Program-made: the position numbers and the translations under genes | Shown: piece after piece, positions 1 to 33,806 of the stretch | Numbering within the stretch: position 1 is the stretch's first letter | How the letters are laid out: every line of letters begins with the position of its first letter | Assembly (NCBI GenBank): GCA_903908785.1 | Contig: CAIVTL010000278.1 | Location: 1 to 33,806, forward strand | Direction of reading: 5' to 3' | DNA: 33,806 nucleotides | Source of the DNA: a candidate division WOR-3 bacterium | GTDB taxonomy: Bacteria > Hydrothermota > Tepidihabitantia > Tepidihabitantales > Tepidihabitantaceae | Notes under the pieces: generated by a model | What the model was told of the DNA's origin: nothing | Databases searched by the model: none | The model's input: only the letters and a program-made list of their open reading frames with translations

Positions 1-1451
1 ATCTTGGACAGCCGGCAGAAATCCTGGAGAGCTTGCCGATTCCCGAGCGAGTCGTGATTCCCATGCTGCAGGGGTTTGGCGTCGTGTTCAAACCGCTGGT
101 TGAGCCGGGCGCGGTGGTTGCTGCCGGCCAGATTATCGGCCGCGACGACGACTCGCTGTCATCGCCGATTCACGCGACCGTGAACGGCAAGGTCGCGGCA
201 ATCGCGCCGATTGCGCATGCCGGCCGCAGCGTTCCCGCCGTCGTCATCGACGGCGACGGAACCGATTCCTGGGCACGGCTCGAAGGGCACTCGGCCCAGC
301 ACCAGAAACTGACAGCGGAACAGATCGAGGAACTGCTCTACCGGTCCGGTGTCTCCGGCCTGGGCAGCGAAGGGATTCCGACCCGGTTTCACACTTCGGT
401 CATCACCCCGGCCGACGTCCGCCACCTCATCGTACACCTGACCGGCTCGGACGTGTTCAACCCGTCGCCGGGCGCGCTGCTTTCCGGCTCGAATCCTGAC
501 CGTTTCATGGCCGGGATTGAGATTCTACAGCGGGTGATGCCCAAAGCCCTTGTCCACGTCGTGCTGAGCCGCCAAGAGTCGGCATTGCTTGCGACCATCG
601 GCAGGCTGGCGGCTGGAAAGCAGGCGGTGAAACTCTATGCGGTGGACGCGAAGTACCCGCAAGCCGCGCCCGAGATGCTGGTCACGACGATACTGGGCGA
701 GGAGTTTCCGTATGGTCTCGCTGCGGCGAACATCGGCGTGGTAATCATCGACGCCCAGGCGGTGCTGCATGCCTACGAGGCCGTGGTCGAGGGGAAGCCG
801 GTCATTGAACGTATGGTCGCGCTGTCCGGGCCGGGCTTCAAGCAGCCCGGGCACGTGCGGGTGCGGGTCGGCACGCCCATCGAGCGCATCGTGGCCGGAC
901 GATTGAAGGATTCGGGCGAAGTCCGGCAGCGGGTCGTGCTGGACAGCCCGCTTTCCGGTCTCCGGGTTGACGATCTCTCATTGCCCATCGACCGCACCGT
1001 GAGCCAGTTGGTCGCCATTCCCGACGACGACCGCCGGCTGCCGTTCGCGTTCGCGCGGCCGGGCCTGCACACCGATTCGTTCTCCCGCAGTTTTGTCCCG
1101 GCGTGGCTGCCGACCGGCAAGGTGGCCGGCACGAACCGTCACGGCGAGGAACGCCCCTGTATCCAGTGCGGCTGGTGTGCCCGGGTCTGCCCCGTGCGCA
1201 TCATCCCGCACCTCATCTACCGGCAGGCGCGGGTCGAAACAAGCGAATTGCTTGTCCGCTACGGCGTCTTCAACTGCATCGACTGCAACCTGTGCAGCTT
1301 CGTCTGCACGTCCAAGATACCCCTGGCCCGGCACATCCGGGAGGCGAAAGAGAAGCTGCTTGCGGTCGGCTGCGACAATTCCTCCTGTGTTGTGTCGAAG
1401 TTCAACCTGAAGGGGGTTGAGGAGTACAGGGGAGTTAAGAGCGTCAGATGA
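1..1451 (+). CDS. RnfC/NqrA-like subunit of an Nqr/Rnf-type oxidoreductase (5'-partial; codon phase begins at nt 3)
   Basis: No in-frame stop lies between nt 3 and TTG-33, so the ORF runs off the window. VVIPMLQGFG...GQIIG...PIHATVNGKV matches the RnfC/NqrA N-terminal barrel-sandwich. GLGSEGIPT looks like a degenerate RnfC GLGGAGFPT loop. Two ferredoxin-type motifs are present: CIQCGWCARVCP and CIDCNLCSFVCT. It is the first gene of an nqrABCDEF-ordered operon. Confidence 0.75.
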   Translation, partial: LGQPAEILESLPIPERVVIPMLQGFGVVFKPLVEPGAVVAAGQIIGRDDDSLSSPIHATVNGKVAAIAPIAHAGRSVPAVVIDGDGTDSWARLEGHSAQHQKLTAEQIEELLYRSGVSGLGSEGIPTRFHTSVITPADVRHLIVHLTGSDVFNPSPGALLSGSNPDRFMAGIEILQRVMPKALVHVVLSRQESALLATIGRLAAGKQAVKLYAVDAKYPQAAPEMLVTTILGEEFPYGLAAANIGVVIIDAQAVLHAYEAVVEGKPVIERMVALSGPGFKQPGHVRVRVGTPIERIVAGRLKDSGEVRQRVVLDSPLSGLRVDDLSLPIDRTVSQLVAIPDDDRRLPFAFARPGLHTDSFSRSFVPAWLPTGKVAGTNRHGEERPCIQCGWCARVCPVRIIPHLIYRQARVETSELLVRYGVFNCIDCNLCSFVCTSKIPLARHIREAKEKLLAVGCDNSSCVVSKFNLKGVEEYRGVKSVR

Positions 1452-1452
1452 G

Positions 1453-1494
1453 GACGAAGTCAGAAGGCAGAGGTCAGAAGCTAGAAGTCAGAAG
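1453..1494. repeat. STR block, 6 x 7 bp (GACGAAG TCAGAAG GCAGAGG TCAGAAG CTAGAAG TCAGAAG)
   Basis: Phase-perfect heptamers read directly. Intergenic, between the first nqr gene and nqrB. Confidence 0.9.
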
Positions 1495-1518
1495 TGTGGG
1501 AGCGGAGGCCGGAGCGGC

Positions 1519-2616
1519 ATGAGCAAACTGCTGCACGCGTTGGTCGCGCGGTTGAACGGGCTGACGGCGAAGGGGCCGCTGAAGCGGCTGCAACCGGTGA
1601 CCGAGGCGCTCGACGAAGCGCTGCTCGGCACGGACAAGACCGCGAAGGCCGCGCCCTTCCTCTCCGACGGCATGGACGTGAAGCGAATGATGTCGCTCGT
1701 CATCATCGGGCTTGTCCCGGCAACGCTTGCCGGCATCTACTTCTACGGCTGGCGCGTGGTCGCGATGATTGTTACTTCATACGCGGTCGGCGGCATGGTC
1801 GAAGTCGCCTTCGCGATGGCGCGCCGCAAGCCGATTCACGAGGGCTTCCTGGTGACCGGGCTGATTTTCCCGCTCATCCTGCCCCCTACGACCCCGCTCT
1901 GGATTGTCGCGGTAGGCGTGTTCTTCGGCGTGTTCTTCGGCAAGGAAGTCTTCGGCGGGACCGGCCGGAATATCTTCAACCCGGCGCTCGTGGGCCGGCT
2001 GTTCATCAGTCTCGCGTTCCCGAGCCACTTCGCGACGATGTGGGGCAAGATGCACTGGGGCGGGGCGGGCGGCTTCGTCCATTGGACCGTTGACGCCGTA
2101 ACCCAGGCCACGCCCTTGATTGACTTCAAGGGCGCGCACATGATATCAACCGACCCGCTGTCGCTGTTTATCGGCCACACGCCCGGCTGCGTCGGGGAGA
2201 CGTTCCGTATCGGTATCATCCTCGGAGGTCTGTTCATCATCGTGATGCGGGCCGGGGACTGGCGGGTGCCGGTCGCGTACCTGGGCAGCGTCGTGGTCAC
2301 GGCGCTCGCCCTGCACGGTATCGTGCCGGACCGGGTCGCGCCGGTCTGGTTTCAACTCCTGTCCGGCGGGCTCCTGTTCGGCGCTTTCTTCATGGCCAAC
2401 GACCCGGTTACATCGCCCTACACATTCACGGGCCGCTGGATTTACGGCATCGCGCTCGGGGTGCTGACCGTGCTGATACGGGCGATATCCGGCCTGCCTG
2501 AGGGCGTGATGTTTGCCATCCTGCTGATGAATGCCGTCGTGCCCCTCATCGACATGATGGTGGTGGGCGCGGCCTACAAGAAGGCGACGACCCGGGTTCG
2601 CCGCTGGGCGGCCTGA
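1519..2616 (+). CDS. nqrB: Nqr subunit B / RnfD-like polytopic membrane subunit
   Basis: Multi-TM protein with RnfD/NqrB-like conserved stretches (GKEVFGGTGRNIFNPALVGR, DAVTQATPL, FFMANDPVTSP). ATG-1519 is preceded by GGAGG at 1504-1508. The ORF-track start at 1417 overlaps the upstream gene and reads through a repeat block. Confidence 0.85.
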   Translation: MSKLLHALVARLNGLTAKGPLKRLQPVTEALDEALLGTDKTAKAAPFLSDGMDVKRMMSLVIIGLVPATLAGIYFYGWRVVAMIVTSYAVGGMVEVAFAMARRKPIHEGFLVTGLIFPLILPPTTPLWIVAVGVFFGVFFGKEVFGGTGRNIFNPALVGRLFISLAFPSHFATMWGKMHWGGAGGFVHWTVDAVTQATPLIDFKGAHMISTDPLSLFIGHTPGCVGETFRIGIILGGLFIIVMRAGDWRVPVAYLGSVVVTALALHGIVPDRVAPVWFQLLSGGLLFGAFFMANDPVTSPYTFTGRWIYGIALGVLTVLIRAISGLPEGVMFAILLMNAVVPLIDMMVVGAAYKKATTRVRRWAA

Positions 2617-3200
2617 TGGCGAAGATGAAACTTGGCCGCAAGCTGCTGGAAATGCTCTTCATCGTCGGGCTGGGACTGGTTTCGGTCGCCATGCTGCTGG
2701 CGGCACAGAGCTATGCCGCCCCGGCGGTCAGGCGCTTCCAAATGCTCCGCCTGCGGACCAGCATCCTTGGGGCCGCGGGTGTCGCGACGGCGCCGGCCGA
2801 GGTGAACGGCATCTTCGAGGCGCGCGTCACGGAGGCACGGGGCAACGGCGCGACCTATTACCGCGTTGACAGTCTCGTTGTGTACGAATTCAAGGGCCGG
2901 GGACTCTGGGGCCCGGTCGAGGGCGTCATCACGCTCGACTCGGGCCTGACCCGTATCAGGAGCGTGCGCGTCCTCGTGCAGGAGGAAACTCCTGGTCTCG
3001 GCGACCGCATCAAGGACCCCGCGTACCTCGTCACCTACCAGAACAAGACCGCGCTTGAACCGCTGGTGCTGGCAATGCGCCATCAAGCGGTCGAGGCCAA
3101 CGAGGTTGACGCCATTTCCGGCGCGACGCTCAGTTCCGAGGCCCTGCTCGTTATTGTCGGCGACGCGGTCGCACAGCTGCGGCAGGCGATGGGAAAGTGA
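2616..3200 (+). CDS. nqrC: Nqr subunit C / RnfG-like FMN-binding subunit
   Basis: N-terminal TM helix plus an FMN_bind domain. Flavinylation motif DAISGATLSS (SGAT codons at 3116-3127). The ATG overlaps the nqrB stop (TGATG). Confidence 0.8.
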   Translation: MAKMKLGRKLLEMLFIVGLGLVSVAMLLAAQSYAAPAVRRFQMLRLRTSILGAAGVATAPAEVNGIFEARVTEARGNGATYYRVDSLVVYEFKGRGLWGPVEGVITLDSGLTRIRSVRVLVQEETPGLGDRIKDPAYLVTYQNKTALEPLVLAMRHQAVEANEVDAISGATLSSEALLVIVGDAVAQLRQAMGK

Positions 3201-3207
3201 GCGGAAG

Positions 3208-3837
3208 GTGAACTTCCGGAAGCTAGCCTACACCCGGCCGTGGCGGGTTTTCATCACCGGCTTCTTCAAAGAGAACGCCGTCTGCTACCAGGTGCTCGGC
3301 CTCTGCTCGACGCTCGCGGTCTCCAACAAGATGGAGAACGCGGTGGCGATGGGCGCGAGTGTGGTATTCGTCATGCTGGTGTCGTCCGCCGTCATCTCCC
3401 TGCTGCGCCGGGTGATCCCGGTCCAGTACCGCATCATCACGTACATGATTGTTACTTCGACTTTCGTCATCATCATTGACCATTTCCTCAAGGCCAACTT
3501 CCCGACAATCAGCGGCCAACTCGGCCCATACGTCGGCCTGATTATCACCAACTGCATCGTTATGGGCCGGCAGGAGGCCTTCGCCATCAAGAACGGTGTC
3601 GGGCTTTCCATCCTCGACAGCCTGGGCGCGGCCCTGAGCTACAGTTACGTACTGGTCGGCATCGCCGCGGTGCGCGAGTTCCTCGGGTTCGGCAGTCTGC
3701 TCGGCGTCAAAGTCACGCCGCCGCACTTCGAGAACTGGGTGGTAATATCCATGGCGCAGGGCGCGTGGTTTGTGATGGCGATTTTCGTCTGGGGCTTCCG
3801 GCGCATAGCGAAGCTGAAGCCCCTGGAACAGGAGTAG
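3208..3837 (+). CDS. nqrD: Nqr subunit D / RnfE-like membrane subunit
   Basis: FKENAVCYQVLGLCSTLAVS...ITNCIVMGR is typical of NqrD/RnfE. GTG-3208 is the first in-frame start after the nqrC stop. The ORF-track start at 3055 would overlap nqrC by 146 nt. Confidence 0.8.
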   Translation: MNFRKLAYTRPWRVFITGFFKENAVCYQVLGLCSTLAVSNKMENAVAMGASVVFVMLVSSAVISLLRRVIPVQYRIITYMIVTSTFVIIIDHFLKANFPTISGQLGPYVGLIITNCIVMGRQEAFAIKNGVGLSILDSLGAALSYSYVLVGIAAVREFLGFGSLLGVKVTPPHFENWVVISMAQGAWFVMAIFVWGFRRIAKLKPLEQE

Positions 3838-3840
3838 AAC

Positions 3841-4431
3841 ATGCACCTGAACCCGCTGGTCCTCCTGGTCGCGGCGATATTCACCCACAACATCGCCCTG
3901 ACCTACCTGCTCGGCATGTGCCCGATGATGGCCATGTCGCGCCGCATCAACACCTCGGTCGGCATGGGCCTCGCCGTCATGTTCGTCACCGCGGTCACCG
4001 CGCCCATCGACTGGGTCATCTACAACAAAGTTCTTGTCCCGACGCACTCCGAAGTCATGATGCTCCTTGTCTTCATCATCGTCATCGCCGCCGTGGTCCA
4101 GTTGCTCGAACTCCTGATGCGCCGGTTCCTGCCCGCGCTGCACGCCGGGTTCGGGCCATTCCTGCCGCTGGTTACCGTCAACACCACCATTTTCGCGGTT
4201 TCGATATTCTCGGTCATGCGCAACTACAACCTCTGGCAGAGCACGGCATTTGCGGTTGGCTCGGGCGCGGGCTGGGCCCTGGCAATCATCCTCATCGCTG
4301 GAGTCAGAAACCGGGTTCAGCTCGTCAGCGACGTGCCGGCGGACCTGCGCGGGGCCGGCATCACGATGATAATCGCCGGCATTCTTGCGCTCAGCTTCAT
4401 CGGTTTCTCGGGTATGGTGGCAGTACAATAG
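3841..4431 (+). CDS. nqrE: Nqr subunit E / RnfA-like membrane subunit
   Basis: 6-TM protein. IFTHNIALTYLLGMCP and LPLVTVNTTIF are NqrE/RnfA-type motifs. It starts 4 nt after the nqrD stop. Confidence 0.85.
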   Translation: MHLNPLVLLVAAIFTHNIALTYLLGMCPMMAMSRRINTSVGMGLAVMFVTAVTAPIDWVIYNKVLVPTHSEVMMLLVFIIVIAAVVQLLELLMRRFLPALHAGFGPFLPLVTVNTTIFAVSIFSVMRNYNLWQSTAFAVGSGAGWALAIILIAGVRNRVQLVSDVPADLRGAGITMIIAGILALSFIGFSGMVAVQ

Positions 4432-4466
4432 GATGAAGGACAAAGGCGGAAGGACCAAGACGGAAG
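4432..4466. repeat. STR block, 5 x 7 bp (GATGAAG GACAAAG GCGGAAG GACCAAG ACGGAAG)
   Basis: Starts 1 nt after the nqrE stop. Intergenic. Confidence 0.85.
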
Positions 4467-4476
4467 GGGCACGGCC

Positions 4477-5580
4477 GTGATAACCATGCTGGTGATGGCC
4501 GGGCTGCTCATCACCGTGGCGGTCGTGCTGCTCGTGGCCGAGCGCATCCTCATCAGCTATGGCGAGTGCTCAGTTACCATCAACGACAAGCAGTGCATCC
4601 AGGTCGAAGGTGGCGAGACCCTGCTCTCCGTCCTCAACCGTCACAAACTCTTCGTTCCTTCAGCTTGCGGGGGCAAGGCGACCTGCGGGTTCTGCAAGGT
4701 CGTGGTAAGGGGCGGGGCCGGCACAATCCTGCCGACGGAAGAAATATTCATCAACAAGGCCGAGCGCGAACTGGGCATGCGCCTCGCCTGCCAGGTCAGG
4801 GTCGAGCGGCCGGTCAGGGTCCAGATGCCGGAGACCCTGCTGGGCGCACGCGAGTATACCTCCGAAGTGCTGGCGGTGGAGCAGCTCACTTATGATACGC
4901 GGCTCATCCGGTTCGGGCTCAAAGGCGGCGATGAAGTCCACTTCAAACCCGGCCAGTACGTCCAACTCCTCGTGCCCGGTACGGACCAATATCGCGCCTA
5001 TTCAGTCGCCAGTCCTCCAAGCCGCGCTCTCGCCTCTCGCCTCTCGTCTCTCGTCTCTCCCGAGTTTGAGCTCATCATCCGTCGCGTGCCGGGCGGCCTC
5101 TGCACCGGCTGGATTCACAGCGCGGTCGAGAAGGGCGACGAAGTGCGATTCACCGGGCCGTTCGGCGACTTCTATCTCCACGAAGACTCGAACCGGGAAA
5201 TCGTGGCCATCGGCGGTGGCTCGGGAATGGCCCCGATGCGGTCCATCATCCTGCACCTGGCCGAGCAGGGCATGCCGCGCAAGGTGACCCTCTTCTTCGG
5301 CGCGCGCCGCCGGCGCGACCTCTTCTACGTCGCGGAGTTTCAGGCGCTCGAACGACTGTATCCGAACTTCCGCTATCTCCCGGCGCTTTCCGAGCCCCGA
5401 CCGGAAGACCACTGGACCGGCGAAACCGGGTTCATTACGCAGACCGTGCAGAAGCACATCGTGCCGGGCAGGGAAAGGGAGGCCGTGCTCTGTGGCCCGC
5501 CGCCGATGATTGACGCGGCCATGCGCGTGCTGCCGCGCATCGGCGTGCAACCCGAGCATACCTACTTCGACAAGTTCTGA
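4477..5580 (+). CDS. nqrF: Nqr subunit F (TM anchor + 2Fe-2S ferredoxin + FAD/NAD(P) reductase)
   Basis: N-terminal TM helix. 2Fe-2S motif SACGGKATCGFCK...ACQ. FAD motif YRAYSVAS. NAD motif GGGSGMAPMRS. GGAAGGGG lies 7 nt upstream of GTG-4477. A heptamer repeat (5028-5062) is inserted in frame just after the RxYS motif. Confidence 0.88.
   Translation: MITMLVMAGLLITVAVVLLVAERILISYGECSVTINDKQCIQVEGGETLLSVLNRHKLFVPSACGGKATCGFCKVVVRGGAGTILPTEEIFINKAERELGMRLACQVRVERPVRVQMPETLLGAREYTSEVLAVEQLTYDTRLIRFGLKGGDEVHFKPGQYVQLLVPGTDQYRAYSVASPPSRALASRLSSLVSPEFELIIRRVPGGLCTGWIHSAVEKGDEVRFTGPFGDFYLHEDSNREIVAIGGGSGMAPMRSIILHLAEQGMPRKVTLFFGARRRRDLFYVAEFQALERLYPNFRYLPALSEPRPEDHWTGETGFITQTVQKHIVPGREREAVLCGPPPMIDAAMRVLPRIGVQPEHTYFDKF
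5028..5062. repeat. STR block, 5 x 7 bp (CTCTCGC x2, CTCTCGT x2, CTCTCCC), inside nqrF
   Basis: Encodes roughly the LASRLSSLVS part of ...SRALASRLSSLVSPE..., between the RxYS motif and the next beta-strand. Confidence 0.9.
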
Positions 5581-5583
5581 GGC

Positions 5584-5617
5584 GGGAAATGGGACAAAAG
5601 GGACCAAAGAGACACAA
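5584..5617. repeat. STR block, 7-9 bp units (GGGAAAT GGGACAAAA GGGACCAAA GAGACACAA)
   Basis: Covers the start codon and the first 10 codons of menA. Confidence 0.75.
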
Positions 5618-6512
5618 GGCAGGCATCTGGCTGCGCGAGTTGCGCGCGCCGTTCTTCGTCGGCACGGTGATGCCCGCGGTCTTCGGCGCGGCCTACGCCC
5701 ACTACGCCGGCGCCGCGTTCAACTGGCCGCTGTTCGGCCTGACGATACTCGGCACCGTTCTCACCAACGCCGGCCTGAACATGACCAATGACTACTTCGA
5801 CCACAAGAGCGGCGATGACGACCTGACCCCGGCCACGCCGGTGTCCGGCGGGAGTAAGGTTATCCAGGAGGGGCTACTGAAGCCGCGGCAGGTACTGGCC
5901 GCCGGTATTGCCTGTCTCGCACTTGCCGCAGTAGTCGGCCTGTATCTCAATGCCGTGACCGGCGGGCGCGTGCTGCTGATTGTTGGCATCGTCGGGATGG
6001 TAATAGCGTGGTTCTATACCGCGCCGCCGCTGAAGTTCGGGCACCGCAGCGGGGTGGGCGAGGTGGTCTGCGTGCTCGGGTGCGGGCCGGTAATTGCGTT
6101 CGGGGCGTTCTTTGTGCAGGCGCGGGTATTTTCGTGGGCGGCGGTGTTTGCCAGTCTTCCCATCGGACTGTTGATGGGTCTGGTGCTCTTCATCAACGAG
6201 TTCCACGACGTACACGCGGACGGGGCCGTGGGCAAGCGGACTTTGGTGGTCGCGCTCGGCACCGGGGCCGCGTCTTTCGTGCTCGCTTTCACGCTGGCGG
6301 CCACCTATCTGCTGACAGTCGTGCTCGTGGTTCTGAATATCCTTGCGCCTGCGTCGTTGTTCGCACTGGTGACCCTGCCGCTGGCTGTATTCGCGGTAAT
6401 CCGGGCCCGGCGCTATCACGCCGAGTCGCCGAAACTGCTGCCGGCGAACTTCGCGGTCATCGGCACGCACCTGCTCTTCGGCGCGATTCTCACCCTGGTG
6501 GCGGCATTATGA
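5589..6512 (+). CDS. menA: UbiA-family prenyltransferase, MenA-like (1,4-dihydroxy-2-naphthoate polyprenyltransferase)
   Basis: 8-9 TM helices. NDYFDHKSGDD and NEFHDVHADGAVGKRTL are Asp-rich UbiA/MenA motifs. The first 10 codons (MGQKGPKRHK) lie inside a repeat block. Confidence 0.75.
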   Translation: MGQKGPKRHKAGIWLRELRAPFFVGTVMPAVFGAAYAHYAGAAFNWPLFGLTILGTVLTNAGLNMTNDYFDHKSGDDDLTPATPVSGGSKVIQEGLLKPRQVLAAGIACLALAAVVGLYLNAVTGGRVLLIVGIVGMVIAWFYTAPPLKFGHRSGVGEVVCVLGCGPVIAFGAFFVQARVFSWAAVFASLPIGLLMGLVLFINEFHDVHADGAVGKRTLVVALGTGAASFVLAFTLAATYLLTVVLVVLNILAPASLFALVTLPLAVFAVIRARRYHAESPKLLPANFAVIGTHLLFGAILTLVAAL

Positions 6513-7387
6513 ACGGTGTGGGTCGGATACTTGCGCCCATCGAGGCCGCTCTGGCCGCGGTCGAAGAGACCATGGCCCGCCGCAATAATCCCGGCCTCGA
6601 AGTGCTTGCCGGGGGGAAGCGACTGCGCCCCGCGCTCCTCTTGTTCGCCGCCGGGGCGGCCGGGCACGGAGAACACGGACGGACACGGACGAACACAGAC
6701 GGACACGGGCAGGCAATGGCCGACGCGGTTTTGCTGGCGGCCGCGGTAGAGATGGTCCACACGGCATCGCTGATTCACGACGACGTGATTGACGAGTCGA
6801 GCGAGCGACGGAAAGGCGCGGCTCTCCACAAGGTCATCGGGACCCGGGCAGCCATCATCCTGGCCGACTATCTGTTCGTGCAGGGCCTGGCATTACTGGA
6901 ATCGGTCAAACGAACCAGCTTGGTTCCCGAGGTCGTCCGCGAGGTCTTGGTGATGTGTGAAGGGCAATGGCTAGAGATGAAAGTCGCGGCGGGCGCAACC
7001 TGTACCGAGCGACAGTACCATGAGGTAATCGAGAAGAAGACCGCGGCCCTGTTCGCGTTCTGCTGCCGGGCCGGCGGGCGGTTGCGGGGAGCCGATGCCG
7101 CGGAGTTGGCCGCGCTGGATGAGTTCGGCCGGAACTTCGGCTTCGTGTTCCAGTTGCTCGACGATGCGGAGGACATGGGGGAGGGAGAGAGGAAGAAAGG
7201 GAGTAAGAGAGTGAGGGCGGAACAGAACAGTATTGAGCGGGCGATTGCCCAATGCGGCGGACGGCGATACCTGCGCCGAAGCGCGCTGGAATTCGCCCGG
7301 CGGGCTCGGACCGCGGCGCGGAAGATCGCCAACCCGGTGGCCCGGCGAGGCATGATCCGGCTACTGGAATCTGTAGCGGAGGGGTAA
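6509..7387 (+). CDS. Polyprenyl diphosphate synthase (trans-IPPS family)
   Basis: KRLRPALLLF, LIHDDVIDES (first DDxxD) and FQLLDDAEDM (second DDxxD). ATG-6509 overlaps the menA stop (ATGA). The ORF-track N-terminus (6008-6508) is an out-of-frame read through menA. Two repeat blocks are inserted in frame. Confidence 0.75.
   Translation: MNGVGRILAPIEAALAAVEETMARRNNPGLEVLAGGKRLRPALLLFAAGAAGHGEHGRTRTNTDGHGQAMADAVLLAAAVEMVHTASLIHDDVIDESSERRKGAALHKVIGTRAAIILADYLFVQGLALLESVKRTSLVPEVVREVLVMCEGQWLEMKVAAGATCTERQYHEVIEKKTAALFAFCCRAGGRLRGADAAELAALDEFGRNFGFVFQLLDDAEDMGEGERKKGSKRVRAEQNSIERAIAQCGGRRYLRRSALEFARRARTAARKIANPVARRGMIRLLESVAEG
6662..6710. repeat. STR block, about 5 x 10 bp (GAACACGGAC GGACACGGAC GAACACAGAC GGACACGGGC), inside the polyprenyl synthase gene
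   Basis: Encodes GHGEHGRTRTNTDGHG, just upstream of the first DDxxD helix. Confidence 0.85.
7177..7230. repeat. Purine-rich degenerate repeat (GGGAGAG/GGAAGAA/AAGAGAG...), inside the polyprenyl synthase gene
   Basis: Encodes GEGERKKGSKRVRAEQN, directly after the second DDxxD motif. The periodicity is weaker than in the other blocks. Confidence 0.5.
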
Positions 7388-7442
7388 GTGAGCGTTGCGA
7401 ACACCGAGGGCGTGCGCCGCGACGCTGTCTTCTCGTTGCCGG

Positions 7443-7471
7443 TTGCCACCAAGTCCAAAGCCGTCTAGACT
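7443..7471 (+). promoter_or_regulatory. Sigma70-like promoter (TTGCCA-17-TAGACT), 11 nt upstream of TTG-7483
   Basis: Read directly from the sequence. It implies a 5'UTR of only about 4-5 nt. Confidence 0.35.
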
Positions 7472-7482
7472 GACAATCTGAA

Positions 7483-7866
7483 TTGAACCGAAACCTCTGC
7501 CGAGTCACGGTCCTTGACCTGCTGCTCATCGCGGGGCTGCTCGGCCTGCCCGGCTGGGCACTGATTGTATCCTGGCGCGCCGCCCGCGAGCAGCCCGTCG
7601 CCTACATCTACGAGAACAACCGGTTGCTCGGCGCCTATCAACTCGACCGCGACCAGCTTATCGCTATCGGGGACAAGGCCCGGCCGGACATGAAGATAGA
7701 AATCAAGGGCGGCGCAATCCGCGTTGCCGAATCGGACTGTCCCAAGGGCGTATGCAAGCAGGCCGGTTGGGTGCGCACGCCCGGACGGTCAATCGTCTGC
7801 GTGCCGAACAAGGTGCTGATTGAACTGCGGGGCGAGCGCAAGGGATATGATGCGGAAAGCTACTAG
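7483..7866 (+). CDS. NusG domain II-containing protein (DUF1312 family)
   Basis: N-terminal TM helix, then the family-typical ...IKGGAIRVAESDCPKGVCKQAGWV...GRSIVCVPNKVLIEL. TTG-7483 is the only in-frame start codon available. Confidence 0.65.
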   Translation: MNRNLCRVTVLDLLLIAGLLGLPGWALIVSWRAAREQPVAYIYENNRLLGAYQLDRDQLIAIGDKARPDMKIEIKGGAIRVAESDCPKGVCKQAGWVRTPGRSIVCVPNKVLIELRGERKGYDAESY

Positions 7867-9142
7867 CGGGAAGTCCGAAGCTCGAAGTCCGAATGACGAA
7901 TGCAGCCCCACGGACAGCATTGTGAGGCTATCGATTCTGGTCGCCGGCGCCTCGGTGCTGCAGGTTGCCGAGTCGCTGCTCCCGCATCCGCTGCCCGGAG
8001 TCAGGCTCGGTCTTGCCAACATCATCACGGTCATCGCGATGGTCTACATCGGCCCGGGCAGCGCGATACAGCTTGCGGTGCTGCGCACGCTCATCAGTTC
8101 AATGGTGCTGGGAACGTTCCTGACGCCGACCTTTGTGCTTTCTTTCTCGGGTGGCGTGGTCAGCGCGGTCGTCATGGTTCTCTTGTATCGTTTCTCGCAC
8201 GGGGGCGGGCCATTCCGTTTCAGCCTCATCGGCATCAGCGTGGGCGGGGCGGTGAGCCACATCCTGACCCAGGTCGCGCTGGTCTATCTGCTCTTCATCC
8301 GCAGTAGCGGCGTGTTGCTGCTCTGGCCGTGGCTTGCGCTGTCGGCGGTAGTCACGGGAGTAGTCACCGGCATGATTGCGGTTCAGGCCGTACGGCGACT
8401 GGACACCGGCGAGGCGAGTGGGGTGGCGCTGACCCCGGCGTCGGACCGGTCGGACGTGTCGGACCGGTCGGACAAGGATTCACTCGTCCGGCGCATTCGG
8501 CCGGAAGTGAAGATTACCACGGTTGTGGTCCTTGGGCTCGCGGTGGTTGTCTTCGCGAACTACGCGCTTTATGCCGCCGTCCTGGTGCTGCTCGCGGCCG
8601 TCACGGTGCTGGCCCGGGTTCGGTTCAGCCGTCTGCTGGCCGGGCTGAAGCGAATCTGGGCGCTGCTCGTTGCCGCACTGGTGATGCCGGTCATCTTCTC
8701 GCCCTGGGGAAGAGTGCTCATCGCAATCGGGCCGGTGCGAGCGACCGACCAGGGCCTTCACGCAGGCGCCAGCTTCGCTGCGCGCATCCTCTTGTTGTTC
8801 TTCGCGACCGCCCTTTTGGCCCAGACGACCGCGCCGGAGGAAATCGCGGGCGGGCTGGAGAAGCTGCTCGGCCCGCTGCGGGTCTTCCGGGTAAGGCCGG
8901 GCCGGCTGGCGCGGTCGCTGAGCCTTTCCTGGTACTACTTCCCCCAGTTCTGGCAGAGCGTTCGGCGCATGGTTGGCGAGAGTCGCGGCCGCAAGGGCTG
9001 GCTGGACCGGACTATCCATCTTCCGGGCGATGTCGTTGCCGACCTGTACTTCGCGGCCGACCGACTTGCCGACTCCGGGTCGGATGGACGCGACCGGCAG
9101 CCGGCGCCTGGCGGGTTTCCGCCACCGCCTGACCAGGAGTGA
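7847..9142 (+). CDS. Fusion protein: Gx transporter family (Hpre_diP_synt_I-like) N-terminal half + EcfT/CbiQ-like ECF T-component C-terminal half
   Basis: N-terminal half: LPHPLPGVRLGLANIITVIAM...GISVGGAVSHILTQV. C-terminal half: IRPEVKITTVV..., LLFFATALLAQTTAPEEIAGGLEKLL, CbiQ/EcfT-like. The halves are joined by the peptide SDRSDVSDRSD, encoded by a 9-bp tandem repeat. The start is uncertain: ATG-7847 or GTG-7922, which lies after a repeat block. Confidence 0.65.
   Translation: MMRKATSGKSEARSPNDECSPTDSIVRLSILVAGASVLQVAESLLPHPLPGVRLGLANIITVIAMVYIGPGSAIQLAVLRTLISSMVLGTFLTPTFVLSFSGGVVSAVVMVLLYRFSHGGGPFRFSLIGISVGGAVSHILTQVALVYLLFIRSSGVLLLWPWLALSAVVTGVVTGMIAVQAVRRLDTGEASGVALTPASDRSDVSDRSDKDSLVRRIRPEVKITTVVVLGLAVVVFANYALYAAVLVLLAAVTVLARVRFSRLLAGLKRIWALLVAALVMPVIFSPWGRVLIAIGPVRATDQGLHAGASFAARILLLFFATALLAQTTAPEEIAGGLEKLLGPLRVFRVRPGRLARSLSLSWYYFPQFWQSVRRMVGESRGRKGWLDRTIHLPGDVVADLYFAADRLADSGSDGRDRQPAPGGFPPPPDQE
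7870..7904. repeat. STR block, 5 x 7 bp (GAAGTCC GAAGCTC GAAGTCC GAATGAC GAATGCA)
   Basis: Lies between the NusG-II gene stop and the conserved part of the Gx-transporter gene. Confidence 0.85.
8438..8473. repeat. STR block, 4 x 9 bp (GCGTCGGAC CGGTCGGAC GTGTCGGAC CGGTCGGAC)
   Basis: Encodes ASDRSDVSDRSD, the linker between the Gx-transporter and EcfT halves. The same unit family occurs at 27262. Confidence 0.9.
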
Positions 9143-9373
9143 CGCCCGCGCCCGACAGCGGAAGCCCCGGATATGCGGTCGGGGCCCATGGCATCAGGCA
9201 GAGCGCCCAGAACCGGTTCCAAACGAGGCGGCGCGCCCGGCTGGCATGAAATGTGATACCTTGCGTAGAGATGGTACTGCGCCTTCAGAGGTCGGTTGCT
9301 GACCGTTCGGACGGGTCGGTCTGGCATGATACCAGCATACGAGGATATGGACGCTTACAAACGAGGAGGTAGA

Positions 9374-10549
9374 ATGACCAAGCACAGAGTGCTGCTGACA
9401 GCAGTACTGGTCGTGGCCCTTGCGGCCGGTGGAGCGGTAGGCGCGCAGCTGAATTTCGGCGGCGACCTGAAGCTGCACCTGTTCGATATGTCCACAGGCT
9501 CGAGCACGATTATGGGCTGGGATTCGCTCGGTAACCCCGTGCCGGTCAAATACGACACGACCGACCGTTGGGACATGGGGTTTGAGCGAGCGTACCTGTA
9601 CTTCGTGGTCCAGATTACCGACCAGGCATCGGTGGACATCGAGCCGGAGTTCGTAGCGCGGAGCGGCGCAACCCCGCAACTGGGTATGCGGATTGGCACC
9701 CAGCGCGCGTCAAACGAGTCCGGCTTGGGCGTCGCGTTCAACGCGGCGAAGCTGACCCTGGCGGTCCCGTGGAACCTGCAGGTCTCGGGCGGAATCTTGC
9801 GGCCGCTTTTCACCGAGGACTACGGCGACATGAAGGCGTTTCAGGAGACGAACCGGTACGACAAGACCGGCGCCAACTACTGGTTGCAGGCGTGGCACGA
9901 CATGGGGATCGAGGTCTACAAACCGTTCGAACTGAAACTGGGCGAGGAGTACGTCTCGATTCCGACGTATCTCTACCTGCTGAACGGCGCGCCGAACTAC
10001 ATCGATATCCCGGCATCCGACAACAACAGCAACAAGATGGTGATGTTGCACGTCGCGCCGGAGTTCTGGAAGATACGGGTGATGGGTTCGTACGGGTTCG
10101 GAAAGTGGGACGATGAGGGCAAGTACAACGTGATGCGCTATGCCGCCGGGCTGAGCGCCGCGTTCGGGCCCGTGTGGCTGCGGGCGGAGTACATGGGCGG
10201 TCGGTGGGACAACGAGATGTGGCAGCAGTCCGGGGAGCCGCTGGTCATCGACACCTTTGCCGCGAAGCCGTTCGGCTACTACGCCAAGCTCGGGGTGAAC
10301 ATCGTGCCTGACCGGCTCCGTTTCATCCTCGACTACGACTACGCGGAACACAACTTCAACGGGTTCCTGTCCATCGGGAACCCGGCGGTGAAGCAGCAAT
10401 ACACAACCGTGTCCGGGACACTGGGGTGGACCGTGTTTACCGGGTCGCAGGTGATGCTCGGCGTCGAGAAGGCGATGTGGAAGACGAGCGACGGGAACAC
10501 CAAGCTCGACTTCCTGCGGCCGACCCTGGGCTGGCGCACGGTCTTCTAA
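9374..10549 (+). CDS. Outer-membrane beta-barrel (porin-like) protein
   Basis: AGGAGG lies 5 nt upstream of ATG-9374. Signal peptide MTKHRVLLTAVLVVALAAGGAVGA. Alternating amphipathic beta-strand pattern rich in Y/G/W. C-terminus ...LGWRTVF has the terminal Phe typical of OMPs. Confidence 0.6.
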   Translation: MTKHRVLLTAVLVVALAAGGAVGAQLNFGGDLKLHLFDMSTGSSTIMGWDSLGNPVPVKYDTTDRWDMGFERAYLYFVVQITDQASVDIEPEFVARSGATPQLGMRIGTQRASNESGLGVAFNAAKLTLAVPWNLQVSGGILRPLFTEDYGDMKAFQETNRYDKTGANYWLQAWHDMGIEVYKPFELKLGEEYVSIPTYLYLLNGAPNYIDIPASDNNSNKMVMLHVAPEFWKIRVMGSYGFGKWDDEGKYNVMRYAAGLSAAFGPVWLRAEYMGGRWDNEMWQQSGEPLVIDTFAAKPFGYYAKLGVNIVPDRLRFILDYDYAEHNFNGFLSIGNPAVKQQYTTVSGTLGWTVFTGSQVMLGVEKAMWKTSDGNTKLDFLRPTLGWRTVF

Positions 10550-10561
10550 GAGGATTCCGTC

Positions 10562-11650
10562 GTGATGAGAGCCCCAGTCAGACTGCCGGCTGCGCCTCGC
10601 CGGTGGTCAATTGCTCGGGGGCTCCCCGACGGATTGTCTCCGCTGCGGCTGCTCGCATTCGCCTCGGCAGTCGTTTTGCTGGCCGCGGGGTGCCGCCATT
10701 CGGGCGCAGCGGTGCTGCGCAAGCAGACCCGGCTGATGATGGACACCTACGTGACAATCCAGGCCACGGGCCCGGCGCAGACGGCGGACAAGGCAATTGA
10801 GGCGGCGTTCGGACGACTGGAGGAGATCTCCCACAAGTTCAACTTCCTCGACTCGACCAGCCCGGTCCACGCGTTCAACGTCAACAATGCGCCCATCACC
10901 GACCCGGAACTGGTCAAGGTAGTGCAGGCCGCGGTGGCGGTGAGCGCGGCCTCGGGCGGTGCGTTCGACATCACGGTGCGGCCGCTGGTCGAGCTCTGGG
11001 GCTTCTACGGCGACCACCCGGCGGTGCCGTCGCAGCGGGCGATTGACTCGTGTCTCAGGATGGTCGGCTATAAGAACCTGGTGGTCGAGCCGGGCCGCGT
11101 GACGAAGCTCCGGCCGGACGTCACTATTGACCTCGGCGGCATCGCCAAGGGCTATGCCCTCGACGAAGCGGCGCGGGTGCTGCGGGCGGCGGGCATCGAT
11201 TCCGCGCTCATCGACCTCGGCGGGGACGTGTTCGCCATCGGCAGGAAGGGCAACCAGAACTGGAAGGTCGGCATCCGCAACCCGCGGAAGGATGGCGTCA
11301 TCGGGGTGGCCGCGGTGTCGAACCTGGCGGTGGTAACCTCGGGTGACTACGAACGCTTCTTCTTCGGCCCGGACAGCGTCCGCTACTGCCATATCATTGA
11401 CCCGGCAACGGGCTGGCCGCCGCGCGGCCTGATAAGCACGACCGTGGTGATGCGCGACCCGCTGACGGCGCAGGGCTGGTCCAAGGTGCTGTTCATCCGC
11501 GGCACCGACGCGCTGCCGCTCATCGAGAAGACCGGCGGCATCGAGGCGATTCTGATTACCGACAGCATGAGGGCAATCTGTACGCCGGGCCTGGTCAGCG
11601 CGATGGATACCACGCGGCTGAACGGAGTGACGAATTCCGCAGGCCGGTAG
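10562..11650 (+). CDS. apbE: FAD:protein FMN transferase (ApbE/Ftp), probable lipoprotein
   Basis: MMDTYVTIQA, DITVRPLVELWGF, IDLGGIAKGYALD, DLGGDVFAIG, VVTSGDYERFF and HIIDPATGWP are classic ApbE motifs. LLAAGC is a lipobox-like signal. Confidence 0.88.
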   Translation: MMRAPVRLPAAPRRWSIARGLPDGLSPLRLLAFASAVVLLAAGCRHSGAAVLRKQTRLMMDTYVTIQATGPAQTADKAIEAAFGRLEEISHKFNFLDSTSPVHAFNVNNAPITDPELVKVVQAAVAVSAASGGAFDITVRPLVELWGFYGDHPAVPSQRAIDSCLRMVGYKNLVVEPGRVTKLRPDVTIDLGGIAKGYALDEAARVLRAAGIDSALIDLGGDVFAIGRKGNQNWKVGIRNPRKDGVIGVAAVSNLAVVTSGDYERFFFGPDSVRYCHIIDPATGWPPRGLISTTVVMRDPLTAQGWSKVLFIRGTDALPLIEKTGGIEAILITDSMRAICTPGLVSAMDTTRLNGVTNSAGR

Positions 11651-11686
11651 ATAAACGGGTGTGTTCGAAATGAAAGGAGCTTTGGA

Positions 11687-12274
11687 ATGAAGAGACTTAC
11701 GTGGCTGCTGGTGGCATTCCTGCTTATCGCGCTGGTGCGAACGGCCGGCGCGGTGGTCCTGTTGAACCACGAAGCGGCGCTGAAGGCGATGTTTCCCGAT
11801 GCCGATAAGATAGTGACCGAGGAGGTGAGCTTGACGCCGGACCAGGTTACCGCGGTCAAGAGCCACCTCGGCGATAAGTGGACGCTCTACCAGGCCGGCG
11901 GACAGTCTGAGGAAGAGAAGGAAGCTGACACGGCGGTGTTCTACTTCGGCACCAAGGCGGGCGAGAAGACCGGCGTAGCCCTGATTGAGGTTCAGCCCGG
12001 CAAGTGGGGCCCGGTGAAGTTCATCGTGGCAATGGACCTCGCGGGCAAAGTCAAGGACCTGGCGGTCATGTCCTACGTTGAGCAGCGGGGCCGCCCGATT
12101 TCGACCAAGCGGTTCCTCGGCCAGTTCGTCGGGAAGACCGGCAAGAGCCAGGTTACCGTCGGCAAGGACGTCGACGCCATTTCCGGCGCAACCATCTCCT
12201 CACGCGCGACGGCCTTCGCGATCAAGAAGGTAATCGCCCTGTACGACGCGGTCTACCTCGAGCCCGAGAAGTAA
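11687..12274 (+). CDS. Secreted FMN-binding domain protein (NqrC/RnfG/PplA-like flavinylation substrate)
   Basis: GGAG RBS 8 nt upstream of the ATG and a signal peptide. FMN_bind-type C-terminus with DAISGATISSRA (SGAT codons at 12182-12193). It lies directly downstream of apbE. Confidence 0.75.
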   Translation: MKRLTWLLVAFLLIALVRTAGAVVLLNHEAALKAMFPDADKIVTEEVSLTPDQVTAVKSHLGDKWTLYQAGGQSEEEKEADTAVFYFGTKAGEKTGVALIEVQPGKWGPVKFIVAMDLAGKVKDLAVMSYVEQRGRPISTKRFLGQFVGKTGKSQVTVGKDVDAISGATISSRATAFAIKKVIALYDAVYLEPEK

Positions 12275-12293
12275 CAGCGGGAAAGGAGCGATA

Positions 12294-12785
12294 ATGAACG
12301 GATTGTCTCTGCCGACACTGCCGAAGTACGCCAAGGTCACAATCACCTTCTTCCTGCTGCTCATCGGCCTGACGTATCTTGTGGGAGTTCTCAACATCTA
12401 CCAGAAGACGAAGTTCACGGTCCAGGGCGCAATCGAAAACGAGCGGGGCTCGGAAGAGAAGATGATTTACCCCAAGGAGTTCGGGGACATGGTCAGCGTC
12501 ACCCATTTCCACCTCGGCGGCTGGGCGATGATGTTCATGTGGGTGCTGCTGTTCTTCCTGTTCTCCACTTATGGCCCCAAACTCAAGGGCGTGCTCGGGA
12601 CACTGCCTTTCCTGCTGGCACCGCTTGACGCGGGCAGCATGTGGCTTACCCGCTATGCGGCGCCCGGTTTTGCCTACCTCCTGATGGCCGTGGGCTTTCT
12701 GATGGCCGCGATATTCGGGCTGGTTCTCGTGCTCGACCTCATCAACTTTTGGTGGGGCAGGAAACCGGTGACGCAGTCGGCATGA
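12294..12785 (+). CDS. Hypothetical 4-TM membrane protein
   Basis: AAAGGAG RBS. Four predicted TM helices. It has a THFH His pair. No family was recognised. Confidence 0.5.
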   Translation: MNGLSLPTLPKYAKVTITFFLLLIGLTYLVGVLNIYQKTKFTVQGAIENERGSEEKMIYPKEFGDMVSVTHFHLGGWAMMFMWVLLFFLFSTYGPKLKGVLGTLPFLLAPLDAGSMWLTRYAAPGFAYLLMAVGFLMAAIFGLVLVLDLINFWWGRKPVTQSA

Positions 12786-13129
12786 CCGCTAACCCGCGGG
12801 CGTGCCGTCCCCGGCCCGCCCGCAAACGTCGCTCGCCACCGGCCCCGCGCAAGCTCAATTGCTGGGAGTACAAGAAATGCGGACGGGGACCGGGCAATGA
12901 GCCGAAGTGTCCCGCGGCGACCGACGTTCAGGCCGACGGTATCAACGGCGGCATCAGGGGCGGCAGGGTCTGCTGGGCGATTGCCGGCACCATGTGCGGC
13001 GGCAGGCAGCAGGGTACTTACGCTGTCAATATCGAGACCTGCCTGCGGTGCGACTTCTGCCAGATGGTGCTCAGAGAGGAACAGGCCGAGACCTGCGAGG
13101 ACTTCGTTCCGCCCCGCCCGGGCCGCTAG
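12782..13129 (+). CDS. Two-CW domain protein (Cys-rich, stand-alone)
   Basis: LNCWEYKKCGRGPG...KCPA...GGRVCWAIAGTMCGG...TCLRCDFC matches the two Cys-Trp signature of the two-CW domain as I recall it. The ATG overlaps the upstream stop (ATGA). The ORF-track start at 12641 is an overlap artefact. Confidence 0.6.
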   Translation: MTANPRACRPRPARKRRSPPAPRKLNCWEYKKCGRGPGNEPKCPAATDVQADGINGGIRGGRVCWAIAGTMCGGRQQGTYAVNIETCLRCDFCQMVLREEQAETCEDFVPPRPGR

Positions 13130-13165
13130 TCGGTTTCGACGCCGGCAGGTGTGCAAACCCGTTGC

Positions 13166-13193
13166 TTGACAGCAGCGGGTTTGTCTCTATCTT
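13166..13193 (+). promoter_or_regulatory. Sigma70-like promoter (TTGACA-16-TATCTT) upstream of the ECF sigma gene
   Basis: Consensus -35 box and a good -10 box in the 13130-13261 gap. Confidence 0.5.
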
Positions 13194-13261
13194 GGGGAAG
13201 TGGTAACCCGAGCCAGAAGCTGCTTGCCCCCGGCCGCTTTCGGGGCCGAAGGCGGTCCCCG

Positions 13262-13834
13262 GTGAGCGACGACCGTTCGACCCCTTCGGCCGGCGACGAC
13301 CGGGAGTTGGTTGTGCGTGCTCAAGCCGGAGACATGGCCGCGTTCGAGGAGTTGGTGCGGCGGCACCAGCAGGGCCTTTTCTCGTACCTTTACCGGATGT
13401 GCCGGAACTCAAGCGACGCCGAGGAAGTGGCGCAGGCCGCAATGATCCGGGCCTGGGAGAAGCTCGCCGGGTTTCGCGGGGCATCGAGTTTCAAGACCTG
13501 GCTATACCGCATCGGTACCAATCTCTGCCTCAACCTGCGCACCCGGAGAAAGCCGGTCGAGGAACTGCCCGAGACCCTGGCCGCGCCGGATTCAGAACGG
13601 CCGGAACAAGCCTATCAACAGAAGATGCGCGAGGATGCCGTGCAGGGCGCGCTCGCCGAACTCCCGGCCGACCAGCGGGCCGCGCTGGTGCTTTCGGTCT
13701 ACCAGGACATGAGCTACAAAGAGATTGCCGAGACCATGGGCAAAACGGTGCGGGCGGTGGATTCGCTGCTGTTTCGCGCCAAGACGAACGTACGCAAAGC
13801 GCTGGCCGAAGACCGCGCGAAGGGAGTCATCTGA
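13262..13834 (+). CDS. ECF-type RNA polymerase sigma-70 family factor
   Basis: Region 2 (FEELVRRHQQGLFSYLYRMC...AEEVAQAAMIRAW) and region 4 (LPADQRAALVLSVYQDMSYKEIAETMGKTVRAVDSLLFRAK). GTG-13262 was chosen as the start. The longer 13151 start would begin upstream of the predicted promoter (13166-13193) and read through it. Confidence 0.85.
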   Translation: MSDDRSTPSAGDDRELVVRAQAGDMAAFEELVRRHQQGLFSYLYRMCRNSSDAEEVAQAAMIRAWEKLAGFRGASSFKTWLYRIGTNLCLNLRTRRKPVEELPETLAAPDSERPEQAYQQKMREDAVQGALAELPADQRAALVLSVYQDMSYKEIAETMGKTVRAVDSLLFRAKTNVRKALAEDRAKGVI

Positions 13835-13843
13835 GCAGGCAAT

Positions 13844-13916
13844 GGGTTCTGGGGTTCGGGGGTTCACGGGTTCGGGTTCCAAACCAGAACCCCAGAACCC
13901 GGGAACCCCTGACCCC
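13844..13916. repeat. Inverted pair of GGGTTC-type STR blocks forming a long imperfect hairpin
   Basis: GGGTTCTGGGGTTC (13844-13857) is the exact reverse complement of GAACCCCAGAACCC (13887-13900). It lies between the sigma and anti-sigma genes. Confidence 0.85.
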
Positions 13917-13952
13917 TCCAACTCTCTTGGGCGCAGGATTCAGGAGGATATA

Positions 13953-14396
13953 GTGTCTAATAAAGCGATGAATTGTAGACAGGTGAAACGGCTGCTGCCT
14001 CCTTACCAAGACAAAGAGCTGTCGGGCAGGGCGCCGGACGAGATAGCTGCCCATCTGGCATCCTGCCCGGCCTGTCGCTCCGAACTGGAGGCGCTGACGG
14101 CGGATATCGGCCTACTCCAACAGGCCGGTGCGCCTGAGGTTACGCCGTTTCTTGCCACGCGGGTCATGGCCGAAATCCGGCAGCGGCATGTCGCGCCGCG
14201 CCGCGCCTTCCGGCCCGGCTGGGTGCTGAGTGTGGCGGCCGGCGTCATGCTGGTTGCTCTAAGCCTTGGCGTCGGCACGCTGGTCGGCTCGGGCCTGGCC
14301 CAGGGCAGTACCAGCGCTACCGGCGACGACATCTATGCTACCGCGACCGCCGACCCTTCGCTTGATACCTACCAGTCCCTGATGGGAGGCGAGTAA
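13953..14396 (+). CDS. Anti-sigma factor (zf-HC2, single-pass membrane)
   Basis: AGGAGG lies 5 nt upstream of GTG-13953. Has the H-x3-C-x2-C motif (AAHLASCPACRSEL) and one TM helix (VLSVAAGVMLVALSLGVG). It directly follows the ECF sigma gene. Confidence 0.75.
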   Translation: MSNKAMNCRQVKRLLPPYQDKELSGRAPDEIAAHLASCPACRSELEALTADIGLLQQAGAPEVTPFLATRVMAEIRQRHVAPRRAFRPGWVLSVAAGVMLVALSLGVGTLVGSGLAQGSTSATGDDIYATATADPSLDTYQSLMGGE

Positions 14397-14875
14397 TGCG
14401 CGGCCGATGGGTGGCCCTGGTTGCCGTGGCGTCGCTGGCGCTGAACGTGGCAGTGGTCGGGACCTACGCCTATCGCACCGCGCGGTGGCACGAGCGCCAC
14501 TCTCGATTCCCGGGCGTCAGGCGCGAACTCCGGGATAGCATCGGCGGCATGATGCGCCAGGCCGCGCCCCAAATCGAGAGTCTGTCCGGCGAACGCGAAC
14601 GGCTCCAGGCCGCGGTCATGGAGCTTGTTGGAAAGCCGGAACTGGACGAACCGAAGCTCGATTCGCTCTGCCGCGAGCAGGGACGGCTTGCGGCGGAATT
14701 GGCAATGGTGGTCTCCCGGAACATGCACCGCGTCGTGCAGGTGCTGCCGCCGGCAGAGCGCGAGCAGTTCCTGCGCGGGCCCGGGTCGCACCGGCGGCAC
14801 GGTTTGCACATGATGGGCGGCTTCGGCTCGCGCCGCGGCGTACCGGAAGCCCGGCCGGGACCAGATGGAGACTAG
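14396..14875 (+). CDS. Periplasmic Spy/CpxP-family-like protein (heavy-metal/envelope-stress sensor type)
   Basis: The start overlaps the anti-sigma stop (TAATG). It has a signal/anchor helix, then a helical, Arg/Glu-rich domain with an LPPAEREQF LTxxQ-like motif. Confidence 0.5.
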   Translation: MRGRWVALVAVASLALNVAVVGTYAYRTARWHERHSRFPGVRRELRDSIGGMMRQAAPQIESLSGERERLQAAVMELVGKPELDEPKLDSLCREQGRLAAELAMVVSRNMHRVVQVLPPAEREQFLRGPGSHRRHGLHMMGGFGSRRGVPEARPGPDGD

Positions 14876-14902
14876 AAGTTGAACCTAACCTGGAGAGATT
14901 AC

Positions 14903-15505
14903 ATGAAGAAAACAACACTGACTGCGATTGCGGTAGTAGCGCTTGCCGGCCTGATGTGGGCGCAACCCGGGCCGGGACCGGCGGCCGGCGGCCCGATGGG
15001 CGGACCCGGCATGCCGATGATGGAAAGGCCGGACCAACCGGCAATGCCCGGCATGGGCGGTCCGATGGGCATGATGGCCAACATGCCTGACATGACGCCG
15101 GAGCAGATGGAGAAATGCGACGCCATGCGGGTGGCGCACATGAAGACCGTACTGCCGATTCAGACCGACATCCAGGTCGCGGAAATCGAGCTGGACGCGC
15201 TCTGGCGCGCCGAGAAGCTTGACGCCAAGAAGATTGTCGCCAAGGTGAGCGAAATCGGCGGGCTCCGGCAGAAACTGGAACTCGCCATGGTCAACCACCG
15301 GATTGACATGTACAACCTGATGACCCCGGACCAGCAAAAGGCGATGCGCAAGATGCACATGGGTGCCGGCCGTGGTATGATGCGCGGCCAGGGCAAGGGT
15401 CGCGGCATGGGCCACGGCATGAAGGGCGGAATGAAAGGTGCCGGGCAGCAGGGACAGATGGGTCAGTGCGACCCGCAGAACTGCAAAGATTGCATGATGC
15501 ACTAG
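14903..15505 (+). CDS. Met/Gly/His-rich periplasmic CpxP/Spy/ZraP-like protein
   Basis: Signal peptide MKKTTLTAIAVVALAGLMWA. Two LTxxQ-like motifs (MTPEQ, MTPDQ). The Met-rich N-terminal tract and the Met/His/Cys-rich C-terminal tail (GMGHGMKGGMKG...CDPQNCKDCMMH) suggest metal binding. Confidence 0.55.
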   Translation: MKKTTLTAIAVVALAGLMWAQPGPGPAAGGPMGGPGMPMMERPDQPAMPGMGGPMGMMANMPDMTPEQMEKCDAMRVAHMKTVLPIQTDIQVAEIELDALWRAEKLDAKKIVAKVSEIGGLRQKLELAMVNHRIDMYNLMTPDQQKAMRKMHMGAGRGMMRGQGKGRGMGHGMKGGMKGAGQQGQMGQCDPQNCKDCMMH

Positions 15506-15540
15506 CTTCTGACTGGGGCTAGTGGTTTGGCTCGGTCAAT

Positions 15541-15568
15541 GCCGGGGCCTTCGGGCCCCGGCTTCTTC
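15541..15568 (+). terminator. Rho-independent terminator
   Basis: GCCGGGGCC-TTCG-GGCCCCGGC perfect 9-bp GC stem followed by TTCTTC, about 36 nt after the stop at 15505. Confidence 0.75.
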
Positions 15569-15573
15569 GAGAG

Positions 15574-15627
15574 GGCAAAGTCAGAGGCTAGAGGCTAGAG
15601 TGCAGAAGCTAGAACTGAGACTGGAAG
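15574..15627. repeat. STR block, about 7 x 7 bp (GGCAAAG TCAGAGG CTAGAGG CTAGAGT GCAGAAG CTAGAAC TGAGACT...)
   Basis: Same unit family as 1453-1494. Intergenic, just after the terminator. Confidence 0.85.
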
Positions 15628-15643
15628 TGCCCAAGTGTTCGAC

Positions 15644-15676
15644 GTTTAGGGTTTAGAGTTTGGGGTTTAGAGTTTG
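15644..15676. repeat. STR block (GTTTAGG GTTTAGAG TTTGGGG TTTAGAG TTTG)
   Basis: T/G-rich heptamers. Roughly the reverse-complement flavour of the CCCAAAA block at 27865. Confidence 0.8.
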
Positions 15677-15680
15677 TCCC

Positions 15681-15709
15681 TTGCTCTTGCGCCTGTGCTG
15701 CCGTAAACT
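15681..15709 (+). promoter_or_regulatory. Sigma70-like promoter (TTGCTC-17-TAAACT), 5 nt upstream of GTG-15715 (leaderless arrangement)
   Basis: Read directly from the sequence. No SD sequence lies between the -10 box and the start codon. Confidence 0.4.
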
Positions 15710-15714
15710 GGGAC

Positions 15715-16596
15715 GTGGCGGAAGCGATAGTCACCCTGAGGCCCGTGCTGCAGCTCGCGCTGCTCGTGGCGGTAATCTGGTTTGCGGCCCGGGTTCTGCG
15801 CTGGTTGCTGCTGGGCCGGGTCGGCCAGTTCGGCAAGCTGCTGATTTTCGGCGGGCTGGTTGGCGTCTATGCGCTGACAGTGGTGCTGACGGCGACGGGC
15901 GGACAGACGCCGTGGGCGCCGGTCATGTTCCTGCTGCTGCAGTTCTCGCCGATGAAGGCGCTGATAGTGGTGGTTTCCGTGCTGATGGTCTGGCTGATTG
16001 CCCGCGAGTCATTCATGCCGATGCCGCACCAGCTTGGATTCCTGCTTGATAGCCCGGTTCGGCGGCTGCTTGCCCCGGCTGACGCGGTCTTTCACCGGAT
16101 GGCGCTCGGGCCGGGCATGCGCGTGGTCGAAGTCGGGTGCGGAACCGGGCATCTTTCCGGCGACGTGGCGCGCAGAATCGAGCCGGGCGGCATACTCTTC
16201 TGCGTTGACATCCGGCCGGTGATGGTTGACAAGACCCTGGAACGAGTCGAGAAACAGGGCCTGCACAACGTCCTCGGCTTTGCCGTCCCGGCCGACAAGC
16301 TGCCGCTCGACATCTACGACATTGACCTCGTGTTCCTCGTGCACGTGCTGGGCGAGATTTCGGGCCGGCTGCCCGCCCTGCGTGAGGCGTTGCGGGTCCT
16401 GCGACCCGGCGGCGCGCTCTCCGTCACCGAGGCCATGATTGACCCGCACTACCGATTCCGCAACGACGTTGTGAAACTCTGCCGGCAGGCCGGGTTCGAG
16501 CCGGTCTCAATCGAAGGCAGCCTGTTCTACTATACGGCCACGTTCCGCAAGCCGCAGGCCAAGGAACCGCTCGGCTATGCTCCGCGGTTCGACTGA
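15715..16596 (+). CDS. Class I SAM-dependent methyltransferase with N-terminal 3-TM anchor
   Basis: VVEVGCGTGHL (motif I), LFCVDI and LRPGGALSV (post-I/II motifs). The hydrophobic N-terminus spans about 100 aa. Confidence 0.7.
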   Translation: MAEAIVTLRPVLQLALLVAVIWFAARVLRWLLLGRVGQFGKLLIFGGLVGVYALTVVLTATGGQTPWAPVMFLLLQFSPMKALIVVVSVLMVWLIARESFMPMPHQLGFLLDSPVRRLLAPADAVFHRMALGPGMRVVEVGCGTGHLSGDVARRIEPGGILFCVDIRPVMVDKTLERVEKQGLHNVLGFAVPADKLPLDIYDIDLVFLVHVLGEISGRLPALREALRVLRPGGALSVTEAMIDPHYRFRNDVVKLCRQAGFEPVSIEGSLFYYTATFRKPQAKEPLGYAPRFD

Positions 16597-16602
16597 CGGG
16601 CG

Positions 16603-17556
16603 ATGATGCGAGCGACTAACCACAGATGGACACTGATGCGCTGTCGGACAGGGGCCGCAGCGGCCAACACAGATGGTTCTCCCGGGGACATCTGCCCGGT
16701 TATCCGTGTTTATCGGTGGTTCACCCTGTCCGTTTCGTGTCTTCGTGGCGTCCATGTCGGTCTTTGGGTCGCGTTGGCAGCAGCCTGCACGTTCGGGGCC
16801 GAGGCGCGGGTGAAGGTGCGCGTGCGCGACGGCGACACCGGGCAGTGGCTCGCGAACGCCAAGGTTAAAGCCGGGGAGCGAGTCTTCTTTACCGACAGCC
16901 TCGGCGAGTGCATCATACCGGCACTCGCGGGCCAGCGTCTTCTCCTGACGACCTCGATTGGAAACGGCTATCCCGCCACCGACTCGGTGCTTGCCACTGT
17001 CCCGGACGCGAGGCTGGTGGTCAAGCTGTATGGCAGGCAGCCGCGCACCGCGATAGGATTCGTCAGGGACGGCAGCACCGGCAAGCCGCTGGCAAGGGCT
17101 TTGGTCAGAATCGAGGGCGCCGCGGCGACAGCAAAGGCCGACTCGGCGGGCATGTACGTCATTCCCTTTCCACCGGGCGACCGTGAACTCATTGCCGCGC
17201 TTCCGGGCTTTCGCGGATTCCCGAGGAACCTGTCGGTCAAGGCCGGGGACACGCTCGCGGTTGACCTGCCGCTGTACGATACTTCGCTCGCGGTCGGCGA
17301 GATTGCGGGTCGGGTGGAGGTGCAGGGCCTGGGCGCGGCCTGCGGGGCGAATGTAACGGTCGAAGGCACGCGGCTCGGCACCGCCTCGGACCAGAACGGC
17401 GACTACATCATCACCGGCGTGCCGGCCGGCTCATACCGCGTCGTGTTCTCCTACGCGGGGTGCAAGAAGGCGATGAAGGTCGTGAGCGTCATGGCATGGG
17501 AATCGCTAGTCCTGAATGTCCAGCTTGAGCAGCGCCTGCCGACGACCAAACGCTGA
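16603..17556 (+). CDS. Carboxypeptidase-regulatory-like (CarboxypepD_reg) repeat protein
   Basis: Three repeats of the type G.V.D..TG.PL..A.V...G....TD..G.Y.I..L..G.Y, for example GRVEVQG...VTVEGTRLGTASDQNGDYIITGVPAGSYRVVF. The N-terminal 40 codons, including all ATG starts, lie inside the 107-bp mosaic element, so the start is uncertain. Confidence 0.6.
   Translation: MMRATNHRWTLMRCRTGAAAANTDGSPGDICPVIRVYRWFTLSVSCLRGVHVGLWVALAAACTFGAEARVKVRVRDGDTGQWLANAKVKAGERVFFTDSLGECIIPALAGQRLLLTTSIGNGYPATDSVLATVPDARLVVKLYGRQPRTAIGFVRDGSTGKPLARALVRIEGAAATAKADSAGMYVIPFPPGDRELIAALPGFRGFPRNLSVKAGDTLAVDLPLYDTSLAVGEIAGRVEVQGLGAACGANVTVEGTRLGTASDQNGDYIITGVPAGSYRVVFSYAGCKKAMKVVSVMAWESLVLNVQLEQRLPTTKR
16617..16723. 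repeat. 107-bp mosaic palindromic element, copy 1
   Basis: Ends TAACCACAGAT...ATCGGTGGTTCA form an imperfect terminal inverted repeat. Internal palindromes CTGTCGGACAG and GGCCGCAGCGGCC. It shares all modules with 27903-28009. Confidence 0.85.
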
Positions 17557-17702
17557 CGCTACCCGCGGCGCGCGCTCAAGCCGCGAAAGCTCGACGCAAA
17601 ATTCCTCTGGAAACTCGCCGGAATGTTACTTCCAACGCGTTCTAGATTAGAAGTTCAAGAGTGTGCTCAAGTGTGTAGACAAATGGACCGGCAAATGTAT
17701 GT

Positions 17703-17880
17703 TCAAGATGGTACGTCATCGGTTCGCGACAAGGACGCGTGCTTGCTCGCGTCGAAGTTTGCGGCGTCGTTCGGTTCGAAGTTCGTGGAAATGTTCTCCT
17801 CGATGCTCTTCGCAAAATATGCTAAGAAGTCTCGTTCAAGGTCTGTTTGGCAGGCATGTCGAAACCAGCCTAGGGAGTAG
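17703..17880 (-). pseudogene. Possible gene remnant in a low-GC spacer
   Basis: The minus-strand frame reads ...QTDLERDFLAYFAKSIEENISTNFEPNDAANFDASKHASLSRTDDVPS*. The composition is protein-like, but no start codon lies between the neighbouring gene end and this stretch. Local GC is visibly lower than the surroundings. Confidence 0.2.
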
Positions 17881-17935
17881 GGGAGGGTAGAAGGCGGGAA
17901 TTGTGAATAGTGAATTGAGAATAGGGGAGTTAGGA
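17871..17935. repeat. STR block, about 9 x 7 bp (TAGGGAG TAGGGGA GGGTAGA ... AATTGTG AATAGTG AATTGAG AATAGGG)
   Basis: Intergenic, in the low-GC spacer. Confidence 0.75.
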
Positions 17936-17956
17936 CACTCCTCGGCAGGCGAAGGA

Positions 17957-17976
17957 ATATGTAGTATACTACATAT
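17957..17976. repeat. Perfect 20-bp palindrome ATATGTAGTATACTACATAT
   Basis: Read directly. AT-rich, about 34 nt beyond the 3' end (plus-strand nt 18010) of the minus-strand gene. Confidence 0.9.
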
Positions 17977-18009
17977 ACGGAGGCCGGGAATGAGCCGCGA
18001 ATTCCGCGC

Positions 18010-19812
18010 TTACCGCTGCTGCCTTCCGGCCCAGCCGGACCGGGCGTTGTCGTGGTTGTAGGTTGGCCAGGCGGTGTTGGCCAAGTGCGCCTTGCCGATG
18101 GCCACGCAGTAGACGGAGAAGAAACCGGCCAGGTAGACGTTCCCGTCAGGCCCGACCAGCGGAGTCGTGTCGTCGTCCCCTTCGTCTCTGGGCGCGCGGC
18201 CGCGCGGCGTCTCCCCGACGGAGTCTTCGATGCTGAACGTCCAAAGAACGTCGCCATTCCACGAGAAACAGGTGAGCTCGTCGACCTCACTGCAATAGGT
18301 CAGCACCGTGCTGTCGGACAGAGCACACGGCGATGACATGCTGGCATTGCCATAGGGAATCCCTGCTGCCCAGACCCAGTGTCCGTCGGAATCATAGCAG
18401 TAAAGCCGTCCGTCGTCAGACTGGAAGTAGACACGGTCGTCATATCCGACCGTGACCCCGCCTTGGTACATCAAGACCGAGACGGACGCGCTCCACGCTA
18501 ACGTCCCATCCTGGTTGAAGCAGAGCAAGTGGCCGTCGTTGTCCGCGATTATCACGCGGCCGCGACTGTCTATGACAGGTGCGTAAAGCCAATCAGTACG
18601 TCCTATGTGAGTCGTGTCCTGCCATAGCACGGTGCCGTTGGTGTCCAACGCCGTGATGCCAGCCCGTGACGTGTAGCCCTTGGTGCAGCCAGCGTAGATG
18701 GTGCCGTTTGCACCGACAGCCACGCCGTATCCAGGTTCTGATGGCACGAGCGACAGTGGCACGCGCCATTGGATGTGCGCGGAATCGCCGCAGTCCTGCA
18801 ACTTGAGTACGAACGTCGTGTCCTGAGTGAAATAGGGCGTCGCCACGTACAGCGCACCATCGGGCCCGATCGTCGGTGTGCAATTACAGACTCGCAGTTT
18901 GATGCTCCAGACCCGGCTACCGGTCCGCGTGTCGAGACAGTAGATTTGACCGCTGTCGTCCGTCACTTGGTACAGTCTGCTGCCATCGATACCGAGGCTT
19001 GGTCCAAAGAAGATGGCTTGATTCGACTCCGAAGTCCATCGGGACATGCCGTTCGTCCAGATGCAGGCTGTACGGTCGTATGCACCCAAGTAGAGGACAC
19101 GCTCGCCGTCCAACTCGCCCATCGCCGGCGAGCCGGTGGAGCCGAGTTCCTCCGAATCCGGCGTGTACCACAACACGGCGACCGGGCTGACGTTGACGAA
19201 CTTCGCACCGGCGATTGGGTTAACCATGCTGCCCTTGTCCTTCAGTAGGACGTGGATGACATGGCGGCCGGTGGTTTGCCACTTCACGGAGTCTGTTACC
19301 GTGCTGCCGCTGGCGACGAACGGGGACCAACCCGAGGTCATGCTGTCGCCCCATATGAACTTCACGCTCACGCTGTCGCCGTCCGGGTCCATAACCGTAA
19401 CTGAAGGCCGATACCAACGGTCAACTGCCCAGCGCGCGAAGCCCGTGACCGTGTCCGCCAGTTGCGGCGGCGTTGAGGCGTGGAACAGGCATTCGTCCGA
19501 CCATTTGGAGACGCGGCCGGCTTCGTTGCGGGCCTTGACTCTGATGTGAAAGGTGCCGGTATCAGGGAAGGAACGAGGATAGCAGGCAGTGTCGCCGCTC
19601 GCGAAGTAGCCGGTCGTTGTCGAGTCGCCGTTGCCCCAGTCGAAGATGTACTGCACCTTCAGGCCGTTCGGGTCGGTCGCGGCGGTGAAGAAGCAGAGCG
19701 AGTCGTCGAGGATATCGGCCCAGGGCGCAGCCGGCGTCAGCGGAGCCTTCTTTGCACAGCCGACGAGAGCGACCAGCGCGCCGGTCAGAATCAGGAGCGC
19801 GTATTTGGACAC
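18010..19812 (-). CDS. PKD-like + PQQ/BamB-like beta-propeller lipoprotein (paralog 1)
   Basis: GGGGAGG RBS and a GTG start. Signal peptide with lipobox LVGC. Two PKD-like modules (YIFDWGNGDSTT, DPDGDSVSVKFIWGD). Repeated 'DG.L.W' propeller blades. C-terminus WPTYNHDNARSGWAGRQQR. Confidence 0.75.
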   Translation of the reverse strand: MSKYALLILTGALVALVGCAKKAPLTPAAPWADILDDSLCFFTAATDPNGLKVQYIFDWGNGDSTTTGYFASGDTACYPRSFPDTGTFHIRVKARNEAGRVSKWSDECLFHASTPPQLADTVTGFARWAVDRWYRPSVTVMDPDGDSVSVKFIWGDSMTSGWSPFVASGSTVTDSVKWQTTGRHVIHVLLKDKGSMVNPIAGAKFVNVSPVAVLWYTPDSEELGSTGSPAMGELDGERVLYLGAYDRTACIWTNGMSRWTSESNQAIFFGPSLGIDGSRLYQVTDDSGQIYCLDTRTGSRVWSIKLRVCNCTPTIGPDGALYVATPYFTQDTTFVLKLQDCGDSAHIQWRVPLSLVPSEPGYGVAVGANGTIYAGCTKGYTSRAGITALDTNGTVLWQDTTHIGRTDWLYAPVIDSRGRVIIADNDGHLLCFNQDGTLAWSASVSVLMYQGGVTVGYDDRVYFQSDDGRLYCYDSDGHWVWAAGIPYGNASMSSPCALSDSTVLTYCSEVDELTCFSWNGDVLWTFSIEDSVGETPRGRAPRDEGDDDTTPLVGPDGNVYLAGFFSVYCVAIGKAHLANTAWPTYNHDNARSGWAGRQQR

Positions 19813-19824
19813 GGTTTCCTCCCC

Positions 19825-21546
19825 TTAGTGTCTTCCCGCCCAGCCGGAGTGGGCATTGTCGTGGTTGTAAGTCGGCCAGGCGGTCGGGGCGAGACCAGAA
19901 TTGCCAATGGTCAGGCAGCAGAGCCCATAGTCGTAGCACAGGTAGACGTTCCCATCCGGAGCGACGGCCGGCGTCGGTGCTTCGTCGCCTTCGTCATGCC
20001 CGCCTTGCCTGCGGCCGGCAGTTTCCAGCGAATCCCAGATGGAGAATTCCCATGCGACCAGCCCATTCCAGCCGACGCAGGTTATGTAGTCTTCACTGTT
20101 GATGGACAGCACCGAGCTGTCTGCCAGCACGCAGAGGTTGTCCTCGTAGCCAGGGAAATTCTCCGTCTGGACATCCCAGACGAATCGGCCGTCGGAGTCG
20201 AGGCAGTACAGCGAATAGTCGGATTCGCTCTGGATGTAGATTCGGTCGTCATAGCCGACCGAGATGCCTCCACCGTACAGCAGCGTGGCTTCGGCTGCCC
20301 AGGCCAGCGAACCATCCGGGTTGATGCAGACCAGCGAGTCCATGGCGCTGGCGACAATCAGCCTCTCCCGGCTGTCGAGCGCCGGACAAGACCGGTAGCC
20401 GCCGCCTTTATTCATGTGGCTCGTATCCTGCCAGAACAGCGCCCCGGCAGTGTCCAACGCGAACGCCCCTGCATCGCGTCGGCCCTCGCCTCCGTAGTTG
20501 ACGCCGTAGACAGTGCCGGCCGCGCCCAGCACGACACTGGTGCAGGAACCGCGCCCTGCGTGGTATGTCCACTCCACGCGCGCCGAGTCTCCCAGGTCTC
20601 GAACTCGGGTCAGGTCGCCTTCCCGGGTGACATATACCTGGCCGAACGGGCCGAGGACGGGCGTACAGTCGCCCGGTTGCTGGTCCAGGCGCCAGATGAC
20701 TGCGCCGGTCCCAACATCGAAGCATGTCAGCCCGCGGTTGTCGTCCGCGACGTACAGGCGCGAGCCGTCGGCGCTGACCGACGGCGCAAAGCGCGCGGAC
20801 ATCGGGTCGAGCGGGAGTTTCCAGCGCGTGGTTCCGTCCGCATTGACGCACCAGACATAGTCGTAGTACACACCGCAGACCACGAGATGGCCGTCGGCTG
20901 TGCCGAGCACCGGCGAGCACTCGCTTTCGACCTCCGAGTTGGTCCACAGCACGGCCATCGGGCTTACGGTTACGGTCTTGCGGAGGTCCGGGCAGGCAAC
21001 CATCGAACCCCGGTCCTTGACCACGACCCTTACTGACTGTGGCCCGGTTACCGTCCACTTGCATGAGTCGGTGACGGTCGTACCGGTGGGTACAAAGGGG
21101 GTCCAGGTTGCGCCGGGCAGGTCGCCCCAGATGAACTTCACGCTCACACTGTCGCCGTCCGGGTCCGTGACCCTGACCGATGCGCGGTACCAGCGGTCAA
21201 CGGCCCAGCGCTCCGGGCCGGCGATACTGTCCTCGGCCGTCGGTGGTTGAGAGGAGCGAAACGACAACGGCGCCGACCAGGAGGAATAGAAGCCCTTGTC
21301 GTTGATGGCTATGGCCCTTACCGAGTGAATCCCGGTCACGGCGAACGCGTGCGTGCCGTAGATGGTTTCGCCGCTCGGGACGGCGGATGTCGTCGTCCTG
21401 CTCCCGTCACCCCAGTCGAACACGTATTTCACCTTTAGGCCGTTGGGGTCGGTCGTCGTGGTGAAGAAGCAGAGCGAATCGCCGTATACGTCGGCCCAGG
21501 GCTGAACCGGCGTGAGCGGATACCGCTTGGAACAGCCGGCGAACAC
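19825..21546 (-). CDS. PKD-like + beta-propeller lipoprotein (paralog 2); true start probably upstream at about 21585
   Basis: Same architecture as paralog 1, with stretches nearly identical at the nucleotide level (19355-19390 vs 21131-21166). The GTG-21546 model starts at MFAGC, in the middle of a lipobox. The signal peptide IKYLVPFTLALLAVFAGC is encoded upstream in frame, after AAGGAGG. Confidence 0.7.
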   Translation of the reverse strand: MFAGCSKRYPLTPVQPWADVYGDSLCFFTTTTDPNGLKVKYVFDWGDGSRTTTSAVPSGETIYGTHAFAVTGIHSVRAIAINDKGFYSSWSAPLSFRSSQPPTAEDSIAGPERWAVDRWYRASVRVTDPDGDSVSVKFIWGDLPGATWTPFVPTGTTVTDSCKWTVTGPQSVRVVVKDRGSMVACPDLRKTVTVSPMAVLWTNSEVESECSPVLGTADGHLVVCGVYYDYVWCVNADGTTRWKLPLDPMSARFAPSVSADGSRLYVADDNRGLTCFDVGTGAVIWRLDQQPGDCTPVLGPFGQVYVTREGDLTRVRDLGDSARVEWTYHAGRGSCTSVVLGAAGTVYGVNYGGEGRRDAGAFALDTAGALFWQDTSHMNKGGGYRSCPALDSRERLIVASAMDSLVCINPDGSLAWAAEATLLYGGGISVGYDDRIYIQSESDYSLYCLDSDGRFVWDVQTENFPGYEDNLCVLADSSVLSINSEDYITCVGWNGLVAWEFSIWDSLETAGRRQGGHDEGDEAPTPAVAPDGNVYLCYDYGLCCLTIGNSGLAPTAWPTYNHDNAHSGWAGRH

Positions 21547-21623
21547 GGCGAGCAGGGCGAGCGTGAACGGAACCAGATACTTTATCGCGGCCTCCTTGGT
21601 GACCAGGGTATCATCTATGCAAG

Positions 21624-21652
21624 GTTCTAACTGAAACAGGGGAAGAAGTCAA
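21624..21652 (-). promoter_or_regulatory. Weak sigma70-like promoter on the minus strand (TTGACT-17-TAGAAC) for paralog 2/1
   Basis: Located in the divergent intergenic region 21547-21744. The -10 box lacks the final T. Confidence 0.25.
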
Positions 21653-21668
21653 GGGAGACAGCCGCCGC

Positions 21669-21697
21669 TTGACATCCGTGCCGGGCTGCCGCATTAT
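21669..21697 (+). promoter_or_regulatory. Sigma70-like promoter (TTGACA-17-CATTAT) for paralogs 3-5
   Basis: Consensus -35 box, about 47 nt upstream of ATG-21745. Confidence 0.45.
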
Positions 21698-21744
21698 GTT
21701 CTAGCGGCCAGGGGTATTCTCCGGCCGCAGATTGCGAGGCGAAC

Positions 21745-23304
21745 ATGAAGTCACGATTCGTTGTCCTCATCGTTCTGGCAGCGGCTTTGCTGCTCTCCAC
21801 CGGCGCGGGCTGCGGCAGGAAGCAGTATGCGCCGGTAGTGGACTCGGCCGTGGTCGCGCCGTATTACCCCGACTTTGACAGCGCAAGGCTTACCGTGTGC
21901 GCGCACGACCCGGACGGCGACAGCATTCGGCTGCGCGTCGAGTGGGGTGACAACAGCGACACACTCACGGCTCTCTACGCCAGTCCGTGCCGCGCCGAAT
22001 TGAAGCACGGGTATTCGGATGCAAGTCGGGCCACGGTGATTGTTGCGGCCCTCGACATGAACAACGTCTCCATTCCGGAAACGACGACCGTGCCGGTCGA
22101 GCCGTTTGGCATAGTACAGTGGTGGTGGAAGAGCACTGACCCCAACAACGGGGACGTGGGGTTCATCACGTCGCCGGTCGTAGCCAGTGACGGCATCGTC
22201 GAGCGCGTGTATGCCGGCTGTGATGACTACAAGTTCTACTCCAGCCGGACCAGTGACCGCAGGGGCGAGAAGAGCGCAACCACCAAAGAGCCCGAGTGTC
22301 TATTCAACGGCCATCCCGGCCTCTGCGCCGCCACCGGCCATATCATCGTCGGCAGCGAAGAAGGTGAGCTTTATGCCCTGGAAATCGACGGACTGGCTAA
22401 GGCATGGCAGTGGCCGGATAGCGCCTCGGAGCACGGGACCGGCCTCCAGTGGGGTGCGCCGGCGTTCAACGGTAACAGGATCTACATCGGCCACGAAGGC
22501 CCCCAGGGCTACGACAGCCTGCTCCTGTTTGAGGATGCCGGTGCGCAGGGTAACCGGGTTGCCGCCTATAGCGTCCACGCCGTGGTGATTGACGCGCCGG
22601 TAATCGACGCCGCCGGCAACGTCATCTTCGGCAACGACTCCGGCTACCTCATCAAGATTGACGCCAACCTCAATTCGCCCATCTGGCGCTCCAAACTGCT
22701 GCCTAACGGCGAGGTCCACGGCCCGATTATCGGCGGCGACGGGACCATCTATTGCGCCTCCGATTACTTCCATCTCTTTGCGATTGACCCGGCGACCGGC
22801 ACCGTGAAATCGGGCTGGCCACTGACGCTGAACGGCGACGTGTTTCGACCGGTACTTGGCCAGTCGGCCATCTTCGCCGGCAGCGGCTTCGGCGAGGTTT
22901 ATTCCATCAATCCGGCAACCGGCGGCATCAACTGGACGGACCTGCTCAGTCCGTACCACGGGTTCAGCACTGCCCCAGTCGTCGCGGCCAATGGCTACGT
23001 GTACTTCCAGGACGACGCCGATGTGCTCTACTGTGTGAACCAGGCCGACGGCACGCTCATCTGGTCCTGCAACTGCCCGCTCTACCTCCCACGCGCCGGC
23101 GACTCACACCGACCGAGGAGGACGGGGCTGACCGACTACCGCCCGAACCTGTCAATCTGCGCCAACGGTAACATCATCGTTATAGGCGCTGACGCCTGCT
23201 ACTGCGTCGCCGGCTATCCCGAAGGTCCGCTCGACCCGCTCGCGTCCTGGCCCAAGTGGCAGCACGACTTGTACAACACCGGCAACGTGGACGGAGGAAG
23301 GTAG
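21745..23304 (+). CDS. PKD-like + beta-propeller lipoprotein (paralog 3)
   Basis: Signal peptide ending in ...STGAGC. Has DPDGDSIRLRVEWGDNSD. Propeller repeats (ADGTLIWS etc.). C-terminus WPKWQHDLYNTGNVDGGR. Confidence 0.75.
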   Translation: MKSRFVVLIVLAAALLLSTGAGCGRKQYAPVVDSAVVAPYYPDFDSARLTVCAHDPDGDSIRLRVEWGDNSDTLTALYASPCRAELKHGYSDASRATVIVAALDMNNVSIPETTTVPVEPFGIVQWWWKSTDPNNGDVGFITSPVVASDGIVERVYAGCDDYKFYSSRTSDRRGEKSATTKEPECLFNGHPGLCAATGHIIVGSEEGELYALEIDGLAKAWQWPDSASEHGTGLQWGAPAFNGNRIYIGHEGPQGYDSLLLFEDAGAQGNRVAAYSVHAVVIDAPVIDAAGNVIFGNDSGYLIKIDANLNSPIWRSKLLPNGEVHGPIIGGDGTIYCASDYFHLFAIDPATGTVKSGWPLTLNGDVFRPVLGQSAIFAGSGFGEVYSINPATGGINWTDLLSPYHGFSTAPVVAANGYVYFQDDADVLYCVNQADGTLIWSCNCPLYLPRAGDSHRPRRTGLTDYRPNLSICANGNIIVIGADACYCVAGYPEGPLDPLASWPKWQHDLYNTGNVDGGR

Positions 23305-23310
23305 GCGAAG

Positions 23311-25050
23311 GTGAAATTACGGCTGCGTTCCTTGTCAGTCCTTGCCGCAGCCTTGGCGCTCCTGTGCGCCGGCTGCGACGAGCACGCGCGTCTCGGCGTT
23401 TGGATAGTCTCCGGGCCGACCCAGGTCGCCCGCGGCGCCATGGCGACCTACGTCGTAAGAAGCGGGTATAGTGGATTCTTCTCGTCTGGTGGAACACTCC
23501 GCTACCGTGTGGAATGGGGCGACAGCATGACCGCGACCAGTGACCCTCGCTCAATTGGTGACACGGTCCTGTTCACTCACGCGTGGCGCAAGTCAGGGAC
23601 ATACACAGTGACGGCTTTGGCCTACGGCATCCCTGATTCGCGTTCGTACCCGCGGTACGTTGTCGTGTCGGATTCCAACGACCCGGTGATTGACTCGGCA
23701 CAGTTCTACTCCGACTGGCGGCCGGCAGAACTTGTCGCCGTCGCGCACGCCCCGGCCGGTGAGAGCCTCAGGCTTGCCGTAGCGTGGGGCGACGGCCAGA
23801 ACGAAACGACCGGGTTCCTGCCCAGCCCCTGCCGACTCAGCGCAATTCACCGCTATGCAGACGCCGCGCACGTGCAGGTCGTGGTCAGGGCCCTGGACGA
23901 GTCCGGCAGGATGTCATTTCCGGACACTCTCTCGGGCTCGGTCTCGACGTATGGGGAGGTCACAAGCTTCAACCTCGGCGACTACTCCGGCTCGCCGGTC
24001 ATCGCTCTCAACGGCTCCGATGAAAACGTCTACCTCATCGGTTCAGACGGTTTCTACGGCCTGCGCCCCGGAGGAGCTAAATACATCTGTCTTGGAGCTT
24101 TCGTTGGCCATCCTTCGTTCTCCAGTCTGACCGCACACGTCTACATCGGCTCGGACGATGGCCGGCTGCATGCTTTTACCCCGACGCTCGGGCTTGCCTG
24201 GAGTTACCCGTCCGACGAATCGATTACCGGCCCGGAGTGGGGGGCGGCCACGGTCAATGGCAGCGCGCTGTATGTGCCGTGCGCGAACGAGAGCATCTAC
24301 TATCTCATTGACAATGGCGCGTCGGTCATCCGTGGGGCTGTGTTCGGCGCTCAGGCTGCGCTGGTTGACGCCCCGGTGATTGACGCCGGTGGCAACGTCT
24401 ACTTTGGGACTGACTCAGGTTACCTGTACAAACTGACCAGCAGCCTTTTCTTCCTCTGGCGCGCACGCCTGCAGGCGGGCGGCGTTATTCACGGCCCGGT
24501 GCTCGACGCCGACGGCACGGTCTACTGTTCATCAGACTCGAACCGGCTCTTTGCCGTGAACCCGGCCGACGGGTCGGTGAAATGGACTGCGGCGCTGGAT
24601 GGTGCCGGCCCGCGACCTGTCGTCGGTTCCGACGGCGTCTATGTCGGCACTTCGACCGGCCATTTCTACCGGCTCGACAAGACCACCGGCGCGATAGCCT
24701 GGGAGAAGCAATTCGAGGGTGCCGAGTTTGCCTCCTGTCCGATACTCGTCGCCTATAGCGTCTACGCGGTCACGACGAGCGACGTTCTCTACTCTCTCTA
24801 CCGGCAGGATGGCTCCACTAGCTGGGTCTGCAATTGCCCGAAGTACCTGCCCAGACAGGGTCGCTACAGGCCACTGCATCTGACCGACTACTACCCAAGC
24901 CCGACCGTGAACTCGTCCGGCGAGGTGTACGTGGTCGGCTCAGAAGCCCTCTACAAGCTCAACACCTACGGCCAACTCGACGCCGCGTCCCCCTGGCCCA
25001 AGTGGCAGCACGACCGCTATAACACCGGCCACGTCGGCGGAGGAAGGTAG
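23311..25050 (+). CDS. PKD-like + beta-propeller lipoprotein (paralog 4)
   Basis: The GTG start lies 6 nt after the upstream stop. Signal peptide LLCAGC. YRVEWGDSMT and LRLAVAWGDGQNETT modules. Propeller repeats. C-terminus WPKWQHDRYNTGHVGGGR. Confidence 0.75.
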   Translation: MKLRLRSLSVLAAALALLCAGCDEHARLGVWIVSGPTQVARGAMATYVVRSGYSGFFSSGGTLRYRVEWGDSMTATSDPRSIGDTVLFTHAWRKSGTYTVTALAYGIPDSRSYPRYVVVSDSNDPVIDSAQFYSDWRPAELVAVAHAPAGESLRLAVAWGDGQNETTGFLPSPCRLSAIHRYADAAHVQVVVRALDESGRMSFPDTLSGSVSTYGEVTSFNLGDYSGSPVIALNGSDENVYLIGSDGFYGLRPGGAKYICLGAFVGHPSFSSLTAHVYIGSDDGRLHAFTPTLGLAWSYPSDESITGPEWGAATVNGSALYVPCANESIYYLIDNGASVIRGAVFGAQAALVDAPVIDAGGNVYFGTDSGYLYKLTSSLFFLWRARLQAGGVIHGPVLDADGTVYCSSDSNRLFAVNPADGSVKWTAALDGAGPRPVVGSDGVYVGTSTGHFYRLDKTTGAIAWEKQFEGAEFASCPILVAYSVYAVTTSDVLYSLYRQDGSTSWVCNCPKYLPRQGRYRPLHLTDYYPSPTVNSSGEVYVVGSEALYKLNTYGQLDAASPWPKWQHDRYNTGHVGGGR

Positions 25051-26907
25051 ATGAACATGAAGTCACGACTTGCGGCTCTCACCGCAGCGGCCGCGACGCT
25101 TCTGATTATCGCAGGCGCAAGTTGCCAACGGACGATTAGGCCACCTGTGTTCGTGTCAGTCCCGGAGACTGTCTTTGCCGGTGAAGTCGCGCATCTGCGC
25201 CTCGTGACGTACGTGCTCGGCTACCAGAGCACCGGCTACGTCATGGACTGGGGCGATACCGTTGAGACTGACTCCGGCCGGTTCCCGCTCGGCGACACAG
25301 GGACCGTCTCCCACGTGTGGTCTGCGCCCGGCGTCAAGCAGGTGCGGGCGCGGGCATTCCCTTTCGCCGACCCGACGCTGCTGACGGACTGGTCTGAACG
25401 TGAAACCGTAGTCGTCGTTCCGGGCGGTGAAGGTGCGCCGGTGATAGACACTGTCTTCGTCGACCCGCCGGTCGCGGTAAGAGGCGTGGAAGGGTCCCTA
25501 ACCGTCGTGGCTCACGACCCAGGCGGCGACAGCATCAGGATAATCCTTGACTGGGGCGACGGCACCGACACGACGACTAACTTCTTTCCCAGCCCATGCA
25601 GCGTCGTGGTCGGTCACACATTTGGACAGGTTGAGACCGCCAGGGTTCTCATTATCGCCCAAGACTGGAAGGGTGCGTCGTCATTGCCCGAAACCGTCTC
25701 TATCCCGGTCGGCACTGCCGGCGGCGTCAACTGGTGGTGGCAGAGCAGCGACCCCGAGAACCCGGGCGAGCCATGCACGACTTCGCCGCTCATTGTCACC
25801 GTCGGCGGCGACGAACGCCTGTTCTTTAGCGACGAGGGCGACGGCAAGTTCTACTCCATCCGTGCTAGCGGCTTTGGGGGTGAGAAGTCAGCGACCACTC
25901 GCTGGCCGGGAGGCACTTTCTCCGGCCATCCGGCGTTCTGCGAGGCGACCCAGCACATCATCATCGGCAGCGACGAAGGCGAACTCTACGCCCTGAAGGT
26001 CGACGGGCTTGGCAAGGACTGGCATTGGCCGGACAATCCTGAATCGCTACTGACTGGTCTCGAATGGGGCGCACCGGCAATCAAGGGCAACCGGCTCTAC
26101 GTCCCGCATGAAGACGACAGCCTGTTTCTATTCGAGGACGTCGGCCTACAGGGCAACCGCGTTGCCGCTTACCCGGTCAACGCCTCGGTGGTTGATGCGC
26201 CGGTGATTGACGCACAGGGCAACGTCTACTTCGGCACGGACTCGGGCTACCTGTACAAGATGGGCCCGGAACTGGACACCGTGTACTGGCGTACGCGCCT
26301 GCTGGCCAACGGCGAGATTCACGGCCCGGTCATCGGCGGTGACGGGGCCGTCTATTGCGCGTCCGACCAGTCCCGCGTCTACGCGATTGACCCAGTGAGC
26401 GGAACCCCGCTATGGACCGCAACACTGGACGGCGACGTATCACGCTTGGCCTTGGGCCAGTCGGCCATCTTCGTCGGCAGCGGCTCCGGCCACGTCTATT
26501 CCATAGACCCGGCAACCGGTGAAAAGAACTGGGAGAAGCAGCTCACCCTGACCGCAGGGTTCAGTACAACGCCCATCGTCGCGGCTAACGGCTATGTGTA
26601 CTTTCAGGATGACGACGACGTGCTATACTGCCTGAACCAGGCCGACGGCACCATCATCTGGTACTGCAAGTGCACGGACTACCTGCCGCGCGCAGGTGGC
26701 GGCGGTCCACACCGGCCGAGAAAGACACAGTTGTTCGACTACGCGCCGAACCCGACGATTCTGGCCAACGGCAACATCATTGTCTGCGGTGACGATGCAC
26801 TCTACTGTGTGGCCGGCTATCCCGAAGGTCCACTCGATGGTGCCGCCCCTTGGCCCAAGTGGCAGCATGACGTGTACAACACCGGATACGTGGGCGGAGG
26901 AAGGTAG
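25051..26907 (+). CDS. PKD-like + beta-propeller lipoprotein (paralog 5)
   Basis: The ATG abuts the upstream TAG. Signal peptide ...IIAGASC. YVMDWGDTVE and IRIILDWGDGTDTTT modules. It is the closest paralog of 21745-23304. C-terminus WPKWQHDVYNTGYVGGGR. Confidence 0.75.
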   Translation: MNMKSRLAALTAAAATLLIIAGASCQRTIRPPVFVSVPETVFAGEVAHLRLVTYVLGYQSTGYVMDWGDTVETDSGRFPLGDTGTVSHVWSAPGVKQVRARAFPFADPTLLTDWSERETVVVVPGGEGAPVIDTVFVDPPVAVRGVEGSLTVVAHDPGGDSIRIILDWGDGTDTTTNFFPSPCSVVVGHTFGQVETARVLIIAQDWKGASSLPETVSIPVGTAGGVNWWWQSSDPENPGEPCTTSPLIVTVGGDERLFFSDEGDGKFYSIRASGFGGEKSATTRWPGGTFSGHPAFCEATQHIIIGSDEGELYALKVDGLGKDWHWPDNPESLLTGLEWGAPAIKGNRLYVPHEDDSLFLFEDVGLQGNRVAAYPVNASVVDAPVIDAQGNVYFGTDSGYLYKMGPELDTVYWRTRLLANGEIHGPVIGGDGAVYCASDQSRVYAIDPVSGTPLWTATLDGDVSRLALGQSAIFVGSGSGHVYSIDPATGEKNWEKQLTLTAGFSTTPIVAANGYVYFQDDDDVLYCLNQADGTIIWYCKCTDYLPRAGGGGPHRPRKTQLFDYAPNPTILANGNIIVCGDDALYCVAGYPEGPLDGAAPWPKWQHDVYNTGYVGGGR

Positions 26908-26982
26908 CGAGTAACGGAACCTGAGGGACTGCTTCCGCCTCACGGCGGGTATCGGAAGCTGCGGAGCTTCCAGGCCGCGCAG

Positions 26983-27483
26983 TTGGTCTACGACGCCACG
27001 GTGCTGTTCTGTGACAGATTCGTGGACAAGCGCTCACGCACGCATGACCAGATGGTGCAGGCGGCGCGAAGCGGCGTGCAGAATATCGCGGAGGGCAGCA
27101 TGGCTTCGGCGACGTCGAAGAGGACAGAGCTGAAGCTGACCGGCGTTGCGCGGGCCAGCCTGGAGGAGTTGCTCCTGGACTTCGAGGATTTCCTGCGCCA
27201 GCGCGGGCTCAAGCTCTGGAGCAAAGATGACCCACGCGCTTTGGCAGTGAGGCGGCGCTATCAGTCAGACCGGTCGGACTTGTCGGACAGAGAGGCGCAA
27301 GCGCAAGCGAGGAAGCGCAAGCAGAGGCCAAGAATCCGATGCTTGAGCTTGGGCTTGAGCTTGGGTAAGCAGCCCCCGCTGCTGCACCGGCAGATGCAGC
27401 AGTTGGAGCAGGCGTTCCTCGCCGAGGGCGGGTTCACCGAGCGGCTGTACCGCGAGCGACGGGCGCGTCGGCAGAACCAGTAG
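26983..27483 (+). CDS. Four-helix-bundle protein with 'suffix' domain (formerly '23S rRNA intervening-sequence protein' family); N-terminus lacks a canonical start
   Basis: VYDATVLFCDRFV...MVQAARSGVQNIAEGS and the C-terminal QQLEQAFLAEGGFTERLYRERRARR are family-like. Conserved-looking residues (PPHGGYRKLRSFQAAQL) continue upstream to the TAG at 26905-26907 with no ATG/GTG/TTG before TTG-26983. Three repeat blocks are inserted between the two domains. Confidence 0.55.
   Translation: MVYDATVLFCDRFVDKRSRTHDQMVQAARSGVQNIAEGSMASATSKRTELKLTGVARASLEELLLDFEDFLRQRGLKLWSKDDPRALAVRRRYQSDRSDLSDREAQAQARKRKQRPRIRCLSLGLSLGKQPPLLHRQMQQLEQAFLAEGGFTERLYRERRARRQNQ
27262..27365. repeat. Three abutting STR blocks: 3 x 9 bp (CAGTCAGAC CGGTCGGAC TTGTCGGAC), GCGCAA-type hexamers, and 2 x 12 bp (GCTTGAGCTTGG)
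   Basis: All lie in frame inside the four-helix-bundle gene and encode QSDRSDLSDREAQAQARKRKQRPRIRCLSLGLSLG. Confidence 0.85.
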
Positions 27484-27497
27484 CCACGCGCGCTTGG

Positions 27498-27525
27498 TTG
27501 AAAGCCGCCGCGTGGCGGCTATTCT
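27498..27525 (+). promoter_or_regulatory. Sigma70-like promoter (TTGAAA-16-TATTCT), 6 nt upstream of GTG-27532; its spacer is also a terminator-like hairpin
   Basis: AGCCGCC-GCGT-GGCGGCT (27503-27520) is followed by ATTCTTTT, which reads as a terminator for the four-helix-bundle gene. The same bases provide the -35/-10 boxes for a leaderless PP-loop ATPase mRNA. Confidence 0.4.
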
Positions 27526-27531
27526 TTTGCC

Positions 27532-28704
27532 GTGACTGAACAACATAAGCCGGTCGCCGTTGCCCTGCTTTCCGGCGGGCTGGATTCGACGCTGGCGGCA
27601 AAGGTGATTCTGGAGCAGGGTATCACGGTTATCGGTATCAACTTCGCCGGGGCATATTGCCCGCGGCCGCTTGCGGGCAAGAGCCGCGCGGAGAAGGCGG
27701 CGGAGAAGCTGGGCATCGAACTCGTGACCCTGCCGATTGACGCGGAGTTCATCGCGATGGTAAAGAACCCGCGACACGGCCGGGGCAGGAACATGAACCC
27801 GTGCATTGACTGCCATACGTTGATGATACGCAAGGCGTGGGCATGGGGACAGACCGAGCCGGAATCCAAAACCCAAAACCCAAAACCTAAGAGCCAGAGA
27901 GATGAACCACCGATGCACTGTCGGACAGGGGCCTCGGCGGCCAACACGGATAACCGGGCAGATGTCTCCGAGAAAACTATCTGTGTTCATCAGTGTCCAT
28001 CTGTGGTTAGCTGGTATGACCGAGCGGATTTCGTCATCACCGGCGAGGTGCTGGGGCAGCGGCCGATGTCGCAGAACCGGAACGCGCTTAACACAGTGGC
28101 CAGCTGGTCCGGCGTGGGAGAGCGGCTGCTTCGGCCGATGTCGGCGAAACTGCTCAACCCAACTGCGCCTGAGCAGGAGGGCCTGGTTGACCGCGAACGG
28201 TTGCTGAACATCGAGGGCAGGCAGCGGAATCGCCAGATGGCGCTGGCCGAGAAGTATGGCATCAAGGACTACCCGTCGCCGGCCGGCGGGTGTCTCTTGA
28301 CCGAGAAGGTCTATTCGAAGCGGCTGGCCGAGGCGTTCGACCACGGTGAGGATTCGCTTGAGATAGTCGAACTGCTTTCACTGGGCAGGCATTTCCGCCT
28401 GCCTTCCGGCGCGCGGTTGGTCGTGGGGCGGGACGAGAGGGAGAACGACGAACTGCTGCGGCGTAAACCGGCGGGCGCGGTCGTGATTGACGCGGGCGAT
28501 TTGCCGGGACCAGTGGGAATACTCGCGAAGGGATCAAGGGATCAAGGGATCGAGGGATCGAGTGACGAAGCGTTGGCCGCGAGGATTTGCGCGCGGTTCA
28601 GCGACAAGCGGAAAGAGAAACTCGCGCGGGTCGTGATTGCGGGCGAGGCGGTTGACGTCGAGCCCGCGAGTGAAGAGGAATCGGCCCGGCTACTGATTGC
28701 GTGA
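27532..28704 (+). CDS. PP-loop (adenine-nucleotide alpha-hydrolase) ATPase, MnmA/ThiI-like thiolation-type enzyme
   Basis: VALLSGGLDST PP-loop close to the N-terminus. NPCIDCH, FVITGEVLGQRPMSQ and YPSPAGGCLLTE are also present. An in-frame foreign segment of about 50 aa (repeat block plus the 107-bp mosaic element, 27865-28009) and an octamer repeat (28530-28561) interrupt the protein. Confidence 0.6.
   Translation: MTEQHKPVAVALLSGGLDSTLAAKVILEQGITVIGINFAGAYCPRPLAGKSRAEKAAEKLGIELVTLPIDAEFIAMVKNPRHGRGRNMNPCIDCHTLMIRKAWAWGQTEPESKTQNPKPKSQRDEPPMHCRTGASAANTDNRADVSEKTICVHQCPSVVSWYDRADFVITGEVLGQRPMSQNRNALNTVASWSGVGERLLRPMSAKLLNPTAPEQEGLVDRERLLNIEGRQRNRQMALAEKYGIKDYPSPAGGCLLTEKVYSKRLAEAFDHGEDSLEIVELLSLGRHFRLPSGARLVVGRDERENDELLRRKPAGAVVIDAGDLPGPVGILAKGSRDQGIEGSSDEALAARICARFSDKRKEKLARVVIAGEAVDVEPASEEESARLLIA
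27865..27899. repeat. STR block, 5 x 7 bp (TCCAAAA CCCAAAA CCCAAAA CCTAAGA GCCAGAG)
   Basis: In frame in the PP-loop ATPase gene (SKTQNPKPKSQR). It directly abuts mosaic element copy 2. Confidence 0.85.
27903..28009. repeat. 107-bp mosaic palindromic element, copy 2 (inverted, with one module transposed)
   Basis: The reverse complement aligns to copy 1 end to end. The exception is the 27-bp module CGCTGTCGGACAGGGGCCGCAGCGGCC, which sits on the other side of the 45-bp AACAC...GTGTT module and is flipped. Confidence 0.85.
28530..28561. repeat. STR block, 4 x 8 bp (GGGATCAA x2, GGGATCGA x2)
   Basis: In frame in the PP-loop ATPase gene, encoding GSRDQGIEGS. Confidence 0.9.
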
Positions 28705-28725
28705 AGCAAGCAGGTTGGAGGAGAG

Positions 28726-29133
28726 ATGGCCCGGACAAAGGTTGAGACCCTTGGATACTGCGGGGCGCGGTGCTTGATGTGTTTCGCCTATAAGAGGACC
28801 GTGTCCGAGGCGGCGAAGGCGCTGCGGCGCGAGTTGCGCGCGGAGAAGCTGAAGGATTCGTGGAAGGAGTTTCCCTTCCTCGCGGACTACGCGTCGTTCA
28901 AGAAGTCGCTGGATGGTCTCGCGGCGCTGCGCTGCACCAAGATGTGCCGGGGCGGCGGCGGGAATCCGTGGTGCAAGATTCGGCGCTGCGCCCAGAAGCG
29001 GAAGCTTGCCGGCTGCTGGGAGTGCGAAGATGCCGACGCGTGCAGTAAGCTGCTCCCGGCCTACCGGCCCAACCTCGACAAGATTCGCCGCGTCGGCCTG
29101 GACCGTTTTCTGGCAGCACGGCCGCGCGCGTAG
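28726..29133 (+). CDS. DUF3795-like Cys-rich protein
   Basis: GGAGGAG RBS. Cys pattern CG.RC..C ... C.K.C.GGGGNPWCKIRRCA....L..CWECED...C, as in DUF3795. Confidence 0.55.
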   Translation: MARTKVETLGYCGARCLMCFAYKRTVSEAAKALRRELRAEKLKDSWKEFPFLADYASFKKSLDGLAALRCTKMCRGGGGNPWCKIRRCAQKRKLAGCWECEDADACSKLLPAYRPNLDKIRRVGLDRFLAARPRA

Positions 29134-29160
29134 GCCATCGGCCGCGACGCGCGTCCGGTA

Positions 29161-29195
29161 ACTGCAAACTGCAAACCGGTCACTGCAAACTGGCC
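29161..29195. repeat. STR block, 5 x 7 bp (ACTGCAA ACTGCAA ACCGGTC ACTGCAA ACTGGCC)
   Basis: Intergenic, immediately upstream of the smc promoter. Confidence 0.85.
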
Positions 29196-29200
29196 TCTGC

Positions 29201-29228
29201 TTGACTTGCCTGTGTCCGCTTCTATAGT
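29201..29228 (+). promoter_or_regulatory. Sigma70-like promoter (TTGACT-16-TATAGT), 10 nt upstream of the smc GTG
   Basis: Near-consensus boxes and no SD sequence. It implies an mRNA with a leader of about 3 nt, effectively leaderless. Confidence 0.5.
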
Positions 29229-29238
29229 TTAGCCCGAA

Positions 29239-32200
29239 GTGCGAATAAAAGAGCTCCAGCTCATCGGTTTCAAGTCTTTCCAGGACAAAGCGACGCTGCG
29301 TTTCTCGCCGGGCCTGAACGCGGTCATCGGGCCGAACGGCTGCGGCAAGACCAACATCCTCGACGCATTGCGCTGGGTGCTGGGCGAGCAGTCGTTCACC
29401 ATGCTCCGCTGCGCGAAGAACGAGGACCTGATATTCGGCGGCACGGCCACGGTAGCGCCGGTGAACTACGCCGAGGTGAAGTTGGTGATGGATGACGTGG
29501 AACAGGGGTCAGGGGTCAGGGGTCAGGGTCCAGGGATGACAGAGGTGGAGATACGGCGCAGGTACTTCCGGTCGGGCGAGAGCGAGTACTACCTGAACAA
29601 GCAGCCGTGCCGGTTGCGTGACATCCAGGAGGTCTTTTTCTCGGCCGGGGCCGGCACCAAGGCCTATTCGATATTCGACCTGCGCCAGATGCGCGAGATT
29701 ATCTCCGGCAACATCCGGAAGATGTTCGAGGAGGCGGCGAGCCTGGCGAAGTACAACGACGCCAAGGCCGACTGCCGGCGCAAGCTCGAACTGACCGCGG
29801 GCGACCTGATGCGCCTCGATGACATCATCGCTGAGCGCGAGCGGTTCGTGCGCAGCCTGCAGCGGCAGGCCGGCCGGTTGCGGGCGTTCGACAAGCTGAA
29901 GACCGAAGAGAAGGGACTGCGGCTGCTGGAATTGAAGGCCGACTACGAGGCGATGCAGCGGGACCTCGGGCGGGCTCAAGCCGACACCGAGGCGCTGGAG
30001 CAGGCCGAGGCCGCGCGGGTGGCGGACATCCGGCGGCTGGATGAGGAGCTTAAGATTCAGCGCGGCCGGGTGCGCGACCTGCAGGCGCTGAAGGATGAGC
30101 TGGCCGCCAAGGTGCAGGCCCAGCGGCAGGTGTTGTCCGACCTCGAAGGTCGGGACCTGCTGGCGCGGCAGCGGATAGAGTTTCTTGCCAGCGCGACCGG
30201 CCAGGCCGAGACCGAGCGCGCCGCGCTGGCGGAGAGCGTGCTCCAGATGGAGCAGACGTTTGAGCAGACTCTTGCTCGACTGGCCGAGGCGAACGAGCGC
30301 CAGGCGCGGGCGCAGGAGCAGCTCGAACGCCAGCGGGCGCTGGTGCAGTCGCTCGAGGAGCAACTGTACGGACTGCGCAGCCACGAGACCGCGCTTCGGC
30401 AGCAGGTCCAGGAGCGGCAGGAACAGGAGCAGGGCGGCCGGCAGGAACTGGCAAGGCTCGATGCGACGATTGACAACCAGCGCGAGACCGTGGAGCGGCT
30501 GGCCGGAGAGGCGAGCGCGGTCCGAGAACGAAGAACGAGGAACGAAGAACAAAGAACGGAAATCGGGCTGAAGGTCGCGGCGGCGGCCGCGGCCATCGAG
30601 ACGGGCCGGAAACGACTCGAAGCATTGCGCGCCGAGTTCGTCCAGGCCCGGGACGACCGGAACCGGCTGCGCGCGGATGATGCCAGGCTGCGCGAGGAGC
30701 GGGCCGGGCTGGAAACCGATTTGGCGGTGCTGCGCGCCGGGATTGCGAGCGAGCAGGCGGAGGTGAGCCGAGCCGCGCTGGCCGAGGCGTTGCGCGGCGA
30801 GGCGGGCGCGTTTCTCGACGTGACGTCCGGGTGGGAGCGGGCGTGCGAGGCAGCGCTGTACGCGGTGGTTGATTTTCTGGTCGCAGACCTGCCCGGGCCG
30901 GACAAGCTCGGGGAACTGGCCGAGAAGCGCCCGGACCTGCGGTTCGGCTTCCTAGTGGAAGAAAGGGTTCAAGGGTTCAGGGGTTCAGGGGTCCAGGCGG
31001 AGGAGCCCGGAGACCTGCCCTCAGACCCGGCCGTCATTGGACCACTGTCGGGGTTTGTGAAGGTGAAGGCGGAGGCGCCGGCCGCGCTGCACGAGCTGGT
31101 CAATGGGTGCCTCGTGGCCGCGAGCGCGGGCGAGCTGGGCCGGCTGGCGCAGCAGTTCCCGGGCTGGTCGTTTGTGACGCAGGACGGCGTGTGCCGGTTC
31201 TCGGACGGGCGGCTGGTAATTGAAGGGCGCGAGAGCGGGCGGCTGAGCGCGGGGCGGGCGATTCACGACAAGAGCGAGCGGCTCGGCGCGGTCGATGCGG
31301 AACTGGTCGGGATTGCGACGAGCGAGGCTGCGTTGGCCCGGCGCCGCGAGGAGCTGGAAAAGGAAATCGGGCAGGTTGAGTTCGAGGTCGGCGAGACCGG
31401 GCGGGAGAAGGCTTCGCTCGATGCGTCGCTGGAGCTGATTGCCGCGACCGGCGAAGATATGGGCCGAGACGTGGAACGGCTCAGGGCCGCGCAGTATGCG
31501 GCCGCGGCCCAGAAGCGGGCGGTCGAGGAGAAGCGGGCCGCGCTCGCCGCAGCGGGCGGCGAGCTTGAGACCCGGACCCAGGCCGGCACCGGCGCGCTCA
31601 AGCAGGCCGAGGAGGAAGCACGCAAACTCGAAGAGCAGGTCAAGGCCGGGCTGGATTTGTCGTCGCAGGCGCTGGCCGAGCTCTCCGACGCGCGGCAGGC
31701 CGGATCCCGGCTTGAGGCCGAGAATGCGTTCGCCAAGCGCCAGATTGACGACGGCCGGCGCCGGCTGCACGAGTACGCGGCGGCAGCGGAGCGCAACCGC
31801 GATGAGAGCGCGGGGCTGGAGAAGGAAATCGGCGACCGGGCCGCGGAGATTGAGCAGGCGCGTTCCATCCTGACCGACCTTGACGCGGAAACCGGGAAGC
31901 TGCACATCGGCGAACTGGCACGGGCCGAGGAGGCGCTGGAGGCCAACCTCGCCGAACTGCGCCAGTCGCAGGAGCGAAACCAGAACGTCTTGATGGAGCA
32001 ACGGCTGAAGCTGTACGAGCTGAACCAGCGGTTTGCCGCCATCAGCGAAGAGGCGAAGTCGAGCTATGGAACCGACATCGCCGCGTTCCAGCCCGAGGCG
32101 GCGGAGGGCGCCGAGGAACGGCTGGCACAAGTGCGGCAGCGGCTCGAAGCGCTCGGGCAGGTGAACCCGCTGGCCGCGCAGGAGTACGCGCAGGAGAAGT

Positions 32201-32781
32201 CGGACCTGGAGAAACTGACGGTCCAGCGCGAGGACGTAGCCGCGGCCAAGGTGAACCTCGAAAGCACCCTGACCGAGATTGACCGGCACGCGCAGGAGCA
32301 ATTCGCCGTGACCTACAGCGAGGTGCGCGGCCACTTCCGCGAGATATTCCAGGCCCTGTTCCTCGAGGGCGAGGCGGACCTGGTGATGACGAACGAAGCC
32401 AACCCGCTGGAATCGGAAATCGGCATCATCGCCAAGCCGAGAGGCAAGACCCCAAAGCGGCTCGAACAGCTCTCCGACGGCGAGAAGGCGCTGCTCGCGG
32501 TGTCACTGTTGTTCGCGTTCTACCGGGTGAAGCCCGCGCCGTTCTGTTTTCTCGACGAGGTGGACGCGCCGCTGGACGACGCCAACGTCGGCCGGTTCGC
32601 CGACTATCTCAAGGGGATATCGGACAAGACCCAGGTGGTCATCATTACGCATAACCGGCTGTCCGTCGAGCGCGCCGACGTCGTGTTCGGCGTCACCGCG
32701 GAGCAGCCCGGCATCTCGACGCTCGTGTCGGTCAGCCTGGCTGAATACCGCCGGCAGGCACAGCCGCCGACTGCGAGCTAG
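29239..32781 (+). CDS. smc: Chromosome partition protein SMC
   Basis: Walker A GPNGCGKTN, long coiled coils, a hinge region, signature LSDGEKALLAVSL, and Walker B FCFLDEVDAPLD. 1180 aa with a GTG start. Three repeat blocks lie in frame. Confidence 0.92.
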   Translation: MRIKELQLIGFKSFQDKATLRFSPGLNAVIGPNGCGKTNILDALRWVLGEQSFTMLRCAKNEDLIFGGTATVAPVNYAEVKLVMDDVEQGSGVRGQGPGMTEVEIRRRYFRSGESEYYLNKQPCRLRDIQEVFFSAGAGTKAYSIFDLRQMREIISGNIRKMFEEAASLAKYNDAKADCRRKLELTAGDLMRLDDIIAERERFVRSLQRQAGRLRAFDKLKTEEKGLRLLELKADYEAMQRDLGRAQADTEALEQAEAARVADIRRLDEELKIQRGRVRDLQALKDELAAKVQAQRQVLSDLEGRDLLARQRIEFLASATGQAETERAALAESVLQMEQTFEQTLARLAEANERQARAQEQLERQRALVQSLEEQLYGLRSHETALRQQVQERQEQEQGGRQELARLDATIDNQRETVERLAGEASAVRERRTRNEEQRTEIGLKVAAAAAAIETGRKRLEALRAEFVQARDDRNRLRADDARLREERAGLETDLAVLRAGIASEQAEVSRAALAEALRGEAGAFLDVTSGWERACEAALYAVVDFLVADLPGPDKLGELAEKRPDLRFGFLVEERVQGFRGSGVQAEEPGDLPSDPAVIGPLSGFVKVKAEAPAALHELVNGCLVAASAGELGRLAQQFPGWSFVTQDGVCRFSDGRLVIEGRESGRLSAGRAIHDKSERLGAVDAELVGIATSEAALARRREELEKEIGQVEFEVGETGREKASLDASLELIAATGEDMGRDVERLRAAQYAAAAQKRAVEEKRAALAAAGGELETRTQAGTGALKQAEEEARKLEEQVKAGLDLSSQALAELSDARQAGSRLEAENAFAKRQIDDGRRRLHEYAAAAERNRDESAGLEKEIGDRAAEIEQARSILTDLDAETGKLHIGELARAEEALEANLAELRQSQERNQNVLMEQRLKLYELNQRFAAISEEAKSSYGTDIAAFQPEAAEGAEERLAQVRQRLEALGQVNPLAAQEYAQEKSDLEKLTVQREDVAAAKVNLESTLTEIDRHAQEQFAVTYSEVRGHFREIFQALFLEGEADLVMTNEANPLESEIGIIAKPRGKTPKRLEQLSDGEKALLAVSLLFAFYRVKPAPFCFLDEVDAPLDDANVGRFADYLKGISDKTQVVIITHNRLSVERADVVFGVTAEQPGISTLVSVSLAEYRRQAQPPTAS
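29505..29535. repeat. STR block (GGGGTCA x3, GGGTCCA, GGG), inside smc
   Basis: Encodes GSGVRGQGPG in the N-terminal head domain. It has five G-runs. Confidence 0.9.
30526..30560. repeat. STR block, 5 x 7 bp (GAACGAA GAACGAG GAACGAA GAACAAA GAACGGA), inside smc
   Basis: Encodes ERRTRNEEQRTE in the coiled coil. Confidence 0.9.
30965..30996. repeat. STR block, 4 x 8 bp (GGGTTCAA GGGTTCAG GGGTTCAG GGGTCCAG), inside smc
   Basis: Encodes RVQGFRGSGVQ in the hinge-proximal region. Confidence 0.9.
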
Positions 32782-32784
32782 TCC

Positions 32785-33666
32785 GTGAATCCATTCGCTA
32801 GAATCGGGGCCGGCTTCAAGAAGCTGGCGAGCGGCCTTTCCAAGACCCGCCAGGTGTTCCAGCGGCTGCTGGTCGCGGCCAATACCGAGGAACTGGAAGA
32901 GGCTTTGCTCGCCGCCGATGTCGGGGTCAAGGCTACTGAAATCCTGGTAGACAAGGTGAAGCGTGCGTCCGGCGACCGGCGCCTGGTCCTTGAAGCTGAA
33001 ATCGCCCGCCTGCTTTCCCCACCCCAATCCCTAGCCCCCAGTCCCCAATTCCCTCCTTTGGTGGTCATGATTGTCGGCGTGAACGGGTCGGGCAAAACCA
33101 CGACCGTGGGCAAGCTCTGCCGGCTGTTTGCCGACCAGGGGCAGCGGGTGGTTGTTGCCGCGGCAGATACGTATCGTGACGCTGCGGCCGAGCAACTCGG
33201 GATTTGGGCAACGCGCGCCGGGGTCGAGATTGTCTCGTCCGTACAGGGGCAGGACGCGGCCGCGGTTGCGTTCGACGCGATTCAGAAGGCGGCGCTGAAG
33301 AAGATGGATGTCGTGCTGGTTGATACCGCGGGCCGGCTCCACACGCGCAAGGACCTGATGGACGAGGCCGTGAAGATAAAGCGGGTCTGCGCCAAAGTGA
33401 AGGCCGGGGCCCCGGACGAGGTCTGGCTGGTGCTCGACGCAACCGTGGGGCAGAACGGCCTGCGTCAGGCCGCGGCGTTCAACGAGCAACTCGGGCTGAC
33501 CGGCCTCGTCGTCACCAAACTCGACGGCACGGCCAAGGGCGGGGTGCTGATTCCGATTGTCATGGAACTGGGCGTGCCCGTGAAGTTCATCGGTACCGGC
33601 GAGACTCTCGAAGACATCGAGCCGTTTGAGCCGGAAGCCTACGCGAAGGCGCTGTTTGAGGAGTGA
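32785..33666 (+). CDS. ftsY: Signal recognition particle receptor FtsY
   Basis: NG domain motifs GVNGSGKTTT, DTAGRLH, TKLDGTAKGG and FIGTGE. The GTG lies 3 nt after the smc stop. A C-rich heptamer repeat sits in frame just before the P-loop. Confidence 0.9.
   Translation: MNPFARIGAGFKKLASGLSKTRQVFQRLLVAANTEELEEALLAADVGVKATEILVDKVKRASGDRRLVLEAEIARLLSPPQSLAPSPQFPPLVVMIVGVNGSGKTTTVGKLCRLFADQGQRVVVAAADTYRDAAAEQLGIWATRAGVEIVSSVQGQDAAAVAFDAIQKAALKKMDVVLVDTAGRLHTRKDLMDEAVKIKRVCAKVKAGAPDEVWLVLDATVGQNGLRQAAAFNEQLGLTGLVVTKLDGTAKGGVLIPIVMELGVPVKFIGTGETLEDIEPFEPEAYAKALFEE
33017..33056. repeat. C-rich STR block (CCCCACC CCAATCC CTAGCCC CCAGTCC CCAATTC CCTCC), inside ftsY
   Basis: Encodes PPQSLAPSPQFPP, directly before the G-domain P-loop strand VVMIVGVNGSGKT. 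Confidence 0.85.
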
Positions 33667-33778
33667 GGAGTAGGTAGTAGGTAGGAGATAGTAGGTAGGA
33701 CGAGGAGTGTCCCTCCTACCTCCCACCTCCTACCTTCTACCTTCTACCTCCTACCTCCTACCTCCTACCTCCTACCTG
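33666..33778. repeat. Inverted pair of GGTAGGA / TCCTACC heptamer arrays (long imperfect hairpin) after ftsY
   Basis: Left arm GAGGAGTAGGTAGTAGGTAGGAGATAGTAGGTAGGACGAGGAG. Right arm CTCCTACCTCCCACCTCCTACCTTCTACC(TCCTACC)n. Probable terminator-like structure. Confidence 0.85.
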
Positions 33779-33806
33779 CTAACTCTCGTCGGTTTTCTCC
33801 GGCGGC

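Follow-up and report, generated by a model that had tools for sequence, protein, structure and literature searches.

A candidate flavin-based extracytosolic electron-transfer module with a motif-bearing porin-fold barrel in a WOR-3 bacterium

Gene content of the cluster

Could a bacterium with two membranes run flavin-based extracytosolic electron transfer of the kind known from Listeria? The window (the whole 33,806-nucleotide stretch analysed, from a WOR-3 bacterium) raises this question through a 13-kb string of co-oriented genes at positions 3-13129, all on the + strand and separated by intergenic gaps of at most 231 bp. To an Rnf/Nqr-type pump of six subunits it adds a MenA-like prenyltransferase, a polyprenyl synthase, EetA (NusG_II), an EetB::EcfT fusion, a porin-fold barrel, ApbE, a secreted FMN_bind protein and the four-transmembrane protein Aq_1264_TM. 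Domain calls were made with Pfam and NCBIfam profiles, and these searches reproduced all those of an earlier, sequence-only reading. With moderate confidence, we interpret the cluster as a diderm flavin-based extracytosolic electron-transfer module, the outer-membrane step of which would be a covalently flavinylated porin. Its features are:

3..1451, +, pump subunit A, RnfC-like (Pfam families RnfC_N 1e-15, NQRA_SLBB, Complex1_51K and Fer4)
1519..2616, +, NqrB/RnfD subunit, 365 aa (NQR2_RnfD_RnfE PF03116, 3.6e-100)
2616..3200, +, NqrC/RnfG subunit (FMN_bind PF04205, 2.5e-15; site DAISGAT)
3208..3837, +, NqrD/RnfE membrane subunit (Rnf-Nqr PF02508, 8e-52; NF006777, 194.9 bits)
3841..4431, +, NqrE/RnfA membrane subunit (Rnf-Nqr PF02508, 1e-45; TIGR01940, 187 bits)
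4486..5580, +, NqrF-type NADH-oxidising subunit (Fer2 (2Fe-2S ferredoxin), FAD_binding_6, NAD_binding_1)
5589..6512, +, MenA-like UbiA prenyltransferase, DmkA analogue (PF01040, 2.5e-29)
6509..7387, +, trans-polyprenyl diphosphate synthase, DmkB analogue (polyprenyl_synt PF00348, 3.4e-45)
7483..7866, +, EetA homologue, NusG_II domain with N-terminal membrane anchor (PF07009, 4.9e-22)
7850..9142, +, EetB::EcfT fusion (PF07456 Hpre_diP_synt_I, 1.7e-34; PF02361 CbiQ, 1.5e-16)
9374..10549, +, porin-fold barrel of ~18 strands (AlphaFold2 model; signal peptide; C-terminal Phe)
10565..11650, +, ApbE/FmnB FAD:protein FMN transferase (PF02424, 2e-79)
11687..12274, +, secreted single-domain FMN_bind flavoprotein (PF04205, 2.1e-11; site DAISGATISS)
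12294..12785, +, Aq_1264_TM, four-helix inner-membrane protein (PF27139)
12782..13129, +, two-CW-domain Cys-rich protein (NF045718, 1.3e-23)
13153..13184, +, hairpin with 14-bp stem

The sequence-only reading had described one co-oriented stretch of 12.8 kb; the shared orientation stands, but the string reaches 13129 through the two-CW gene, its last member, which is restricted to three loci of WOR-3-type relatives. The transcription unit probably continues through this gene and ends at the hairpin. Multihaem cytochromes were sought as ORFs with two or more CxxCH motifs, of which the window contained none.

The pump, formerly called Nqr, does have six subunits, but by its sequence it is an Rnf/Nqr hybrid with an RnfC-type subunit A. 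The frame of this subunit is open from base 3 (its 5' end is truncated at the contig end); it scored 245.1 bits against TIGR01945 rnfC (cut-off 245.95) and carries two CxxCxxCxxxC (4Fe-4S) motifs at aa 376 and 415. The NqrF-type subunit reached 282.5 bits against TIGR01941 nqrF (cut-off 295), and NqrB/RnfD carries the flavinylation site DAVTQATPL. For the prenyltransferase, the top NCBIfam match was 1,4-dihydroxy-2-naphthoate polyprenyltransferase (157.8 bits against a cut-off of 277).

The Listeria monocytogenes FLEET locus of Light et al. (2018) is said to consist of dmkA, dmkB, eetA, eetB, fmnA, fmnB, pplA and ndh2. Seven of these eight gene families are present here as Pfam-level homologues, and Ndh2 alone is replaced. 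The parallel is thus stronger than first claimed, because EetA, EetB, FmnA, FmnB, PplA, DmkA and DmkB all have family-level homologues, and this homology, like the gene content, is directly established. PF07009 is EetA according to Data Set S1 of PMC9973259, and the Gx domain PF07456 corresponds to EetB (S component of a FAD exporter) and ECF-T to FmnA (PMC9973259). Therefore, the four-transmembrane protein is not the EetA/B equivalent for which it had been taken.

In the fusion, a FAD-exporter-type subunit resembling ECF S components is joined to a T component resembling FmnA. The CbiQ match spans profile positions 3-159 of 216, so that the EcfT part is short at its C terminus. EetB was always fused to EcfT at the 16 loci that encode it (see below), and 119 of the 120 homologues listed share the PF07456+PF02361 architecture. 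No EcfA ATPase gene was found at any of the loci and the EcfT part is shortened, which leaves transport by the fusion putative; we infer that it exports FAD.

ApbE is a probable lipoprotein, judging from its N-terminal LLAAGC. The FMN_bind protein, which a cytoplasmic prediction would have removed from the proposed route, begins with the signal peptide MKRLTWLLVAFLLIALVRTAGA, and its orthologues show invariant WGP and GAT, the latter within a DxxSGAT-type motif; this RnfG-like protein is a putative functional analogue of PplA. At each of the three further loci examined, ones outside the barrel module among them, Aq_1264_TM adjoins an FMN_bind gene, which makes it a candidate for the membrane partner of FMN_bind. 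In an alignment of 34 sequences, its only two invariant His residues, H71 and H73, form an HxH where helix 2 begins, and the AlphaFold2 model (pLDDT 93) had no structural relative in the PDB. Therefore, Aq_1264_TM has no evident haem or quinone site.

Distribution of the module across diderm phyla

The synteny proposed as a check on the earlier reading is conserved across 21 non-redundant barrel loci, which represent eight or more diderm phyla (WOR-3, Elusimicrobiota, Latescibacterota, Planctomycetota, Omnitrophota, Cloacimonadota, Armatimonadota and Spirochaetia). The recurring core comprises EetA, EetB::EcfT, the barrel, ApbE, FMN_bind and usually Aq_1264_TM; its gene order varies, and a pump may be present or absent. 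Because the core recurs so widely, the arrangement is not due to chance. ApbE is adjacent in 19/21 barrel loci, the FMN_bind subfamily is encoded in 19/21, EetA with EetB::EcfT in 16/21, Aq_1264_TM in 14/21 and a prenyltransferase or prenyl synthase in nine (the former shared with five other loci, the latter with seven). All module genes are co-oriented at these loci, and one genome carries two Aq_1264_TM-barrel-FMN_bind triads. In some lineages the module has hexahaem cytochromes or PsrABC-like quinol-linked reductases as neighbours, and Rrf2 regulators occur at two loci (L007 and L026). The hosts of all loci are uncultured MAGs.

Whether the module exists merely to service the pump is a separate matter. 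Under a housekeeping explanation, EetA, EetB::EcfT and ApbE would serve only the flavinylation of NqrB and NqrC, the FMN_bind protein would be a spare RnfG paralogue and the barrel an ordinary nutrient porin of generic fold. NqrB and NqrC do need ApbE for maturation, and apbE commonly lies 3' of nqr (PMC12052999); eetB, known as a FAD exporter beside Rnf and apbE, neighbours Rnf in 572 Clostridia genomes and co-localises with apbE in 2,169 genomes (PMC9973259), and the secreted FMN_bind protein scores weakly as RnfG. Of the extras that the sequence-only reading considered unexplained by the ApbE requirement of Nqr, the ECF-like fusion must therefore be struck off. Yet a pump is present in only five of the 21 barrel loci, the other 16 having no Rnf/Nqr genes at all, and the module is thus autonomous of it. 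The FMN_bind subfamily, moreover, co-varies with Aq_1264_TM and not with the pump, and the tiny barrel family sits nearly always beside ApbE and FMN_bind in eight phyla with its flavinylation-type motif invariant. Together, these observations make the housekeeping explanation distinctly unlikely.

The outer-membrane barrel

The proposed outer-membrane barrel was borne out by an AlphaFold2 model with a porin fold (pLDDT 89.1, pTM 0.85). Its likeness to well-characterised porin families is limited to the generic fold: Foldseek matches to general porins had E values of 3e-11 to 1e-9, TM scores of 0.5-0.58 (~0.55) and 10-15% identity, the closest including the solute-specific OprP, OprO and DcaP. 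The protein matched no Pfam model, porin models included, and the family profile had no match among PDB sequences even at E<=10; a few family members gave weak Porin_4 or Porin_O_P matches. With ~80 clusters among 1.8 billion representative proteins, the family is small, and its limits are sharp.

What is new is that this barrel family keeps an ApbE-type flavin-attachment motif. In the WOR-3 protein it reads SGATP (aa 97-101, nt 9662-9676), and the form x[GS]A[TS]P is retained in 102/102 close family sequences and in ~60/69 cluster representatives (50% clusters), being degenerate in ~10% of the distant ones. The NqrB site of linked pumps (TQATP/TSATP) takes the same form; the barrel motif lacks the upstream Asp of canonical DxxSGAT. 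In the model the motif opens loop 3, which faces the extracellular side by strand parity, and both the motif loop (96-117) and the following loop (143-175) are ordered. The most conserved stretches of the protein include the motif (aa 97-104) and RPxFTEDYG (aa 143-151). Conserved loops are the opposite of the usual porin pattern. From the motif, covalent flavinylation of the barrel would fall on Thr100, although a lone FMN may be insufficient to span the outer membrane.

Alternatively, the barrel could be a substrate-specific, non-flavinylated porin feeding a periplasmic reductase in reductive iron assimilation or flavin trafficking. It would channel Fe(III) chelates, flavin shuttles or another soluble acceptor, or take up flavin in auxotrophs, for FMN_bind/Aq_1264_TM to reduce or use, with the loop motif binding solute unmodified. 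In one locus (L025) the Aq_1264_TM/FMN_bind pair lies beside P19 iron transporter, Fur and ABC importer genes, and in a Nitrospira locus (L024) beside TonB_C and an iron ABC system, both with different putative barrels that have no motif; in some lineages, then, the neighbouring genes speak for iron assimilation and not for respiration. The Rrf2 regulators and the solute-specific closest folds fit the same picture, and flavinylation systems have repeatedly been tied to iron uptake (PMC8238504). Against it, the barrel motif matches both the ApbE recognition core and the NqrB site form exactly, ApbE lies immediately beside the barrel in most loci, the quinone-synthesis pair and NADH pump suggest FLEET-like, high-flux electron disposal, and Listeria EetB was shown to act strictly as an exporter (PMC9973259). 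We regard this reading as possible but rather unlikely.

Proposed electron route and direction

A porin with a conserved flavin-attachment motif in a FLEET-like operon suggests a cytochrome-free electron route over two membranes. In such a route, the pump would oxidise NADH via NqrF and reduce a naphthoquinone made by the operon's MenA-like prenyltransferase and polyprenyl synthase. FAD would reach the periplasm through EetA and EetB::EcfT, and lipoprotein ApbE would use it to place covalent FMN on NqrB, NqrC, the secreted FMN_bind protein and Thr100 of the barrel. Electrons from the quinol pool could then pass via Aq_1264_TM to its partner FMN_bind protein, on to FMN in the porin's ordered loop 3 and finally to an external or surface acceptor, candidates being Fe(III), humics and soluble flavin.

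Electron flow is inferred to be outward, and it may serve respiration or the regeneration of NAD+, as opposed to reductive iron uptake. Were the flow inward, an external donor (cathode, Fe(II), reduced humics or a syntrophic partner) would feed the quinone pool, and the ion-motive hybrid would run backwards to make NADH or reduce its own Fe-S subunit. Rnf/Nqr-type machines are reversible (PMC12174285), and the two 4Fe-4S motifs of subunit A, absent from canonical NqrA, hint at a non-quinone cytoplasmic redox partner. However, the sequence holds no directional signal, the potentials of flavin and menaquinone, like the FLEET precedent, argue for the outward direction, and most module loci have no pump, all of which leaves inward flow very improbable.

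Comparison with known systems

In MtrCAB (Shewanella) and Pcc (Geobacter), an outer-membrane barrel serving electrons is encoded with a periplasmic redox partner. The barrel described here is likewise proposed to serve electrons rather than solutes and is likewise encoded with such a partner. MtrB, however, has 26 strands, and porin-cytochrome barrels sheathe multihaem cytochromes, whereas this barrel has ~18 and its proposed cofactor is covalent FMN on the barrel itself. With general and solute-specific trimeric porins (BpsOmp38 8wv0, OprP 2o4v, OprO 4rjw, DcaP 6eus, Omp32, PorB) it shares the fold, a Phe at the C terminus and a long loop 3, but the loop segments holding the motif and RPxFTEDYG rank among its best-conserved parts instead of its most variable ones, and its genes are strictly syntenic with flavinylation genes.

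A precedent among ApbE substrates is DUF3570 (PF12094), a non-FMN_bind substrate of similar size (~420 aa), insoluble in E. coli expression and encoded beside apbE (PMC8238504). DUF3570 has two conserved [S/T]GA[S/T] motifs (PMC8238504) and partners with DsbD, thioredoxin-like and DUF4266 proteins, whereas the barrel has one motif and partners with EetAB, FMN_bind and Aq_1264_TM; no sequence relationship between the two was detected, PF12094 having no match at E<=1 among 21 barrel-family members.

Linkage of EetB, ApbE and Rnf is by itself already known, as cofactor supply. Clostridial Rnf-eetB-apbE clusters and other ApbE-associated systems likewise link an Rnf/Nqr-type complex to EetA/EetB and ApbE, and are read as exporting FAD for RnfD and RnfG flavinylation (PMC9973259; PMC8238504). 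Unlike the present cluster, they have no outer-membrane component, extra FMN_bind/Aq_1264_TM pair or quinone-synthesis genes, and in the present case it is the barrel, not the pump, that the EetAB-ApbE set accompanies.

The Listeria FLEET system shares with the cluster its seven co-oriented homologues and the proposed logic, from NADH through a dedicated quinone to a covalently bound extracytosolic flavin. The cluster differs in its diderm host, in having an Rnf/Nqr-type ion pump in place of Ndh2 (and nothing at most related loci), in the fusion of EetB to ECF-T, and in a PplA counterpart with one FMN domain and without a lipobox; the barrel with its flavinylation motif and Aq_1264_TM are additions unknown in FLEET. 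On balance, therefore, we lean towards viewing the cluster as a double-membrane counterpart of FLEET, and as a self-contained, laterally mobile module.

A single gene string encodes homologues of the Listeria FLEET genes

The window is an entire MAG contig (33,806 bp, 64% G+C), and positions 3-13129 form a single co-oriented gene string with gaps of at most 231 bp, closed by a 14-bp-stem hairpin at 13153-13184. Gene starts were set by gene calls on identical public contigs, and all of the domains named in the sequence-only reading were recovered with Pfam and NCBIfam.

Genes of the co-oriented string (coordinates, strand, product)
3-1451, +, RnfC-like subunit A; gene cut by the contig end
1519-2616, +, NqrB/RnfD
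2616-3200, +, NqrC/RnfG
3208-3837, +, NqrD
3841-4431, +, NqrE
4486-5580, +, NqrF
5589-6512, +, UbiA/MenA-like prenyltransferase
6509-7387, +, polyprenyl synthase
7483-7866, +, NusG_II protein (EetA)
7850-9142, +, PF07456 and CbiQ fusion (EetB::EcfT)
9374-10549, +, outer-membrane porin-fold protein (barrel), 391 aa; no Pfam match
10565-11650, +, ApbE
11687-12274, +, FMN_bind protein, secreted
12294-12785, +, Aq_1264_TM four-helix protein
12782-13129, +, two-CW Cys-rich protein; overlaps the 3' end of the Aq_1264_TM gene

The inventory of flavin-based extracellular electron transfer in Listeria monocytogenes (FLEET) had been read into this one locus, with Nqr standing in for Ndh2. Both points held: seven of the eight FLEET genes were found as family-level homologues (EetA, EetB, FmnA, FmnB, PplA, DmkA and DmkB) and NDH-2 alone was missing, with no Pyr_redox_2-type NDH-2 in the window and an Rnf/Nqr-type complex (the pump, 3-5580) holding that role. 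EetA was identified by PF07009 (4.9e-22, 7483-7866), EetB by PF07456 (1.7e-34, aa 40-187 of ORF 7820-9142), the FmnA counterpart by a CbiQ/ECF-T domain fused to EetB (PF02361, 1.5e-16) and the DmkA/DmkB counterparts by PF01040 (2.5e-29) and PF00348 (3.4e-45). The FmnB counterpart, ApbE (PF02424, 2e-79), has an N-terminal hydrophobic segment and LLAAGC, making it a putative lipoprotein. The PplA counterpart is a secreted, single-domain FMN_bind protein that carries DAISGAT and lacks a lipobox Cys, whereas Listeria PplA is a surface lipoprotein with two flavinylated FMN_bind domains; the two share a domain family but not an architecture. Because PMC9973259 gives PF07456 as the eetB marker, labels PF07009 NusG_II as EetA in its Data Set S1 and assigns the export of FAD for FmnB/ApbE to EetB (ECF-S-like) and FmnA (ECF-T-like), the functional likeness to FLEET can now be put as a statement of homology. 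The same study records eetB adjoining apbE in 2,169 genomes and Rnf in 572 Clostridia, so that the linkage of pump, ApbE and exporter is already explained there as cofactor supply.

The ECF-T domain of the window fusion is, judged from its profile matches, divergent and shortened, covering only positions 3-159 of the 216 in the CbiQ profile and scoring 41.8 bits with TIGR02454 against a cut-off of 111.8. All fusion genes from L002 to L022 of the comparison loci showed the same short ECF-T half, and ORFs for an EcfA-type ABC ATPase (Walker A and LSGGQ) were absent from every fetched locus. An Rfam scan of the whole window at the gathering threshold returned no matches, so the 95-bp and 231-bp gaps, like the rest of the window, hold neither an FMN riboswitch nor any other known RNA. 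The 231-bp gap (9143-9373), which lies upstream of the barrel gene and is the largest in the string, contains a good GGAGG RBS and a weak promoter-like match.

The label Nqr proved partly correct. The six subunits run from A to F, NqrF (TIGR01941, 282.5 bits, just below the cut-off of 295) providing the NADH input, and RnfB is absent, but subunit A is of RnfC type, reaching 245.1 bits with rnfC despite its truncation (cut-off 245.95) and 128.2 with nqrA (cut-off 321), so that the complex is an Rnf/Nqr hybrid. In this subunit two CxxCxxCxxxC 4Fe-4S motifs are complete and the nucleotide/FMN motif, GLGSEGIPT, is degenerate; the same hybrid type was found in L008:2-4502 and L018:10014-15511, whereas the NqrA of L019 is without these Cys motifs. 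Since NqrA is described as lacking redox cofactors (2025 review, PMC12174285), the hybrid may be intermediate in evolution or may have a second redox site on the cytoplasmic side. The prenyltransferase is MenA-like by its best NCBIfam match, which falls below every equivalog cut-off.

The barrel defines a small family with a general porin fold

The AlphaFold2 model of the barrel, built from a 68-sequence alignment, has approximately 18 strands (pLDDT 89.1, pTM 0.85), and the protein starts with a signal peptide, its C-terminal Phe being invariant. Foldseek retrieved only general and solute-specific porins (among them BpsOmp38, OprP, OprO, DcaP and PorB) at E ~1e-11, TM 0.5-0.58 and 10-15% identity. 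Fold, signal peptide and C-terminal aromatic are therefore common to the barrel and general Gram-negative porins (Porin_4/Porin_O_P), but the curated porin models were not passed: Pfam gave no family on the window barrel at E<=1, a few relatives touch Porin_4 or Porin_O_P (5 of 21 match Porin_4 weakly), and a profile of the barrel family found nothing among PDB sequences even at E<=10. Among 1.84 billion cluster representatives the family comprised 79 members at E<=1e-30, with a sharp gap before weak partial matches. Membership of a known, unrelated porin family, which would have undercut the sequence-only reading, is thus not what these searches returned.

Two identities for the barrel were considered and rejected. 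The first was DUF3570 (PF12094), of which there was no match at E<=1 in 21 members and none precomputed among 81 homologues. The second was a porin-cytochrome conduit of the MtrCAB/Pcc type, in which multihaem c-type cytochromes are encoded with the barrel; no window ORF contained two or more CxxCH motifs, and this reading was rejected on that ground. Hexahaem c-type cytochromes were seen only near the barrel module in Latescibacterota and one other lineage (L004:1788-2813, L009:16561-17631 and L013:5679-6704).

The window barrel (9374-10549) is 44-45% identical to its counterparts in two WOR-3-type relatives (L008:9992-11200 and L010:9902-11203), while the genes around it are 63-93% identical when the window is compared with these relatives. 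The affiliation of the window to WOR-3 is based on neighbour genes with 75-93% identity in named MAGs. Such low identity is as expected for a surface-exposed protein and suggests diversifying selection or allele replacement with the motif loop fixed.

The module is conserved across phyla and is often pump-free

All 81 homologues of the barrel in an index of 5.8 billion proteins came from metagenomes or MAGs. Context look-ups, a scan of GTDB species representatives (14 loci) and phmmer searches of six-frame ORFs with the window proteins as queries yielded 21 non-redundant barrel loci, the named phyla being WOR-3, Elusimicrobiota/Endomicrobiales, Latescibacterota, Planctomycetota, Omnitrophota, Cloacimonadota, Armatimonadota and Spirochaetia. 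ApbE adjoined the barrel in 19 of the 21 loci, and the FMN_bind subfamily of the module also accompanied it in 19, the other two contigs ending first. EetA and the EetB::EcfT fusion were present in 16 loci (fused in every case), the four-helix membrane protein Aq_1264_TM (PF27139) in 14, UbiA and/or polyprenyl synthase in nine and an Rnf/Nqr-type pump in five.

Consistent with the synteny that the sequence-only reading expected in relatives, the core genes were found together and co-oriented in the 21 loci, in an order that differs by phylum. These results indicate that the module is autonomous and selected as a unit, to which the pump and quinone genes are frequent add-ons. The earlier claim that the porin, the extra FMN_bind protein and the ECF-like fusion go beyond Nqr flavinylation therefore needs dividing: the exporter linkage reduces to known cofactor supply, but the autonomy of the often pump-free module strengthens the remainder.

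Several loci differed in their surroundings. On a 1.2-Mb contig, the Aq_1264_TM-barrel-FMN_bind triad occurred twice in tandem (L007:9404-18006), the two triads surrounding one EetA/EetB::EcfT pair and accompanied by ApbE, with an extra EetA/EetB::EcfT pair after an MCP gene. A 6TM_PilS-type histidine kinase and response regulator lay within or beside the module in four lineages (L002:4071-5878, L008:6296-8027, L004:6375-8229 and L026:10605-12342) and Rrf2-family regulators in two loci (L007:15903-16899 and L026:4823-5218); the window module has neither. The terminal redox genes that flank the module also vary between phyla: in an Elusimicrobia MAG (L002:12882-17453), a PsrABC-like Fer4_11/NrfD/molybdopterin reductase and TatA/TatC directly followed FMN_bind.

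The remainder of the window outside 3-13129 appears unrelated to the gene string and encodes an ECF sigma/anti-sigma pair, two Metal_resist/Spy-like proteins, a methyltransferase, five PQQ_2 paralogues, SMC and FtsY. Between 12782 and 15505, the two-CW gene and the strong hairpin at 13153-13184 are followed by the ECF sigma factor, its zf-HC2 anti-sigma factor and the two Metal_resist/Spy-like periplasmic proteins, a set that may serve specifically to regulate the response to envelope or metal stress. In L008 and L010 the module is again followed by the two-CW gene, and in L008 also by the whole sigma/anti-sigma/Metal_resist set. The five neighbouring paralogous PQQ_2/BamB-like beta-propeller proteins (18010-26907, 519-618 aa, two on the - strand and three on the +) include one with a PKD domain, and similar genes follow the module in L008.

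A conserved flavinylation-type motif lies in the barrel

The barrel carries the motif SGATPQLG at aa 97-104, with SGAT at aa 97-100. Its core, x[GS]A[TS]P, was found in all 102 barrel-family sequences (TGATP 47, TSATP 17, SGATP 17, AGATP 9, TGASP 7 and others 5) and was kept in approximately 60 of 69 more distant cluster representatives, the rest being degenerate. The NqrB sites of linked pumps, TQATPL in the window and TSATPL in L018, have the same form. A relaxed motif, [ST][GSQ]A[ST], occurred in 6 of 31 window proteins, comprising the expected ApbE substrates NqrB, NqrC and the FMN_bind protein, together with the barrel and two others. The motif corresponds to the recognition core of ApbE, [S/T]GA[S/T] (PMC8238504, PMC12052999). 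The canonical upstream Asp of the full motif, DxxSGAT, is missing from the barrel; a D-to-A change upstream of a flavinylation site had minor effects only (PMC12052999). DUF3570 (~420 aa), a demonstrated ApbE substrate (PMC8238504), provides a precedent for barrel flavinylation, although the barrel has no detectable relation to it. Co-expression flavinylation assays are already established for DUF3570 and DUF2271.

In the predicted structure, the motif starts a 22-residue loop between strands 5 and 6, which is loop 3 by porin numbering and would face the extracellular/constriction side by strand parity; the position of the candidate attachment residue, Thr100, is argued from strand parity, pLDDT and conservation. 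This loop and the following one (143-175, with RPxFTEDYG) are both predicted to be ordered, and few stretches of the protein are as conserved as SGATPQLG and RPxFTEDYG. Ordinary porins show the reverse pattern of loop order and conservation.

Cofactor housekeeping, with the porin as a bystander, would fit the known supply linkage of pump, ApbE and exporter, but the pump is absent from 16 of the 21 barrel loci and the barrel bears a flavinylation-type motif, and on these grounds we disfavour this explanation as improbable.

FMN_bind and Aq_1264_TM form a recurrent pair

As had been supposed, the FMN_bind protein is secreted rather than cytoplasmic, its signal sequence being common to the orthologues, which also share QPGKWGP and D[IV]xA[IV]SGATISS. 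Aq_1264_TM is predicted as a compact four-helix protein (pLDDT 93), with invariant F20, G52, W117 and an HxH (H71, H73), within the conserved motifs YRGxE and WL[IT]RY. The HxH is placed at the periplasmic end of helix 2 by the positive-inside rule. A fold search against the PDB gave no significant relative (best E 2.8). Three further loci were inspected, of which two lie outside the barrel module, and in each an FMN_bind gene adjoined Aq_1264_TM. Aq_1264_TM is therefore a candidate membrane partner of the FMN_bind flavoprotein, with no evident cofactor site, and could add another class to the membrane electron-transfer proteins associated with flavinylation.

Outside the module, the pair had Fur, an ABC importer and two P19 iron transporters as neighbours in L025:144-10890 and, in Nitrospira (L024:2770-7510), TonB_C, ApbE and an ABC system for iron; in both, it was preceded by genes for an unrelated secreted protein of 446-513 aa and for a small protein resembling a lipoprotein. 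Putative barrels beside the pair in Nitrospira-type loci were assessed as possible family members and rejected, falling outside the barrel family and lacking the motif. These pairs hint at a broader iron-linked flavoprotein system, and the iron-uptake contexts suggest that some versions of the module are assimilatory. A serious alternative is accordingly a porin that is solute-specific and not flavinylated and that supplies a periplasmic reductase, in iron assimilation or flavin trafficking; we regard it as rather unlikely but well worth weighing against the conserved motif.

A candidate porin-flavin conduit and its relation to known systems

We tentatively propose, as a reading that is quite possible though short of probable, that ApbE has a new class of substrate in the barrel, an outer-membrane porin that would hold FMN covalently in a constriction-type loop and form a cytochrome-free 'porin-flavin' conduit. 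With EetA/EetB::EcfT, ApbE, FMN_bind and Aq_1264_TM as a new inner-membrane electron-transfer partner, this conduit would support FLEET-like respiration of extracellular acceptors in candidate phyla. The genes present, their homologies and synteny, the porin fold, the targeting signals and the motif were observed; from these we infer the following sequence of steps. NqrF would oxidize NADH and a dedicated naphthoquinone would be reduced, whilst EetA/EetB::EcfT would export FAD and ApbE would flavinylate NqrB, NqrC, the FMN_bind protein and Thr100 of the barrel. Since ApbE accepts short linear tags, it would modify the barrel unfolded, in transit. The quinol would be oxidized through Aq_1264_TM/FMN_bind and the electrons would pass to porin-bound FMN and then to an outside acceptor; electron flow inward we consider very improbable.

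If the proposal is true, an outer-membrane porin, and possibly Aq_1264_TM, would join the flavinylation-linked electron-transfer proteins. Candidate phyla supposed to be purely fermentative, among them WOR-3, Latescibacterota, Omnitrophota, Cloacimonadota, Elusimicrobiota and anaerobic Planctomycetota, would gain FLEET-like respiration of extracellular acceptors, and metabolic predictions would change for several uncultured phyla of anaerobes that are at present modelled as fermenting obligately. The exporter would also provide a candidate answer, in some diderms, to how FAD reaches periplasmic ApbE, a route described as 'still obscure' in a 2025 ApbE review.

A literature search, mostly outside subscription journals, found no earlier account of a flavinylated porin or of a Gram-negative FLEET-like cluster, and the diderm module with its motif-bearing porin, constant EetB::EcfT fusion and Aq_1264_TM partner is undescribed in the literature searched. 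To our knowledge, all known outer-membrane electron routes use multihaem cytochromes threaded through large porins, and descriptions of flavin-based extracellular electron transfer present it as a trait of Gram-positive bacteria. The kind of system is itself already known, namely ApbE-dependent extracytosolic flavin electron transfer, as in FLEET, and the module, if our proposal is true, would show how covalent-flavin electron transfer can extend over a second membrane.

Follow-up and report, generated by a model that had tools for sequence, protein, structure and literature searches.

An Nqr-type operon from a candidate division WOR-3 bacterium whose A subunit keeps RnfC-type iron-sulfur motifs

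The closest described systems are the Rnf and Na+-NQR complexes. In Rnf (RnfCDGEAB; PDB 7ZC6, 9ERI, and 8AHX), the two clusters of RnfC come directly after riboflavin, and RnfC carries the FMN/NAD+ motifs GxGGxxFPT and ECEPYLT. NqrA, the corresponding subunit of NQR, was called cofactor-free in papers of 2014, 2022, and 2025, and in Vibrio cholerae NqrB is the site of quinone reduction, which takes place without Fe-S clusters. Four cysteines, two in subunit D and two in subunit E, ligate an intramembrane [2Fe-2S] cluster (PMC12174285); V. cholerae NqrD-C29A loses it. Under the evolutionary model of 2014, a duplicate of Rnf lost RnfB, then lost the cofactors of RnfC, and recruited NqrF. A third relevant system is the FLEET locus of Listeria and Lactiplantibacillus, which comprises Ndh2, DmkA, DmkB, FmnA/B, EetA/B, and PplA (PMC9888254).

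We analyzed a stretch of 33,806 nucleotides (the window) from a candidate division WOR-3 bacterium (contig CAIVTL010000278.1 of assembly GCA_903908785.1). Positions 3-5580 hold six co-directional open reading frames in the order A-B-C-D-E-F (Table 1). An earlier note on this DNA had assigned them to Nqr rather than to Rnf, and we agree: NqrF is present, no RnfB-like sequence was found within the 33.8-kb window, A contains an insertion that is specific to NqrA, and both the membrane core and A group with NQR at 100/100. The gene order is that of canonical Na+-NQR, as are the NqrF input module (TM helix, 2Fe-2S, FAD, and NADH), the flavinylation motifs of B and C, and the presence of ApbE nearby. 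Nevertheless, none of the six subunits reaches its NCBIfam Nqr equivalog cut-off (scores versus cut-offs: A, 128.8 versus 321 for TIGR01936; B, 274.4 versus 349.9; C, 46.3 versus 144; D, 179.2 versus 244.85; E, 187 versus 247.55; F, 282.5 versus 295 for TIGR01941). A does exceed the rnfC cut-off (TIGR01945, 248.8 bits versus 245.95), and B exceeds the cut-off of the rnfD subfamily.

Table 1. Features of the operon and of the genes that follow it, in positions of the window.
Feature	Position	Strand	Basis or remark
Subunit A (NqrA/RnfC homologue)	3..1451	+	5' end cut by the contig start; Pfam, TIGR01945, TIGR01936
Degenerate FMN-phosphate loop of A, GLGSEGIPT	357..383	+	Alignment; RnfC counterpart is GLGGAxFPT
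36-residue insertion in A, common to NqrA and absent from RnfC	1038..1145	+	PDB alignments and multiple alignment
First [4Fe-4S] motif of A, CIQCGWCARVCP	1158..1193	+	Cysteines invariant in 77 family members
Second [4Fe-4S] motif of A, CIDCNLCSFVCT	1275..1310	+	CT here, CP in all relatives
GCDNSSC, opening the family-specific C-terminal tail of A	1368..1388	+	Alignments
Short tandem repeat between A and B, units of ~8 nt, GTCAGAAG/CTAGAAG	1447..1500		
Subunit B (NqrB/RnfD), 365 aa	1519..2616	+	Pfam NQR2_RnfD_RnfE
Subunit C (NqrC/RnfG), 194 aa	2616..3200	+	Pfam FMN_bind
Subunit D (NqrD/RnfE), 209 aa	3208..3837	+	Pfam Rnf-Nqr
Subunit E (NqrE/RnfA), 196 aa	3841..4431	+	Pfam Rnf-Nqr
Codon ACC, Thr115 of E	4183..4185	+	Cys (TGC/TGT) in 85 other aligned NqrF-type E subunits and all Rnf references
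Subunit F (NqrF-type reductase)	4486..5580	+	Pfam Fer2, FAD_binding_6, NAD_binding_1
In-frame 7-bp tandem repeat in F (CTCTCGC-like units)	5026..5058	+	Adds ~11 residues (ALASRLSSLVS), in this lineage only
UbiA-family, MenA-like prenyltransferase	5589..6512	+	Directly after F; position conserved in the window's family
Polyprenyl diphosphate synthase	6509..7387	+	
NusG_II-domain protein, then a fusion of Hpre_diP_synt_I (Gx transporter) and CbiQ (ECF T component)	7483..9142	+	
Outer-membrane-barrel-like protein, ApbE flavin transferase (10562-11650), secreted FMN_bind protein with DAISGAT (11687-12274), and 4-TM protein	9296..12785	+	

In subunits B and C, the threonines of the flavinylation motifs (DAVTQAT and DAISGAT, respectively) are intact, and D has both of its cluster-ligand cysteines (GLCS and TNCI). 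F has an N-terminal TM helix, a 2Fe-2S ferredoxin domain with four cysteines, and the motifs RAYS and GGGSGMAP, and according to the alignment its NqrF cofactor motifs are intact; unlike canonical NqrF, it is short of about 33 positions of the NqrF model. A search for NqrM (PF04400) found no match, and since the control genomes gave none either, that search was uninformative. The repeat between A and B is a member of a family that is dispersed across the genome.

Subunit A, cofactor-free in textbook accounts, is different here. It contains RnfC_N, Complex1_51K, NQRA_SLBB, and Fer4 dicluster domains (Pfam). Its missing N-terminus (19 residues, MAGNVIRKSFGGGFRFRRY) could be recovered from P0001, a full-length A of 501 amino acids that is identical to the window's A over all 482 residues. 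The earlier note had credited A with two complete CxxCxxCxxxCP motifs. All eight cysteines are there and the first motif is complete, but the second ends in CT instead of CP. All 77 family members, down to 48% identity, have the eight cysteines, and the proline that follows the motif is invariant or nearly so. The FMN/NADH loop of RnfC is indeed degenerate, as had been noticed, with a family consensus of SLDREGIPT, and where RnfC has ECEPYLT (the ExEP motif), the window has GSDVFNPS and the family has GSExYN. The insertion is found in all A subunits of NqrF-type operons and in none of the RnfCs in the multiple alignment; alignments to RnfC structures break there, and the alignment to V. cholerae NqrA continues through it. 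The C-terminal tail (consensus GCDxSxC...EEYxGV) has two near-invariant cysteines in the family alignment and is modelled with low pLDDT by itself. The structure model of A (pLDDT 87) has TM scores of 0.75/0.85 to RnfC and 0.70/0.78 to NqrA, and the sequence is also nearer to RnfC (159 bits) than to V. cholerae NqrA (60 bits).

To place the operon, we built trees from the membrane core (B+D+E) and from A/RnfC, rooted on named Rnf complexes (six Rnf operons only). In the B+D+E tree, all NqrF-type operons form one clade (100/100), and the earlier note's alternative outcome, that the subunits would fall within ordinary Rnf, did not occur: the window separates from the six Rnf operons at 100/100. 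It belongs to a clade (clade I, 100/100) outside the canonical NQR clade, which is itself supported at 100/100. Canonical NQR (from Parabacteroides, Prevotella, Ruegeria, Neisseria, and Enterobacter) is sister to another clade with Fe-S A subunits (99/94). This far clade (L073, L091, L093, and L100) has NqrF and an A with two CxxCxxCxxxCP motifs. Unlike the far clade, the window's clade keeps the EGIPT end of the FMN loop, KYPQ, the special C-terminal tail, and linkage to UbiA and polyprenyl synthase; the FMN loop is deleted in the far clade, as it is in canonical NqrA. The A/RnfC tree agrees with the B+D+E tree. In both, canonical NQR is a derived offshoot. Because it is nested, because Fe-S A subunits lie on either side of the deepest split in the NqrF-type clade, and because the insertion is shared with NqrA, we conclude that the Fe-S A is an ancestral state retained in a large living clade, and not a one-off hybrid.

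How widespread is this form? Of the best 150 matches clustered at 50% identity, 128 have full-length representatives (at least 400 amino acids), and about 94 of these have the two cysteine motifs and lack a GGxxFPT loop. An Fe-S A is thus found in at least about 90 such clusters. In the window's family, A has about 495-501 amino acids with RnfC_N, a degenerate 51K domain, SLBB, the insertion, two CxxCxxCxxxC motifs, and the GCDxSxC tail, and is followed by B-F with NqrF; the window has all of these. The canonical NQR and Rnf references were taken from PLSDB records, and no canonical NQR was among the best 80 loci of the alignment-based metagenome scan. A contig scan with a single F protein yielded just six relevant loci, none of which had an A gene. 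We left out of the trees near-duplicates or fragments (L063, L069, L083, L076, L031, and L077), a Vibrio locus with only a B match in the ORF classification (L124), and a Klebsiella locus without A and E (L131). Judging from these sequences, the Fe-S form of A is common in uncultured bacteria and looks older than the canonical form. The idea of an evolutionary intermediate holds in part: ancestral RnfC characters (the eight cysteines, the EGIPT remnant, and KYPQ) stand beside derived NQR ones (NqrF, no RnfB, and the insertion), but the clade is large and diverse rather than a rare transitional form. The earlier note had also allowed that NqrA proteins with Fer4 domains might prove to be both common and already described. 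They are common; a full-text literature search found no description of an Fe-S NqrA.

The genes after F may bear on the electron acceptor. UbiA, with or without polyprenyl synthase, comes after F in the window. Six family loci extend at least 2 kb beyond F, and four of them (L010, L012, L014, and L042) have the same arrangement, which is essentially absent from about 40 loci without A. It is not seen at L013, where F is followed by rubredoxin, flavodiiron protein, and rubrerythrin. In the genome, which is 88% complete, MenB, MqnA/D, and MqnC all gave no match above the family cut-off; the organism would thus depend on salvage for the quinone head-group. The NusG_II-domain protein may correspond to EetA, and the Hpre_diP_synt_I protein to EetB. 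The downstream genes resemble FLEET, at the level of the domain set only, in having a DmkA-like prenyltransferase, a DmkB-like polyprenyl synthase, ApbE (the equivalent of FmnB), the fusion of ECF-T and Gx transporter, and a secreted FMN_bind protein that could be flavinylated; the genome's seeming lack of its own naphthoquinone head-group pathway adds to the likeness. Unlike in FLEET, the NADH dehydrogenase is a six-subunit pump instead of Ndh2, and the organism appears to be diderm, with an outer-membrane-barrel-like gene in the cluster.

The most likely function of the complex is the oxidation of NAD(P)H coupled to ion pumping. From the gene content, motifs, conservation, phylogeny, and fold, we infer a path in which NAD(P)H would be oxidized at NqrF, with electrons passing to FAD and then to 2Fe-2S. 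As in NQR and Rnf, they would cross the membrane core from the D/E cluster to FMN on C, FMN on B, and riboflavin on B. A would keep its two clusters, with a degenerate FMN/NAD+ pocket behind them, and these clusters would add a step after riboflavin that relays, buffers, or releases electrons before they reach the final acceptor, probably a prenyl-naphthoquinone made with the prenyltransferase and polyprenyl synthase encoded directly after F. Overall, the six subunits probably make up a redox-driven ion pump that belongs to the NQR lineage and to a large early-branching clade, with an A that is predicted to bind two [4Fe-4S] clusters inherited from RnfC, most likely as a relay, buffer, or exit to a prenylated naphthoquinone. 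Several points count against this explanation: E lacks one ligand of the [2Fe-2S] cluster, the head-group pathway was not found, and L013 has no UbiA after F. Also, a relay in A is not obviously needed, because V. cholerae NqrB reduces quinone without Fe-S.

The earlier suggestion that the clusters of A provide an additional route for electrons to enter or exit is plausible. In its strongest form, they would be a true second catalytic exit to a cytoplasmic acceptor (rubredoxin or another small redox protein, or else a substrate that binds in the remodelled NuoF-like pocket), and the enzyme would be a Na+/H+-pumping NADH:X oxidoreductase. The strict conservation of the clusters fits this idea, as do the FMN loop, which was remodelled into a conserved sequence and not randomized, the two cysteines of the family-specific tail, the genes after the L013 operon, and the failure to find either menaquinone head-group pathway. 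On the other hand, a quinone is suggested by the genes for a MenA-like prenyltransferase and polyprenyl synthase, whose linkage is tight and specific to the family, and no candidate acceptor gene is conserved across the family loci. We consider a second exit unlikely. About equally unlikely is a bolder proposal, that this is a third type of Rnf/NQR-family pump. Here the [4Fe-4S] pair and remodelled pocket of A would together be a genuine second site of redox chemistry. Electrons would either leave there for an acceptor other than a quinone, or have to pass through it to reach a dedicated, salvaged naphthoquinone that in turn supplies a chain of extracytosolic flavoproteins; in this lineage, moreover, the transmembrane [2Fe-2S] would sit on three cysteines and a non-cysteine ligand.

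This brings us to subunit E. Its first ligand cysteine is present (C27, in GMCP) and the second is replaced by threonine, so that, unlike in canonical NQR, only three of the four cysteines are found, two in D and one in E. All 10 members of the 90% cluster share C115T. Ten variants from JGI, ENA, and Logan samples, which have at least 90% identity overall, agree in Thr115 and the motif around it despite differences elsewhere; this indicates that the change was fixed under purifying selection. C115T is new for this window and fixed in its lineage. Candidate replacements for the lost ligand are N57D in E and an extra cysteine in D (AVCYQ), which is also present in relatives that keep C115. By our reading of the topology, residue 57 of E lies in a different helix, near the membrane surface.

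Has the pump been impaired or rewired in this lineage? This would be compatible with every other reading that we consider. Cysteine at position 115 is otherwise universal among the aligned E subunits; E has two more unique changes (N57D and I111V), A has CT for CP, F has the repeat-derived insertion, and the window's terminal branch in the B+D+E tree is longer than those of its sisters (0.18 versus 0.03-0.08). Yet all six frames are open, Thr115 is fixed, and in A, B, C, D, and F the columns with at least 97% conservation show no change peculiar to the window. We rate impairment or rewiring as quite unlikely.

We also considered whether the cysteine motifs are relics without a cluster, so that the complex would work as a textbook Na+-NQR with a purely structural A. 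Canonical NqrA does function without cofactors, and proteobacterial NqrA still keeps two of the eight cysteines. But relics would decay, as they have in canonical NqrA, and here the cysteines and the following proline persist in the 77 sequences and across the roughly 90 clusters. We regard this as very unlikely. Finally, that this is a divergent Rnf, with RnfB swapped for an NqrF-like reductase and with RnfC still doing NAD+/NADH chemistry, is the least credible reading, despite the ferredoxin-type motifs and membrane core architecture shared with Rnf, the rnfC- and rnfD-level scores, and the closeness of A to RnfC in sequence and fold: the trees separate the window from Rnf, A has the NqrA-type insertion and degenerate FMN loop and ExEP motifs, two NADH sites on one pump would be thermodynamically senseless, and a canonical rnfCDGEA-B operon is already present elsewhere in the genome (contig C528, with GLGGAAFPT and two CxxCxxCxxxCP motifs), the only setting in which RnfB was found in the genome (contigs C528 and C480).

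These complexes are alive today and abundant; they have gained NqrF and lost RnfB, while the Fe-S sites of A remain under strict selection. Together with the trees, they fix the order of steps in the evolutionary model: the gain of NqrF came before the loss of the clusters from A, and the decay of the FMN loop preceded the decay of the Fe-S sites. The clade is natural material for learning about the past, and perhaps present, role of the A subunit. And "Nqr" annotations in these uncultured anaerobes may hide different enzyme chemistry.

The six genes at the start of contig C278 encode a real and conserved pump of the NQR lineage, with an iron-sulfur A subunit. The contig belongs to a MAG that is 88% complete and comprises 755 contigs, and its end cuts off gene A. 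We recovered the 19 missing N-terminal residues from P0001, a full-length protein of 501 amino acids that is identical across the entire portion in the window. Genes for a histidine kinase and a sigma-54-dependent response regulator lie upstream of the operon on P0001's contig, as they do in two relatives (L010 and L012). F has the N-terminal membrane helix of the NqrF architecture and intact NqrF motifs (four 2Fe-2S cysteines, RAYS, and GGGSGMAP), and the flavinylation threonines are kept in B and C. No RnfB-like sequence lies within the window. Another contig of the same genome (C528) carries an ordinary rnfCDGEA-B operon, whose RnfC has both GLGGAAFPT and two CxxCxxCxxxCP motifs.

Features of the operon and its surroundings (positions in the window)
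Feature	Position	Strand	Description
Operon	3-5580	+	Genes A-F, all co-directional
Gene A	3-1451 (cut by contig end)	+	Pfam RnfC_N, Complex1_51K, NQRA_SLBB, Fer4 dicluster
A, FMN loop	357-383		GLGSEGIPT, degenerate
A, insertion	1038-1145		About 36 residues, in NqrA and the window's A only (versus RnfC)
A, first [4Fe-4S] motif	1158-1193		CIQCGWCARVCP
A, second [4Fe-4S] motif	1275-1310		CIDCNLCSFVCT
A, family-specific tail	1368-1448		P0001 residues 475-501; GCDxSxC(I/V)LPxFDLKGxEEYKGV, two near-invariant Cys
A-B intergenic	1447-1500		Short tandem repeat, units of about 8 nt (GTCAGAAG/CTAGAAG); over 20 further contigs of the genome have similar blocks
Gene B	1519-2616	+	Pfam NQR2_RnfD_RnfE
Gene C	2616-3200	+	Pfam FMN_bind
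Gene D	3208-3837	+	Pfam Rnf-Nqr
Gene E	3841-4431	+	Pfam Rnf-Nqr
E, second Cys-ligand position	4171-4194		Thr (PLVTVNTT)
E, C115T codon	4183-4185		ACC; TGC/TGT in others
Gene F	4486-5580	+	Pfam Fer2, FAD_binding_6, NAD_binding_1
F, in-frame repeat	5026-5058		7-bp tandem repeat (CTCTCGC-like units); about 11 extra residues (ALASRLSSLVS) in the FAD-binding domain, lacking in relatives
Post-F cluster	5589-12785	+	MenA-like prenyltransferase, polyprenyl synthase, NusG_II protein, Gx-transporter/ECF-T fusion; then OM-barrel-like protein, ApbE, secreted FMN_bind protein, 4-TM protein
Beta-propeller genes	18010-26907	two minus, three plus	Five successive large PQQ_2/beta-propeller (BamB-like) repeat proteins

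By themselves, profile scores and structure comparisons are ambiguous as to the family of the complex. HMM searches matched the Fer4 dicluster, Complex1_51K, and NQRA_SLBB domains that the earlier note had proposed to look for in A, but the subfamily scores do not separate Rnf from NQR. A is barely over the cut-off of the rnfC profile (248.8; cut-off 245.95) and below that of nqrA (128.8; cut-off 321). B passes rnfD (257; cut-off 207) and scores higher against the NqrB models (298 and 274), both under their cut-offs. None of C, D, and E attains a curated profile cut-off, and F falls just short of that of nqrF (282.5; cut-off 295). Sequence comparison with solved structures puts A closer to RnfC (159, 139, and 136 bits for the three chains) than to V. 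cholerae NqrA (60 bits). The AlphaFold model of A (pLDDT 87, pTM 0.88) is slightly closer to RnfC (TM 0.75/0.85) than to NqrA (0.70/0.78).

The question is settled by phylogeny. We compared 80 NqrF-containing metagenome loci with named operons for canonical NQR (Parabacteroides, Prevotella, Ruegeria, Neisseria, and Enterobacter) and for Rnf (Bacteroides, Monoglobus, Fusobacterium, Vescimonas, Gemmatirosa, and the window's own genome). The tree of concatenated B+D+E (715 columns) was the same whether 69 rows were searched quickly or 43 rows carefully. All NqrF-type operons stand apart from Rnf (100/100), which, with the A-F gene order, NqrF, and the lack of RnfB in the window, bears out the earlier identification of the operon as Nqr rather than Rnf. 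The NqrF-type operons include one clade (100/100) that contains the window's family, a short iron-sulfur A (L051), and a nested group without A. A second clade (87/92) contains canonical NQR joined with a distant iron-sulfur A clade (99/94), along with a large clade without A (100/100). The tree of A and RnfC, which the earlier note had proposed as a check, is congruent: support of 100/100 sets RnfC apart from every A subunit, and the distant iron-sulfur clade pairs with canonical NqrA at 100/98. So A has co-evolved with the core, and a recently imported RnfC is ruled out. Because the iron-sulfur cysteines are present in the Rnf outgroup and on either side of the deepest NqrF-type split, they are ancestral and were lost in canonical NqrA.

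In the alignment, RnfC, the window's family, the distant iron-sulfur clade, and canonical NqrA form a step-wise series of characters. RnfC alignments to A are split between the SLBB and ferredoxin domains, where the NqrA alignment is continuous. The earlier note had described A as having the degenerate loop and two complete CxxCxxCxxxCP motifs; all of these are in the sequence, except that the second motif ends in CT, where all relatives have CP. Its suggestion of an evolutionary intermediate between Rnf and Nqr fits the graded characters and the ancestral cysteines, but the form is neither rare nor unique to the window. The monomer model shows the family's C-terminal tail as disordered; the tail may serve for docking or for sharing a metal.

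Characters of the A subunit and its relatives
Group	FMN loop	ECEPYLT/KYPQG	36-aa insertion	Motif Cys
RnfC	GLGGAxFPT	both present	absent	8
Window family	SLDREGIPT (window GLGSEGIPT)	GSExYN, KYPQ	present	8, plus C-terminal tail GCDxSxC...EEYxGV
Distant iron-sulfur A clade	deleted	not scored	present	8
Canonical NqrA	deleted	not scored	present	0-2

Iron-sulfur A subunits are not rare and, to judge from the alignments, their cysteines are under selection. A 90%-clustered database gave 402 relatives, from WOR-3, Omnitrophota, Endomicrobiia, and others, under names such as "RnfC," "NqrA," and "4Fe-4S dicluster domain-containing protein"; the best 120 are 48-100% identical. The eight cysteines are invariant in 77 of them, and so, with few or no exceptions, is the proline following each motif. 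Among the best 150 matches at 50% clustering, 128 are full-length (at least 400 amino acids); about 94 of these have two cysteine motifs without the GGxxFPT loop, and the remaining 34 or so are true RnfC. The earlier note had allowed that such proteins might be common and already described: they are common, but our full-text literature searches found no description of an iron-sulfur NqrA. A 2014 evolutionary study, a 2022 paper on the Rnf structure, and a 2025 review all state that NqrA lacks cofactors, and the 2014 study predicted that the RnfC cysteines were lost after the loss of RnfB.

All relatives whose gene neighbourhood we inspected have the A-F order with NqrF. Within the window organism's order the operon is patchy: among the genomes of 40 relatives, an NqrF orthologue is present in only one. 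Many NqrF-type operons are BCDEF without an A- or RnfC-like gene upstream (33 loci whose sequence extends at least 2.5 kb beyond B on the upstream side, including L029-L031, L048, L054-L056, and L063-L069), and the genes upstream of B are mutually unrelated. Because these operons fall in at least two clades, which include named Bacillota, Limnochordia, and Acholeplasmataceae MAGs, A seems to have disappeared altogether on more than one occasion. In the Acholeplasmataceae operon (L029:4710-6713), C (FMN_bind) has 667 amino acids, over three times the usual length.

What might the clusters of A do? In Rnf, electrons reach the RnfC clusters from the RnfD riboflavin and move on to FMN and NAD+. 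A retains the clusters and not the FMN/NAD pocket, which is most simply explained by an NADH-driven pump whose clusters would be an additional relay, buffer, or exit downstream of riboflavin. We reject reverse flow, with ferredoxin electrons entering at A, as it would spend the ion gradient while running downhill. The NADH-driven pump probably passes its electrons to a prenyl-naphthoquinone. Next after F, both in the window and in four of the six family loci that extend at least 2 kb beyond F, comes a MenA-like UbiA gene, in most cases accompanied by one for a polyprenyl synthase; among about 40 loci without A, this UbiA gene is all but absent. Neither a Men nor a futalosine route to the head-group showed up in the 88%-complete genome, where no MenB, MqnA/D, or MqnC exceeded family cut-offs, so the head-group may be salvaged. 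In one family member (L013:13549-16541), genes for a rubredoxin, a flavodiiron protein, a rubrerythrin, a glutaredoxin, and a thioredoxin-reductase-like protein follow the operon in place of UbiA.

The cluster after F, with ApbE 5 kb downstream of the operon and a DAISGAT flavinylation motif in the secreted FMN_bind protein, resembles a FLEET-type locus for extracytosolic electron transfer. The gene set is similar to that of FLEET loci in Listeria and Lactiplantibacillus (PMC9888254), with the six-subunit pump in place of Ndh2; we take this likeness as a lead only.

D and E normally have two cysteines each for an intramembrane [2Fe-2S] cluster (PMC12174285), and NqrD-C29A loses this cluster. 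The window's E departs from this: it has PLVTVNTTIFAV at a site where ..VNC.. is found in all Rnf references and in the 85 other NqrF-type E subunits that we aligned (C115T). An assembly error is ruled out: four contigs carry the identical protein, and the motif is in all 10 members of its 90% cluster (JGI, ENA, and Logan), which differ elsewhere. The cysteine is kept in a genome of the same genus (G002), and C115T is absent from the nearest relatives. E also has the unique changes N57D and I111V; the other five subunits are free of unique changes at columns that are conserved in 97% or more of the sequences. The cluster may be held by three cysteines and another ligand, or the pump may be impaired. 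The iron-sulfur A pump is not unique to the window; what is specific to the window is C115T in E and the FLEET-like neighbourhood.

Follow-up and report, generated by a model that had tools for sequence, protein, structure and literature searches.

Short, degenerate, heptanucleotide-dominated tandem-repeat blocks at high density in a candidate division WOR-3 contig

We analysed a 33,806-nt stretch of DNA (the window). The proteins closest to its own carry the name candidate division WOR-3 bacterium and are 94% identical. The short degenerate tandem-repeat blocks described there by a first-pass annotation were confirmed as a real observation. Comparisons of orthologous loci showed that the arrays grow in place out of local proto-repeats, that units within arrays evolve in concert, and that arrays overwrite linkers while linker length stays unchanged. 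We consider it fairly probable that the blocks are long simple-sequence repeats, heptanucleotide-dominated and less often of 8 nt, arising in place in the WOR-3 chromosome. The interpretation given by the annotation is partly supported overall; it had called the origin of the blocks unexplained, a question that growth in place and concerted evolution at orthologous loci now answer in part.

Abundance, period and units of the arrays

Loci were defined as merged TRF rows with a period of 5-12 and at least 3 copies. The results showed 25 merged loci, 792 bp in total, in the 34-kb window; 100 dinucleotide-preserving shuffles gave 0.49 on average and never more than 3. The blocks thus stood up to comparison with composition-matched shuffles as real, dense, phase-perfect and degenerate (69-96% matches within arrays), as had been claimed. 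About five of the loci (14192, 14970, 15386, 30576 and 27390) are ordinary GC-rich or codon repeats and not members. Density was 7.4 loci per 10 kb in the window, compared with 0-1.9 in Thauera and Zoogloea loci of similar GC and about 0.8 in a 758-kb pool of unrelated contigs; for the window and its close relatives together it was about one array per 1.5 kb (9.3 per 10 kb). Array intensity varied more than 10-fold between WOR-3 lineages, with 1 array in 12 kb of L015 and 0 in 21 kb of L106. TRF called arrays at seven of the positions named by the annotation (1453, 8438, 13844, 15574, 27262, 29505 and 30965), and only the block at 33017 was too degenerate for a call. Placement was both between and within genes, as first described: 10 of the 25 blocks lay in non-coding DNA, which makes up about 5.7% of the window, and the remaining 15 were in frame within genes, with the reading frame kept in all, a pattern that suggests a filter on placement by selection.

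In 363 kb of related WOR-3 contigs, period 7 was found at 22.0 per 100 kb versus 1.3 in the 758 kb of controls, and period 8 at 5.8 versus 0.4. These were the only enriched periods, and the heptanucleotide was the most abundant unit length (80 of 138 arrays at period 7, 21 at period 8). Periods 9-10 showed no overall enrichment in WOR-3 over control contigs, with a few in-frame cases, so the proposed unit lengths of 7-10 hold for 7 and, less so, for 8. Periods 6 and 9 were likewise not enriched, though genes would tolerate both better, indicating mutational bias rather than selection. Exact two-copy 7-mer duplications reached 38 per 100 kb in high-density WOR-3 contigs, 17 in low-density WOR-3 contigs and 6.9 in controls; this excess of bare duplications points to a duplication process and not to insertion.

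The 13 heptamer arrays in the window carry 13 different units. Recurrence of similar units inside the window was at chance (3 pairs versus 1.2 expected, P about 0.1), two of the pairs being the two arms of hairpins, and no core motif common to the arrays was found; the suggestion of one family with recurring sub-families was not supported. Between the window and L107, 8 similar unit pairs lay at non-orthologous sites versus 1.9 expected (P = 0.002), and no excess was found between the window and unrelated controls. The strong strand skew noted earlier was real relative to 35-nt windows. AT skew and purine skew were at the level of random 7-mers and GC skew was modestly above it (0.51 versus 0.35, p = 0.006), so that reiteration of a short unit accounts for most of the skew, which is not a special property.

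The arrays and their orthologous sites

The arrays of the nqr operon, prenyl and CbiQ region are as follows; here and below, coordinates are those of the window and no strand is assigned.

1453-1497, GAAGTCA-type heptamer array of about 6 units, nqrA/nqrB spacer (TRF period 7, 5.7 copies, without indels)
4435-4467, (GAAGGAC AAAGGCG)x2.4, period 7/14, nqrE/nqrF spacer (TRF)
5027-5059, CTCTCGC x4.7, in frame in nqrF, encoding part of RALASRLSSLVSP after ASPPS (TRF)
5587-5619, 9-mer AAAAGGGAC x3.7, over the first codons of a UbiA-family gene (TRF)
6657-6708, 10/20-mer CGGACGGACA x5, in frame in the polyprenyl synthase gene (TRF)
7190-7222, weak GGAGRAAG-like purine-rich block in the polyprenyl synthase gene (without a TRF call in the window)
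7870-7906, CGAAGTC-type heptamer x5, NusG_II/Hpre-CbiQ junction (TRF)
8440-8473, 9-mer GTCGGACCG x3.8, in-frame linker from Hpre_diP_synt_I to CbiQ domains (TRF; direct-repeat family D13)

At the nqrA/nqrB site the genes overlap in L015, where the spacer is absent, and L016 has a shorter related array; no RNA structure was found for 1453-1497 (z = +0.7). The nqrE/nqrF array is missing from L015 and L016, and L020 has (TAAGGAT GAAGGCG)x2, in which GGAC has become GGAT in both 14-mers, indicating concerted change. NqrF has a baseline length of 356 aa, and many relatives carry differing inserts at the 5027-5059 site: the array is almost identical in L016, missing from L015, and of AGAGTCC type in L020. 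The flanking gene is only 64-75% identical in DNA between the window and L016, although the array is nearly identical; conservation beyond the surrounding gene is not predicted by neutral turnover and counts against growth in place. The 5587-5619 site has a diverged homologue in L016 and a CACGGACGGG-type array at the equivalent place in L020. Protein alignment showed additional residues at 6657-6708 compared with L015. The orthologue of 7190-7222 in L016 (12699-12725) was called by TRF at period 8, and L015 has a gap of 11 aa there. Judging from an in-frame ATG at 7847, the 7870-7906 array probably forms codons 8-20 of the downstream gene; a 42-nt stretch at this junction is identical in L016.

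Further arrays lie after a sigma gene and at other intergenic sites.

13844-13876, 8-mer GGGTTCNG x4, left arm of a hairpin 3' of an ECF sigma gene (TRF)
13884-13909, 8-mer CCAGAACC x3.2, right arm of the 13844-13909 hairpin (TRF and fold)
15574-15613, AGAGGCT/AGAAGCT heptamer array, intergenic (TRF period 7, 4.4 copies)
15644-15676, GTTTAGA/GTTTGGG heptamer array, period 7/14, intergenic (TRF)
17898-17924, GAATAGT heptamer x3.9, intergenic, solo copy of a dispersed GAATNGT-type arm (TRF)

The two arms of the first pair were predicted to fold together at -46.2 kcal/mol (z = -3.4), and folding found no pairing of 15644-15676 with 15574-15613 (z = -0.3). The latter array forms direct-repeat family D10 with 1448-1492 and 7862-7892. 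GAATNGT-like multi-unit strings were also found at non-orthologous sites, namely at 3600 in L016 and in the smc/ftsY elements of L021, L025 and L027.

A four-helix-bundle gene and a PP-loop gene carry the next arrays.

27262-27288, 9-mer GTCGGACNN x3, in frame in the four-helix-bundle (23S IVP-like) gene (family D13)
27295-27327, GCGCAA(GC) 6/14-mer array, left arm of an in-gene hairpin (TRF)
27341-27365, GCTTGA 6/12-mer x4, right arm of the in-gene hairpin, missing from L025 (TRF and fold)
27866-27887, CCAAAAC x3.1, in frame in the PP-loop/NFACT-R_2 gene, adjoining a mosaic-element copy (TRF)
28528-28559, 8-mer AAGGGATC x4, in frame in the PP-loop gene (TRF)

The 27262-27288 array, kept in L025, is 92% identical to 8440-8464 of the same family, and the hairpin arms beside it were predicted to pair at -36.1 kcal/mol (z = -4.5). 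The 27866 site is empty in five relatives, and the window insert of 49 nt has no visible local seed; at this codon L032 and L034 carry GCCAAAA, L021 GAATGCA and L039 GATTGCA. At 28528-28559 relatives have the 8-mer TCTTGGTG at equal length or the 7-mer CAGATTG.

The last group lies in and around smc and ftsY.

29160-29200, AACTGCA heptamer x4.7, intergenic, upstream of smc (TRF)
29503-29535, CAGGGGT x4.7, in frame near the SMC N-terminus (TRF)
30525-30558, AGAACGA x4.9, in frame in the SMC coiled coil (TRF)
30965-30997, 8-mer GGGTTCAG x4.1, in frame in a variable SMC linker (TRF)
33010-33050, weak degenerate CCCCANT heptamer array, FtsY N-G linker (no TRF call)
33657-33698, AGGTAGG/GAGGAGT heptamers x6, forming the left arm of the post-ftsY hairpin (TRF)
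33712-33785, CCTACCT heptamer x10.6, forming the right arm of the post-ftsY hairpin (TRF score 113, and fold)

At the SMC 29503 site ten relatives have only the proto-repeat CAGGGTGAGGGTCAG, and the window and L025 are expanded by about 15 nt. The 30525-30558 array aligns without gaps to non-repetitive sequence of 10 relatives, indicating length-preserving replacement. The 30965 array is common to L025, L032 and L034, and C-rich arrays, including its reverse complement, occur in L021, L023 and L031. The FtsY linker block is recognisable only through clean orthologous arrays of equal length (AAGCCCC x5 in L025, AAGTCCA x5 in L027); FtsY is 293 aa in most relatives, linker length being unchanged despite array turnover. 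Unit distances in this linker were 2.42 positions within an array, 3.83 at the same position across lineages and 4.06 between different positions. After ftsY, the stem in relatives is an ordinary terminator, AGTTAGC...GCTAACT. The arms are (AGTTAGG)11/(CCTAACT)4 in L025, (AGTTAGG)n...(CCTAACT)n also in L027, and (AGGTAGG)n...(CCTACCT)n in the window, so that T>G in one arm co-varies with A>C in the opposite arm. The window hairpin (33657-33785) was predicted to fold at -59.6 kcal/mol (z = -4.9). The smc/ftsY spacer holds inverted-array elements of 86 nt in L025 and 179 nt in L021, and the window has neither.

The annotation had also connected the heptamer GTCGGAC with a 107-bp mosaic element. 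GTCGGAC occurs 14 times versus 8.1 expected, and 8 times after removal of array copies, so this tie is due to chance. A different link, which the annotation had not seen, is that two relatives carry the 28-nt double-palindrome core of this element within arrays; in L032 it is inserted within the 30965-orthologous array.

Origin of the arrays

Heptanucleotides are described as the commonest prokaryotic long simple-sequence repeats, with polymerase slippage as the proposed cause (Mrazek 2007, as summarised via PMC4692102 and PMC4679880). Under growth in place, a mutational process would add or copy DNA in 7-nt steps, enlarging short local proto-repeats to arrays of 4-10 units; strand slippage, or out-of-register repair with gene conversion, are candidate processes. 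Units are continually homogenised, as the orthologous sites show, the periodicity staying while the unit sequence drifts, often with length preserved within genes; concerted evolution of this kind accounts for the differing units at one site among close relatives. Selection may then spare harmless arrays; those observed occupy operon spacers, N-terminal tails, inter-domain linkers, surface loops and terminator stems, and are always in frame and free of stop codons. Point mutation would afterwards erode them. A minority of arrays in addition look dispersed as arms of small hairpins or MITE-like elements. Besides the nqrF array, three observations count against growth in place: unit number did not change within one population (9 arrays, four assemblies); some arrays have no visible local seed, as in the PP-loop 27866 insert; and units recur above chance at non-orthologous sites across distant WOR-3 lineages, with GAATNGT-type multi-unit strings dispersed.

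The missing seeds and the recurring units would suit small mobile elements or their remnants, that is, ready-made arrays inserted by a transposase or recombinase with repeated hits in permissive loops and only secondary growth in place, an explanation that we regard as possible but rather unlikely. In these genomes the terminal repeats of MITEs consist of 8-10-nt tandem arrays whose solo copies occupy block sites; insertions without a seed occupy sites that relatives have empty (27866 in the PP-loop gene; 28168 in L025 and L021); the arm type of the inverted-array elements of L025 and L021, GAATNGT, returns at window 17898 and L016 3600; orthologous arrays differ in whether they contain the 28-nt palindromic core; and a Y1 transposase gene lies close to the nqr operon of L016. 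The unit sharing with L107 points the same way, but most arrays have a private unit and sharing within the genome is at chance. Most solo arrays lacked near-identical dispersed copies with defined ends, which were partly present for the inverted-array elements, for the GAATNGT arm and for the 107-bp element. Filled and empty site pairs exist, and no clear target-site duplication was called at their junctions, which are repetitive; common ends, like a core motif, were not found. Moreover, SMC 29503 and the post-ftsY stem are two clear cases of growth from pre-existing local sequence, and insertion does not yield the length-preserving replacement seen in SMC and FtsY. It is also conceivable, though we hold it unlikely, that the arrays are written by an active, lineage-variable activity (e.g. 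nick-and-extend, template-switching or reverse-transcription) that lays 7-nt units at breaks or hot spots, shares a limited WOR-3 unit vocabulary and cooperates with very small mobile pieces, the 28-nt core among them. If so, the more than 10-fold density gaps between close relatives would mark presence or absence of that activity.

Selection for function, as sites 5' of start codons for a regulator that binds single-stranded nucleic acid, terminator hairpins, G-quadruplex tracts or flexible protein linkers, seems to us improbable. Many intergenic arrays are purine-rich and lie immediately 5' of start codons, like the TAACTGA repeats of Beggiatoaceae; extended hairpins with co-varying arms were predicted for three paired arrays (z -3.4 to -4.9), of which two lie where a gene ends; the nqrF and NusG_II/Hpre arrays are conserved further than their flanks; and the CAGGGGT, GGGTTCAG and AAGGGATC arrays have four G-tracts, like Xanthomonas GGGAATC. 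However, the unit differs at nearly every locus, and at one locus among close relatives, making a sequence-specific binder unlikely. Many arrays are missing from close relatives without other change (L015, L106), solo arrays are unstructured, no Rfam family match was found, and the period enrichment extends into essential genes, where a regulatory role is implausible.

Hypermutable contingency loci, toggling genes through changes in unit number, are very improbable. Repeats of 7 bp drive phase variation of the HMW adhesins in Haemophilus, and tandem repeats likewise occur here near gene starts and within genes. The units are imperfect instead of perfect, housekeeping genes (nqrF, smc, ftsY) are hit and always in frame, and four assemblies from a single population (0.17% divergence, 36 SNPs) showed no change of unit number in any of 9 arrays. 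This constancy of copy number within a population indicates that the arrays are not phase-variation loci. An assembly or sequencing artefact can practically be dismissed: no evidence for such an origin of the blocks was found, and orthologous arrays recur at identical sites, with reading frames intact, in independent JGI, ENA, NCBI and Logan assemblies.

Comparison with known repeat systems

Elhai and colleagues are said to have described, in 2008, apparently mobile SDR sequences of about 21-27 nt inserted into other repeats of Nostoc punctiforme. By description only, the WOR-3 28-nt double-palindrome core, present or absent in orthologous arrays, is similar; this comparison covers the core element and not the arrays.

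The TAACTGA repeats of marine Beggiatoaceae, cyanobacteria and Bacteroidetes occur in 2-6 copies a few nt 5' of start codons (PMC4679880). They share with the WOR-3 arrays heptamer direct repeats upstream of start codons and a patchy phylogenetic distribution, but consist of a single unit, are almost exclusively intergenic and are a suggested binding site of a translational regulator. The multicopy elements of Geobacter metallireducens have four tandem heptanucleotides (GGACCGG, 49 copies), alongside octanucleotide and nonanucleotide classes that are paired across opposite strands (PMC2700814). The likeness extends to about four tandem units of 7-9 nt, genic and intergenic, with some opposite-strand pairs; in Geobacter, however, they form BLAST-detectable families of a single consensus, proposed to be regulatory, whereas WOR-3 units are mostly locus-private.

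The annotation had rightly named the heptameric STRR of cyanobacteria as the nearest phenomenon, in that both are heptamer tandem repeats, and had rightly doubted a cyanobacterial host. The STRR of heterocystous cyanobacteria, Nostoc GGGGA(T/C)T and Xanthomonas GGGAATC have period 7, lie mostly between genes near gene ends and include some hairpin-capable inverted pairs (PMC4692102). Period 7, some inverted pairs, and a conserved position with variable length and sequence between related species are shared with WOR-3, and the FtsY linker block contains the STRR heptamer CCCCAGT. In those systems a single consensus unit, or a small number of them, serves the whole genome, whereas almost all WOR-3 loci have a unit of their own. 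Identity with cyanobacterial STRR was rejected on the 13 units in 13 heptamer arrays, the single occurrence of CCCCAGT and the WOR-3 host. The G-quadruplex class of GGGNATC type (Xanthomonas, Nostoc), with at least four G3+ tracts at 7-nt spacing, was also rejected: reading of the sequence gave four G3+ tracts in only about 4 of 25 blocks (13844, 28528, 29503 and 30965), denoting G4 potential only.

The LSSR5-11 class comprises tandem units of 5-11 nt, heptanucleotides being the most abundant; as summarised there, it is found in free-living GC-rich bacteria, with many units per genome, and is read as a non-functional by-product of expansion by polymerase slippage (Mrazek, Guo and Shah 2007, via PMC4692102, PMC4679880). 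The WOR-3 blocks agree in heptanucleotide dominance, in their many different units and in having more head-to-tail units of 5-11 nt than composition predicts (25 loci versus 0.49 in shuffles, with period 7 17-fold over unrelated contigs). As to gain or loss of units by slipped strands, a further trait of the class, expansion from proto-repeats and concerted evolution were observed between lineages, and unit number was constant within one population. They differ in being short, degenerate and in many cases in frame in essential genes, at about 1 per 1.5 kb, and in belonging to a candidate phylum outside those surveys. We take the window density to be several-fold to tens-fold above published LSSR5-11 cases. 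The window extends to a new phylum, in extreme form, the excess of heptamer repeats already described for cyanobacteria, Xanthomonas and Geobacter.

Density and placement of the arrays

Tandem Repeats Finder (TRF) returned 48 rows for the window, and we merged rows of period 5-12 with at least three copies into loci. This gave 25 loci covering 792 bp, compared with a mean of 0.49 and a maximum of 3 loci in 100 dinucleotide-preserving shuffles. Genuine DNA sets a stricter standard than shuffled sequence does. In Thauera and Zoogloea, regions with a GC content like that of the window contained 0-1.9 such loci per 10 kb, and the window contained 7.4. The results confirm the dense short-period arrays that the first-pass annotation had described from the sequence. 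The blocks it had placed at 1453, 8438, 13844, 15574, 27262, 29505, 30965 and 33017 were all found there, that at 33017 being too degenerate for TRF. Roughly five of the 25 loci that TRF called fall outside the phenomenon, being GC-rich or codon repeats of the ordinary sort.

Ordinary repeats excluded from the phenomenon
14192: CGCGC repeat
14970: GGCCGGC repeat
15386: 12-mer repeat
27390: GC-rich or codon repeat
30576: CGCGGC repeat

The window has a GC content of 0.63, and its FtsY shares 94% identity with proteins labelled 'candidate division WOR-3 bacterium'. A scan of GTDB species representatives with NqrF returned nothing closer than 45% identity, and syntenic contigs were therefore drawn from metagenome collections. 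The set comprised L015 and L016-L019 for the nqr region, L020 for nqrF, L021 (GCA_026397595.1), L023 and L025-L049 for the SMC-FtsY region, and L105-L107 from more distant WOR-3 lineages. The gene map showed an nqrA-F operon, a UbiA-family prenyltransferase, a polyprenyl synthase, NusG_II, an Hpre_diP_synt_I-CbiQ fusion, ApbE, an FMN-binding protein, an ECF sigma/anti-sigma pair, a four-helix-bundle protein, a PP-loop/NFACT-R_2 protein, a DUF3795 protein, SMC and FtsY. Five tandem paralogous PQQ_2/PQQ-like beta-propeller genes (two minus-strand and three plus-strand) occupy 18010-26907 and share DNA segments of 60-84% identity (direct-repeat families D1-D9, D12, D14, D15 and D17). A perfect 20-nt AT-rich palindrome, ATATGTAGTATACTACATAT (17957-17976), lies in the 450-bp gap that precedes the propeller genes of the minus strand; it overlaps with a match resembling a promoter and could be an operator.

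Ten of the 25 blocks lie in non-coding DNA, which makes up about 1.9 kb (5.7%) of the window, and 15 lie within genes with the frame preserved in every case, so that the reported mixture of intergenic and in-frame blocks was borne out.

Blocks within genes
NqrF: surface insertion
UbiA-like and Hpre genes: N-terminal tails
Polyprenyl synthase: two sites
Hpre-CbiQ: linker
Four-helix-bundle gene: three sites
PP-loop gene: two sites
SMC: three sites
FtsY: N-G linker

Two architectures were observed, solo arrays and inverted pairs. Solo arrays had no structure as single strands (z about 0), whereas on folding three inverted pairs formed long hairpins with a bulge at every seventh position (z -3.4 to -4.9).

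Inverted-pair hairpins
13844/13884
27295/27341
33657/33712

The arrays recurred at matching positions in independent JGI, ENA, NCBI and Logan assemblies, and this position-for-position recurrence led us to reject an artefact. Across 21 kb, L016-L019, four assemblies of one population, were separated by 36 SNP columns and a single 48-bp non-repetitive indel, and unit number was unchanged in all nine arrays compared, which does not fit the definition of phase variation or contingency loci. The near-identical population pairs compared for indel spectra were either identical or non-overlapping.

Period, composition and unit vocabulary

Array periods were compared between 363 kb of WOR-3 DNA and 758 kb taken from unrelated contigs that the same scans had yielded. 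Period-7 arrays occurred at 22.0 versus 1.3 and period-8 arrays at 5.8 versus 0.4 per 100 kb, and no other period from 2 to 20 was clearly enriched in this comparison. Exact two-copy repeats were counted in dense WOR-3 DNA, sparse WOR-3 DNA and controls. Per 100 kb, 7-mers numbered 38, 17 and 6.9, 8-mers 12.7, 3.7 and 2.1, and 6-mers 88, 72 and 71, respectively; 9-mers were depleted if anything. Since periods of 6 and 9 would be far better tolerated in an approximately 94% coding genome, the preference for 7 and 8 looks like a property of the mutational process rather than of selection. The units, reported as 7-10 bp, are mainly 7 and some 8 bp, but the 9-10-mers amount to just a few in-frame cases without enrichment.

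The strong strand skew attributed to the blocks held against random 35-nt windows (|GC skew| 0.52 versus 0.17). As the composition of a tandem array is that of its unit, random 7-mers of the window served as the control, and against these AT skew and purine skew were no different, and only GC skew was modestly higher (0.51 versus 0.35, p=0.006). In the window, G exceeded C on the plus strand in 18 of 24 blocks; across all WOR-3 loci the ratio was 29:31 by an ORF-based transcription-strand test, which cannot be relied on where GC-rich DNA gives long spurious frames.

The 13 heptamer arrays of the window had 13 different consensus units. Three near-identical unit pairs were observed, where shuffling the units at matched composition predicted 1.2 (P about 0.1), and two of these were the arms of one hairpin, so that the proposed recurring sub-families were not supported. 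GTCGGAC, taken as a hint of an origin shared with the repeated mosaic element, occurred 14 times against 8.1 expected, with eight occurrences outside arrays, and has no such meaning. The first-pass interpretation was thus partly right: the dense blocks are real, the sub-families and the GTCGGAC link were not supported, and the unit range needed correction. The units were searched for a shared core motif, for instance a nickase site like GAGTC, but no 4-mer or 5-mer survived multiple-test correction, and scans for Rfam families, consensus terminators and promoters gave no relevant match.

Growth, replacement and homogenization among relatives

Array density ranged from 0 to about 16 per 10 kb across related lineages. 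In the near clade it was higher the closer a lineage's FtsY was to that of the window (rho 0.72 with identity, p=0.0008), at 9.3 per 10 kb for an identity of at least 90% and 2.0 below 90%. The complete genome CP070680 had 7 arrays in 21 kb around ftsY. The distant L107 (69% FtsY identity) was equally dense, with 13 arrays in 13 kb, and L106, also distant, had none in 21 kb. This indicates a patchy distribution and led us to reject a simple clade-specific recent burst.

Near 29503 in SMC, ten relatives carried a CAGGGTGAGGGTCAG-like two-unit proto-repeat, which in the window and L025 was expanded to (CAGGGGT)x4-5 and is some 15 nt longer. Downstream of ftsY, sparse lineages had an ordinary bidirectional terminator hairpin with the stem AGTTAGC...GCTAACT. 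In L025, L027 and L028 both stem arms were arrays, (AGTTAGG)4-11 and (CCTAACT)3-4, and in the window the arms were (AGGTAGG)6 and (CCTACCT)10, a unit change in one arm being mirrored by a complementary change in the other. These two sites show the whole series of array origin. Elsewhere, arrays took the place of non-repetitive sequence at constant length. One such array, AGAACGA x4.9 at 30525 in the SMC coiled coil, aligned gap-free with the KARLARNQEEVAATRQK-coding sequence of ten relatives. The FtsY linker, 293 aa long in most relatives, contained AAGCCCC x5, AAGTCCA x5, CGAAGTC x4, CAGAGTC x5 or CCCCANT x5 depending on the lineage, and was aperiodic in L037 and L039.

Units within one FtsY linker array differed on average at 2.42 of 7 positions (0.4-2 in clean arrays), same-position units between lineages at 3.83, and different-position units at 4.06. 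The array at the nqrE-nqrF junction was (GAAGGAC AAAGGCG)x2 in the window and (TAAGGAT GAAGGCG)x2 in L020. Four units occurred at 27866 in the PP-loop gene, with one or two substitutions at the unit level separating each from its neighbour in the series.

Units at PP-loop site 27866
CCAAAAC: window
GCCAAAA: L032, L034
GAATGCA: L021
GATTGCA: L039

Despite a DNA identity of 86%, the window and L021 differ in unit at four shared sites. Concerted evolution explains such differences between relatives, since homogenization and drift yield different units at shared sites with no need for replacement from outside. That length stays constant under homogenization suggests that conversion runs out of register, or that gains and losses are paired, and that within genes only outcomes that keep the frame survive.

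Origin of the arrays and comparison with known systems

The mechanism that we favour, and consider fairly probable, is a slippage or misaligned-conversion bias with a 7-nt step, combined with homogenization and selective filtering of the arrays. This reading allows a minority, secondary contribution from small mobile hairpin elements, to which several observations point. Some inserts occupy sites that are empty in relatives, with no visible local seed, for example the PP-loop insert at 27866 and those near 28168, which are a CACTAGAC array in L025 and a MITE of 96 nt in L021. Elements of inverted heptamer arrays lie between smc and ftsY in L021 (179 nt) and L025 (86 nt), and their GAATNGT-type arm recurs at 17898 in the window and 3600 in L016. 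The window and L107 share units (GAAGTCN, GCGCAA/GCTTGA and CCAAAAC/AATCCAA) at non-orthologous sites, eight versus 1.9 expected (P=0.002), with no such excess between the window and unrelated controls; this sharing could reflect dispersal or convergent constraint. Growth in place also does not account for the nqrF array, near-identical in the window and L016 though the surrounding recombinant tract is 64-75% identical.

Several further features of this DNA were observed. The inverted-array elements of L021 (5334-5512) and L025 (9900-9985) sit in the last smc codons, replace C-terminal SMC residues and bring a new stop codon; they are absent at 32765-32770 in the window. The mosaic element (about 107 bp) has two copies, both in frame, at the N-terminus of a CarboxypepD_reg protein (16610-16720) and in the PP-loop gene (27895-28010). 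They share a 44-nt core region (89% identical), and the next 45 nt, flanked by AACACRGAT/ATCYGTGTT, are inverted between copies (91% complementary), indicating a flipped internal module. A 28-nt double palindrome, CTGTCSGACAG-GGGCCGCNGCGGCC-AAC, occurs at 16641-16668 and 27918-27945 in the window, 2082-2109 in L021 and 12775 (minus strand) in L032. In L021 and L032 it stands alone within heptamer or octamer SMC arrays, whereas the orthologous arrays in the window, L025 and L034 lack it; this is an insertion polymorphism of a very small element, which seems to land in arrays. L025 carries a 1335-bp insertion (4990-6325, versus window 29201) between DUF3795 and smc, with an extra membrane-protein gene, bounded by a duplicated smc upstream region and AAGGTTA/TAACCTT hairpin arrays; a matching hairpin array lies in its DUF3795 gene. 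L016 has a Y1 (IS200/RAYT-like) transposase gene (2047-2730) a few kb upstream of the nqr operon, a candidate mobilizer of small palindromic repeats. Between its nqrD and nqrE lies a MITE-like insert (9335-9413) starting CCACAGGTTACGCAGATTACACAGAC, with 9-10-nt tandem units; this gap is just 3-4 nt in the window (3838-3840) and L015. The nqrC-nqrF tract (window 2400-5400) is 64-75% identical to L016 and 76-89% to L015, with flanks 83-91% identical to L016; this mosaic of identities indicates that WOR-3 lineages have recombined within the operon. L025 shows a comparable discordance in its PP-loop gene (63% aa identity versus 90% for SMC).

Why bacteria accumulate 7-base tandem repeats has been a question since the heptameric STRRs of heterocystous cyanobacteria and the 2007 survey of prokaryotic simple-sequence repeats (SSRs). 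The WOR-3 group is a good natural experiment, as the same sites can be traced as empty, proto-repeat, expanded and decayed, and comparing dense with sparse whole genomes could reveal a repair, replication or mobile-element gene tied to the 7-nt bias. NqrF, SMC, FtsY and further conserved proteins gain low-complexity peptides from the arrays. The arrays also fuse or extend gene calls, and annotation, alignments and phylogenies of these genomes will be distorted.

Our literature search found no relevant report on WOR-3 tandem repeats. As cited in PMC4692102 and PMC4679880, Mrazek et al. 2007 found heptanucleotides to be the commonest long SSRs in prokaryotes and proposed a tie to how long a stretch of DNA the polymerase holds. 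Cyanobacterial STRRs, Xanthomonas GGGAATC and Nostoc GGGGAYT repeats include some inverted pairs and are conserved in position and variable in sequence (PMC4692102); Beggiatoaceae have TAACTGA repeats 5' of start codons (PMC4679880); and Geobacter metallireducens has 49 four-heptanucleotide elements, intragenic and intergenic, with paired octa- and nonanucleotide classes (PMC2700814). The WOR-3 arrays fit the definition of a heptanucleotide-dominated long simple-sequence repeat but not that of STRRs, having neither a genome-wide unit nor a cyanobacterial host. They differ from these precedents in density, in unit diversity, in how many arrays lie in frame within essential genes, and in a clear record of in-place growth and concerted evolution. 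The kind is already known, and the WOR-3 arrays are a new, extreme case of it.

Follow-up and report, generated by a model that had tools for sequence, protein, structure and literature searches.

The fusion gene at 7850..9142 (+) in a 33,806-nt stretch of DNA from a candidate division WOR-3 bacterium (the window, taken at its full length) probably encodes a single-chain flavin exporter of the EetB/FmnA type, lying in a flavinylation operon; the fusion is ancient, and the tandem array at its domain junction is a late occupant that did not create it. This reading builds on the domain identities, folds and topology of the protein, the age and spread of the fusion, the synteny of the locus and the lack of ECF ATPases, all established here. 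The predicted substrate (FAD), direction (export) and energisation of transport come from reasoning on these data, the function being transferred from a Firmicute at low identity. The features of the locus are as follows.

33..5580 (+), Rnf/Nqr-like six-gene complex (Pfam)
5589..7387 (+), UbiA prenyltransferase (5589-6512) and polyprenyl synthase (about 6500-7387) (Pfam)
7483..7866 (+), EetA homologue, a small membrane-anchored NusG_II-domain protein (Pfam NusG_II, 4.9e-22)
7850..9142 (+), EetB::EcfT fusion gene (430 aa from ATG 7850; 431 aa from ATG 7847)
7870..7893 (+), second short tandem array, GAAGTCC x3.4, in the N-terminal tail of the fusion gene (TRF)
7937..8380 (+), S-component (EetB/PF07456) domain, residues 31-178, six helices (Pfam, Foldseek, AF2, hydropathy)
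8408..8500 (+), cytoplasmic inter-domain linker, residues ~188-218 (AF2 pLDDT, alignment, congener DNA, Arg clusters)
8440..8473 (+), 4 x 9 bp tandem array with a GTCGGAC core, encoding (SDx)4 (TRF, exact pattern match)
8480..8971 (+), EcfT/CbiQ-like domain, residues 212-375, four TM helices and first coupling helices (Pfam CbiQ, PDB, Foldseek)
8999..9142 (+), last amphipathic helix (residues 385-414) and disordered tail (AF2 model, hydropathy)
9296..10549 (+), porin-like outer-membrane beta-barrel of no Pfam family (AF2, Foldseek, synteny)
10562..11650 (+), ApbE flavin transferase (Pfam ApbE, 2e-79)
11687..12274 (+), FMN_bind-domain protein, likely flavinylation substrate (Pfam FMN_bind, 2.1e-11)

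The fusion lies in a frame open from 7820 to 9142 (+), and its first codons overlap the end of the NusG_II gene (7483-7866) upstream. Translation from the ATG at 7847 gives 431 aa; the identical database protein has 430 aa, which places its start at 7850. The first-pass annotation had described Gx-transporter and EcfT-like modules in one ORF, adjoining NusG-II and ApbE genes, and this description holds: Pfam assigns residues 31-178 to Hpre_diP_synt_I (PF07456; 119.4 bits, 1.7e-34, cut-off 30) and residues 212-375 to CbiQ (PF02361; 61.2 bits, 1.5e-16, cut-off 25), with NusG_II directly upstream and ApbE two genes downstream. Close relatives bear the NCBI name 'Gx transporter family protein'; searching the fusion against NCBIfam profiles gave no match to a 'Gx transporter' model and only a sub-threshold hit to the CbiQ equivalog TIGR02454 (41.9 bits, cut-off 111.8).

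In the AF2 model of the protein (pLDDT 78.5, pTM 0.75) the N-terminal half has the six-helix fold of ECF S-components, matched by Foldseek to RibU (3p5n_A, TMt 0.72) and to TmRibU structures including 5kc0 (0.65-0.70) at probability 1.0. The T-domain model retrieves EcfT chains, also at probability 1.0, over about 225 aligned columns, and the family profile matches EcfT 4huq_T in the PDB at 2e-25. On profile and fold, the PF07456 half is itself an EetB-type ECF S-component, and the earlier remark that the window holds no S-component gene is moot. Searches of the genome found, beyond the fusion gene, no PF12822 S-component and no extra copy of CbiQ or PF07456. Helices, hydropathy and the Arg clusters flanking the linker place the end of the S domain and the start of the T domain in the cytoplasm; the two halves, whose relative orientation had been singled out for checking, are thus compatible. 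The N-terminal tail is variable among aligned homologues.

The six-gene complex consists of an RnfC-like protein, RnfD/NqrB, an FMN_bind subunit, two Rnf-Nqr membrane subunits and an NqrF-like Fer2-FAD-NAD subunit, which are putative ApbE clients. A NusG_II gene (PF07009, labelled EetA in Data Set S1 of Rivera-Lugo et al. 2023, PMC9973259) also precedes the fusion in L006, L008 and L009. The protein encoded at 9296..10549 has no Pfam or NCBIfam match; its AF2 model is all-beta and is aligned by Foldseek with porins, including OprP/OprO, at 1e-12. Homologues 31-40% identical to it occupy the same position in L006, L008, L011, L015 and L018, and the pairing of porin gene and fusion is maintained across several phyla. 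The order NusG_II, fusion, porin, ApbE recurs in Armatimonadota, Planctomycetota and other phyla, in one case with a FAD synthetase gene inserted. The neighbourhood of eetA and apbE used to recognize EetB (PMC9973259) is found here and in other phyla; PF07456 colocalises with eetA in 3,328 genomes and with apbE in 2,169, and also with Rnf (PMC9973259).

By analogy, the most likely role of the fusion would be the delivery of FAD to periplasmic ApbE. In Listeria, EetB binds FAD and is needed for FAD export and for flavinylation of PplA, and ApbE requires extracytoplasmic FAD (PMC9973259). In the WOR-3 protein the EetB S-component, as the FAD-binding, toppling subunit, would be tethered through the disordered cytoplasmic linker to an EcfT-like scaffold. 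EetB::T would carry cytoplasmic FAD across to the periplasmic side of the membrane, and there ApbE could use it to flavinylate Rnf/Nqr subunits and the FMN_bind protein. The predicted operon comprises EetA, EetB::T, porin, ApbE and FMN_bind, downstream of the Rnf/Nqr-like complex and the quinone-biosynthesis genes.

The T domain is not a full-length T unit. Its CbiQ match spans HMM positions 3-159 of 216, leaving out the last quarter of the model; in every fused homologue the match ends at HMM 139-167, while stand-alone CbiQ genes reach 210-211. Hydropathy of the fusion protein reveals no hydrophobic helix after residue 328, and the C-terminal 92 aa, compared alone with the PDB, found no EcfT and only chance-level matches (Raf1, integrin). 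ECF T units carry a pair of Ala-Arg-Gly/Ser signatures whose Arg residues are essential (PMC3246461). At the position of the first lies G381-R382-K383, with Arg in 22/27 homologues and Lys in 3/27. The second signature is not recognisable in the 8999..9142 segment, where the sole candidate, placed by helix position and not by alignment, is A404 (27/27), D/E405 and R/Q/A406 (Arg in 9/27).

The statement that the window has no ECF ATPase proved correct and extends, by profile search, to the whole 88%-complete assembly; the proposed genome search for orphan EcfA/EcfS genes likewise found no ECF-type ATPase and no further S-component. The locus thus falls short of a complete ECF transporter (S + T + A + A'). 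Best scores in the source genome are 155.7 for TIGR04520 (cut-off 315) and about 161 for TIGR04521 (cut-off 330), and its top ABC proteins all score higher as other families (UgpC/MalK, DrrA, MntA, MacB/LolD, FtsE, PstB, LptB). At E<=1e-50, TIGR04520 matched nothing in the 26 genomes of the order that were searched (the source genome and 25 relatives). These are draft metagenome genomes; sixteen reach a completeness of 90% or more, and one that carries the fusion consists of a single contig. At 13 fused loci in several phyla, no ABC ATPase occurs within 6 kb.

These searches bear on the conventional alternative, an ATP-driven ECF exporter whose A/A' genes were missed in unassembled parts or whose T domain docks a divergent or general ABC ATPase. 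FAD export by EetB/FmnA in Listeria does require EcfA/EcfA' (PMC9973259), the Arg at the first-signature position of solved EcfT is largely kept, and the source genome, only 88% complete, has about 49 ABC-ATPase-like matches. However, in all fused forms the C-terminal part of CbiQ is missing and a second signature is not recognisable, and stand-alone CbiQ genes in the foreign fusion-bearing genomes are full length, two of the three adjoining ECF-like ATPases. Together with the negative searches, this makes a hidden ATPase rather unlikely. Since Listeria export needs EcfA/EcfA' and no ECF-type ATPase was found here, the published mechanism would not apply unchanged. We tentatively suggest that the fusions may form a motor-less ECF branch, a diderm S-T fusion (WOR-3, Armatimonadota, Planctomycetota, Cloacimonadota, others) that would have shed the ATPase and the ATPase-docking end of T. 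As an ATP-independent flavin exporter it might let FAD follow its gradient or the membrane potential, with ApbE as the sink; EetA and a phosphate-porin-like outer-membrane channel dedicated to it would be its partners, possibly in a trans-envelope flavin route. Solitary S-components (BioY, CbiMN/NikMN-type) transport without T and A units (PMC3246461) and provide a precedent for an ECF-derived membrane protein lacking the ATPase motor; unlike the WOR-3 fusion, they lack an attached T domain, and their role is the import of biotin or metals.

It is a good deal less probable that the protein imports or salvages riboflavin, FMN or FAD from the periplasm, the porin letting flavin cross the outer membrane. 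The RibU fold of the S domain and the conserved porin gene would suit such a role, and most characterised ECF systems are importers (PMC3246461). Yet the S domain belongs to PF07456/EetB and not to the RibU family, scoring 21.9 bits with ECF_trnsprt, below that model's cut-off; direction is strict in Listeria, where EetB exports and RibU imports (PMC9973259); and the gene is tightly linked to apbE, a user of extracytoplasmic FAD. A polyprenyl- or quinone-related membrane protein is very improbable. It is suggested by the former designation 'heptaprenyl diphosphate synthase component I' (retained by Pfam and in JGI annotations of relatives) and by the neighbours: both here and in L009 the fusion is preceded by UbiA and polyprenyl synthase, in L006 by polyprenyl synthase only. 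Against it, both halves have ECF folds (S and T), FAD export depends on EetB, for which FAD binding was demonstrated, and quinone genes are separate members of the Listeria electron-transfer locus too (PMC9973259).

The comparison with relatives that had been called for, one gene or two, gave a single fused gene in 10/10 congeners searched, and two more genera of the family also have it. Clustering at 90% identity leaves more than 120 groups of proteins with the fusion, the most distant 44% identical to the window's protein; a library of 50%-identity clusters contains 243 representatives at E<=1e-30, with more than 100 full-length fusions. At 35-39% identity it is found in other phyla, carriers outside the lineage including Armatimonadota, Planctomycetota, Cloacimonadota, Poribacteria and Lentisphaerales. 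Of all these fusions, within the genus and beyond, nearly every one has a repeat-free linker. No split EetB/EcfT gene pair was found in the genus; the sister genera G011 and G012 have a bare EetB without CbiQ and without ECF ATPase. All genomes compared are metagenome-assembled. As judged from this distribution, the fusion is ancient and common to several diderm phyla. A recent event, an assembly join or a frameshift artefact was rejected, as 16 independent assemblies and many metagenome contigs have one open frame across the junction.

The first-pass annotation had placed a repeat array, encoding the junction peptide, at 8438-8473, and had proposed that its insertion created the fusion by replacing the stop/start region. 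The array is real, lies at the junction and ends at 8473, but starts at 8440 (TRF: 8440-8473, period 9, 3.8 copies). The pattern GTCGGAC-NN x4 has one match with 0 mismatches, and 0/100 shuffles match; the encoded peptide is SDRSDVSDRSD. The linker is disordered (pLDDT <50 at residues 199-209 of the AF2 model) and hypervariable between species, both in the protein alignment and in the linker DNA of congeners. Among the congeners compared, the repeat is in the linker only of the source genome (G000), G007 and G001, with relics in G006 and G008, and the (SDx)n/GTCGGAC repeat is absent from linkers outside this small sub-clade. That two separate genes, a Gx transporter and an EcfT, were recently fused in this lineage with the array replacing the stop/start region is scarcely credible. 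In its favour, the array coincides with the junction and is non-random, and genes of the source genome often contain short tandem arrays. Array-free fusions, however, are seen in five of the other ten congeners, where the linkers are unrelated, in relatives with 44-56% identity and in at least five other phyla, the very finding named beforehand as refuting an origin by repeat insertion, and the genus has yielded no split gene pair. Because the fusion is old, present in several phyla and nearly always repeat-free in its linker, the array had no role in making the fusion. It is probably a late, slippage-derived occupant of a freely varying cytoplasmic linker. GTCGGAC is not a dispersed genome repeat, with 10 sites outside the array against 8.1 expected by chance in the whole window. 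Short in-frame tandem arrays are frequent in genes of the window (TRF), and the repeat is one example of disordered linkers filled with such arrays in the source genome.

The closest known system is the Listeria monocytogenes exporter EetB-FmnA-EcfA/EcfA' (PMC9973259). Both use an S family member of PF07456 with an ECF-T-like partner, share as neighbours EetA/NusG_II, an ApbE-type flavin transferase, an FMN-binding client, UbiA and a polyprenyl synthase, and presumably do a similar job, FAD delivery to ApbE. In contrast to Listeria, S and T form one polypeptide in the WOR-3 fusion, the T part covers about three quarters of the CbiQ model with its second Ala-Arg-Gly signature unrecognisable, and EcfA/A' were not found in the lineage (26 genomes of the order). 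The WOR-3 host is diderm with a dedicated porin gene in the cluster, and the predicted client is an Rnf/Nqr-like complex where Listeria has PplA. Group II ECF importers (RibU/FolT/PanT + EcfT + EcfA/A'; PDB 4huq, 4rfs, 5d3m, 7nnt) match both folds and, like the fusion, have cytoplasmic coupling helices; unlike it, they are built from four separate subunits, import, depend on ATP and have a full-length EcfT with two Ala-Arg-Gly signatures. Single-chain EetB+ECF-T proteins are already known: WP_021725833.1, MBE6480012.1 and MBQ3267887.1, which by their published description have the domain architecture of the WOR-3 fusion, were cited as support for EetB being an ECF-S protein (PMC9973259). That paper gives no account of a diderm fusion family, a truncated T domain, a lack of ATPase or a porin partner. 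A literature search for a Gx transporter with NusG and ApbE gave nothing relevant. Meheust et al. 2021 (PMC8238504) mention neither ECF, NusG_II nor PF07456, a review of ApbE (PMC12052999) goes no further than citing the Listeria work, and a paper on the S-component fold (PMC11109136) mentions neither PF07456 nor S-T fusions.

How diderms supply FAD to periplasmic ApbE, for flavinylation of Rnf/Nqr and other redox proteins, is poorly defined. To our knowledge, the sole characterised ECF-type flavin exporter is that of Listeria, which relies on shared EcfA/A' ATPases. Across several uncultivated diderm phyla, S and T parts are fused, T is shortened, and an ECF ATPase is undetectable in whole lineages. 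For these fusion genes the common database label 'heptaprenyl diphosphate synthase' is corrected. If the motor-less reading is true, the ECF architecture would be workable without its motor, at least for export, and such function would bear on the toppling mechanism of S-components.

The EetB::EcfT fusion occupies a single open frame on the + strand (7820-9142), in which alternative ATGs at 7847 and 7850 predict proteins of 431 and 430 aa; an identical protein in the public collection has 430 aa. The start overlaps the stop codon of the upstream gene (7864-7866). Pfam recognizes two domains:

Residues 31-178: Hpre_diP_synt_I (PF07456), 119 bits, cut-off 30
Residues 212-375: CbiQ (PF02361), 61 bits, cut-off 25

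Tandem Repeats Finder places a period-9 array at 8440-8473. The pattern GTCGGAC-NN x4 matches exactly here and in none of 100 dinucleotide-preserving shuffles, and the peptide that it encodes, SDRSDVSDRSD, falls midway between the two domains. The open frame, both Pfam matches and the exact array match bear out the first-pass annotation, which had described two modules in one ORF joined by a repeat-encoded peptide.

An AlphaFold2 model of the fusion (27 homologues used; pLDDT 78.5, pTM 0.75) confines disorder to the two terminal tails and to the repeat peptide at residues 199-209. In Foldseek comparisons the N-terminal half resembles riboflavin S-components (RibU 3p5n_A, TMt 0.72; TmRibU, 0.65-0.70) and the C-terminal half the EcfT chains of solved ECF transporters, including 7nnt_D, 6zg3_D and 4huq_T (probability 1.0, ~225 aligned columns); 4huq_T is also found at 2e-25 with a profile of the fusion family. 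These fold and profile matches point to an ECF S-component joined to an ECF T-component, and we regard the assignment to EetB-type S and EcfT-type T as very probable. The database name "heptaprenyl diphosphate synthase", carried by many relatives, is a historical misnomer. In the model, six helices make up the S part, so that its two ends lie on the same membrane side; Arg clusters lie on both sides of the linker (RRL...RRIR), and the T part consists of four hydrophobic helices followed by amphipathic (coupling) helices. Judging from these features, the junction is predicted to be cytoplasmic and both halves to keep their normal orientation, which makes their topologies compatible.

The first-pass annotation had further proposed that insertion of the array created the fusion by replacing the stop/start region. 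This proved wrong. In an alignment of homologues, no part of the protein varies more than the linker. All linker DNA compared (from the genus and other phyla) reads through the junction in one open frame. Within that set, the (SDx)n peptide with matching TCGGAC-type DNA occurs only in the window's own genome and two relatives (G000, G007 and G001). Degenerate relics of the array are found in G006 and G008, the five remaining congeners have unrelated, often low-complexity linkers, and linkers of other phyla are ordinary, non-repetitive and of similar length. Since most carriers have repeat-free linkers and the frame is open everywhere, sequence comparison indicates that the fusion is much older than the array, which is a lineage-specific filler of a disordered tether.

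The spread of the fusion across phyla is what the first-pass annotation had itself named as disproof of its formation through the array, and its presence throughout the genus and in over 120 sequence clusters points the same way. Every one of >120 homologous 90%-identity clusters, down to 44% identity to the window's protein, has both Pfam domains, one fragment excepted. The fusion is present in 10/10 other genomes of the genus (one copy being divided between two contig ends) and, at 42% identity, in two further genera of the family. Three sister genera within this family have stand-alone EetB only (177-193 aa):

G011, C11:36513-36977: stand-alone EetB
G012, C3:181163-181615: stand-alone EetB
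G015, C25:5816-6280: stand-alone EetB

A species-representative genome collection yielded full-length fused matches, 35-39% identical, in Armatimonadota, Candidatus Poribacteria, Brocadiaceae and other Planctomycetota, Cloacimonadota and Lentisphaerales; proteobacterial matches are limited to the EetB half. HMMER, run against all 1.84 billion 50%-identity representatives, returned 243 proteins at E<=1e-30, >100 of them full-length fused (~360-450 aa).

Further in-frame arrays, with units of 7-10 bp, are found in the locus:

1456-1495: RnfD N-terminus
5027-5059: NqrF-like gene
6657-6708: polyprenyl synthase gene
7870-7893: second small array, in the variable N-terminal tail of the fusion gene

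Variable protein segments seem to be filled with in-frame repeats throughout this genome, and the junction is nothing special in this respect. GTCGGAC is not enriched beyond the array (10 other sites in the window, whose full length would give 8.1 by chance); a heptamer pair at 9-bp spacing (27273-27288) forms a two-unit copy of the motif. Linkers of other species of the genus (loci L100/L002, L099/L003, L101 and L104) contain different low-complexity DNA, e.g. GGGGTTCAGGGGGCCCGGGGTCCAAGGGTTC, resembling GGGTTCAG-type arrays at 13844-13876 and 30965-30997 in the window. By this resemblance, the linker appears to be a hotspot of repeat landing or turnover. The window's longest tandem array, CCTCCTA x 10.6 (33712-33785, TRF score 113), lies at the extreme contig end.

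In Listeria monocytogenes, EetB (equated with PF07456) is an FAD-binding ECF-S and FmnA the ECF-T; both are required for the FAD export that feeds ApbE-type (FmnB) flavinylation, as are EcfA/EcfA' (Rivera-Lugo et al. 2023, PMC9973259). The same study labels NusG_II (PF07009) as EetA in Data Set S1, reports eetB next to eetA in 3,328 genomes and next to apbE in 2,169, often with Rnf nearby, and records single-chain EetB plus ECF-T proteins (WP_021725833.1, MBE6480012.1, MBQ3267887.1). The S-T architecture and its function class are thus already published, and the window's gene set agrees closely with the published eetB surroundings (PMC9973259):

33-5580, +: Rnf/Nqr-like complex
5589-6512: UbiA prenyltransferase
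~6500-7387: polyprenyl synthase
7483-7866: NusG_II / EetA
7850-9142: EetB::EcfT fusion
9296-10549, +: porin-like protein, no annotated family
10562-11650: ApbE
11687-12274: FMN_bind protein

The six genes of the first complex combine features of Rnf and Nqr: RnfC_N, NQRA_SLBB, Complex1_51K and 4Fe-4S domains are found in the first subunit, and the last position is taken by an NqrF-like Fer2-FAD-NAD protein in place of RnfB.

Unlike that of the published ECF system, the T domain of the fusion family is shortened. The CbiQ match stops at model position 159/216 in the fusion protein; those of fused homologues in five further genomes stop at 139-167, whereas stand-alone CbiQ proteins (241-269 aa) of the same foreign genomes reach 210-211. 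Everything modelled beyond residue 328 is amphipathic helix or disordered tail, and the C-terminal 92 aa alone found no EcfT by sequence. T units are most strongly conserved in two Ala-Arg-Gly signatures, where the ATPases dock (PMC3246461). The first aligns with G381-R382-K383 (Arg in 22/27, Lys in 3/27); the sole candidate for the second, placed by helix position and not by alignment, is an invariant A404 followed by Asp/Glu and then Arg/Gln/Ala (Arg in 9/27).

The first-pass annotation had stated that the window lacks an ECF ATPase gene; it contains no ABC ATPase gene, and the genome search advised at first pass recognized no orphan EcfA. In the window's own genome (4.2 Mb, 88% complete), the best scores for TIGR04520 and TIGR04521 were 156 and 161 bits (cut-offs 315 and 330), and the nine best ABC domains all favour other families (UgpC/MalK, DrrA, MntA, MacB/LolD, FtsE, PstB, LptB and others). 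TIGR04520 at E<=1e-50 matched in 0/26 genomes of the order, a set with 16 genomes at least 90% complete and 12 fusion-carrying relatives, one of which is a one-contig genome. At 13 loci from several phyla, the fusion has no ABC-ATPase-like ORF within 6 kb; ECF-like ATPases of foreign carriers (Poribacteria, Lentisphaerales) adjoin a separate full-length CbiQ gene. G011 and G012 (97-98% complete), with bare EetB, have neither a CbiQ-like gene nor an ECF ATPase. The fusion lineage, with no ECF-type ATPase detected, differs in this from the Listeria system. That the fusion family works without a motor, as solitary BioY-type S units do (PMC3246461), is a tentative possibility; an unrecognized ATPase driving it seems unlikely.

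The porin gene accompanying the fusion is another departure from the Listeria system. Homologues 31-40% identical occupy the same place, with the fusion on one side and apbE on the other, in Armatimonadota, Planctomycetota, Cloacimonadota and two further lineages:

L008:5804-6883 (Armatimonadota locus): porin homologue
L006:8137-9294: porin homologue
L018:2366-3586: porin homologue
L011:7309-8436: porin homologue
L015:7933-9081: porin homologue

In the window's protein the N-terminus resembles a signal peptide and the last residue is Phe; its predicted fold is an all-beta barrel (pLDDT 67.6) matching 16-strand porins (E ~1e-12), including the phosphate/pyrophosphate porins OprP and OprO. Porin and apbE are separated by an FAD synthetase gene (FAD_syn domain, 202 aa; L008:6982-7590) in the Armatimonadota locus, an arrangement that fits a role in FAD supply. 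A sigma-54-dependent response regulator (L008:2291-3631) is encoded upstream of the module in that locus.

The fusion noted in the first-pass annotation is thereby largely explained. In the literature we found no description of a large fused family in diderm phyla, of its consistently shortened T domain, of the absence of ECF ATPases from whole carrier lineages or of the conserved porin partner. By analogy, flavin export is the likely function, with FAD most likely the substrate and export most likely the direction, both transferred from the findings in Listeria. The tethered S domain would bind cytoplasmic FAD and topple against the T scaffold, releasing FAD at the periplasmic face, where ApbE would move the FMN moiety onto Rnf/Nqr subunits and the FMN_bind protein. 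The modelled porin-like barrel may be a dedicated route by which flavins, or phosphate-bearing products of them, cross the outer membrane.

Follow-up and report, generated by a model that had tools for sequence, protein, structure and literature searches.

The locus raises the question of what an array of five related proteins does for a bacterium of candidate division WOR-3, and of how the copies arose and diverge. The initial annotation of the window (the whole stretch of 33,806 nucleotides that we analysed) proposed an array of surface lipoproteins, recently duplicated or converted and under diversifying selection. We know of no cultured model organism for WOR-3, and our search of the literature on WOR-3 propeller or PKD proteins found no paper on this family. 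The five proposed ORFs, encoding 519 to 618 aa, are all present at 18010-26907, two on the minus strand and three on the plus strand, in divergent orientation. The features of the array are as follows:

18010..19812, minus strand: P1, group A paralog, 600 aa; lipobox ALVGC, two predicted PKD-like beta-sandwiches and a predicted 8-bladed PQQ-like propeller (PQQ_2 77.8 bits, PKD 25.3 bits; AlphaFold pLDDT 85.1; Foldseek YxaL TMt 0.74; orthologs at 61-78%); tail sequence AWPTYNHDNARSGWAGRQQR
19355..19390, minus strand: 36-nt tract in P1, encoding DPDGDSVSVKFI of PKD module 2; P2 partner at 21131-21166
19825..21585, minus strand: P2, group A paralog, 586 aa from ATA at 21585 or 573 aa from GTG at 21546 (PQQ_2 92.8 bits)
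21586..21744, no strand: divergent spacer between the operons, 159 bp given the ATA start of P2
21669-21697, plus strand: sigma-70-like site TTGACA-17-CATTAT in the divergent spacer, with 10/12 consensus matches
21745..23304, plus strand: P3, group B paralog, 519 aa; one PKD-like module and a propeller
23311..25050, plus strand: P4, group B paralog, 579 aa; two PKD-like modules and a propeller
25051..26907, plus strand: P5, group B paralog, 618 aa; two PKD-like modules and a propeller (AlphaFold pLDDT 86.7; Foldseek YxaL/BamB TMt 0.75-0.78)

The genes form two divergent operons, P2-P1 and P3-P4-P5. The gaps within them measure 12, 6 and 0 nt, and the SD sequences lie inside the final codons of the upstream genes. 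P4 starts 6 nt past the stop of P3, with a purine-rich SD-like stretch within the last codons of P3, and the ATG of P5 directly abuts the stop of P4, with a GGAGGA from the GGGR codons of P4 placed 6 nt upstream. The genes within the array are probably co-expressed; none of the RNA sequencing runs that we searched contains the array sequence. The divergent spacer is where it had been described, but it is 159 bp long, and not 200 bp, if P2 starts at the ATA. Scans of the window for Rfam families and tRNAs gave no matches. The arrangement has independent support: a second assembly (ERZ1426811, a 15.6-kb contig) has the same five gene sizes, and contigs from one freshwater-sediment run match the window with zero differences. 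Separately, in run X4 a contig links 21926 with 25551, which places the PKD motif of P3 against that of P5. With a side of 27 nt and 15 unmatched letters, it is too weak to be called a real deletion variant.

Are these proteins lipoproteins, and where do they reside? Every group B (70/70) and group A (48/48) sequence has the Cys that follows the hydrophobic segment, and the group A lipobox is canonical (L-[VA]-G-C). The combination of a hydrophobic segment and a lipobox with an invariant Cys thus characterises the family, although among the five products it is borderline in P4 (LLCAGC) and present in P2 only with the ATA start. The GTG-started ORF of P2 begins with MFAGC, without a hydrophobic region. 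The signal peptide appears only from the ATA at 21585, which has an AGGAGG 6 nt upstream and stands where the orthologs of P2 use ATG; ortholog P0145, for example, begins with MKYLVPVVLVLIAALAGC (MKYLVP). The ATA start may mean that P2 is poorly expressed or decaying. The claim that all five proteins have a signal peptide and Cys therefore stands for the family, with these reservations for P2 and P4. Judging from the sequences, the products are likely to be lipidated at the N-terminal Cys. The residues that follow it are basic (AKK, SKR, GRK, QRT). In Bacteroidota, the surface-export signal is acidic, so that surface exposure is not supported by the Bacteroidota rule and the periplasm is nearly as likely a location. 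On balance, we only slightly favour the cell surface over the periplasm.

The propeller proposed for all five proteins is well supported: PQQ_2 (PF13360) matches 5/5 of them at 65.0-92.8 bits (cut-off 27.6). The PKD-like modules call for a more nuanced statement. WGD cores occur in all of the proteins, two each in P1, P2, P4 and P5 and one in P3, and the family profile matches solved PKD domains (4xed, E 5.6e-10; ColH, E 4.5e-6). Yet the threshold of the PKD models (PF00801 / PF18911, 23.5 bits) is passed by P1 alone, with P2 and P4 at 17.8-18.2 bits and P3 and P5 without a match. AlphaFold models of P1 and P5 (pLDDT 85-87) consist of a signal helix, two beta-sandwiches and eight four-stranded blades. 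According to DSSP, seven of the modelled blades are complete four-strand blades, and the closing one combines the C-terminal strands with one N-terminal strand. The predicted fold is thus that of an eight-bladed propeller, and Foldseek aligns it with the 8-bladed propellers YxaL (TMt 0.74-0.76) and BamB (TMt 0.75-0.78). Profile matches in the PDB include the Methanococcus PQQ-like propeller 3hxj, YxaL, a chain named "cell surface protein," BamB, and PKD domains.

All five proteins end, as had been noticed, in the same motif, WPxWxHDxxNTG, with W, P, H, D and G invariant. This tail is the best-conserved stretch of the protein (entropy 0.78 versus 1.57 for the propeller), yet its pLDDT is below 50 in both models. 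For this reason we considered whether it could be a C-terminal sorting signal. We rejected this as the main reading: no transmembrane segment follows the tail, and the motif also occurs internally, after each propeller of multi-propeller proteins (e.g., in L049). The tail matches 311 clusters; of the best 150 of these, 106 carry it at the C-terminus, and 42, which consist of long multi-propeller proteins, carry it at an internal position. By analogy, the tail would be a propeller closure element that is widespread in PQQ-like propellers, an assignment based on sequence likeness and on the position of the tail in other proteins, and not on the AlphaFold models. It would represent a truncated blade repeat (a C strand plus a D-x-x-x-[ST]-G turn) that closes the last blade together with an N-terminal strand.

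The resemblance to known propellers leaves several possible functions. One is that the proteins are PQQ-dependent dehydrogenases or other propeller enzymes, such as a lyase or hydrolase, acting on extracellular substrates. There are weak matches to PF01011 and TIGR03075 and faint ones to Beta-prop_CGLA, and the Foldseek lists contain tetrathionate hydrolase and virginiamycin B lyase at low ranks. We regard this as very improbable, and we rejected a quinoprotein identity: PF01011 reaches 12.3-24.5 bits and TIGR03075 17-30 bits, below their curated cut-offs of 26.7 and 480; the propellers span ~370 residues, against ~550-600 in quinoproteins; no cytochrome or PQQ-synthesis genes lie nearby; and the top structural matches are non-enzymatic propellers. 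Among these, YxaL of Bacillus velezensis (PDB 7dxn) is an exported 8-bladed propeller with no known catalytic site and with the same A-x-D-x-x-TG-x-x-x-W type of blade repeat (rmsd 3.5-4.0 A, 20-22% identity). It differs in being a secreted, single-domain protein of a Gram-positive bacterium, single-copy and not arranged in arrays, without a PKD stalk or lipobox.

The other close fold is that of BamB (YfgL) of the BAM complex, and database annotation pipelines call relatives of this family "BamB." A second possibility is therefore that the proteins are periplasm-facing scaffolds for envelope biogenesis that, in the manner of BamB, help to assemble outer-membrane proteins or the cell wall, with paralogs split among clients. 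BamB, itself a lipoprotein with an 8-bladed PQQ-like propeller, is among the nearest solved structures (profile E 1e-25 to 1e-29), and the basic residues after the Cys fit a periplasmic location. The conserved upstream neighbours of the array (an ECF sigma factor, an anti-sigma factor and two Spy/CpxP-like Metal_resist proteins) suggest an envelope-stress neighbourhood. Still, we find this explanation improbable. None of the proteins comes near the cut-offs of the BamB equivalog models TIGR03300 and NF008351: the scores range over 16-65.5 bits, with best values of 65.5 against a cut-off of 285.2 and 56 against 423, and we rejected a BamB identity on these grounds. BamB is a single-domain lipoprotein of ~380 aa that binds the POTRA domains of BamA, is normally single-copy and conserved, and has no PKD stalk. 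The proteins of the window, at 519-618 aa, add PKD-like domains and a conserved tail, evolve fast, and belong to a family with 1 to at least 7 copies. In addition, L004 has the family in another gene context, from which the ECF genes are absent.

Other surface proteins offer further parallels. The chains named "cell surface protein" (PDB 8pra, 8prd and related) contain the same blade repeat family (E 1e-17 to 1e-33), which does not imply orthology. Their source is probably a surface protein of Methanosarcina. Archaeal proteins of this kind combine PKD domains with PQQ-like propellers and occur in multiple copies, but they are anchored differently, are not known to carry a bacterial lipobox and are often much longer, with several propellers. 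Among bacteria, BtuG is a surface-exposed propeller lipoprotein of Bacteroides (PMC6143338), and its BtuH-type partners carry Ig-like domains (PMC8941943). As a lipid-anchored surface propeller that captures a ligand in an FCB-group bacterium, BtuG serves as the working analogy. It is 7-bladed, belongs to an unrelated family, is encoded beside a TonB-dependent transporter and has an acidic export signal, all of which are absent from the WOR-3 array. Neither a transporter nor a glycoside hydrolase or other partner gene adjoins the array to hint at a ligand. Taken together, the five proteins most likely serve as non-catalytic binding modules of the envelope.

How old are the copies? P1 and P2 are 49% identical and P3 and P5 59%, whereas groups A and B share 25-29%. 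P3 and P5 are indeed the closest plus-strand pair (against 44% to P4) in spite of the gene between them, as had been reported, but the recent duplication or conversion proposed to explain it does not hold. Each paralog of the window is closer to an ortholog in contigs of other WOR-3 metagenomes (60-78%) than to any other copy in the window: P5 with L006_p616b (74%), P3 with L006_p542 (75%), P4 with p584 (72%), P2 with L007_m587 (60%) and P1 with P0122 (78%). P4 is a clean ortholog of p584 in both L006 and L007. The order of P3-like, P4-like and P5-like genes is present in a relative too, so the closeness of P3 and P5 reflects ancestral subfamily structure. In sliding windows, no 90-nt stretch of P3 and P5 exceeds 84% identity, and together with the ortholog tree this led us to reject a recent duplication. 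The five copies are old, with orthologs elsewhere. The near-identity of P1 and P2 at the 36-nt tract, with one mismatch, is real. It is matched between genomes: P2 of the window and L001_m595 agree at 34/36 positions, paralogs of different genomes at 33-34/36, and L001_m595 and L007_m587 have a common 35-nt run at this position. Because the tract is equally similar between genomes, it argues for motif conservation, and we rejected gene conversion as its cause. Conservation of the motif combined with GC-rich codon use accounts for it.

Age does not preclude exchange, and there is mosaic recombination among family members, especially in the P3/P5 clade. The PHI statistic is below its permutation values both for this clade (0.414 versus 0.488 +/- 0.003, p <= 0.001) and for group A (0.319 versus 0.338, p <= 0.001), figures that spatially autocorrelated rates may inflate at this divergence. 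The sister of P3 switches by segment, being p519 in 195/200 bootstraps and p542 in 200/200 elsewhere. Over 6.9 kb, L006 and L007 agree at 99.86% of positions, and a breakpoint falls within the first plus-strand gene. The array also evolves faster than its neighbours, its proteins diverging several-fold more quickly than those of the flanking genes. Relative to L001, its proteins have 60-64% identity, against 86-93% for FtsY, SMC, a ThiI-like gene and IVP, and dN/dS is 0.26-0.38, against 0.09-0.16 in flanking genes.

Copy number varies as well. The syntenic locus holds a single copy in L002/L003 and three copies in L001; a 13.4-kb contig has at least three, the window has five, and L007 plus L006 have at least seven. 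Orthologs are kept across genomes. The divergent pairing of a minus-strand A gene with a plus-strand B gene recurs in L001, L021, L022, L038 and L007. The family is found almost exclusively in WOR-3 MAGs, with several loci per MAG. Relatives carry unrelated insertions at the array locus; between the CarboxypepD_reg gene and the array (17557-18009), we found no remnants of the extra genes of relatives.

These observations bear on a third possibility, close to the original proposal: that the proteins are variable surface receptors or adhesins under diversifying selection, whose propeller faces track substrates, partners, phages or predators, while the array stores variants. Fast protein evolution relative to the flanks, variable copy number, mosaic genes and the unrelated insertions gathered at the locus fit this idea. 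So do the positions of highest variability, which are the D strands, the D-A loops, PKD1 and the first blades, and a few noisy 40-codon windows with dN/dS near or above 1 (P3 residues 98-177 and 276-315; P2 residues 220-260). Gene-wide, we found no positive selection: pairwise dN/dS is 0.26-0.47, with NG86 dS near saturation for paralog pairs. The segments of high dN also have saturated dS, which argues for segment replacement rather than point-mutational selection. The faces of the loops show no clean contrast between top and bottom in their conservation. We found no tandem repeats or simple-sequence tracts of the kind used in phase variation in the 5' ends or promoters, and no invertible promoter, the divergent spacer being flanked by weak inverted repeats only (71-82% complementary). 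There is no retroelement or silent cassette either; 5/5 genes are full length and packed in operons, and would be expressed together, not singly. Finally, no protein of the array has a PADLOC match at E <= 0.01. With no defence-family matches, orthologs kept across genomes and no phase-variation features, neither diversifying selection nor a phage interface is borne out, and we consider this explanation unlikely, if the least so of the three functional alternatives.

Instead, we favour, with slightly better than even confidence, a WOR-3-specific multigene family of lipid-anchored proteins, arranged here as two divergent operons, in which non-catalytic propellers stand on PKD stalks and the genes evolve by birth and death with segmental recombination. 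The signal peptide would direct each product to an anchor at its N-terminal Cys, followed by one or two PKD-like Ig domains that form a stalk for an 8-bladed PQQ-like (BamB/YxaL-type) propeller, which would act as a non-catalytic binding platform. An old divergent A/B pair would have been expanded to different extents by lineage through birth-and-death evolution, with segmental recombination among paralogs. The copies would then diverge several-fold faster than housekeeping neighbours, mostly in the PKD modules, first blades and outer loops. A more speculative extension, which we put forward only tentatively, is that these are WOR-3-specific surface receptors in which tandem paralogs, and also different strains, swap PKD stalk modules and propeller segments to give new binding specificities, with the divergent A/B pair as a functional hetero-unit. 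If true, this would amount to a variable surface repertoire, driven by recombination, in a phylum without cultured members.

In other respects this is an ordinary paralog array, and nothing points to a new kind of system. Its interest lies elsewhere. The pipeline label "BamB" is contradicted by the equivalog models, and a separate record for a fast-evolving, lineage-restricted family of PKD-propeller lipoproteins would avoid wrong annotation. The array probably represents a module for interactions at the envelope or surface of these sediment bacteria, and its copy number, which differs at one syntenic site, makes it a clear natural case of birth-and-death evolution combined with segmental recombination.

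The array is as the initial annotation had observed it: five long open reading frames (ORFs) lie at exactly the coordinates that it had proposed, two on the minus strand (group A) and three on the plus strand (group B).

P1, 18010-19812, minus strand, long ORF of 600 aa
P2, 19825-21546, minus strand, long ORF of 573 aa from a GTG
P3, 21745-23304, plus strand, long ORF of 519 aa
P4, 23311-25050, plus strand, long ORF of 579 aa
P5, 25051-26907, plus strand, long ORF of 618 aa

An independent assembly has the same five gene sizes and the same neighbourhood, a freshwater-sediment run yields contigs that show no difference from the window (~5-8x depth), and the 36-nt tract reported to link P1 and P2 (19355-19390 vs 21131-21166) does have a single mismatch. 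As a separate observation, one contig of X4, a related lake-sediment run, joins 21926 (P3 PKD motif) to 25551 (P5 equivalent) and leaves out 3624 nt; the joint has 15 unmatched letters, and the short side is only 27 nt. Such a contig may stem either from a P3/P5 deletion chimera or from a related paralog.

The family assignment was also correct in kind. All five proteins pass the Pfam PQQ_2 cut-off of 27.6 bits (65-93 bits), and the WGD cores number one or two per paralog as described, one in P3 and two each in P1, P2, P4 and P5. The description of the N-terminal modules as PKD stands in part: profile searches of PDB sequences match solved PKD domains (4xed, E 5.6e-10; ColH, E 4.5e-6), but only P1 exceeds Pfam's own threshold and the other four fall below it, so that the modules are best termed "PKD-like." The same searches match BamB (E 1e-25 to 1e-29), 3hxj, YxaL, and chains deposited as "cell surface protein." AlphaFold2 models of P5 (70-sequence alignment, pLDDT 86.7) and P1 (48 sequences, pLDDT 85.1) agree in plan, with a signal helix, two beta-sandwich domains, and the expected propeller. 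Counted on these models, it has seven complete four-strand blades and one closing blade, to which the C-terminus gives two strands and the N-terminus one. The best natural matches of Foldseek in the PDB are the 8-bladed YxaL (TMt 0.74-0.76) and BamB (TMt 0.75-0.78). BamB is itself a propeller lipoprotein, yet the window proteins miss its equivalog cut-offs widely (65 bits or less, where 285 and 423 are required), and quinoprotein models fail as well; hence, the "BamB" names given by pipelines to the relatives are unsupported. The array adds a new member, restricted to its lineage, to the known class of PQQ-like propellers. Both subfamilies are almost confined to metagenome bins of candidate division WOR-3, in each of which they occupy several loci.

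The Cys ending the signal segment is invariant (70/70 group B and 48/48 group A sequences), and the group A lipobox is canonical, L-[VA]-G-C. A signal peptide had been attributed to all five paralogs, which for P2 is true only from an upstream codon. Its GTG ORF begins MFAGC, without a signal peptide, while an in-frame ATA 39 nt 5' of the GTG (21583-21585, minus strand) opens (M)KYLVPFTLALLAVFAGC, and an AGGAGG lies 6 nt 5' of this ATA. The ortholog P0145 begins MKYLVPVVLVLIAALAGC, and orthologs use ATG at this site, so that the ancestral start ATG has become ATA in the window. The ATA region is identical in contigs of run X1, and a second assembly likewise calls P2 as 573 aa. P2 could either use a rare non-canonical start codon or be weakly expressed or in early decay.

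The C-terminal motif said to be common to all five is recovered in the alignment as WP-x-[WY]-x-HD-x(4)-G. Conservation of the proteins peaks in the last ~20 residues (column entropy 0.78 vs 1.57 for the propeller), and despite this the pLDDT of these residues is <50 in both models. Searched against 1.84 billion representatives, a profile built from the tail and the last blade matched 311 clusters. In the best 150 of these, it matches at the C-terminus in 106, internally in 42, and at the N-terminus in 2; nearly all internal matches are in proteins of >800 aa, and many of these proteins match in several stretches. Acidobacteriota propellers of ~400 aa end in ...SPWPKWQHDPANTGxxxxxF, a Verrucomicrobiales protein has the motif after each of two propellers, and the tail resembles the C strand and D-x-x-x-[ST]-G turn of internal blades (compare VYAIDPVSGTPLW). 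From these positions and this likeness we infer that the tail probably serves to close PQQ-like propellers in general, which the AlphaFold2 model does not confirm. A role as sorting signal was rejected as the main reading, since the motif also occurs internally and after each propeller and resembles the blade repeat. The conserved GGGR-stop codons ending P3 and P4 (GGA GGA AGG TAG; 23293-23310 and 25039-25050) hold the Shine-Dalgarno of the next gene, and nucleotide conservation of the tail in tandem arrays may partly serve translational coupling.

The evolutionary interpretation was correct only by half: members of the family do recombine and vary in number, but the copies in the window are old. 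Amino-acid identity is 49% for P1/P2, 59% for P3/P5, 44% for both P3/P4 and P4/P5, and 25-29% between groups. In a joint tree with loci fetched from relatives (L numbers; genes named by strand and length), every window gene pairs with a gene of another genome and never with a window paralog: P5 with L006_p616b (74%), P3 with L006_p542 (75%), P4 with p584 (72%), P2 with L007_m587 (60%), and P1 with L001_m595 (64%) and the ortholog P0122 (78%). P3 and P5 are indeed closest to each other across P4, but the gene order in L007/L006 (P3-like, P4-like, P3-like, P5-like, P5-like) shows that this likeness is inherited subfamily structure and not a sign of recency. The proposed recent duplication or gene conversion is not supported, in view of the closer orthologs elsewhere and of the identity of P3 and P5, which never exceeds 84% in any 90-nt window. 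Gene conversion was also rejected for the 36-nt tract, which is equally alike between genomes: P2 and L001_m595 are identical at 34/36 positions, and L001_m595 and L007_m587 have at its place a common 35-nt run with at most one mismatch. What the tract reflects is a conserved DPDGDSVSVKFIWGD motif whose codon use is rich in GC.

Recombination among the paralogs is borne out. P5 and P3 each change their nearest relative along the gene, while P4 and P1 follow one ortholog throughout. With 1000 permutations, PHI is 0.414 vs 0.488 +/- 0.003 permuted in the eight-member P3/P5 clade and 0.319 vs 0.338 +/- 0.003 in group A (p <= 0.001 for both). Segment trees are incongruent with strong support: the sister of P3 is L007_p519 in alignment columns 21-190 (195/200) and 381-410 (189/200) and L006_p542 in columns 411-470 (200/200), and that of P5 is p616b in columns 21-190 (199/200) and the P3-type clade in columns 381-410 (185/200). 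L006 and L007, from two samples, have 99.86% identity over 6.9 kb of the array and part within the first plus-strand gene (L006 2413 / L007 5432) into 616-aa and 519-aa versions with differing N-terminal PKD parts and upstream genes, which could reflect either strain-level recombination or an assembly chimera. Mosaic exchange among paralogs is hence real on the timescale of the family, with none recent in the window.

Diversifying selection had been suggested for the array; gene-wide positive selection is not demonstrated, with gene-wide dN/dS (Nei-Gojobori) of 0.26-0.47. Window paralog pairs give 0.34-0.47 (dS 0.95-1.4, near saturation) and ortholog pairs 0.26-0.39 (dS 0.44-1.0). Compared with L001, array proteins have 60-64% identity and dN/dS of 0.26-0.38, against 86-93% and 0.09-0.16 for the flanking FtsY, SMC, ThiI-like, DUF3795, and IVP; the upstream envelope genes methyltransferase and CarboxypepD_reg are intermediate in dN/dS (~0.30-0.32). 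Sliding 40-codon windows mostly give 0.1-0.6, with noisy values of ~1 or more at residues 98-177 and 276-315 of P3 and 220-260 of P2. Between P5 and p616b, dN peaks at residues 161-280, where pS is saturated as well, a pattern that fits segment replacement rather than selection on point mutations. Selection on the array genes is purifying but relaxed.

The neighbourhood is kept in relatives while array size varies. The window order is ECF sigma, anti-sigma, two Metal_resist, methyltransferase, and CarboxypepD_reg, then the array, then 23S-IVS-like, ThiI/NFACT-R_2, DUF3795, SMC, and FtsY. Across relatives, the shared locus has 1 to at least 7 copies: one gene in L002/L003, three in L001 (A(-)/B(+)/B(+)), at least three in a 13.4-kb contig, five in the window, and, in L007 and L006 taken together, two on the minus strand and at least five on the plus strand. 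When every fetched locus was scanned with HMMs, 1-3 copies per locus proved usual, and a divergent A(-)/B(+) pair was seen again in L001, L021, L022, L038, and L007. Unrelated insertions at the array spot, a DUF6036-domain gene with a small ORF upstream of it in the L007 divergent spacer and a 322-aa cysteine-rich protein in L001, indicate that the site is plastic. In other WOR-3 loci, a conserved ~342-aa protein, which has a DPDGD motif and a signal peptide, precedes the group B gene (L004 4534-5562, L006 642-1673), and a third, shorter subfamily (~500 aa; one PKD module, propeller, tail SAWPMFQHDxxNSGRAR) follows it (L004 7836-9323; similar in L009, L013, L019, L027, L030, and L036); both are absent from the window.

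Just 5' of the array, the block at 13151-17556 (ECF sigma, zf-HC2 anti-sigma, two Spy/CpxP-like Metal_resist, methyltransferase, CarboxypepD_reg) is syntenic with it in L001, L002, and the second assembly, and could be an envelope-stress unit regulating the array. Directly 3' of P5, a four-helix-bundle gene (26983-27483; 23S rRNA intervening-sequence protein-like) has 90% identity to its L001 counterpart and tandem-repeat-rich DNA in its 3' part (27295-27411). A ~100-nt repeat element with terminal inverted repeats has one copy on each side of the array region (16616-16725 and 27908-28010). The terminal repeat AACCACAGATGGACACTGATG is exact at 16618-16638 (plus strand) and 27988-28008 (minus strand), and one internal module is inverted between the copies. 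The second copy is in frame within the ThiI/NFACT-R_2 gene (27532-28704), whose product has 390 aa in the window vs 336-350 aa in relatives, and it looks like a translated MITE-like insertion; the exact 21-mer was found in 0/54 fetched loci.

The genes are tightly packed, with gaps of 12 nt (P2-P1), 6 nt (P3-P4), and 0 nt (P4-P5), and the GGAGGA in the GGGR-stop codons of P3 and P4 sits 5' of the next start. The divergent spacer has one sigma-70-like site, for the plus-strand operon, and we found neither simple-sequence tracts nor convincing invertible-promoter repeats at the array. These features argue that the copies are expressed jointly and not by switching from one to another.

Nothing in the window points to a ligand: the array has no transporter, hydrolase, or defence gene next to it, and nothing links it to the phage interface that had been envisaged. 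The residues after the lipobox Cys are basic and do not resemble the Bacteroidota surface-export signal, so that a role as periplasmic scaffold stays a serious rival. Against it, fast divergence, copy-number change, and the PKD stalks, with their kinship to proteins named "cell surface protein," favour placement on the outer surface. The best reading of P1-P5 is as modules of the cell envelope that would be anchored by lipid and would serve in binding rather than catalysis.

Follow-up and report, generated by a model that had tools for sequence, protein, structure and literature searches.

The window analysed here is a stretch of 33,806 nucleotides that holds two copies of a small repeat, one between genes and one inside a gene (Table 1). 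The gene with the inserted copy encodes a protein of 390 amino acids, against 336 in typical homologs, with an SGGLDS motif and a CxxC plus a third Cys. Its nearest solved relatives are MnmA, ThiI and TtuA, with MnmA the best. We reject the idea that it is MnmA, the tRNA 2-thiouridine synthase, since it scores 30 bits against an NCBIfam equivalog cut-off of 284; the match is confined to the N-terminal PP-loop domain. Judged by its sequence it is a PP-loop sulfurtransferase-like enzyme, distinct from MnmA itself. Orthologs differ preferentially at third codon positions (38 of 106 and 51 of 159, against 6-19 at first and second positions), so purifying selection evidently acts on the gene.

Table 1. 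Positions of the host gene, the inserted layers and the second copy of the repeat in the window
Feature	Position	Strand	Description	Source
Host gene	27532..28704	+	PP-loop ATPase with C-terminal NFACT-R_2 domain	Pfam, NCBIfam
Degenerate heptamer array	27858..27900	+	GCCGGAA TCCAAAA CCCAAAA CCCAAAA CCTAAGA GCCAGAG...	TRF
Inserted unit, 123 bp (96 bp + 27-bp module B)	27901..28023	+	read as DEPPMHCRTGASAANTDNRADVSEKTICVHQCPSVVSWYDR	
Copy 2 by conserved termini, 108 bp	27903-28010		TGAACC...GGTTAG	
Left arm	27903..27915	+	TGAACCACCGATG; forms two 10-nt units (iterated motif) jointly with the start of the centre	
Module B, 27 bp	27916..27942	+	CACTGTCGGACAGGGGCCTCGGCGGCC; two small palindromes, CTGTC n GACAG and GGCC nnnnn GGCC	
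Centre, 45 bp	27943..27987	+	own inverted ends AACACGGAT...ATCTGTGTT; family-specific core	
Right arm	27988..28010	+	CATCAGTGTCCATCTGTGGTTAG	
Tail, 13 nt	28011..28023	+	CTGGTATGACCGA; positional counterpart in other copies TCGGTCGCGTCGT	
Copy 1 core, 108 bp	16616..16723	-	module B at 16639-16665, on the other arm	
Extra module E	16724..16768	-	common to intergenic copies (reverse complement ..CCGACATGGACGCCACGAAGACACGAAACGGACAGGG)	alignment of seven intergenic copies
Tail module F	16603-16615			alignment of seven intergenic copies

An earlier note on this DNA had described a mosaic element and a heptamer repeat inserted in frame into a thiolation-type enzyme. The sequence is as it described: the peptide it quoted is the exact translation of ORF 27532..28704, and the opposite strand is open across the insert, in a minus-strand ORF at 27265..28344. 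In the ortholog alignment it proposed, which we ran on about 100 homologs, the extra residues fall exactly between AWAWGQ and ADFVITGEV. The spacing from CxxCH to TGEVLGQRP is 88 residues in the window. Among the 80 homologs listed from other phyla, all at 48% identity or less, it is 34 residues in 54 and longer in none, the remaining 26 being unmatched by the search pattern; a homologous domain at this position in unrelated taxa, against which the earlier note had staked its reading, did not appear among them. When 27901..28023 is removed the protein reads ...KSQR/ADF, in register with the ...KTQRADF of homologs that have the heptamer array only. The insertion is present in independent assemblies (L001, L002, L020, L105 and P0002), array and element are both absent in P0011, P0015 and L106, and the size of the insert equals that at a clean empty site in an M20 gene. 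We consider it confirmed by these alignments that 27901-28023 is an in-frame insertion in a PP-loop/NFACT-R enzyme gene.

The insertion site also appears compatible with the fold of the protein. AlphaFold models the host protein with a mean pLDDT of 85.8; the fold is predicted to be kept at pLDDT above 90, and the insert is a predicted loop below 50 (residues 118-159) between helix 91-113 and strand 167-169. We infer that transcription and translation of the enzyme include the insert, and that the enzyme tolerates it as a disordered loop of about 54 residues on its surface. This loop would emerge from the helix at the end remote from the catalytic Cys motif and lead into the next strand. Alternatively, removal of the segment might precede the making of the protein: it could be an intron-like or RNase III-type intervening sequence or an intein, or be skipped by translational bypass. 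Pairing between the termini could bring both junctions together, and strong conservation is confined to the in-gene copies, as in splicing-dependent elements. However, the element matches no intron or other family in Rfam, at the gathering cut-off or even at E<=10, and its 41 residues are far too few for an intein and have neither intein blocks nor the required junction residues. Every in-gene copy is in frame and stop-free, which would be needless in a segment that is removed. We regard removal as very improbable.

The repeat unit is 96 bp long and dyad-symmetric, and the separate module B of 27 bp brings the insert to 123 bp. The unit consists of inverted arrays of the 10-nt motif CATCnGTGkT, two units versus three, around a 27-nt centre, plus a 13-nt tail. 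The right arm and the end of the centre together give the three tandem units, ATCTGTGTTC ATCAGTGTCC ATCTGTGGTT, which TRF reports with a period of 10 at 27979-28005. The terminal inverted repeats are TGAACCACCGATG versus CATCTGTGGTTAG. The 45-bp centre is 91% complementary to 16666-16710 (inverted repeat I1), and the right arm is 100% complementary to 16616-16638 (I13). Copy 1 is flanked by a methyltransferase gene and a CarboxypepD_reg gene and falls within ORF 16603..17556; it is absent from the syntenic locus L003 and has an orthologous copy, without module B, in L009. The 24-mer AACACGGATAACCGGGCAGATGTC occurs exactly twice, at 16687-16710(-) and 27943-27966(+), as does the 21-mer AACCACAGATGGACACTGATG, at 16618-16638(+) and 27988-28008(-). 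Not one of 100 shuffles matched either, which puts both copies far beyond chance.

These exact matches on opposite strands agree with the opposite orientation that the earlier note gave to the two copies. It was also right that they are equally long, but by their conserved termini each is 108 bp rather than 107. The idea, which it proposed to test, that the copies avoid stops in all frames is not supported: only two of the six frames are reliably stop-free, about what chance would give for 36 codons. The element termini carry TAA/TGA. The host ORF stays open because each layer (39, 96 and 27 nt) has a length divisible by three and the ORF runs through the element in one of its two stop-free frames. 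A scan found no promoter or terminator in the element, and BLAST against plasmids and phages returned nothing meaningful.

Module B is an independent nested insertion, as orthologous copies with and without it show. The orthologous copies in L002 and L020 lack it, as does P0127/L103, and its presence or absence varies at three orthologous sites. On its own, it is found within another CDS in L003/L004 and at four further, non-homologous sites. Its copies have fixed stems and variable loops; no target duplication was found at its insertions. An exact 16-mer at 16641-16656(+) and 27918-27933(+) bears out the earlier observation that the module keeps its plus-strand orientation while everything else is inverted, and that it flanks the 45-bp centre on one side in copy 1 and on the other in copy 2. 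The mosaic reading built on this was right, and it can be sharpened: the 27-bp module was separately inserted. This happened independently in each window copy at the same short target, 5'-GATG^AACAC-3', which is found on both strands because the element is dyad-symmetric. Separate insertions there make the module look flipped between the window copies, and we reject an inversion as the source of the flip in favor of them.

The heptamer array, whose 3' end the element adjoins, has a perfect core of CCAAAAC at 27866-27887 (3.1 copies, 100% match by TRF). It is older than the element; homologs P0006-P0010 and L003 have the array without the element. In the window TRF finds about 20 arrays whose period is 7, 8 or 14 nt. 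Several short arrays are in frame within genes, and the same loop holds different arrays in different lineages.

An unrelated M20 amidohydrolase gene has the same unit, of 96 or 123 bp, in frame. A clean empty site between GGAAGGACG and ATTGCGCTC is seen in about 75 homologs of that gene, and the filled alleles are longer by 96 or 123 nt. There is no target-site duplication at this one clean empty site, on which the comparison for the whole unit rests: the empty allele reads GGAAGGACG/ATTGCG and the filled allele reads ...ACA, then the unit (GATGAACC...GTCGT), then ATCGCG. Known occurrences comprise the two window copies, 17 loci from metagenomes and four proteins, amounting to at least 12 distinct genomic sites. 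Three different coding sequences contain copies. The element is read in the same frame in both enzymes, DEPPM...NTDNRADV...ICVHQCPSVV. The earlier note mentioned spurious peptides of the type NTD...ICVH.C.SVV in other genomes, and this is borne out in part: proteins P0121-P0124 carry the element, and the arm motif encoding ICVH.CPSVV is found in 22 unrelated IMG/VR contigs. HMMER against 1.84 billion representatives matched only P0121, P0123 and P0124, and a six-frame search added only P0122; the element peptide is rare among called proteins. A copy census of species-representative genomes gave no match to the family-specific 24-mer.

Many copies lie at contig ends, as one expects when a repeat breaks assemblies. 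As the repeat does disturb assembly, it could be argued that a repeat-induced chimera put the element inside the gene. Yet the same junctions are found in at least six independent assemblies (ENA, JGI and NCBI) with diverged flanks, and the reading frame is preserved every time. An assembly artefact is extremely unlikely in our opinion.

The repeat would have been moved in trans by some enzyme, or by recombination. We searched the window and about 250 kb of related loci and found no autonomous IS with matching ends; nor did the window or the related loci searched yield a partner transposase. The only Y1 transposase gene seen is the RAYT/Y1_Tnp at 5376-6041 in L001. We reject it as the mobiliser, since it is flanked by a different, AAATGGGGACGCTACCCATTT-type palindrome and not by module B. 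We also reject as partner a neighboring gene for a four-helix-bundle (23S rRNA IVS) protein, which is present in the element-free L106 and absent at the other element and viral loci. Compared with L003, that gene is a clean insertion. Ends of the integron attC or IS3 kind seem unlikely, as the consensus cores do not fit.

The in-gene copies are 92-98% identical between lineages and the flanking CDS 79-87% (binomial P 1e-6 to 4e-3). At third codon positions there are 3 differences in 36 in the element versus 89 in 265 in the flanking coding DNA. The element is thus far better conserved than the surrounding gene and changes more slowly, unlike what is expected of a neutral passenger. One explanation is that the in-gene copies are kept by selection on the nucleotide sequence or its hairpin, acting as mRNA or DNA structure or as a CATCnGTG protein-binding array. 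The third codon positions argue for this, as does the adjacent heptamer array, which diverges between lineages by 15-20%, like the flanks. Concerted evolution among copies finds no support, since orthologous copies share locus-specific variants and resemble one another more closely than they do the same-genome paralog (94%). In the consensus hairpin there are 24 pairs, and 99% of cells in the in-gene copies are paired. Substitutions among the in-gene orthologs tend to spare paired columns (of 13 variable columns three are paired, where about 7.7 would be expected, and two of those three keep the pair), and variation across the family also falls in unpaired columns. This structure was itself derived from the sequences compared, which makes the argument partly circular. 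Covariation analysis found no compensatory changes in the stems among the compared copies, the single-strand folding energy is only modestly better than that of shuffles (z -1.6 as RNA, -2.7 as DNA), and intergenic copy 1 is not conserved, being only 83% identical to its counterpart in L009. Recent lateral spread would give high identity too. We take nucleotide selection to be a possibility of some weight, with the odds against it; it is compatible with a selfish origin of the element.

The conservation could instead reside in the protein, if the insert has been recruited as a useful lineage-specific segment, for example a metal- or partner-binding loop with the Cys/His sequence ICVHQCP. The peptide is nearly invariant among orthologs, but synonymous positions are conserved as well, which selection at the protein level leaves unexplained. 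Likewise the shared reading frame of the two enzymes fits recruitment, although in that orientation it is just the frame that happens to be open. AlphaFold has the segment as disordered, and close relatives manage without it. We think recruitment unlikely.

The presence or absence of the element was unexpected in that it does not follow the relatedness of the host gene. P0003 has the element and is closest to P0028 and P0026-29, all of which lack it; P0005, with the element, is 95.7% identical to P0015, without it. The flanks of L105 (filled) and L106 (empty) are 94% identical, yet the two are separated by a 162-nt indel with tight borders, and L106 bears the ancestral GQTRGADF, so it is not a deletion derivative. 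For M20 the closest relative of the filled L103 is the empty L102. A young cassette spreading between related lineages, by homologous recombination of filled alleles or by homing-like site-specific re-insertion at one and the same target, would explain both the high identity and the patchy distribution. The difficulty is the heptamer array, which in the PP-loop gene accompanies the element in every case, since at 15-20% divergence a recent joint transfer needs unusually fast mutation of the array. Nor was an endonuclease or recombinase found at the loci searched. The 60 nt adjoining the element are conserved in all alleles, so a co-converted flank is not demonstrable there. Such spread carries some weight as a possibility, though in our opinion the odds are against it.

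We believe that 27901-28023 is probably a copy of a dispersed, non-coding, dyad-symmetric miniature repeat of one WOR-3-like lineage, with an outcome like that of the Rickettsia palindromic elements (RPE). More speculatively, the in-gene copies may not be inert at all. They could form a hairpin cassette of about 100 nt under nucleotide-level selection, or one that encodes no enzyme yet passes between related lineages by 'homing' into the identical codon of one gene; we offer this only tentatively.

RPE are dispersed palindromic repeats found in frame in Rickettsia genes, according to PMC10969869 (citing Ogata 2000 Science and 2002 Genome Res). They are the closest counterpart of the element. 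Both are dispersed palindromes of about 100-150 bp in frame in unrelated housekeeping genes, with ORFs left intact, fold-compatible sites and a conserved element-encoded peptide. The element here is likewise a dispersed family with palindromic, pairable ends, in frame in the PP-loop and M20 genes. The likeness is one of class features; the host phylum, WOR-3-like, is unrelated, and common descent with the RPE families is unlikely given the different phylum. Here, by contrast with RPE, the arms are an iterated 10-nt motif, a 27-bp module is nested inside and a heptamer array adjoins; the element is also present in some close relatives and absent from others, and its conservation exceeds that of the host gene.

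Other small repeats resemble parts of this system. REP/BIME share short palindromic modules in variable order and orientation (combinations of B, E and F), and module B, at 27 nt with fixed stems, variable loops and no target duplication, is REP-like in size and form. However, REPs are extragenic and the modules here lie in coding DNA, and in contrast to REP/BIME-RAYT systems no RAYT flanked by module B was seen among the loci searched. MITEs (ERIC, Correia, QMITE and cyanobacterial ones) are similarly small, with terminal inverted repeats, no transposase coding capacity and occasional in-frame fusions, but here the one clean empty site has no target-site duplication and a parent IS with matching ends was not found. 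The modular composition recalls the pneumococcal BOX (BOX A-B-C). The STRR heptanucleotide tandem repeats, which Mazel and colleagues are said to have described in 1990 from heterocystous cyanobacteria, are reportedly arrays of a 7-nt unit scattered through the genome. They are like the 20 or so short arrays of the window, but belong to another phylum and have other unit sequences, and several arrays here are in frame inside genes.

To our knowledge, in-frame 'protein-coding palindromes' have been considered peculiar to Rickettsia. That they also occur in a free-living, uncultivated phylum suggests a wider role for small repeats in the reshaping of protein loops. In the present case there is also a nesting of three repeat layers in one loop, along with clean filled and empty alleles and an element whose evolution is slower than that of its host gene. 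There is a practical side as well: such inserts inflate and fragment metagenome assemblies and seed spurious 'hypothetical proteins' of the NTD...ICVH.CPSVV type in databases. If the in-gene copies are indeed not inert, then such a cassette, with its nested 27-bp module and arrays of 7-10 nt, would represent an undescribed way of remodelling protein loops in uncultivated bacteria.

The insertion at the centre of this analysis, 123 nt long, is real: the gene of a conserved enzyme carries, in frame and at a permissive loop, a miniature repeat that is modular and hairpin-forming. The repeat is stacked on a microsatellite and is itself invaded by a 27-bp palindrome, module B, and the insert is probably translated with the enzyme. 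The earlier note had given both the peptide and the adjoining heptamer run exactly. Alignments with 30 and with 103 homologs place the additional residues between AWAWGQ and ADFVITGEV, and the usual length of family members is 336 aa, versus 390 aa here. The distance from CxxCH to TGEVLGQRP is 88 residues in the window and exactly 34 in 54 of 80 homologs drawn from many other phyla. The possibility had been raised that unrelated taxa carry a homologous domain here; since 54 of the 80 have the fixed spacing and no longer one was detected (26 lay outside the search pattern), we see no such domain among them. Close relatives come in three states: insert-free (GQTRGADF), with the heptamer array alone (GQAEPEAKSQEPKAKTQRADF), and with array plus element. 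Removing the 123 nt from the window joins ...KSQR to ADF, which brings the protein into register with relatives that have the array alone. An AlphaFold model from 103 sequences (mean pLDDT 85.8) places residues 118-159, all below 50, in a loop that joins helix 91-113, whose start is the CxxC motif, to strand 167-169.

The host protein has an N-terminal PP-loop domain with SGGLDS, weak matches to tRNA_Me_trans, ThiI and QueC, and a C-terminal NFACT-R_2 domain. MnmA, ThiI, TtuA and LarE are its closest solved structures, but its score is far under the MnmA equivalog cut-off, so we reject MnmA and keep the earlier reading of a thiolation-type PP-loop enzyme. Its nearest named homologs are from candidate division WOR-3 MAGs. 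Differences in the insert-bearing lineages concentrate at third codon positions, so the gene is under purifying selection. The surrounding DNA is ordinary chromosome (Rnf/Nqr, prenyl synthases, ApbE, an ECF sigma factor, PQQ propeller paralogs, SMC, FtsY), with no transposase in the window.

The enzyme has other variable loops. A second hypervariable loop holds an octamer array, and its peptides in homologs are very different and repeat-derived (SDSRLQIADCRL, PSSCLGDLVVD, a 40-aa insert in protein P0060). A third loop has a repeat-type insert (..HKDTKTQR..SCLCALVVDSE..) in proteins P0035, P0051, P0055 and P0060, at columns 289-323 of alignment A1, between window residues PTAPEQ and EGLVDRE. 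This insert and the CACGAAAGACACGAAAC module flanking intergenic element copies are related. Arrays of 7-10 nt, about 20 of them, stand at almost all gene boundaries of the window, and where the in-frame SMC arrays lie, the protein differs from the ortholog at the related locus L001 by indels of 5 and 8 residues. The four-helix-bundle gene has been cleanly inserted, as about 555 nt, between the PQQ-propeller and PP-loop genes. L002, L020 and L106 have it, and L003 lacks it at the syntenic position; no element-related repeats flank it, and its linker is wholly unlike that of the L002 ortholog.

Features of the window discussed in the text
Feature	Position	Strand	Remark
Copy 1 with module E	16603-16768		also at locus L009
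Element copy 1	16616-16723	-	21- to 24-nt exact matches to copy 2
Five tandem paralogous PKD/PQQ beta-propeller genes	18010-26907	two -, three +	source of most long direct and inverted repeats
Four-helix-bundle gene	26908-27483		23S rRNA IVS protein family; 4helix_suffix domain
Bundle/suffix linker	27264-27365		short tandem repeats (GTCAGACCGGTCGGACTTGTCGGAC, GCGCAA, GCTTGA)
PP-loop/NFACT-R_2 gene	27532..28704	+	390-aa product
Heptamer run	27866-27887		CCAAAAC x3.1
Insertion	27901-28023		123 nt
Element copy 2	27903-28010	+	21- to 24-nt exact matches to copy 1
Period-10 repeat (TRF)	27979-28005		
Octamer array, second loop	28528-28559		AAGGGATC x4, encoding KGSRDQGIEGSS
SMC arrays	29503-29535 and 30965-30997		heptamer CAGGGGT, octamer GGGTTCAG
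Boundary array	33712-33785		CCTCCTA x10.6

Exact matches as long as those between the two opposite-strand copies did not turn up in any shuffle, so the claimed pair stands, though each copy measures 108 bp, not 107. Each arm iterates the 10-nt motif CATCnGTGkT, twice in one and three times in the other. RNAalifold draws a 24-pair hairpin from 15 distinct copies and finds no compensatory changes in it; the central n also varies without compensation. Variant cells in these copies number 51 in 24 unpaired columns versus 11 in 33 others, a partly circular comparison. Folding energies are only modestly below those of shuffles, and no Rfam match, promoter or terminator was found in the element. The idea that copies avoid stops in all frames finds no support: only two frames are reliably open, about what chance gives, and the element ends have stops in the others.

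The arm motif is not confined to this family. The string ATCnGTGTT-CATCnGTGTC-CATCnGTGGTT occurs in 22 unrelated 'viral' IMG/VR contigs (L107-L128). In about half of them an inverted left arm precedes it by 42-265 nt, and heptamer arrays adjoin several. Hairpins are frequent there and their centres varied (L116 has about five units per side), and spurious ORFs yield ICVHLCPSVV, FICVHLW and NTDEHG-type peptides. The family-specific core and B have no match in these contigs.

Module B keeps the same plus-strand orientation in both window copies and adjoins the 45-bp centre on one side in copy 1 and on the other in copy 2, as the earlier note described. The orthologous PP-loop copies L002 (P0004) and L020 read CCACCGATG directly into AACACGGAT without B; at that junction the window, L001 and L105 carry a further 27 nt exactly, without duplication. 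B is also polymorphic in the M20 amidohydrolase gene (absent from P0127/L103, present in L104, L006 and P0126) and at the copy-1 site, where L009 lacks it. It occurs outside the element within an octamer array (L013), past the tail module (L011 and L013), and in an alpha/beta-hydrolase gene beside heptamer repeats (L003 13213-13239, the same as L004 7738-7764), where it stands alone in frame, followed by AAGTCAGAAGCCAGAAG-type heptamers (..RTVGQGPPRPSQKPEARCQKSEV..). Its stems CTGTC/GACAG and GGCC/GGCC are invariant and its loops variable. These comparisons show that B is a piece separate from the element. Both window copies of B have 5'-GATG before and AACAC-3' after. The dyad symmetry of the element puts this target on both strands, at either end of the centre, so two independent B insertions at one target account for the apparent flip without any inversion.

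One metagenome scan with the core 24-mer found 17 loci, which with proteins P0121-P0124 give at least 12 distinct sites; many matches lie at contig ends, so the copy number is underestimated. Sites lie inside the PP-loop gene; inside the M20 gene between GNGTGRT and IALRSDMDAL; in open frame at the 5' ends of carB-like, ppk1-like and CarboxypepD_reg genes; immediately before the GTG that starts an apgM-like gene; and at several intergenic positions, whose copies have extra modules on both sides in common. The M20 empty site is a clean one and, seen in about 75 homologs and in L102 DNA, joins GGAAGGACG to ATTGCGCTC. Filled alleles add 96 nt (L103) or 123 nt (L104, L006/7), the same sizes as in the PP-loop gene, with no target duplication. 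The GTG in the element end (CTGTGGTTAG) is plausibly the start codon of the carB-like (L005) and ppk1-like (L010/L014) genes. Copy 1 with module E shares the reading frame of the CarboxypepD_reg gene downstream of it. From the element to the signal-peptide core this frame contains no start codon, so the arm ATG (16636) may be where translation begins, which would add a leader of about 57 aa; in L003 the ortholog begins MRSTLLSV straight after the methyltransferase stop.

The element appears to work like the Rickettsia palindromic element (PMC10969869), though it is probably a separate family in another phylum. It lacks the target duplication used to recognize a MITE, and it does not show the features used to define REP/RAYT. 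A Y1_Tnp (IS200/RAYT-like) gene does lie at L001 5300-6070 between inverted AAATAGGGACGCTACCCATTTT and AAAATGGGTAGCGTCCCCATTTAT repeats, which belong to another REP-like family of this lineage.

Element copies within genes evolve more slowly than their hosts. Differences are 5/108 against 19.5% in the flank (window versus L001), 4/108 against 15.5% (L105), 2/81 against 14.2% (L002) and, in M20, 8/96 against 20.8% (L103 versus L104), with binomial P from 8e-6 to 8e-4. All four pairs were found via the host protein, so the comparison is free of search-pattern bias. Third codon positions differ at 3/36 in the element versus 89/265, and the neighbouring heptamer array diverges like the flanks. Variants specific to a locus are common to its orthologous copies, and these are more alike than the pair of copies in the window genome (94%), so concerted evolution is not supported as the cause. 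Of 13 columns that vary among seven in-gene copies, only 3 are paired, and the pair is kept in 2 of the 3. Intergenic copy 1 is not conserved (83% against L009).

Presence of the element is not in step with relatedness. The nearest relatives of protein P0003 lack it, filled P0005/L105 and P0015/L106 with the ancestral GQTRGADF have flanks 94% identical around a 162-nt indel, and in M20 filled L103 is closest to empty L102. This patchiness and the slow change could both come from the filled allele spreading laterally, whether through recombination or through homing-like re-insertion, alone or with selection. Nucleotide-level selection on the hairpin or the motif array could also explain both patterns, either by itself or together with lateral spread.
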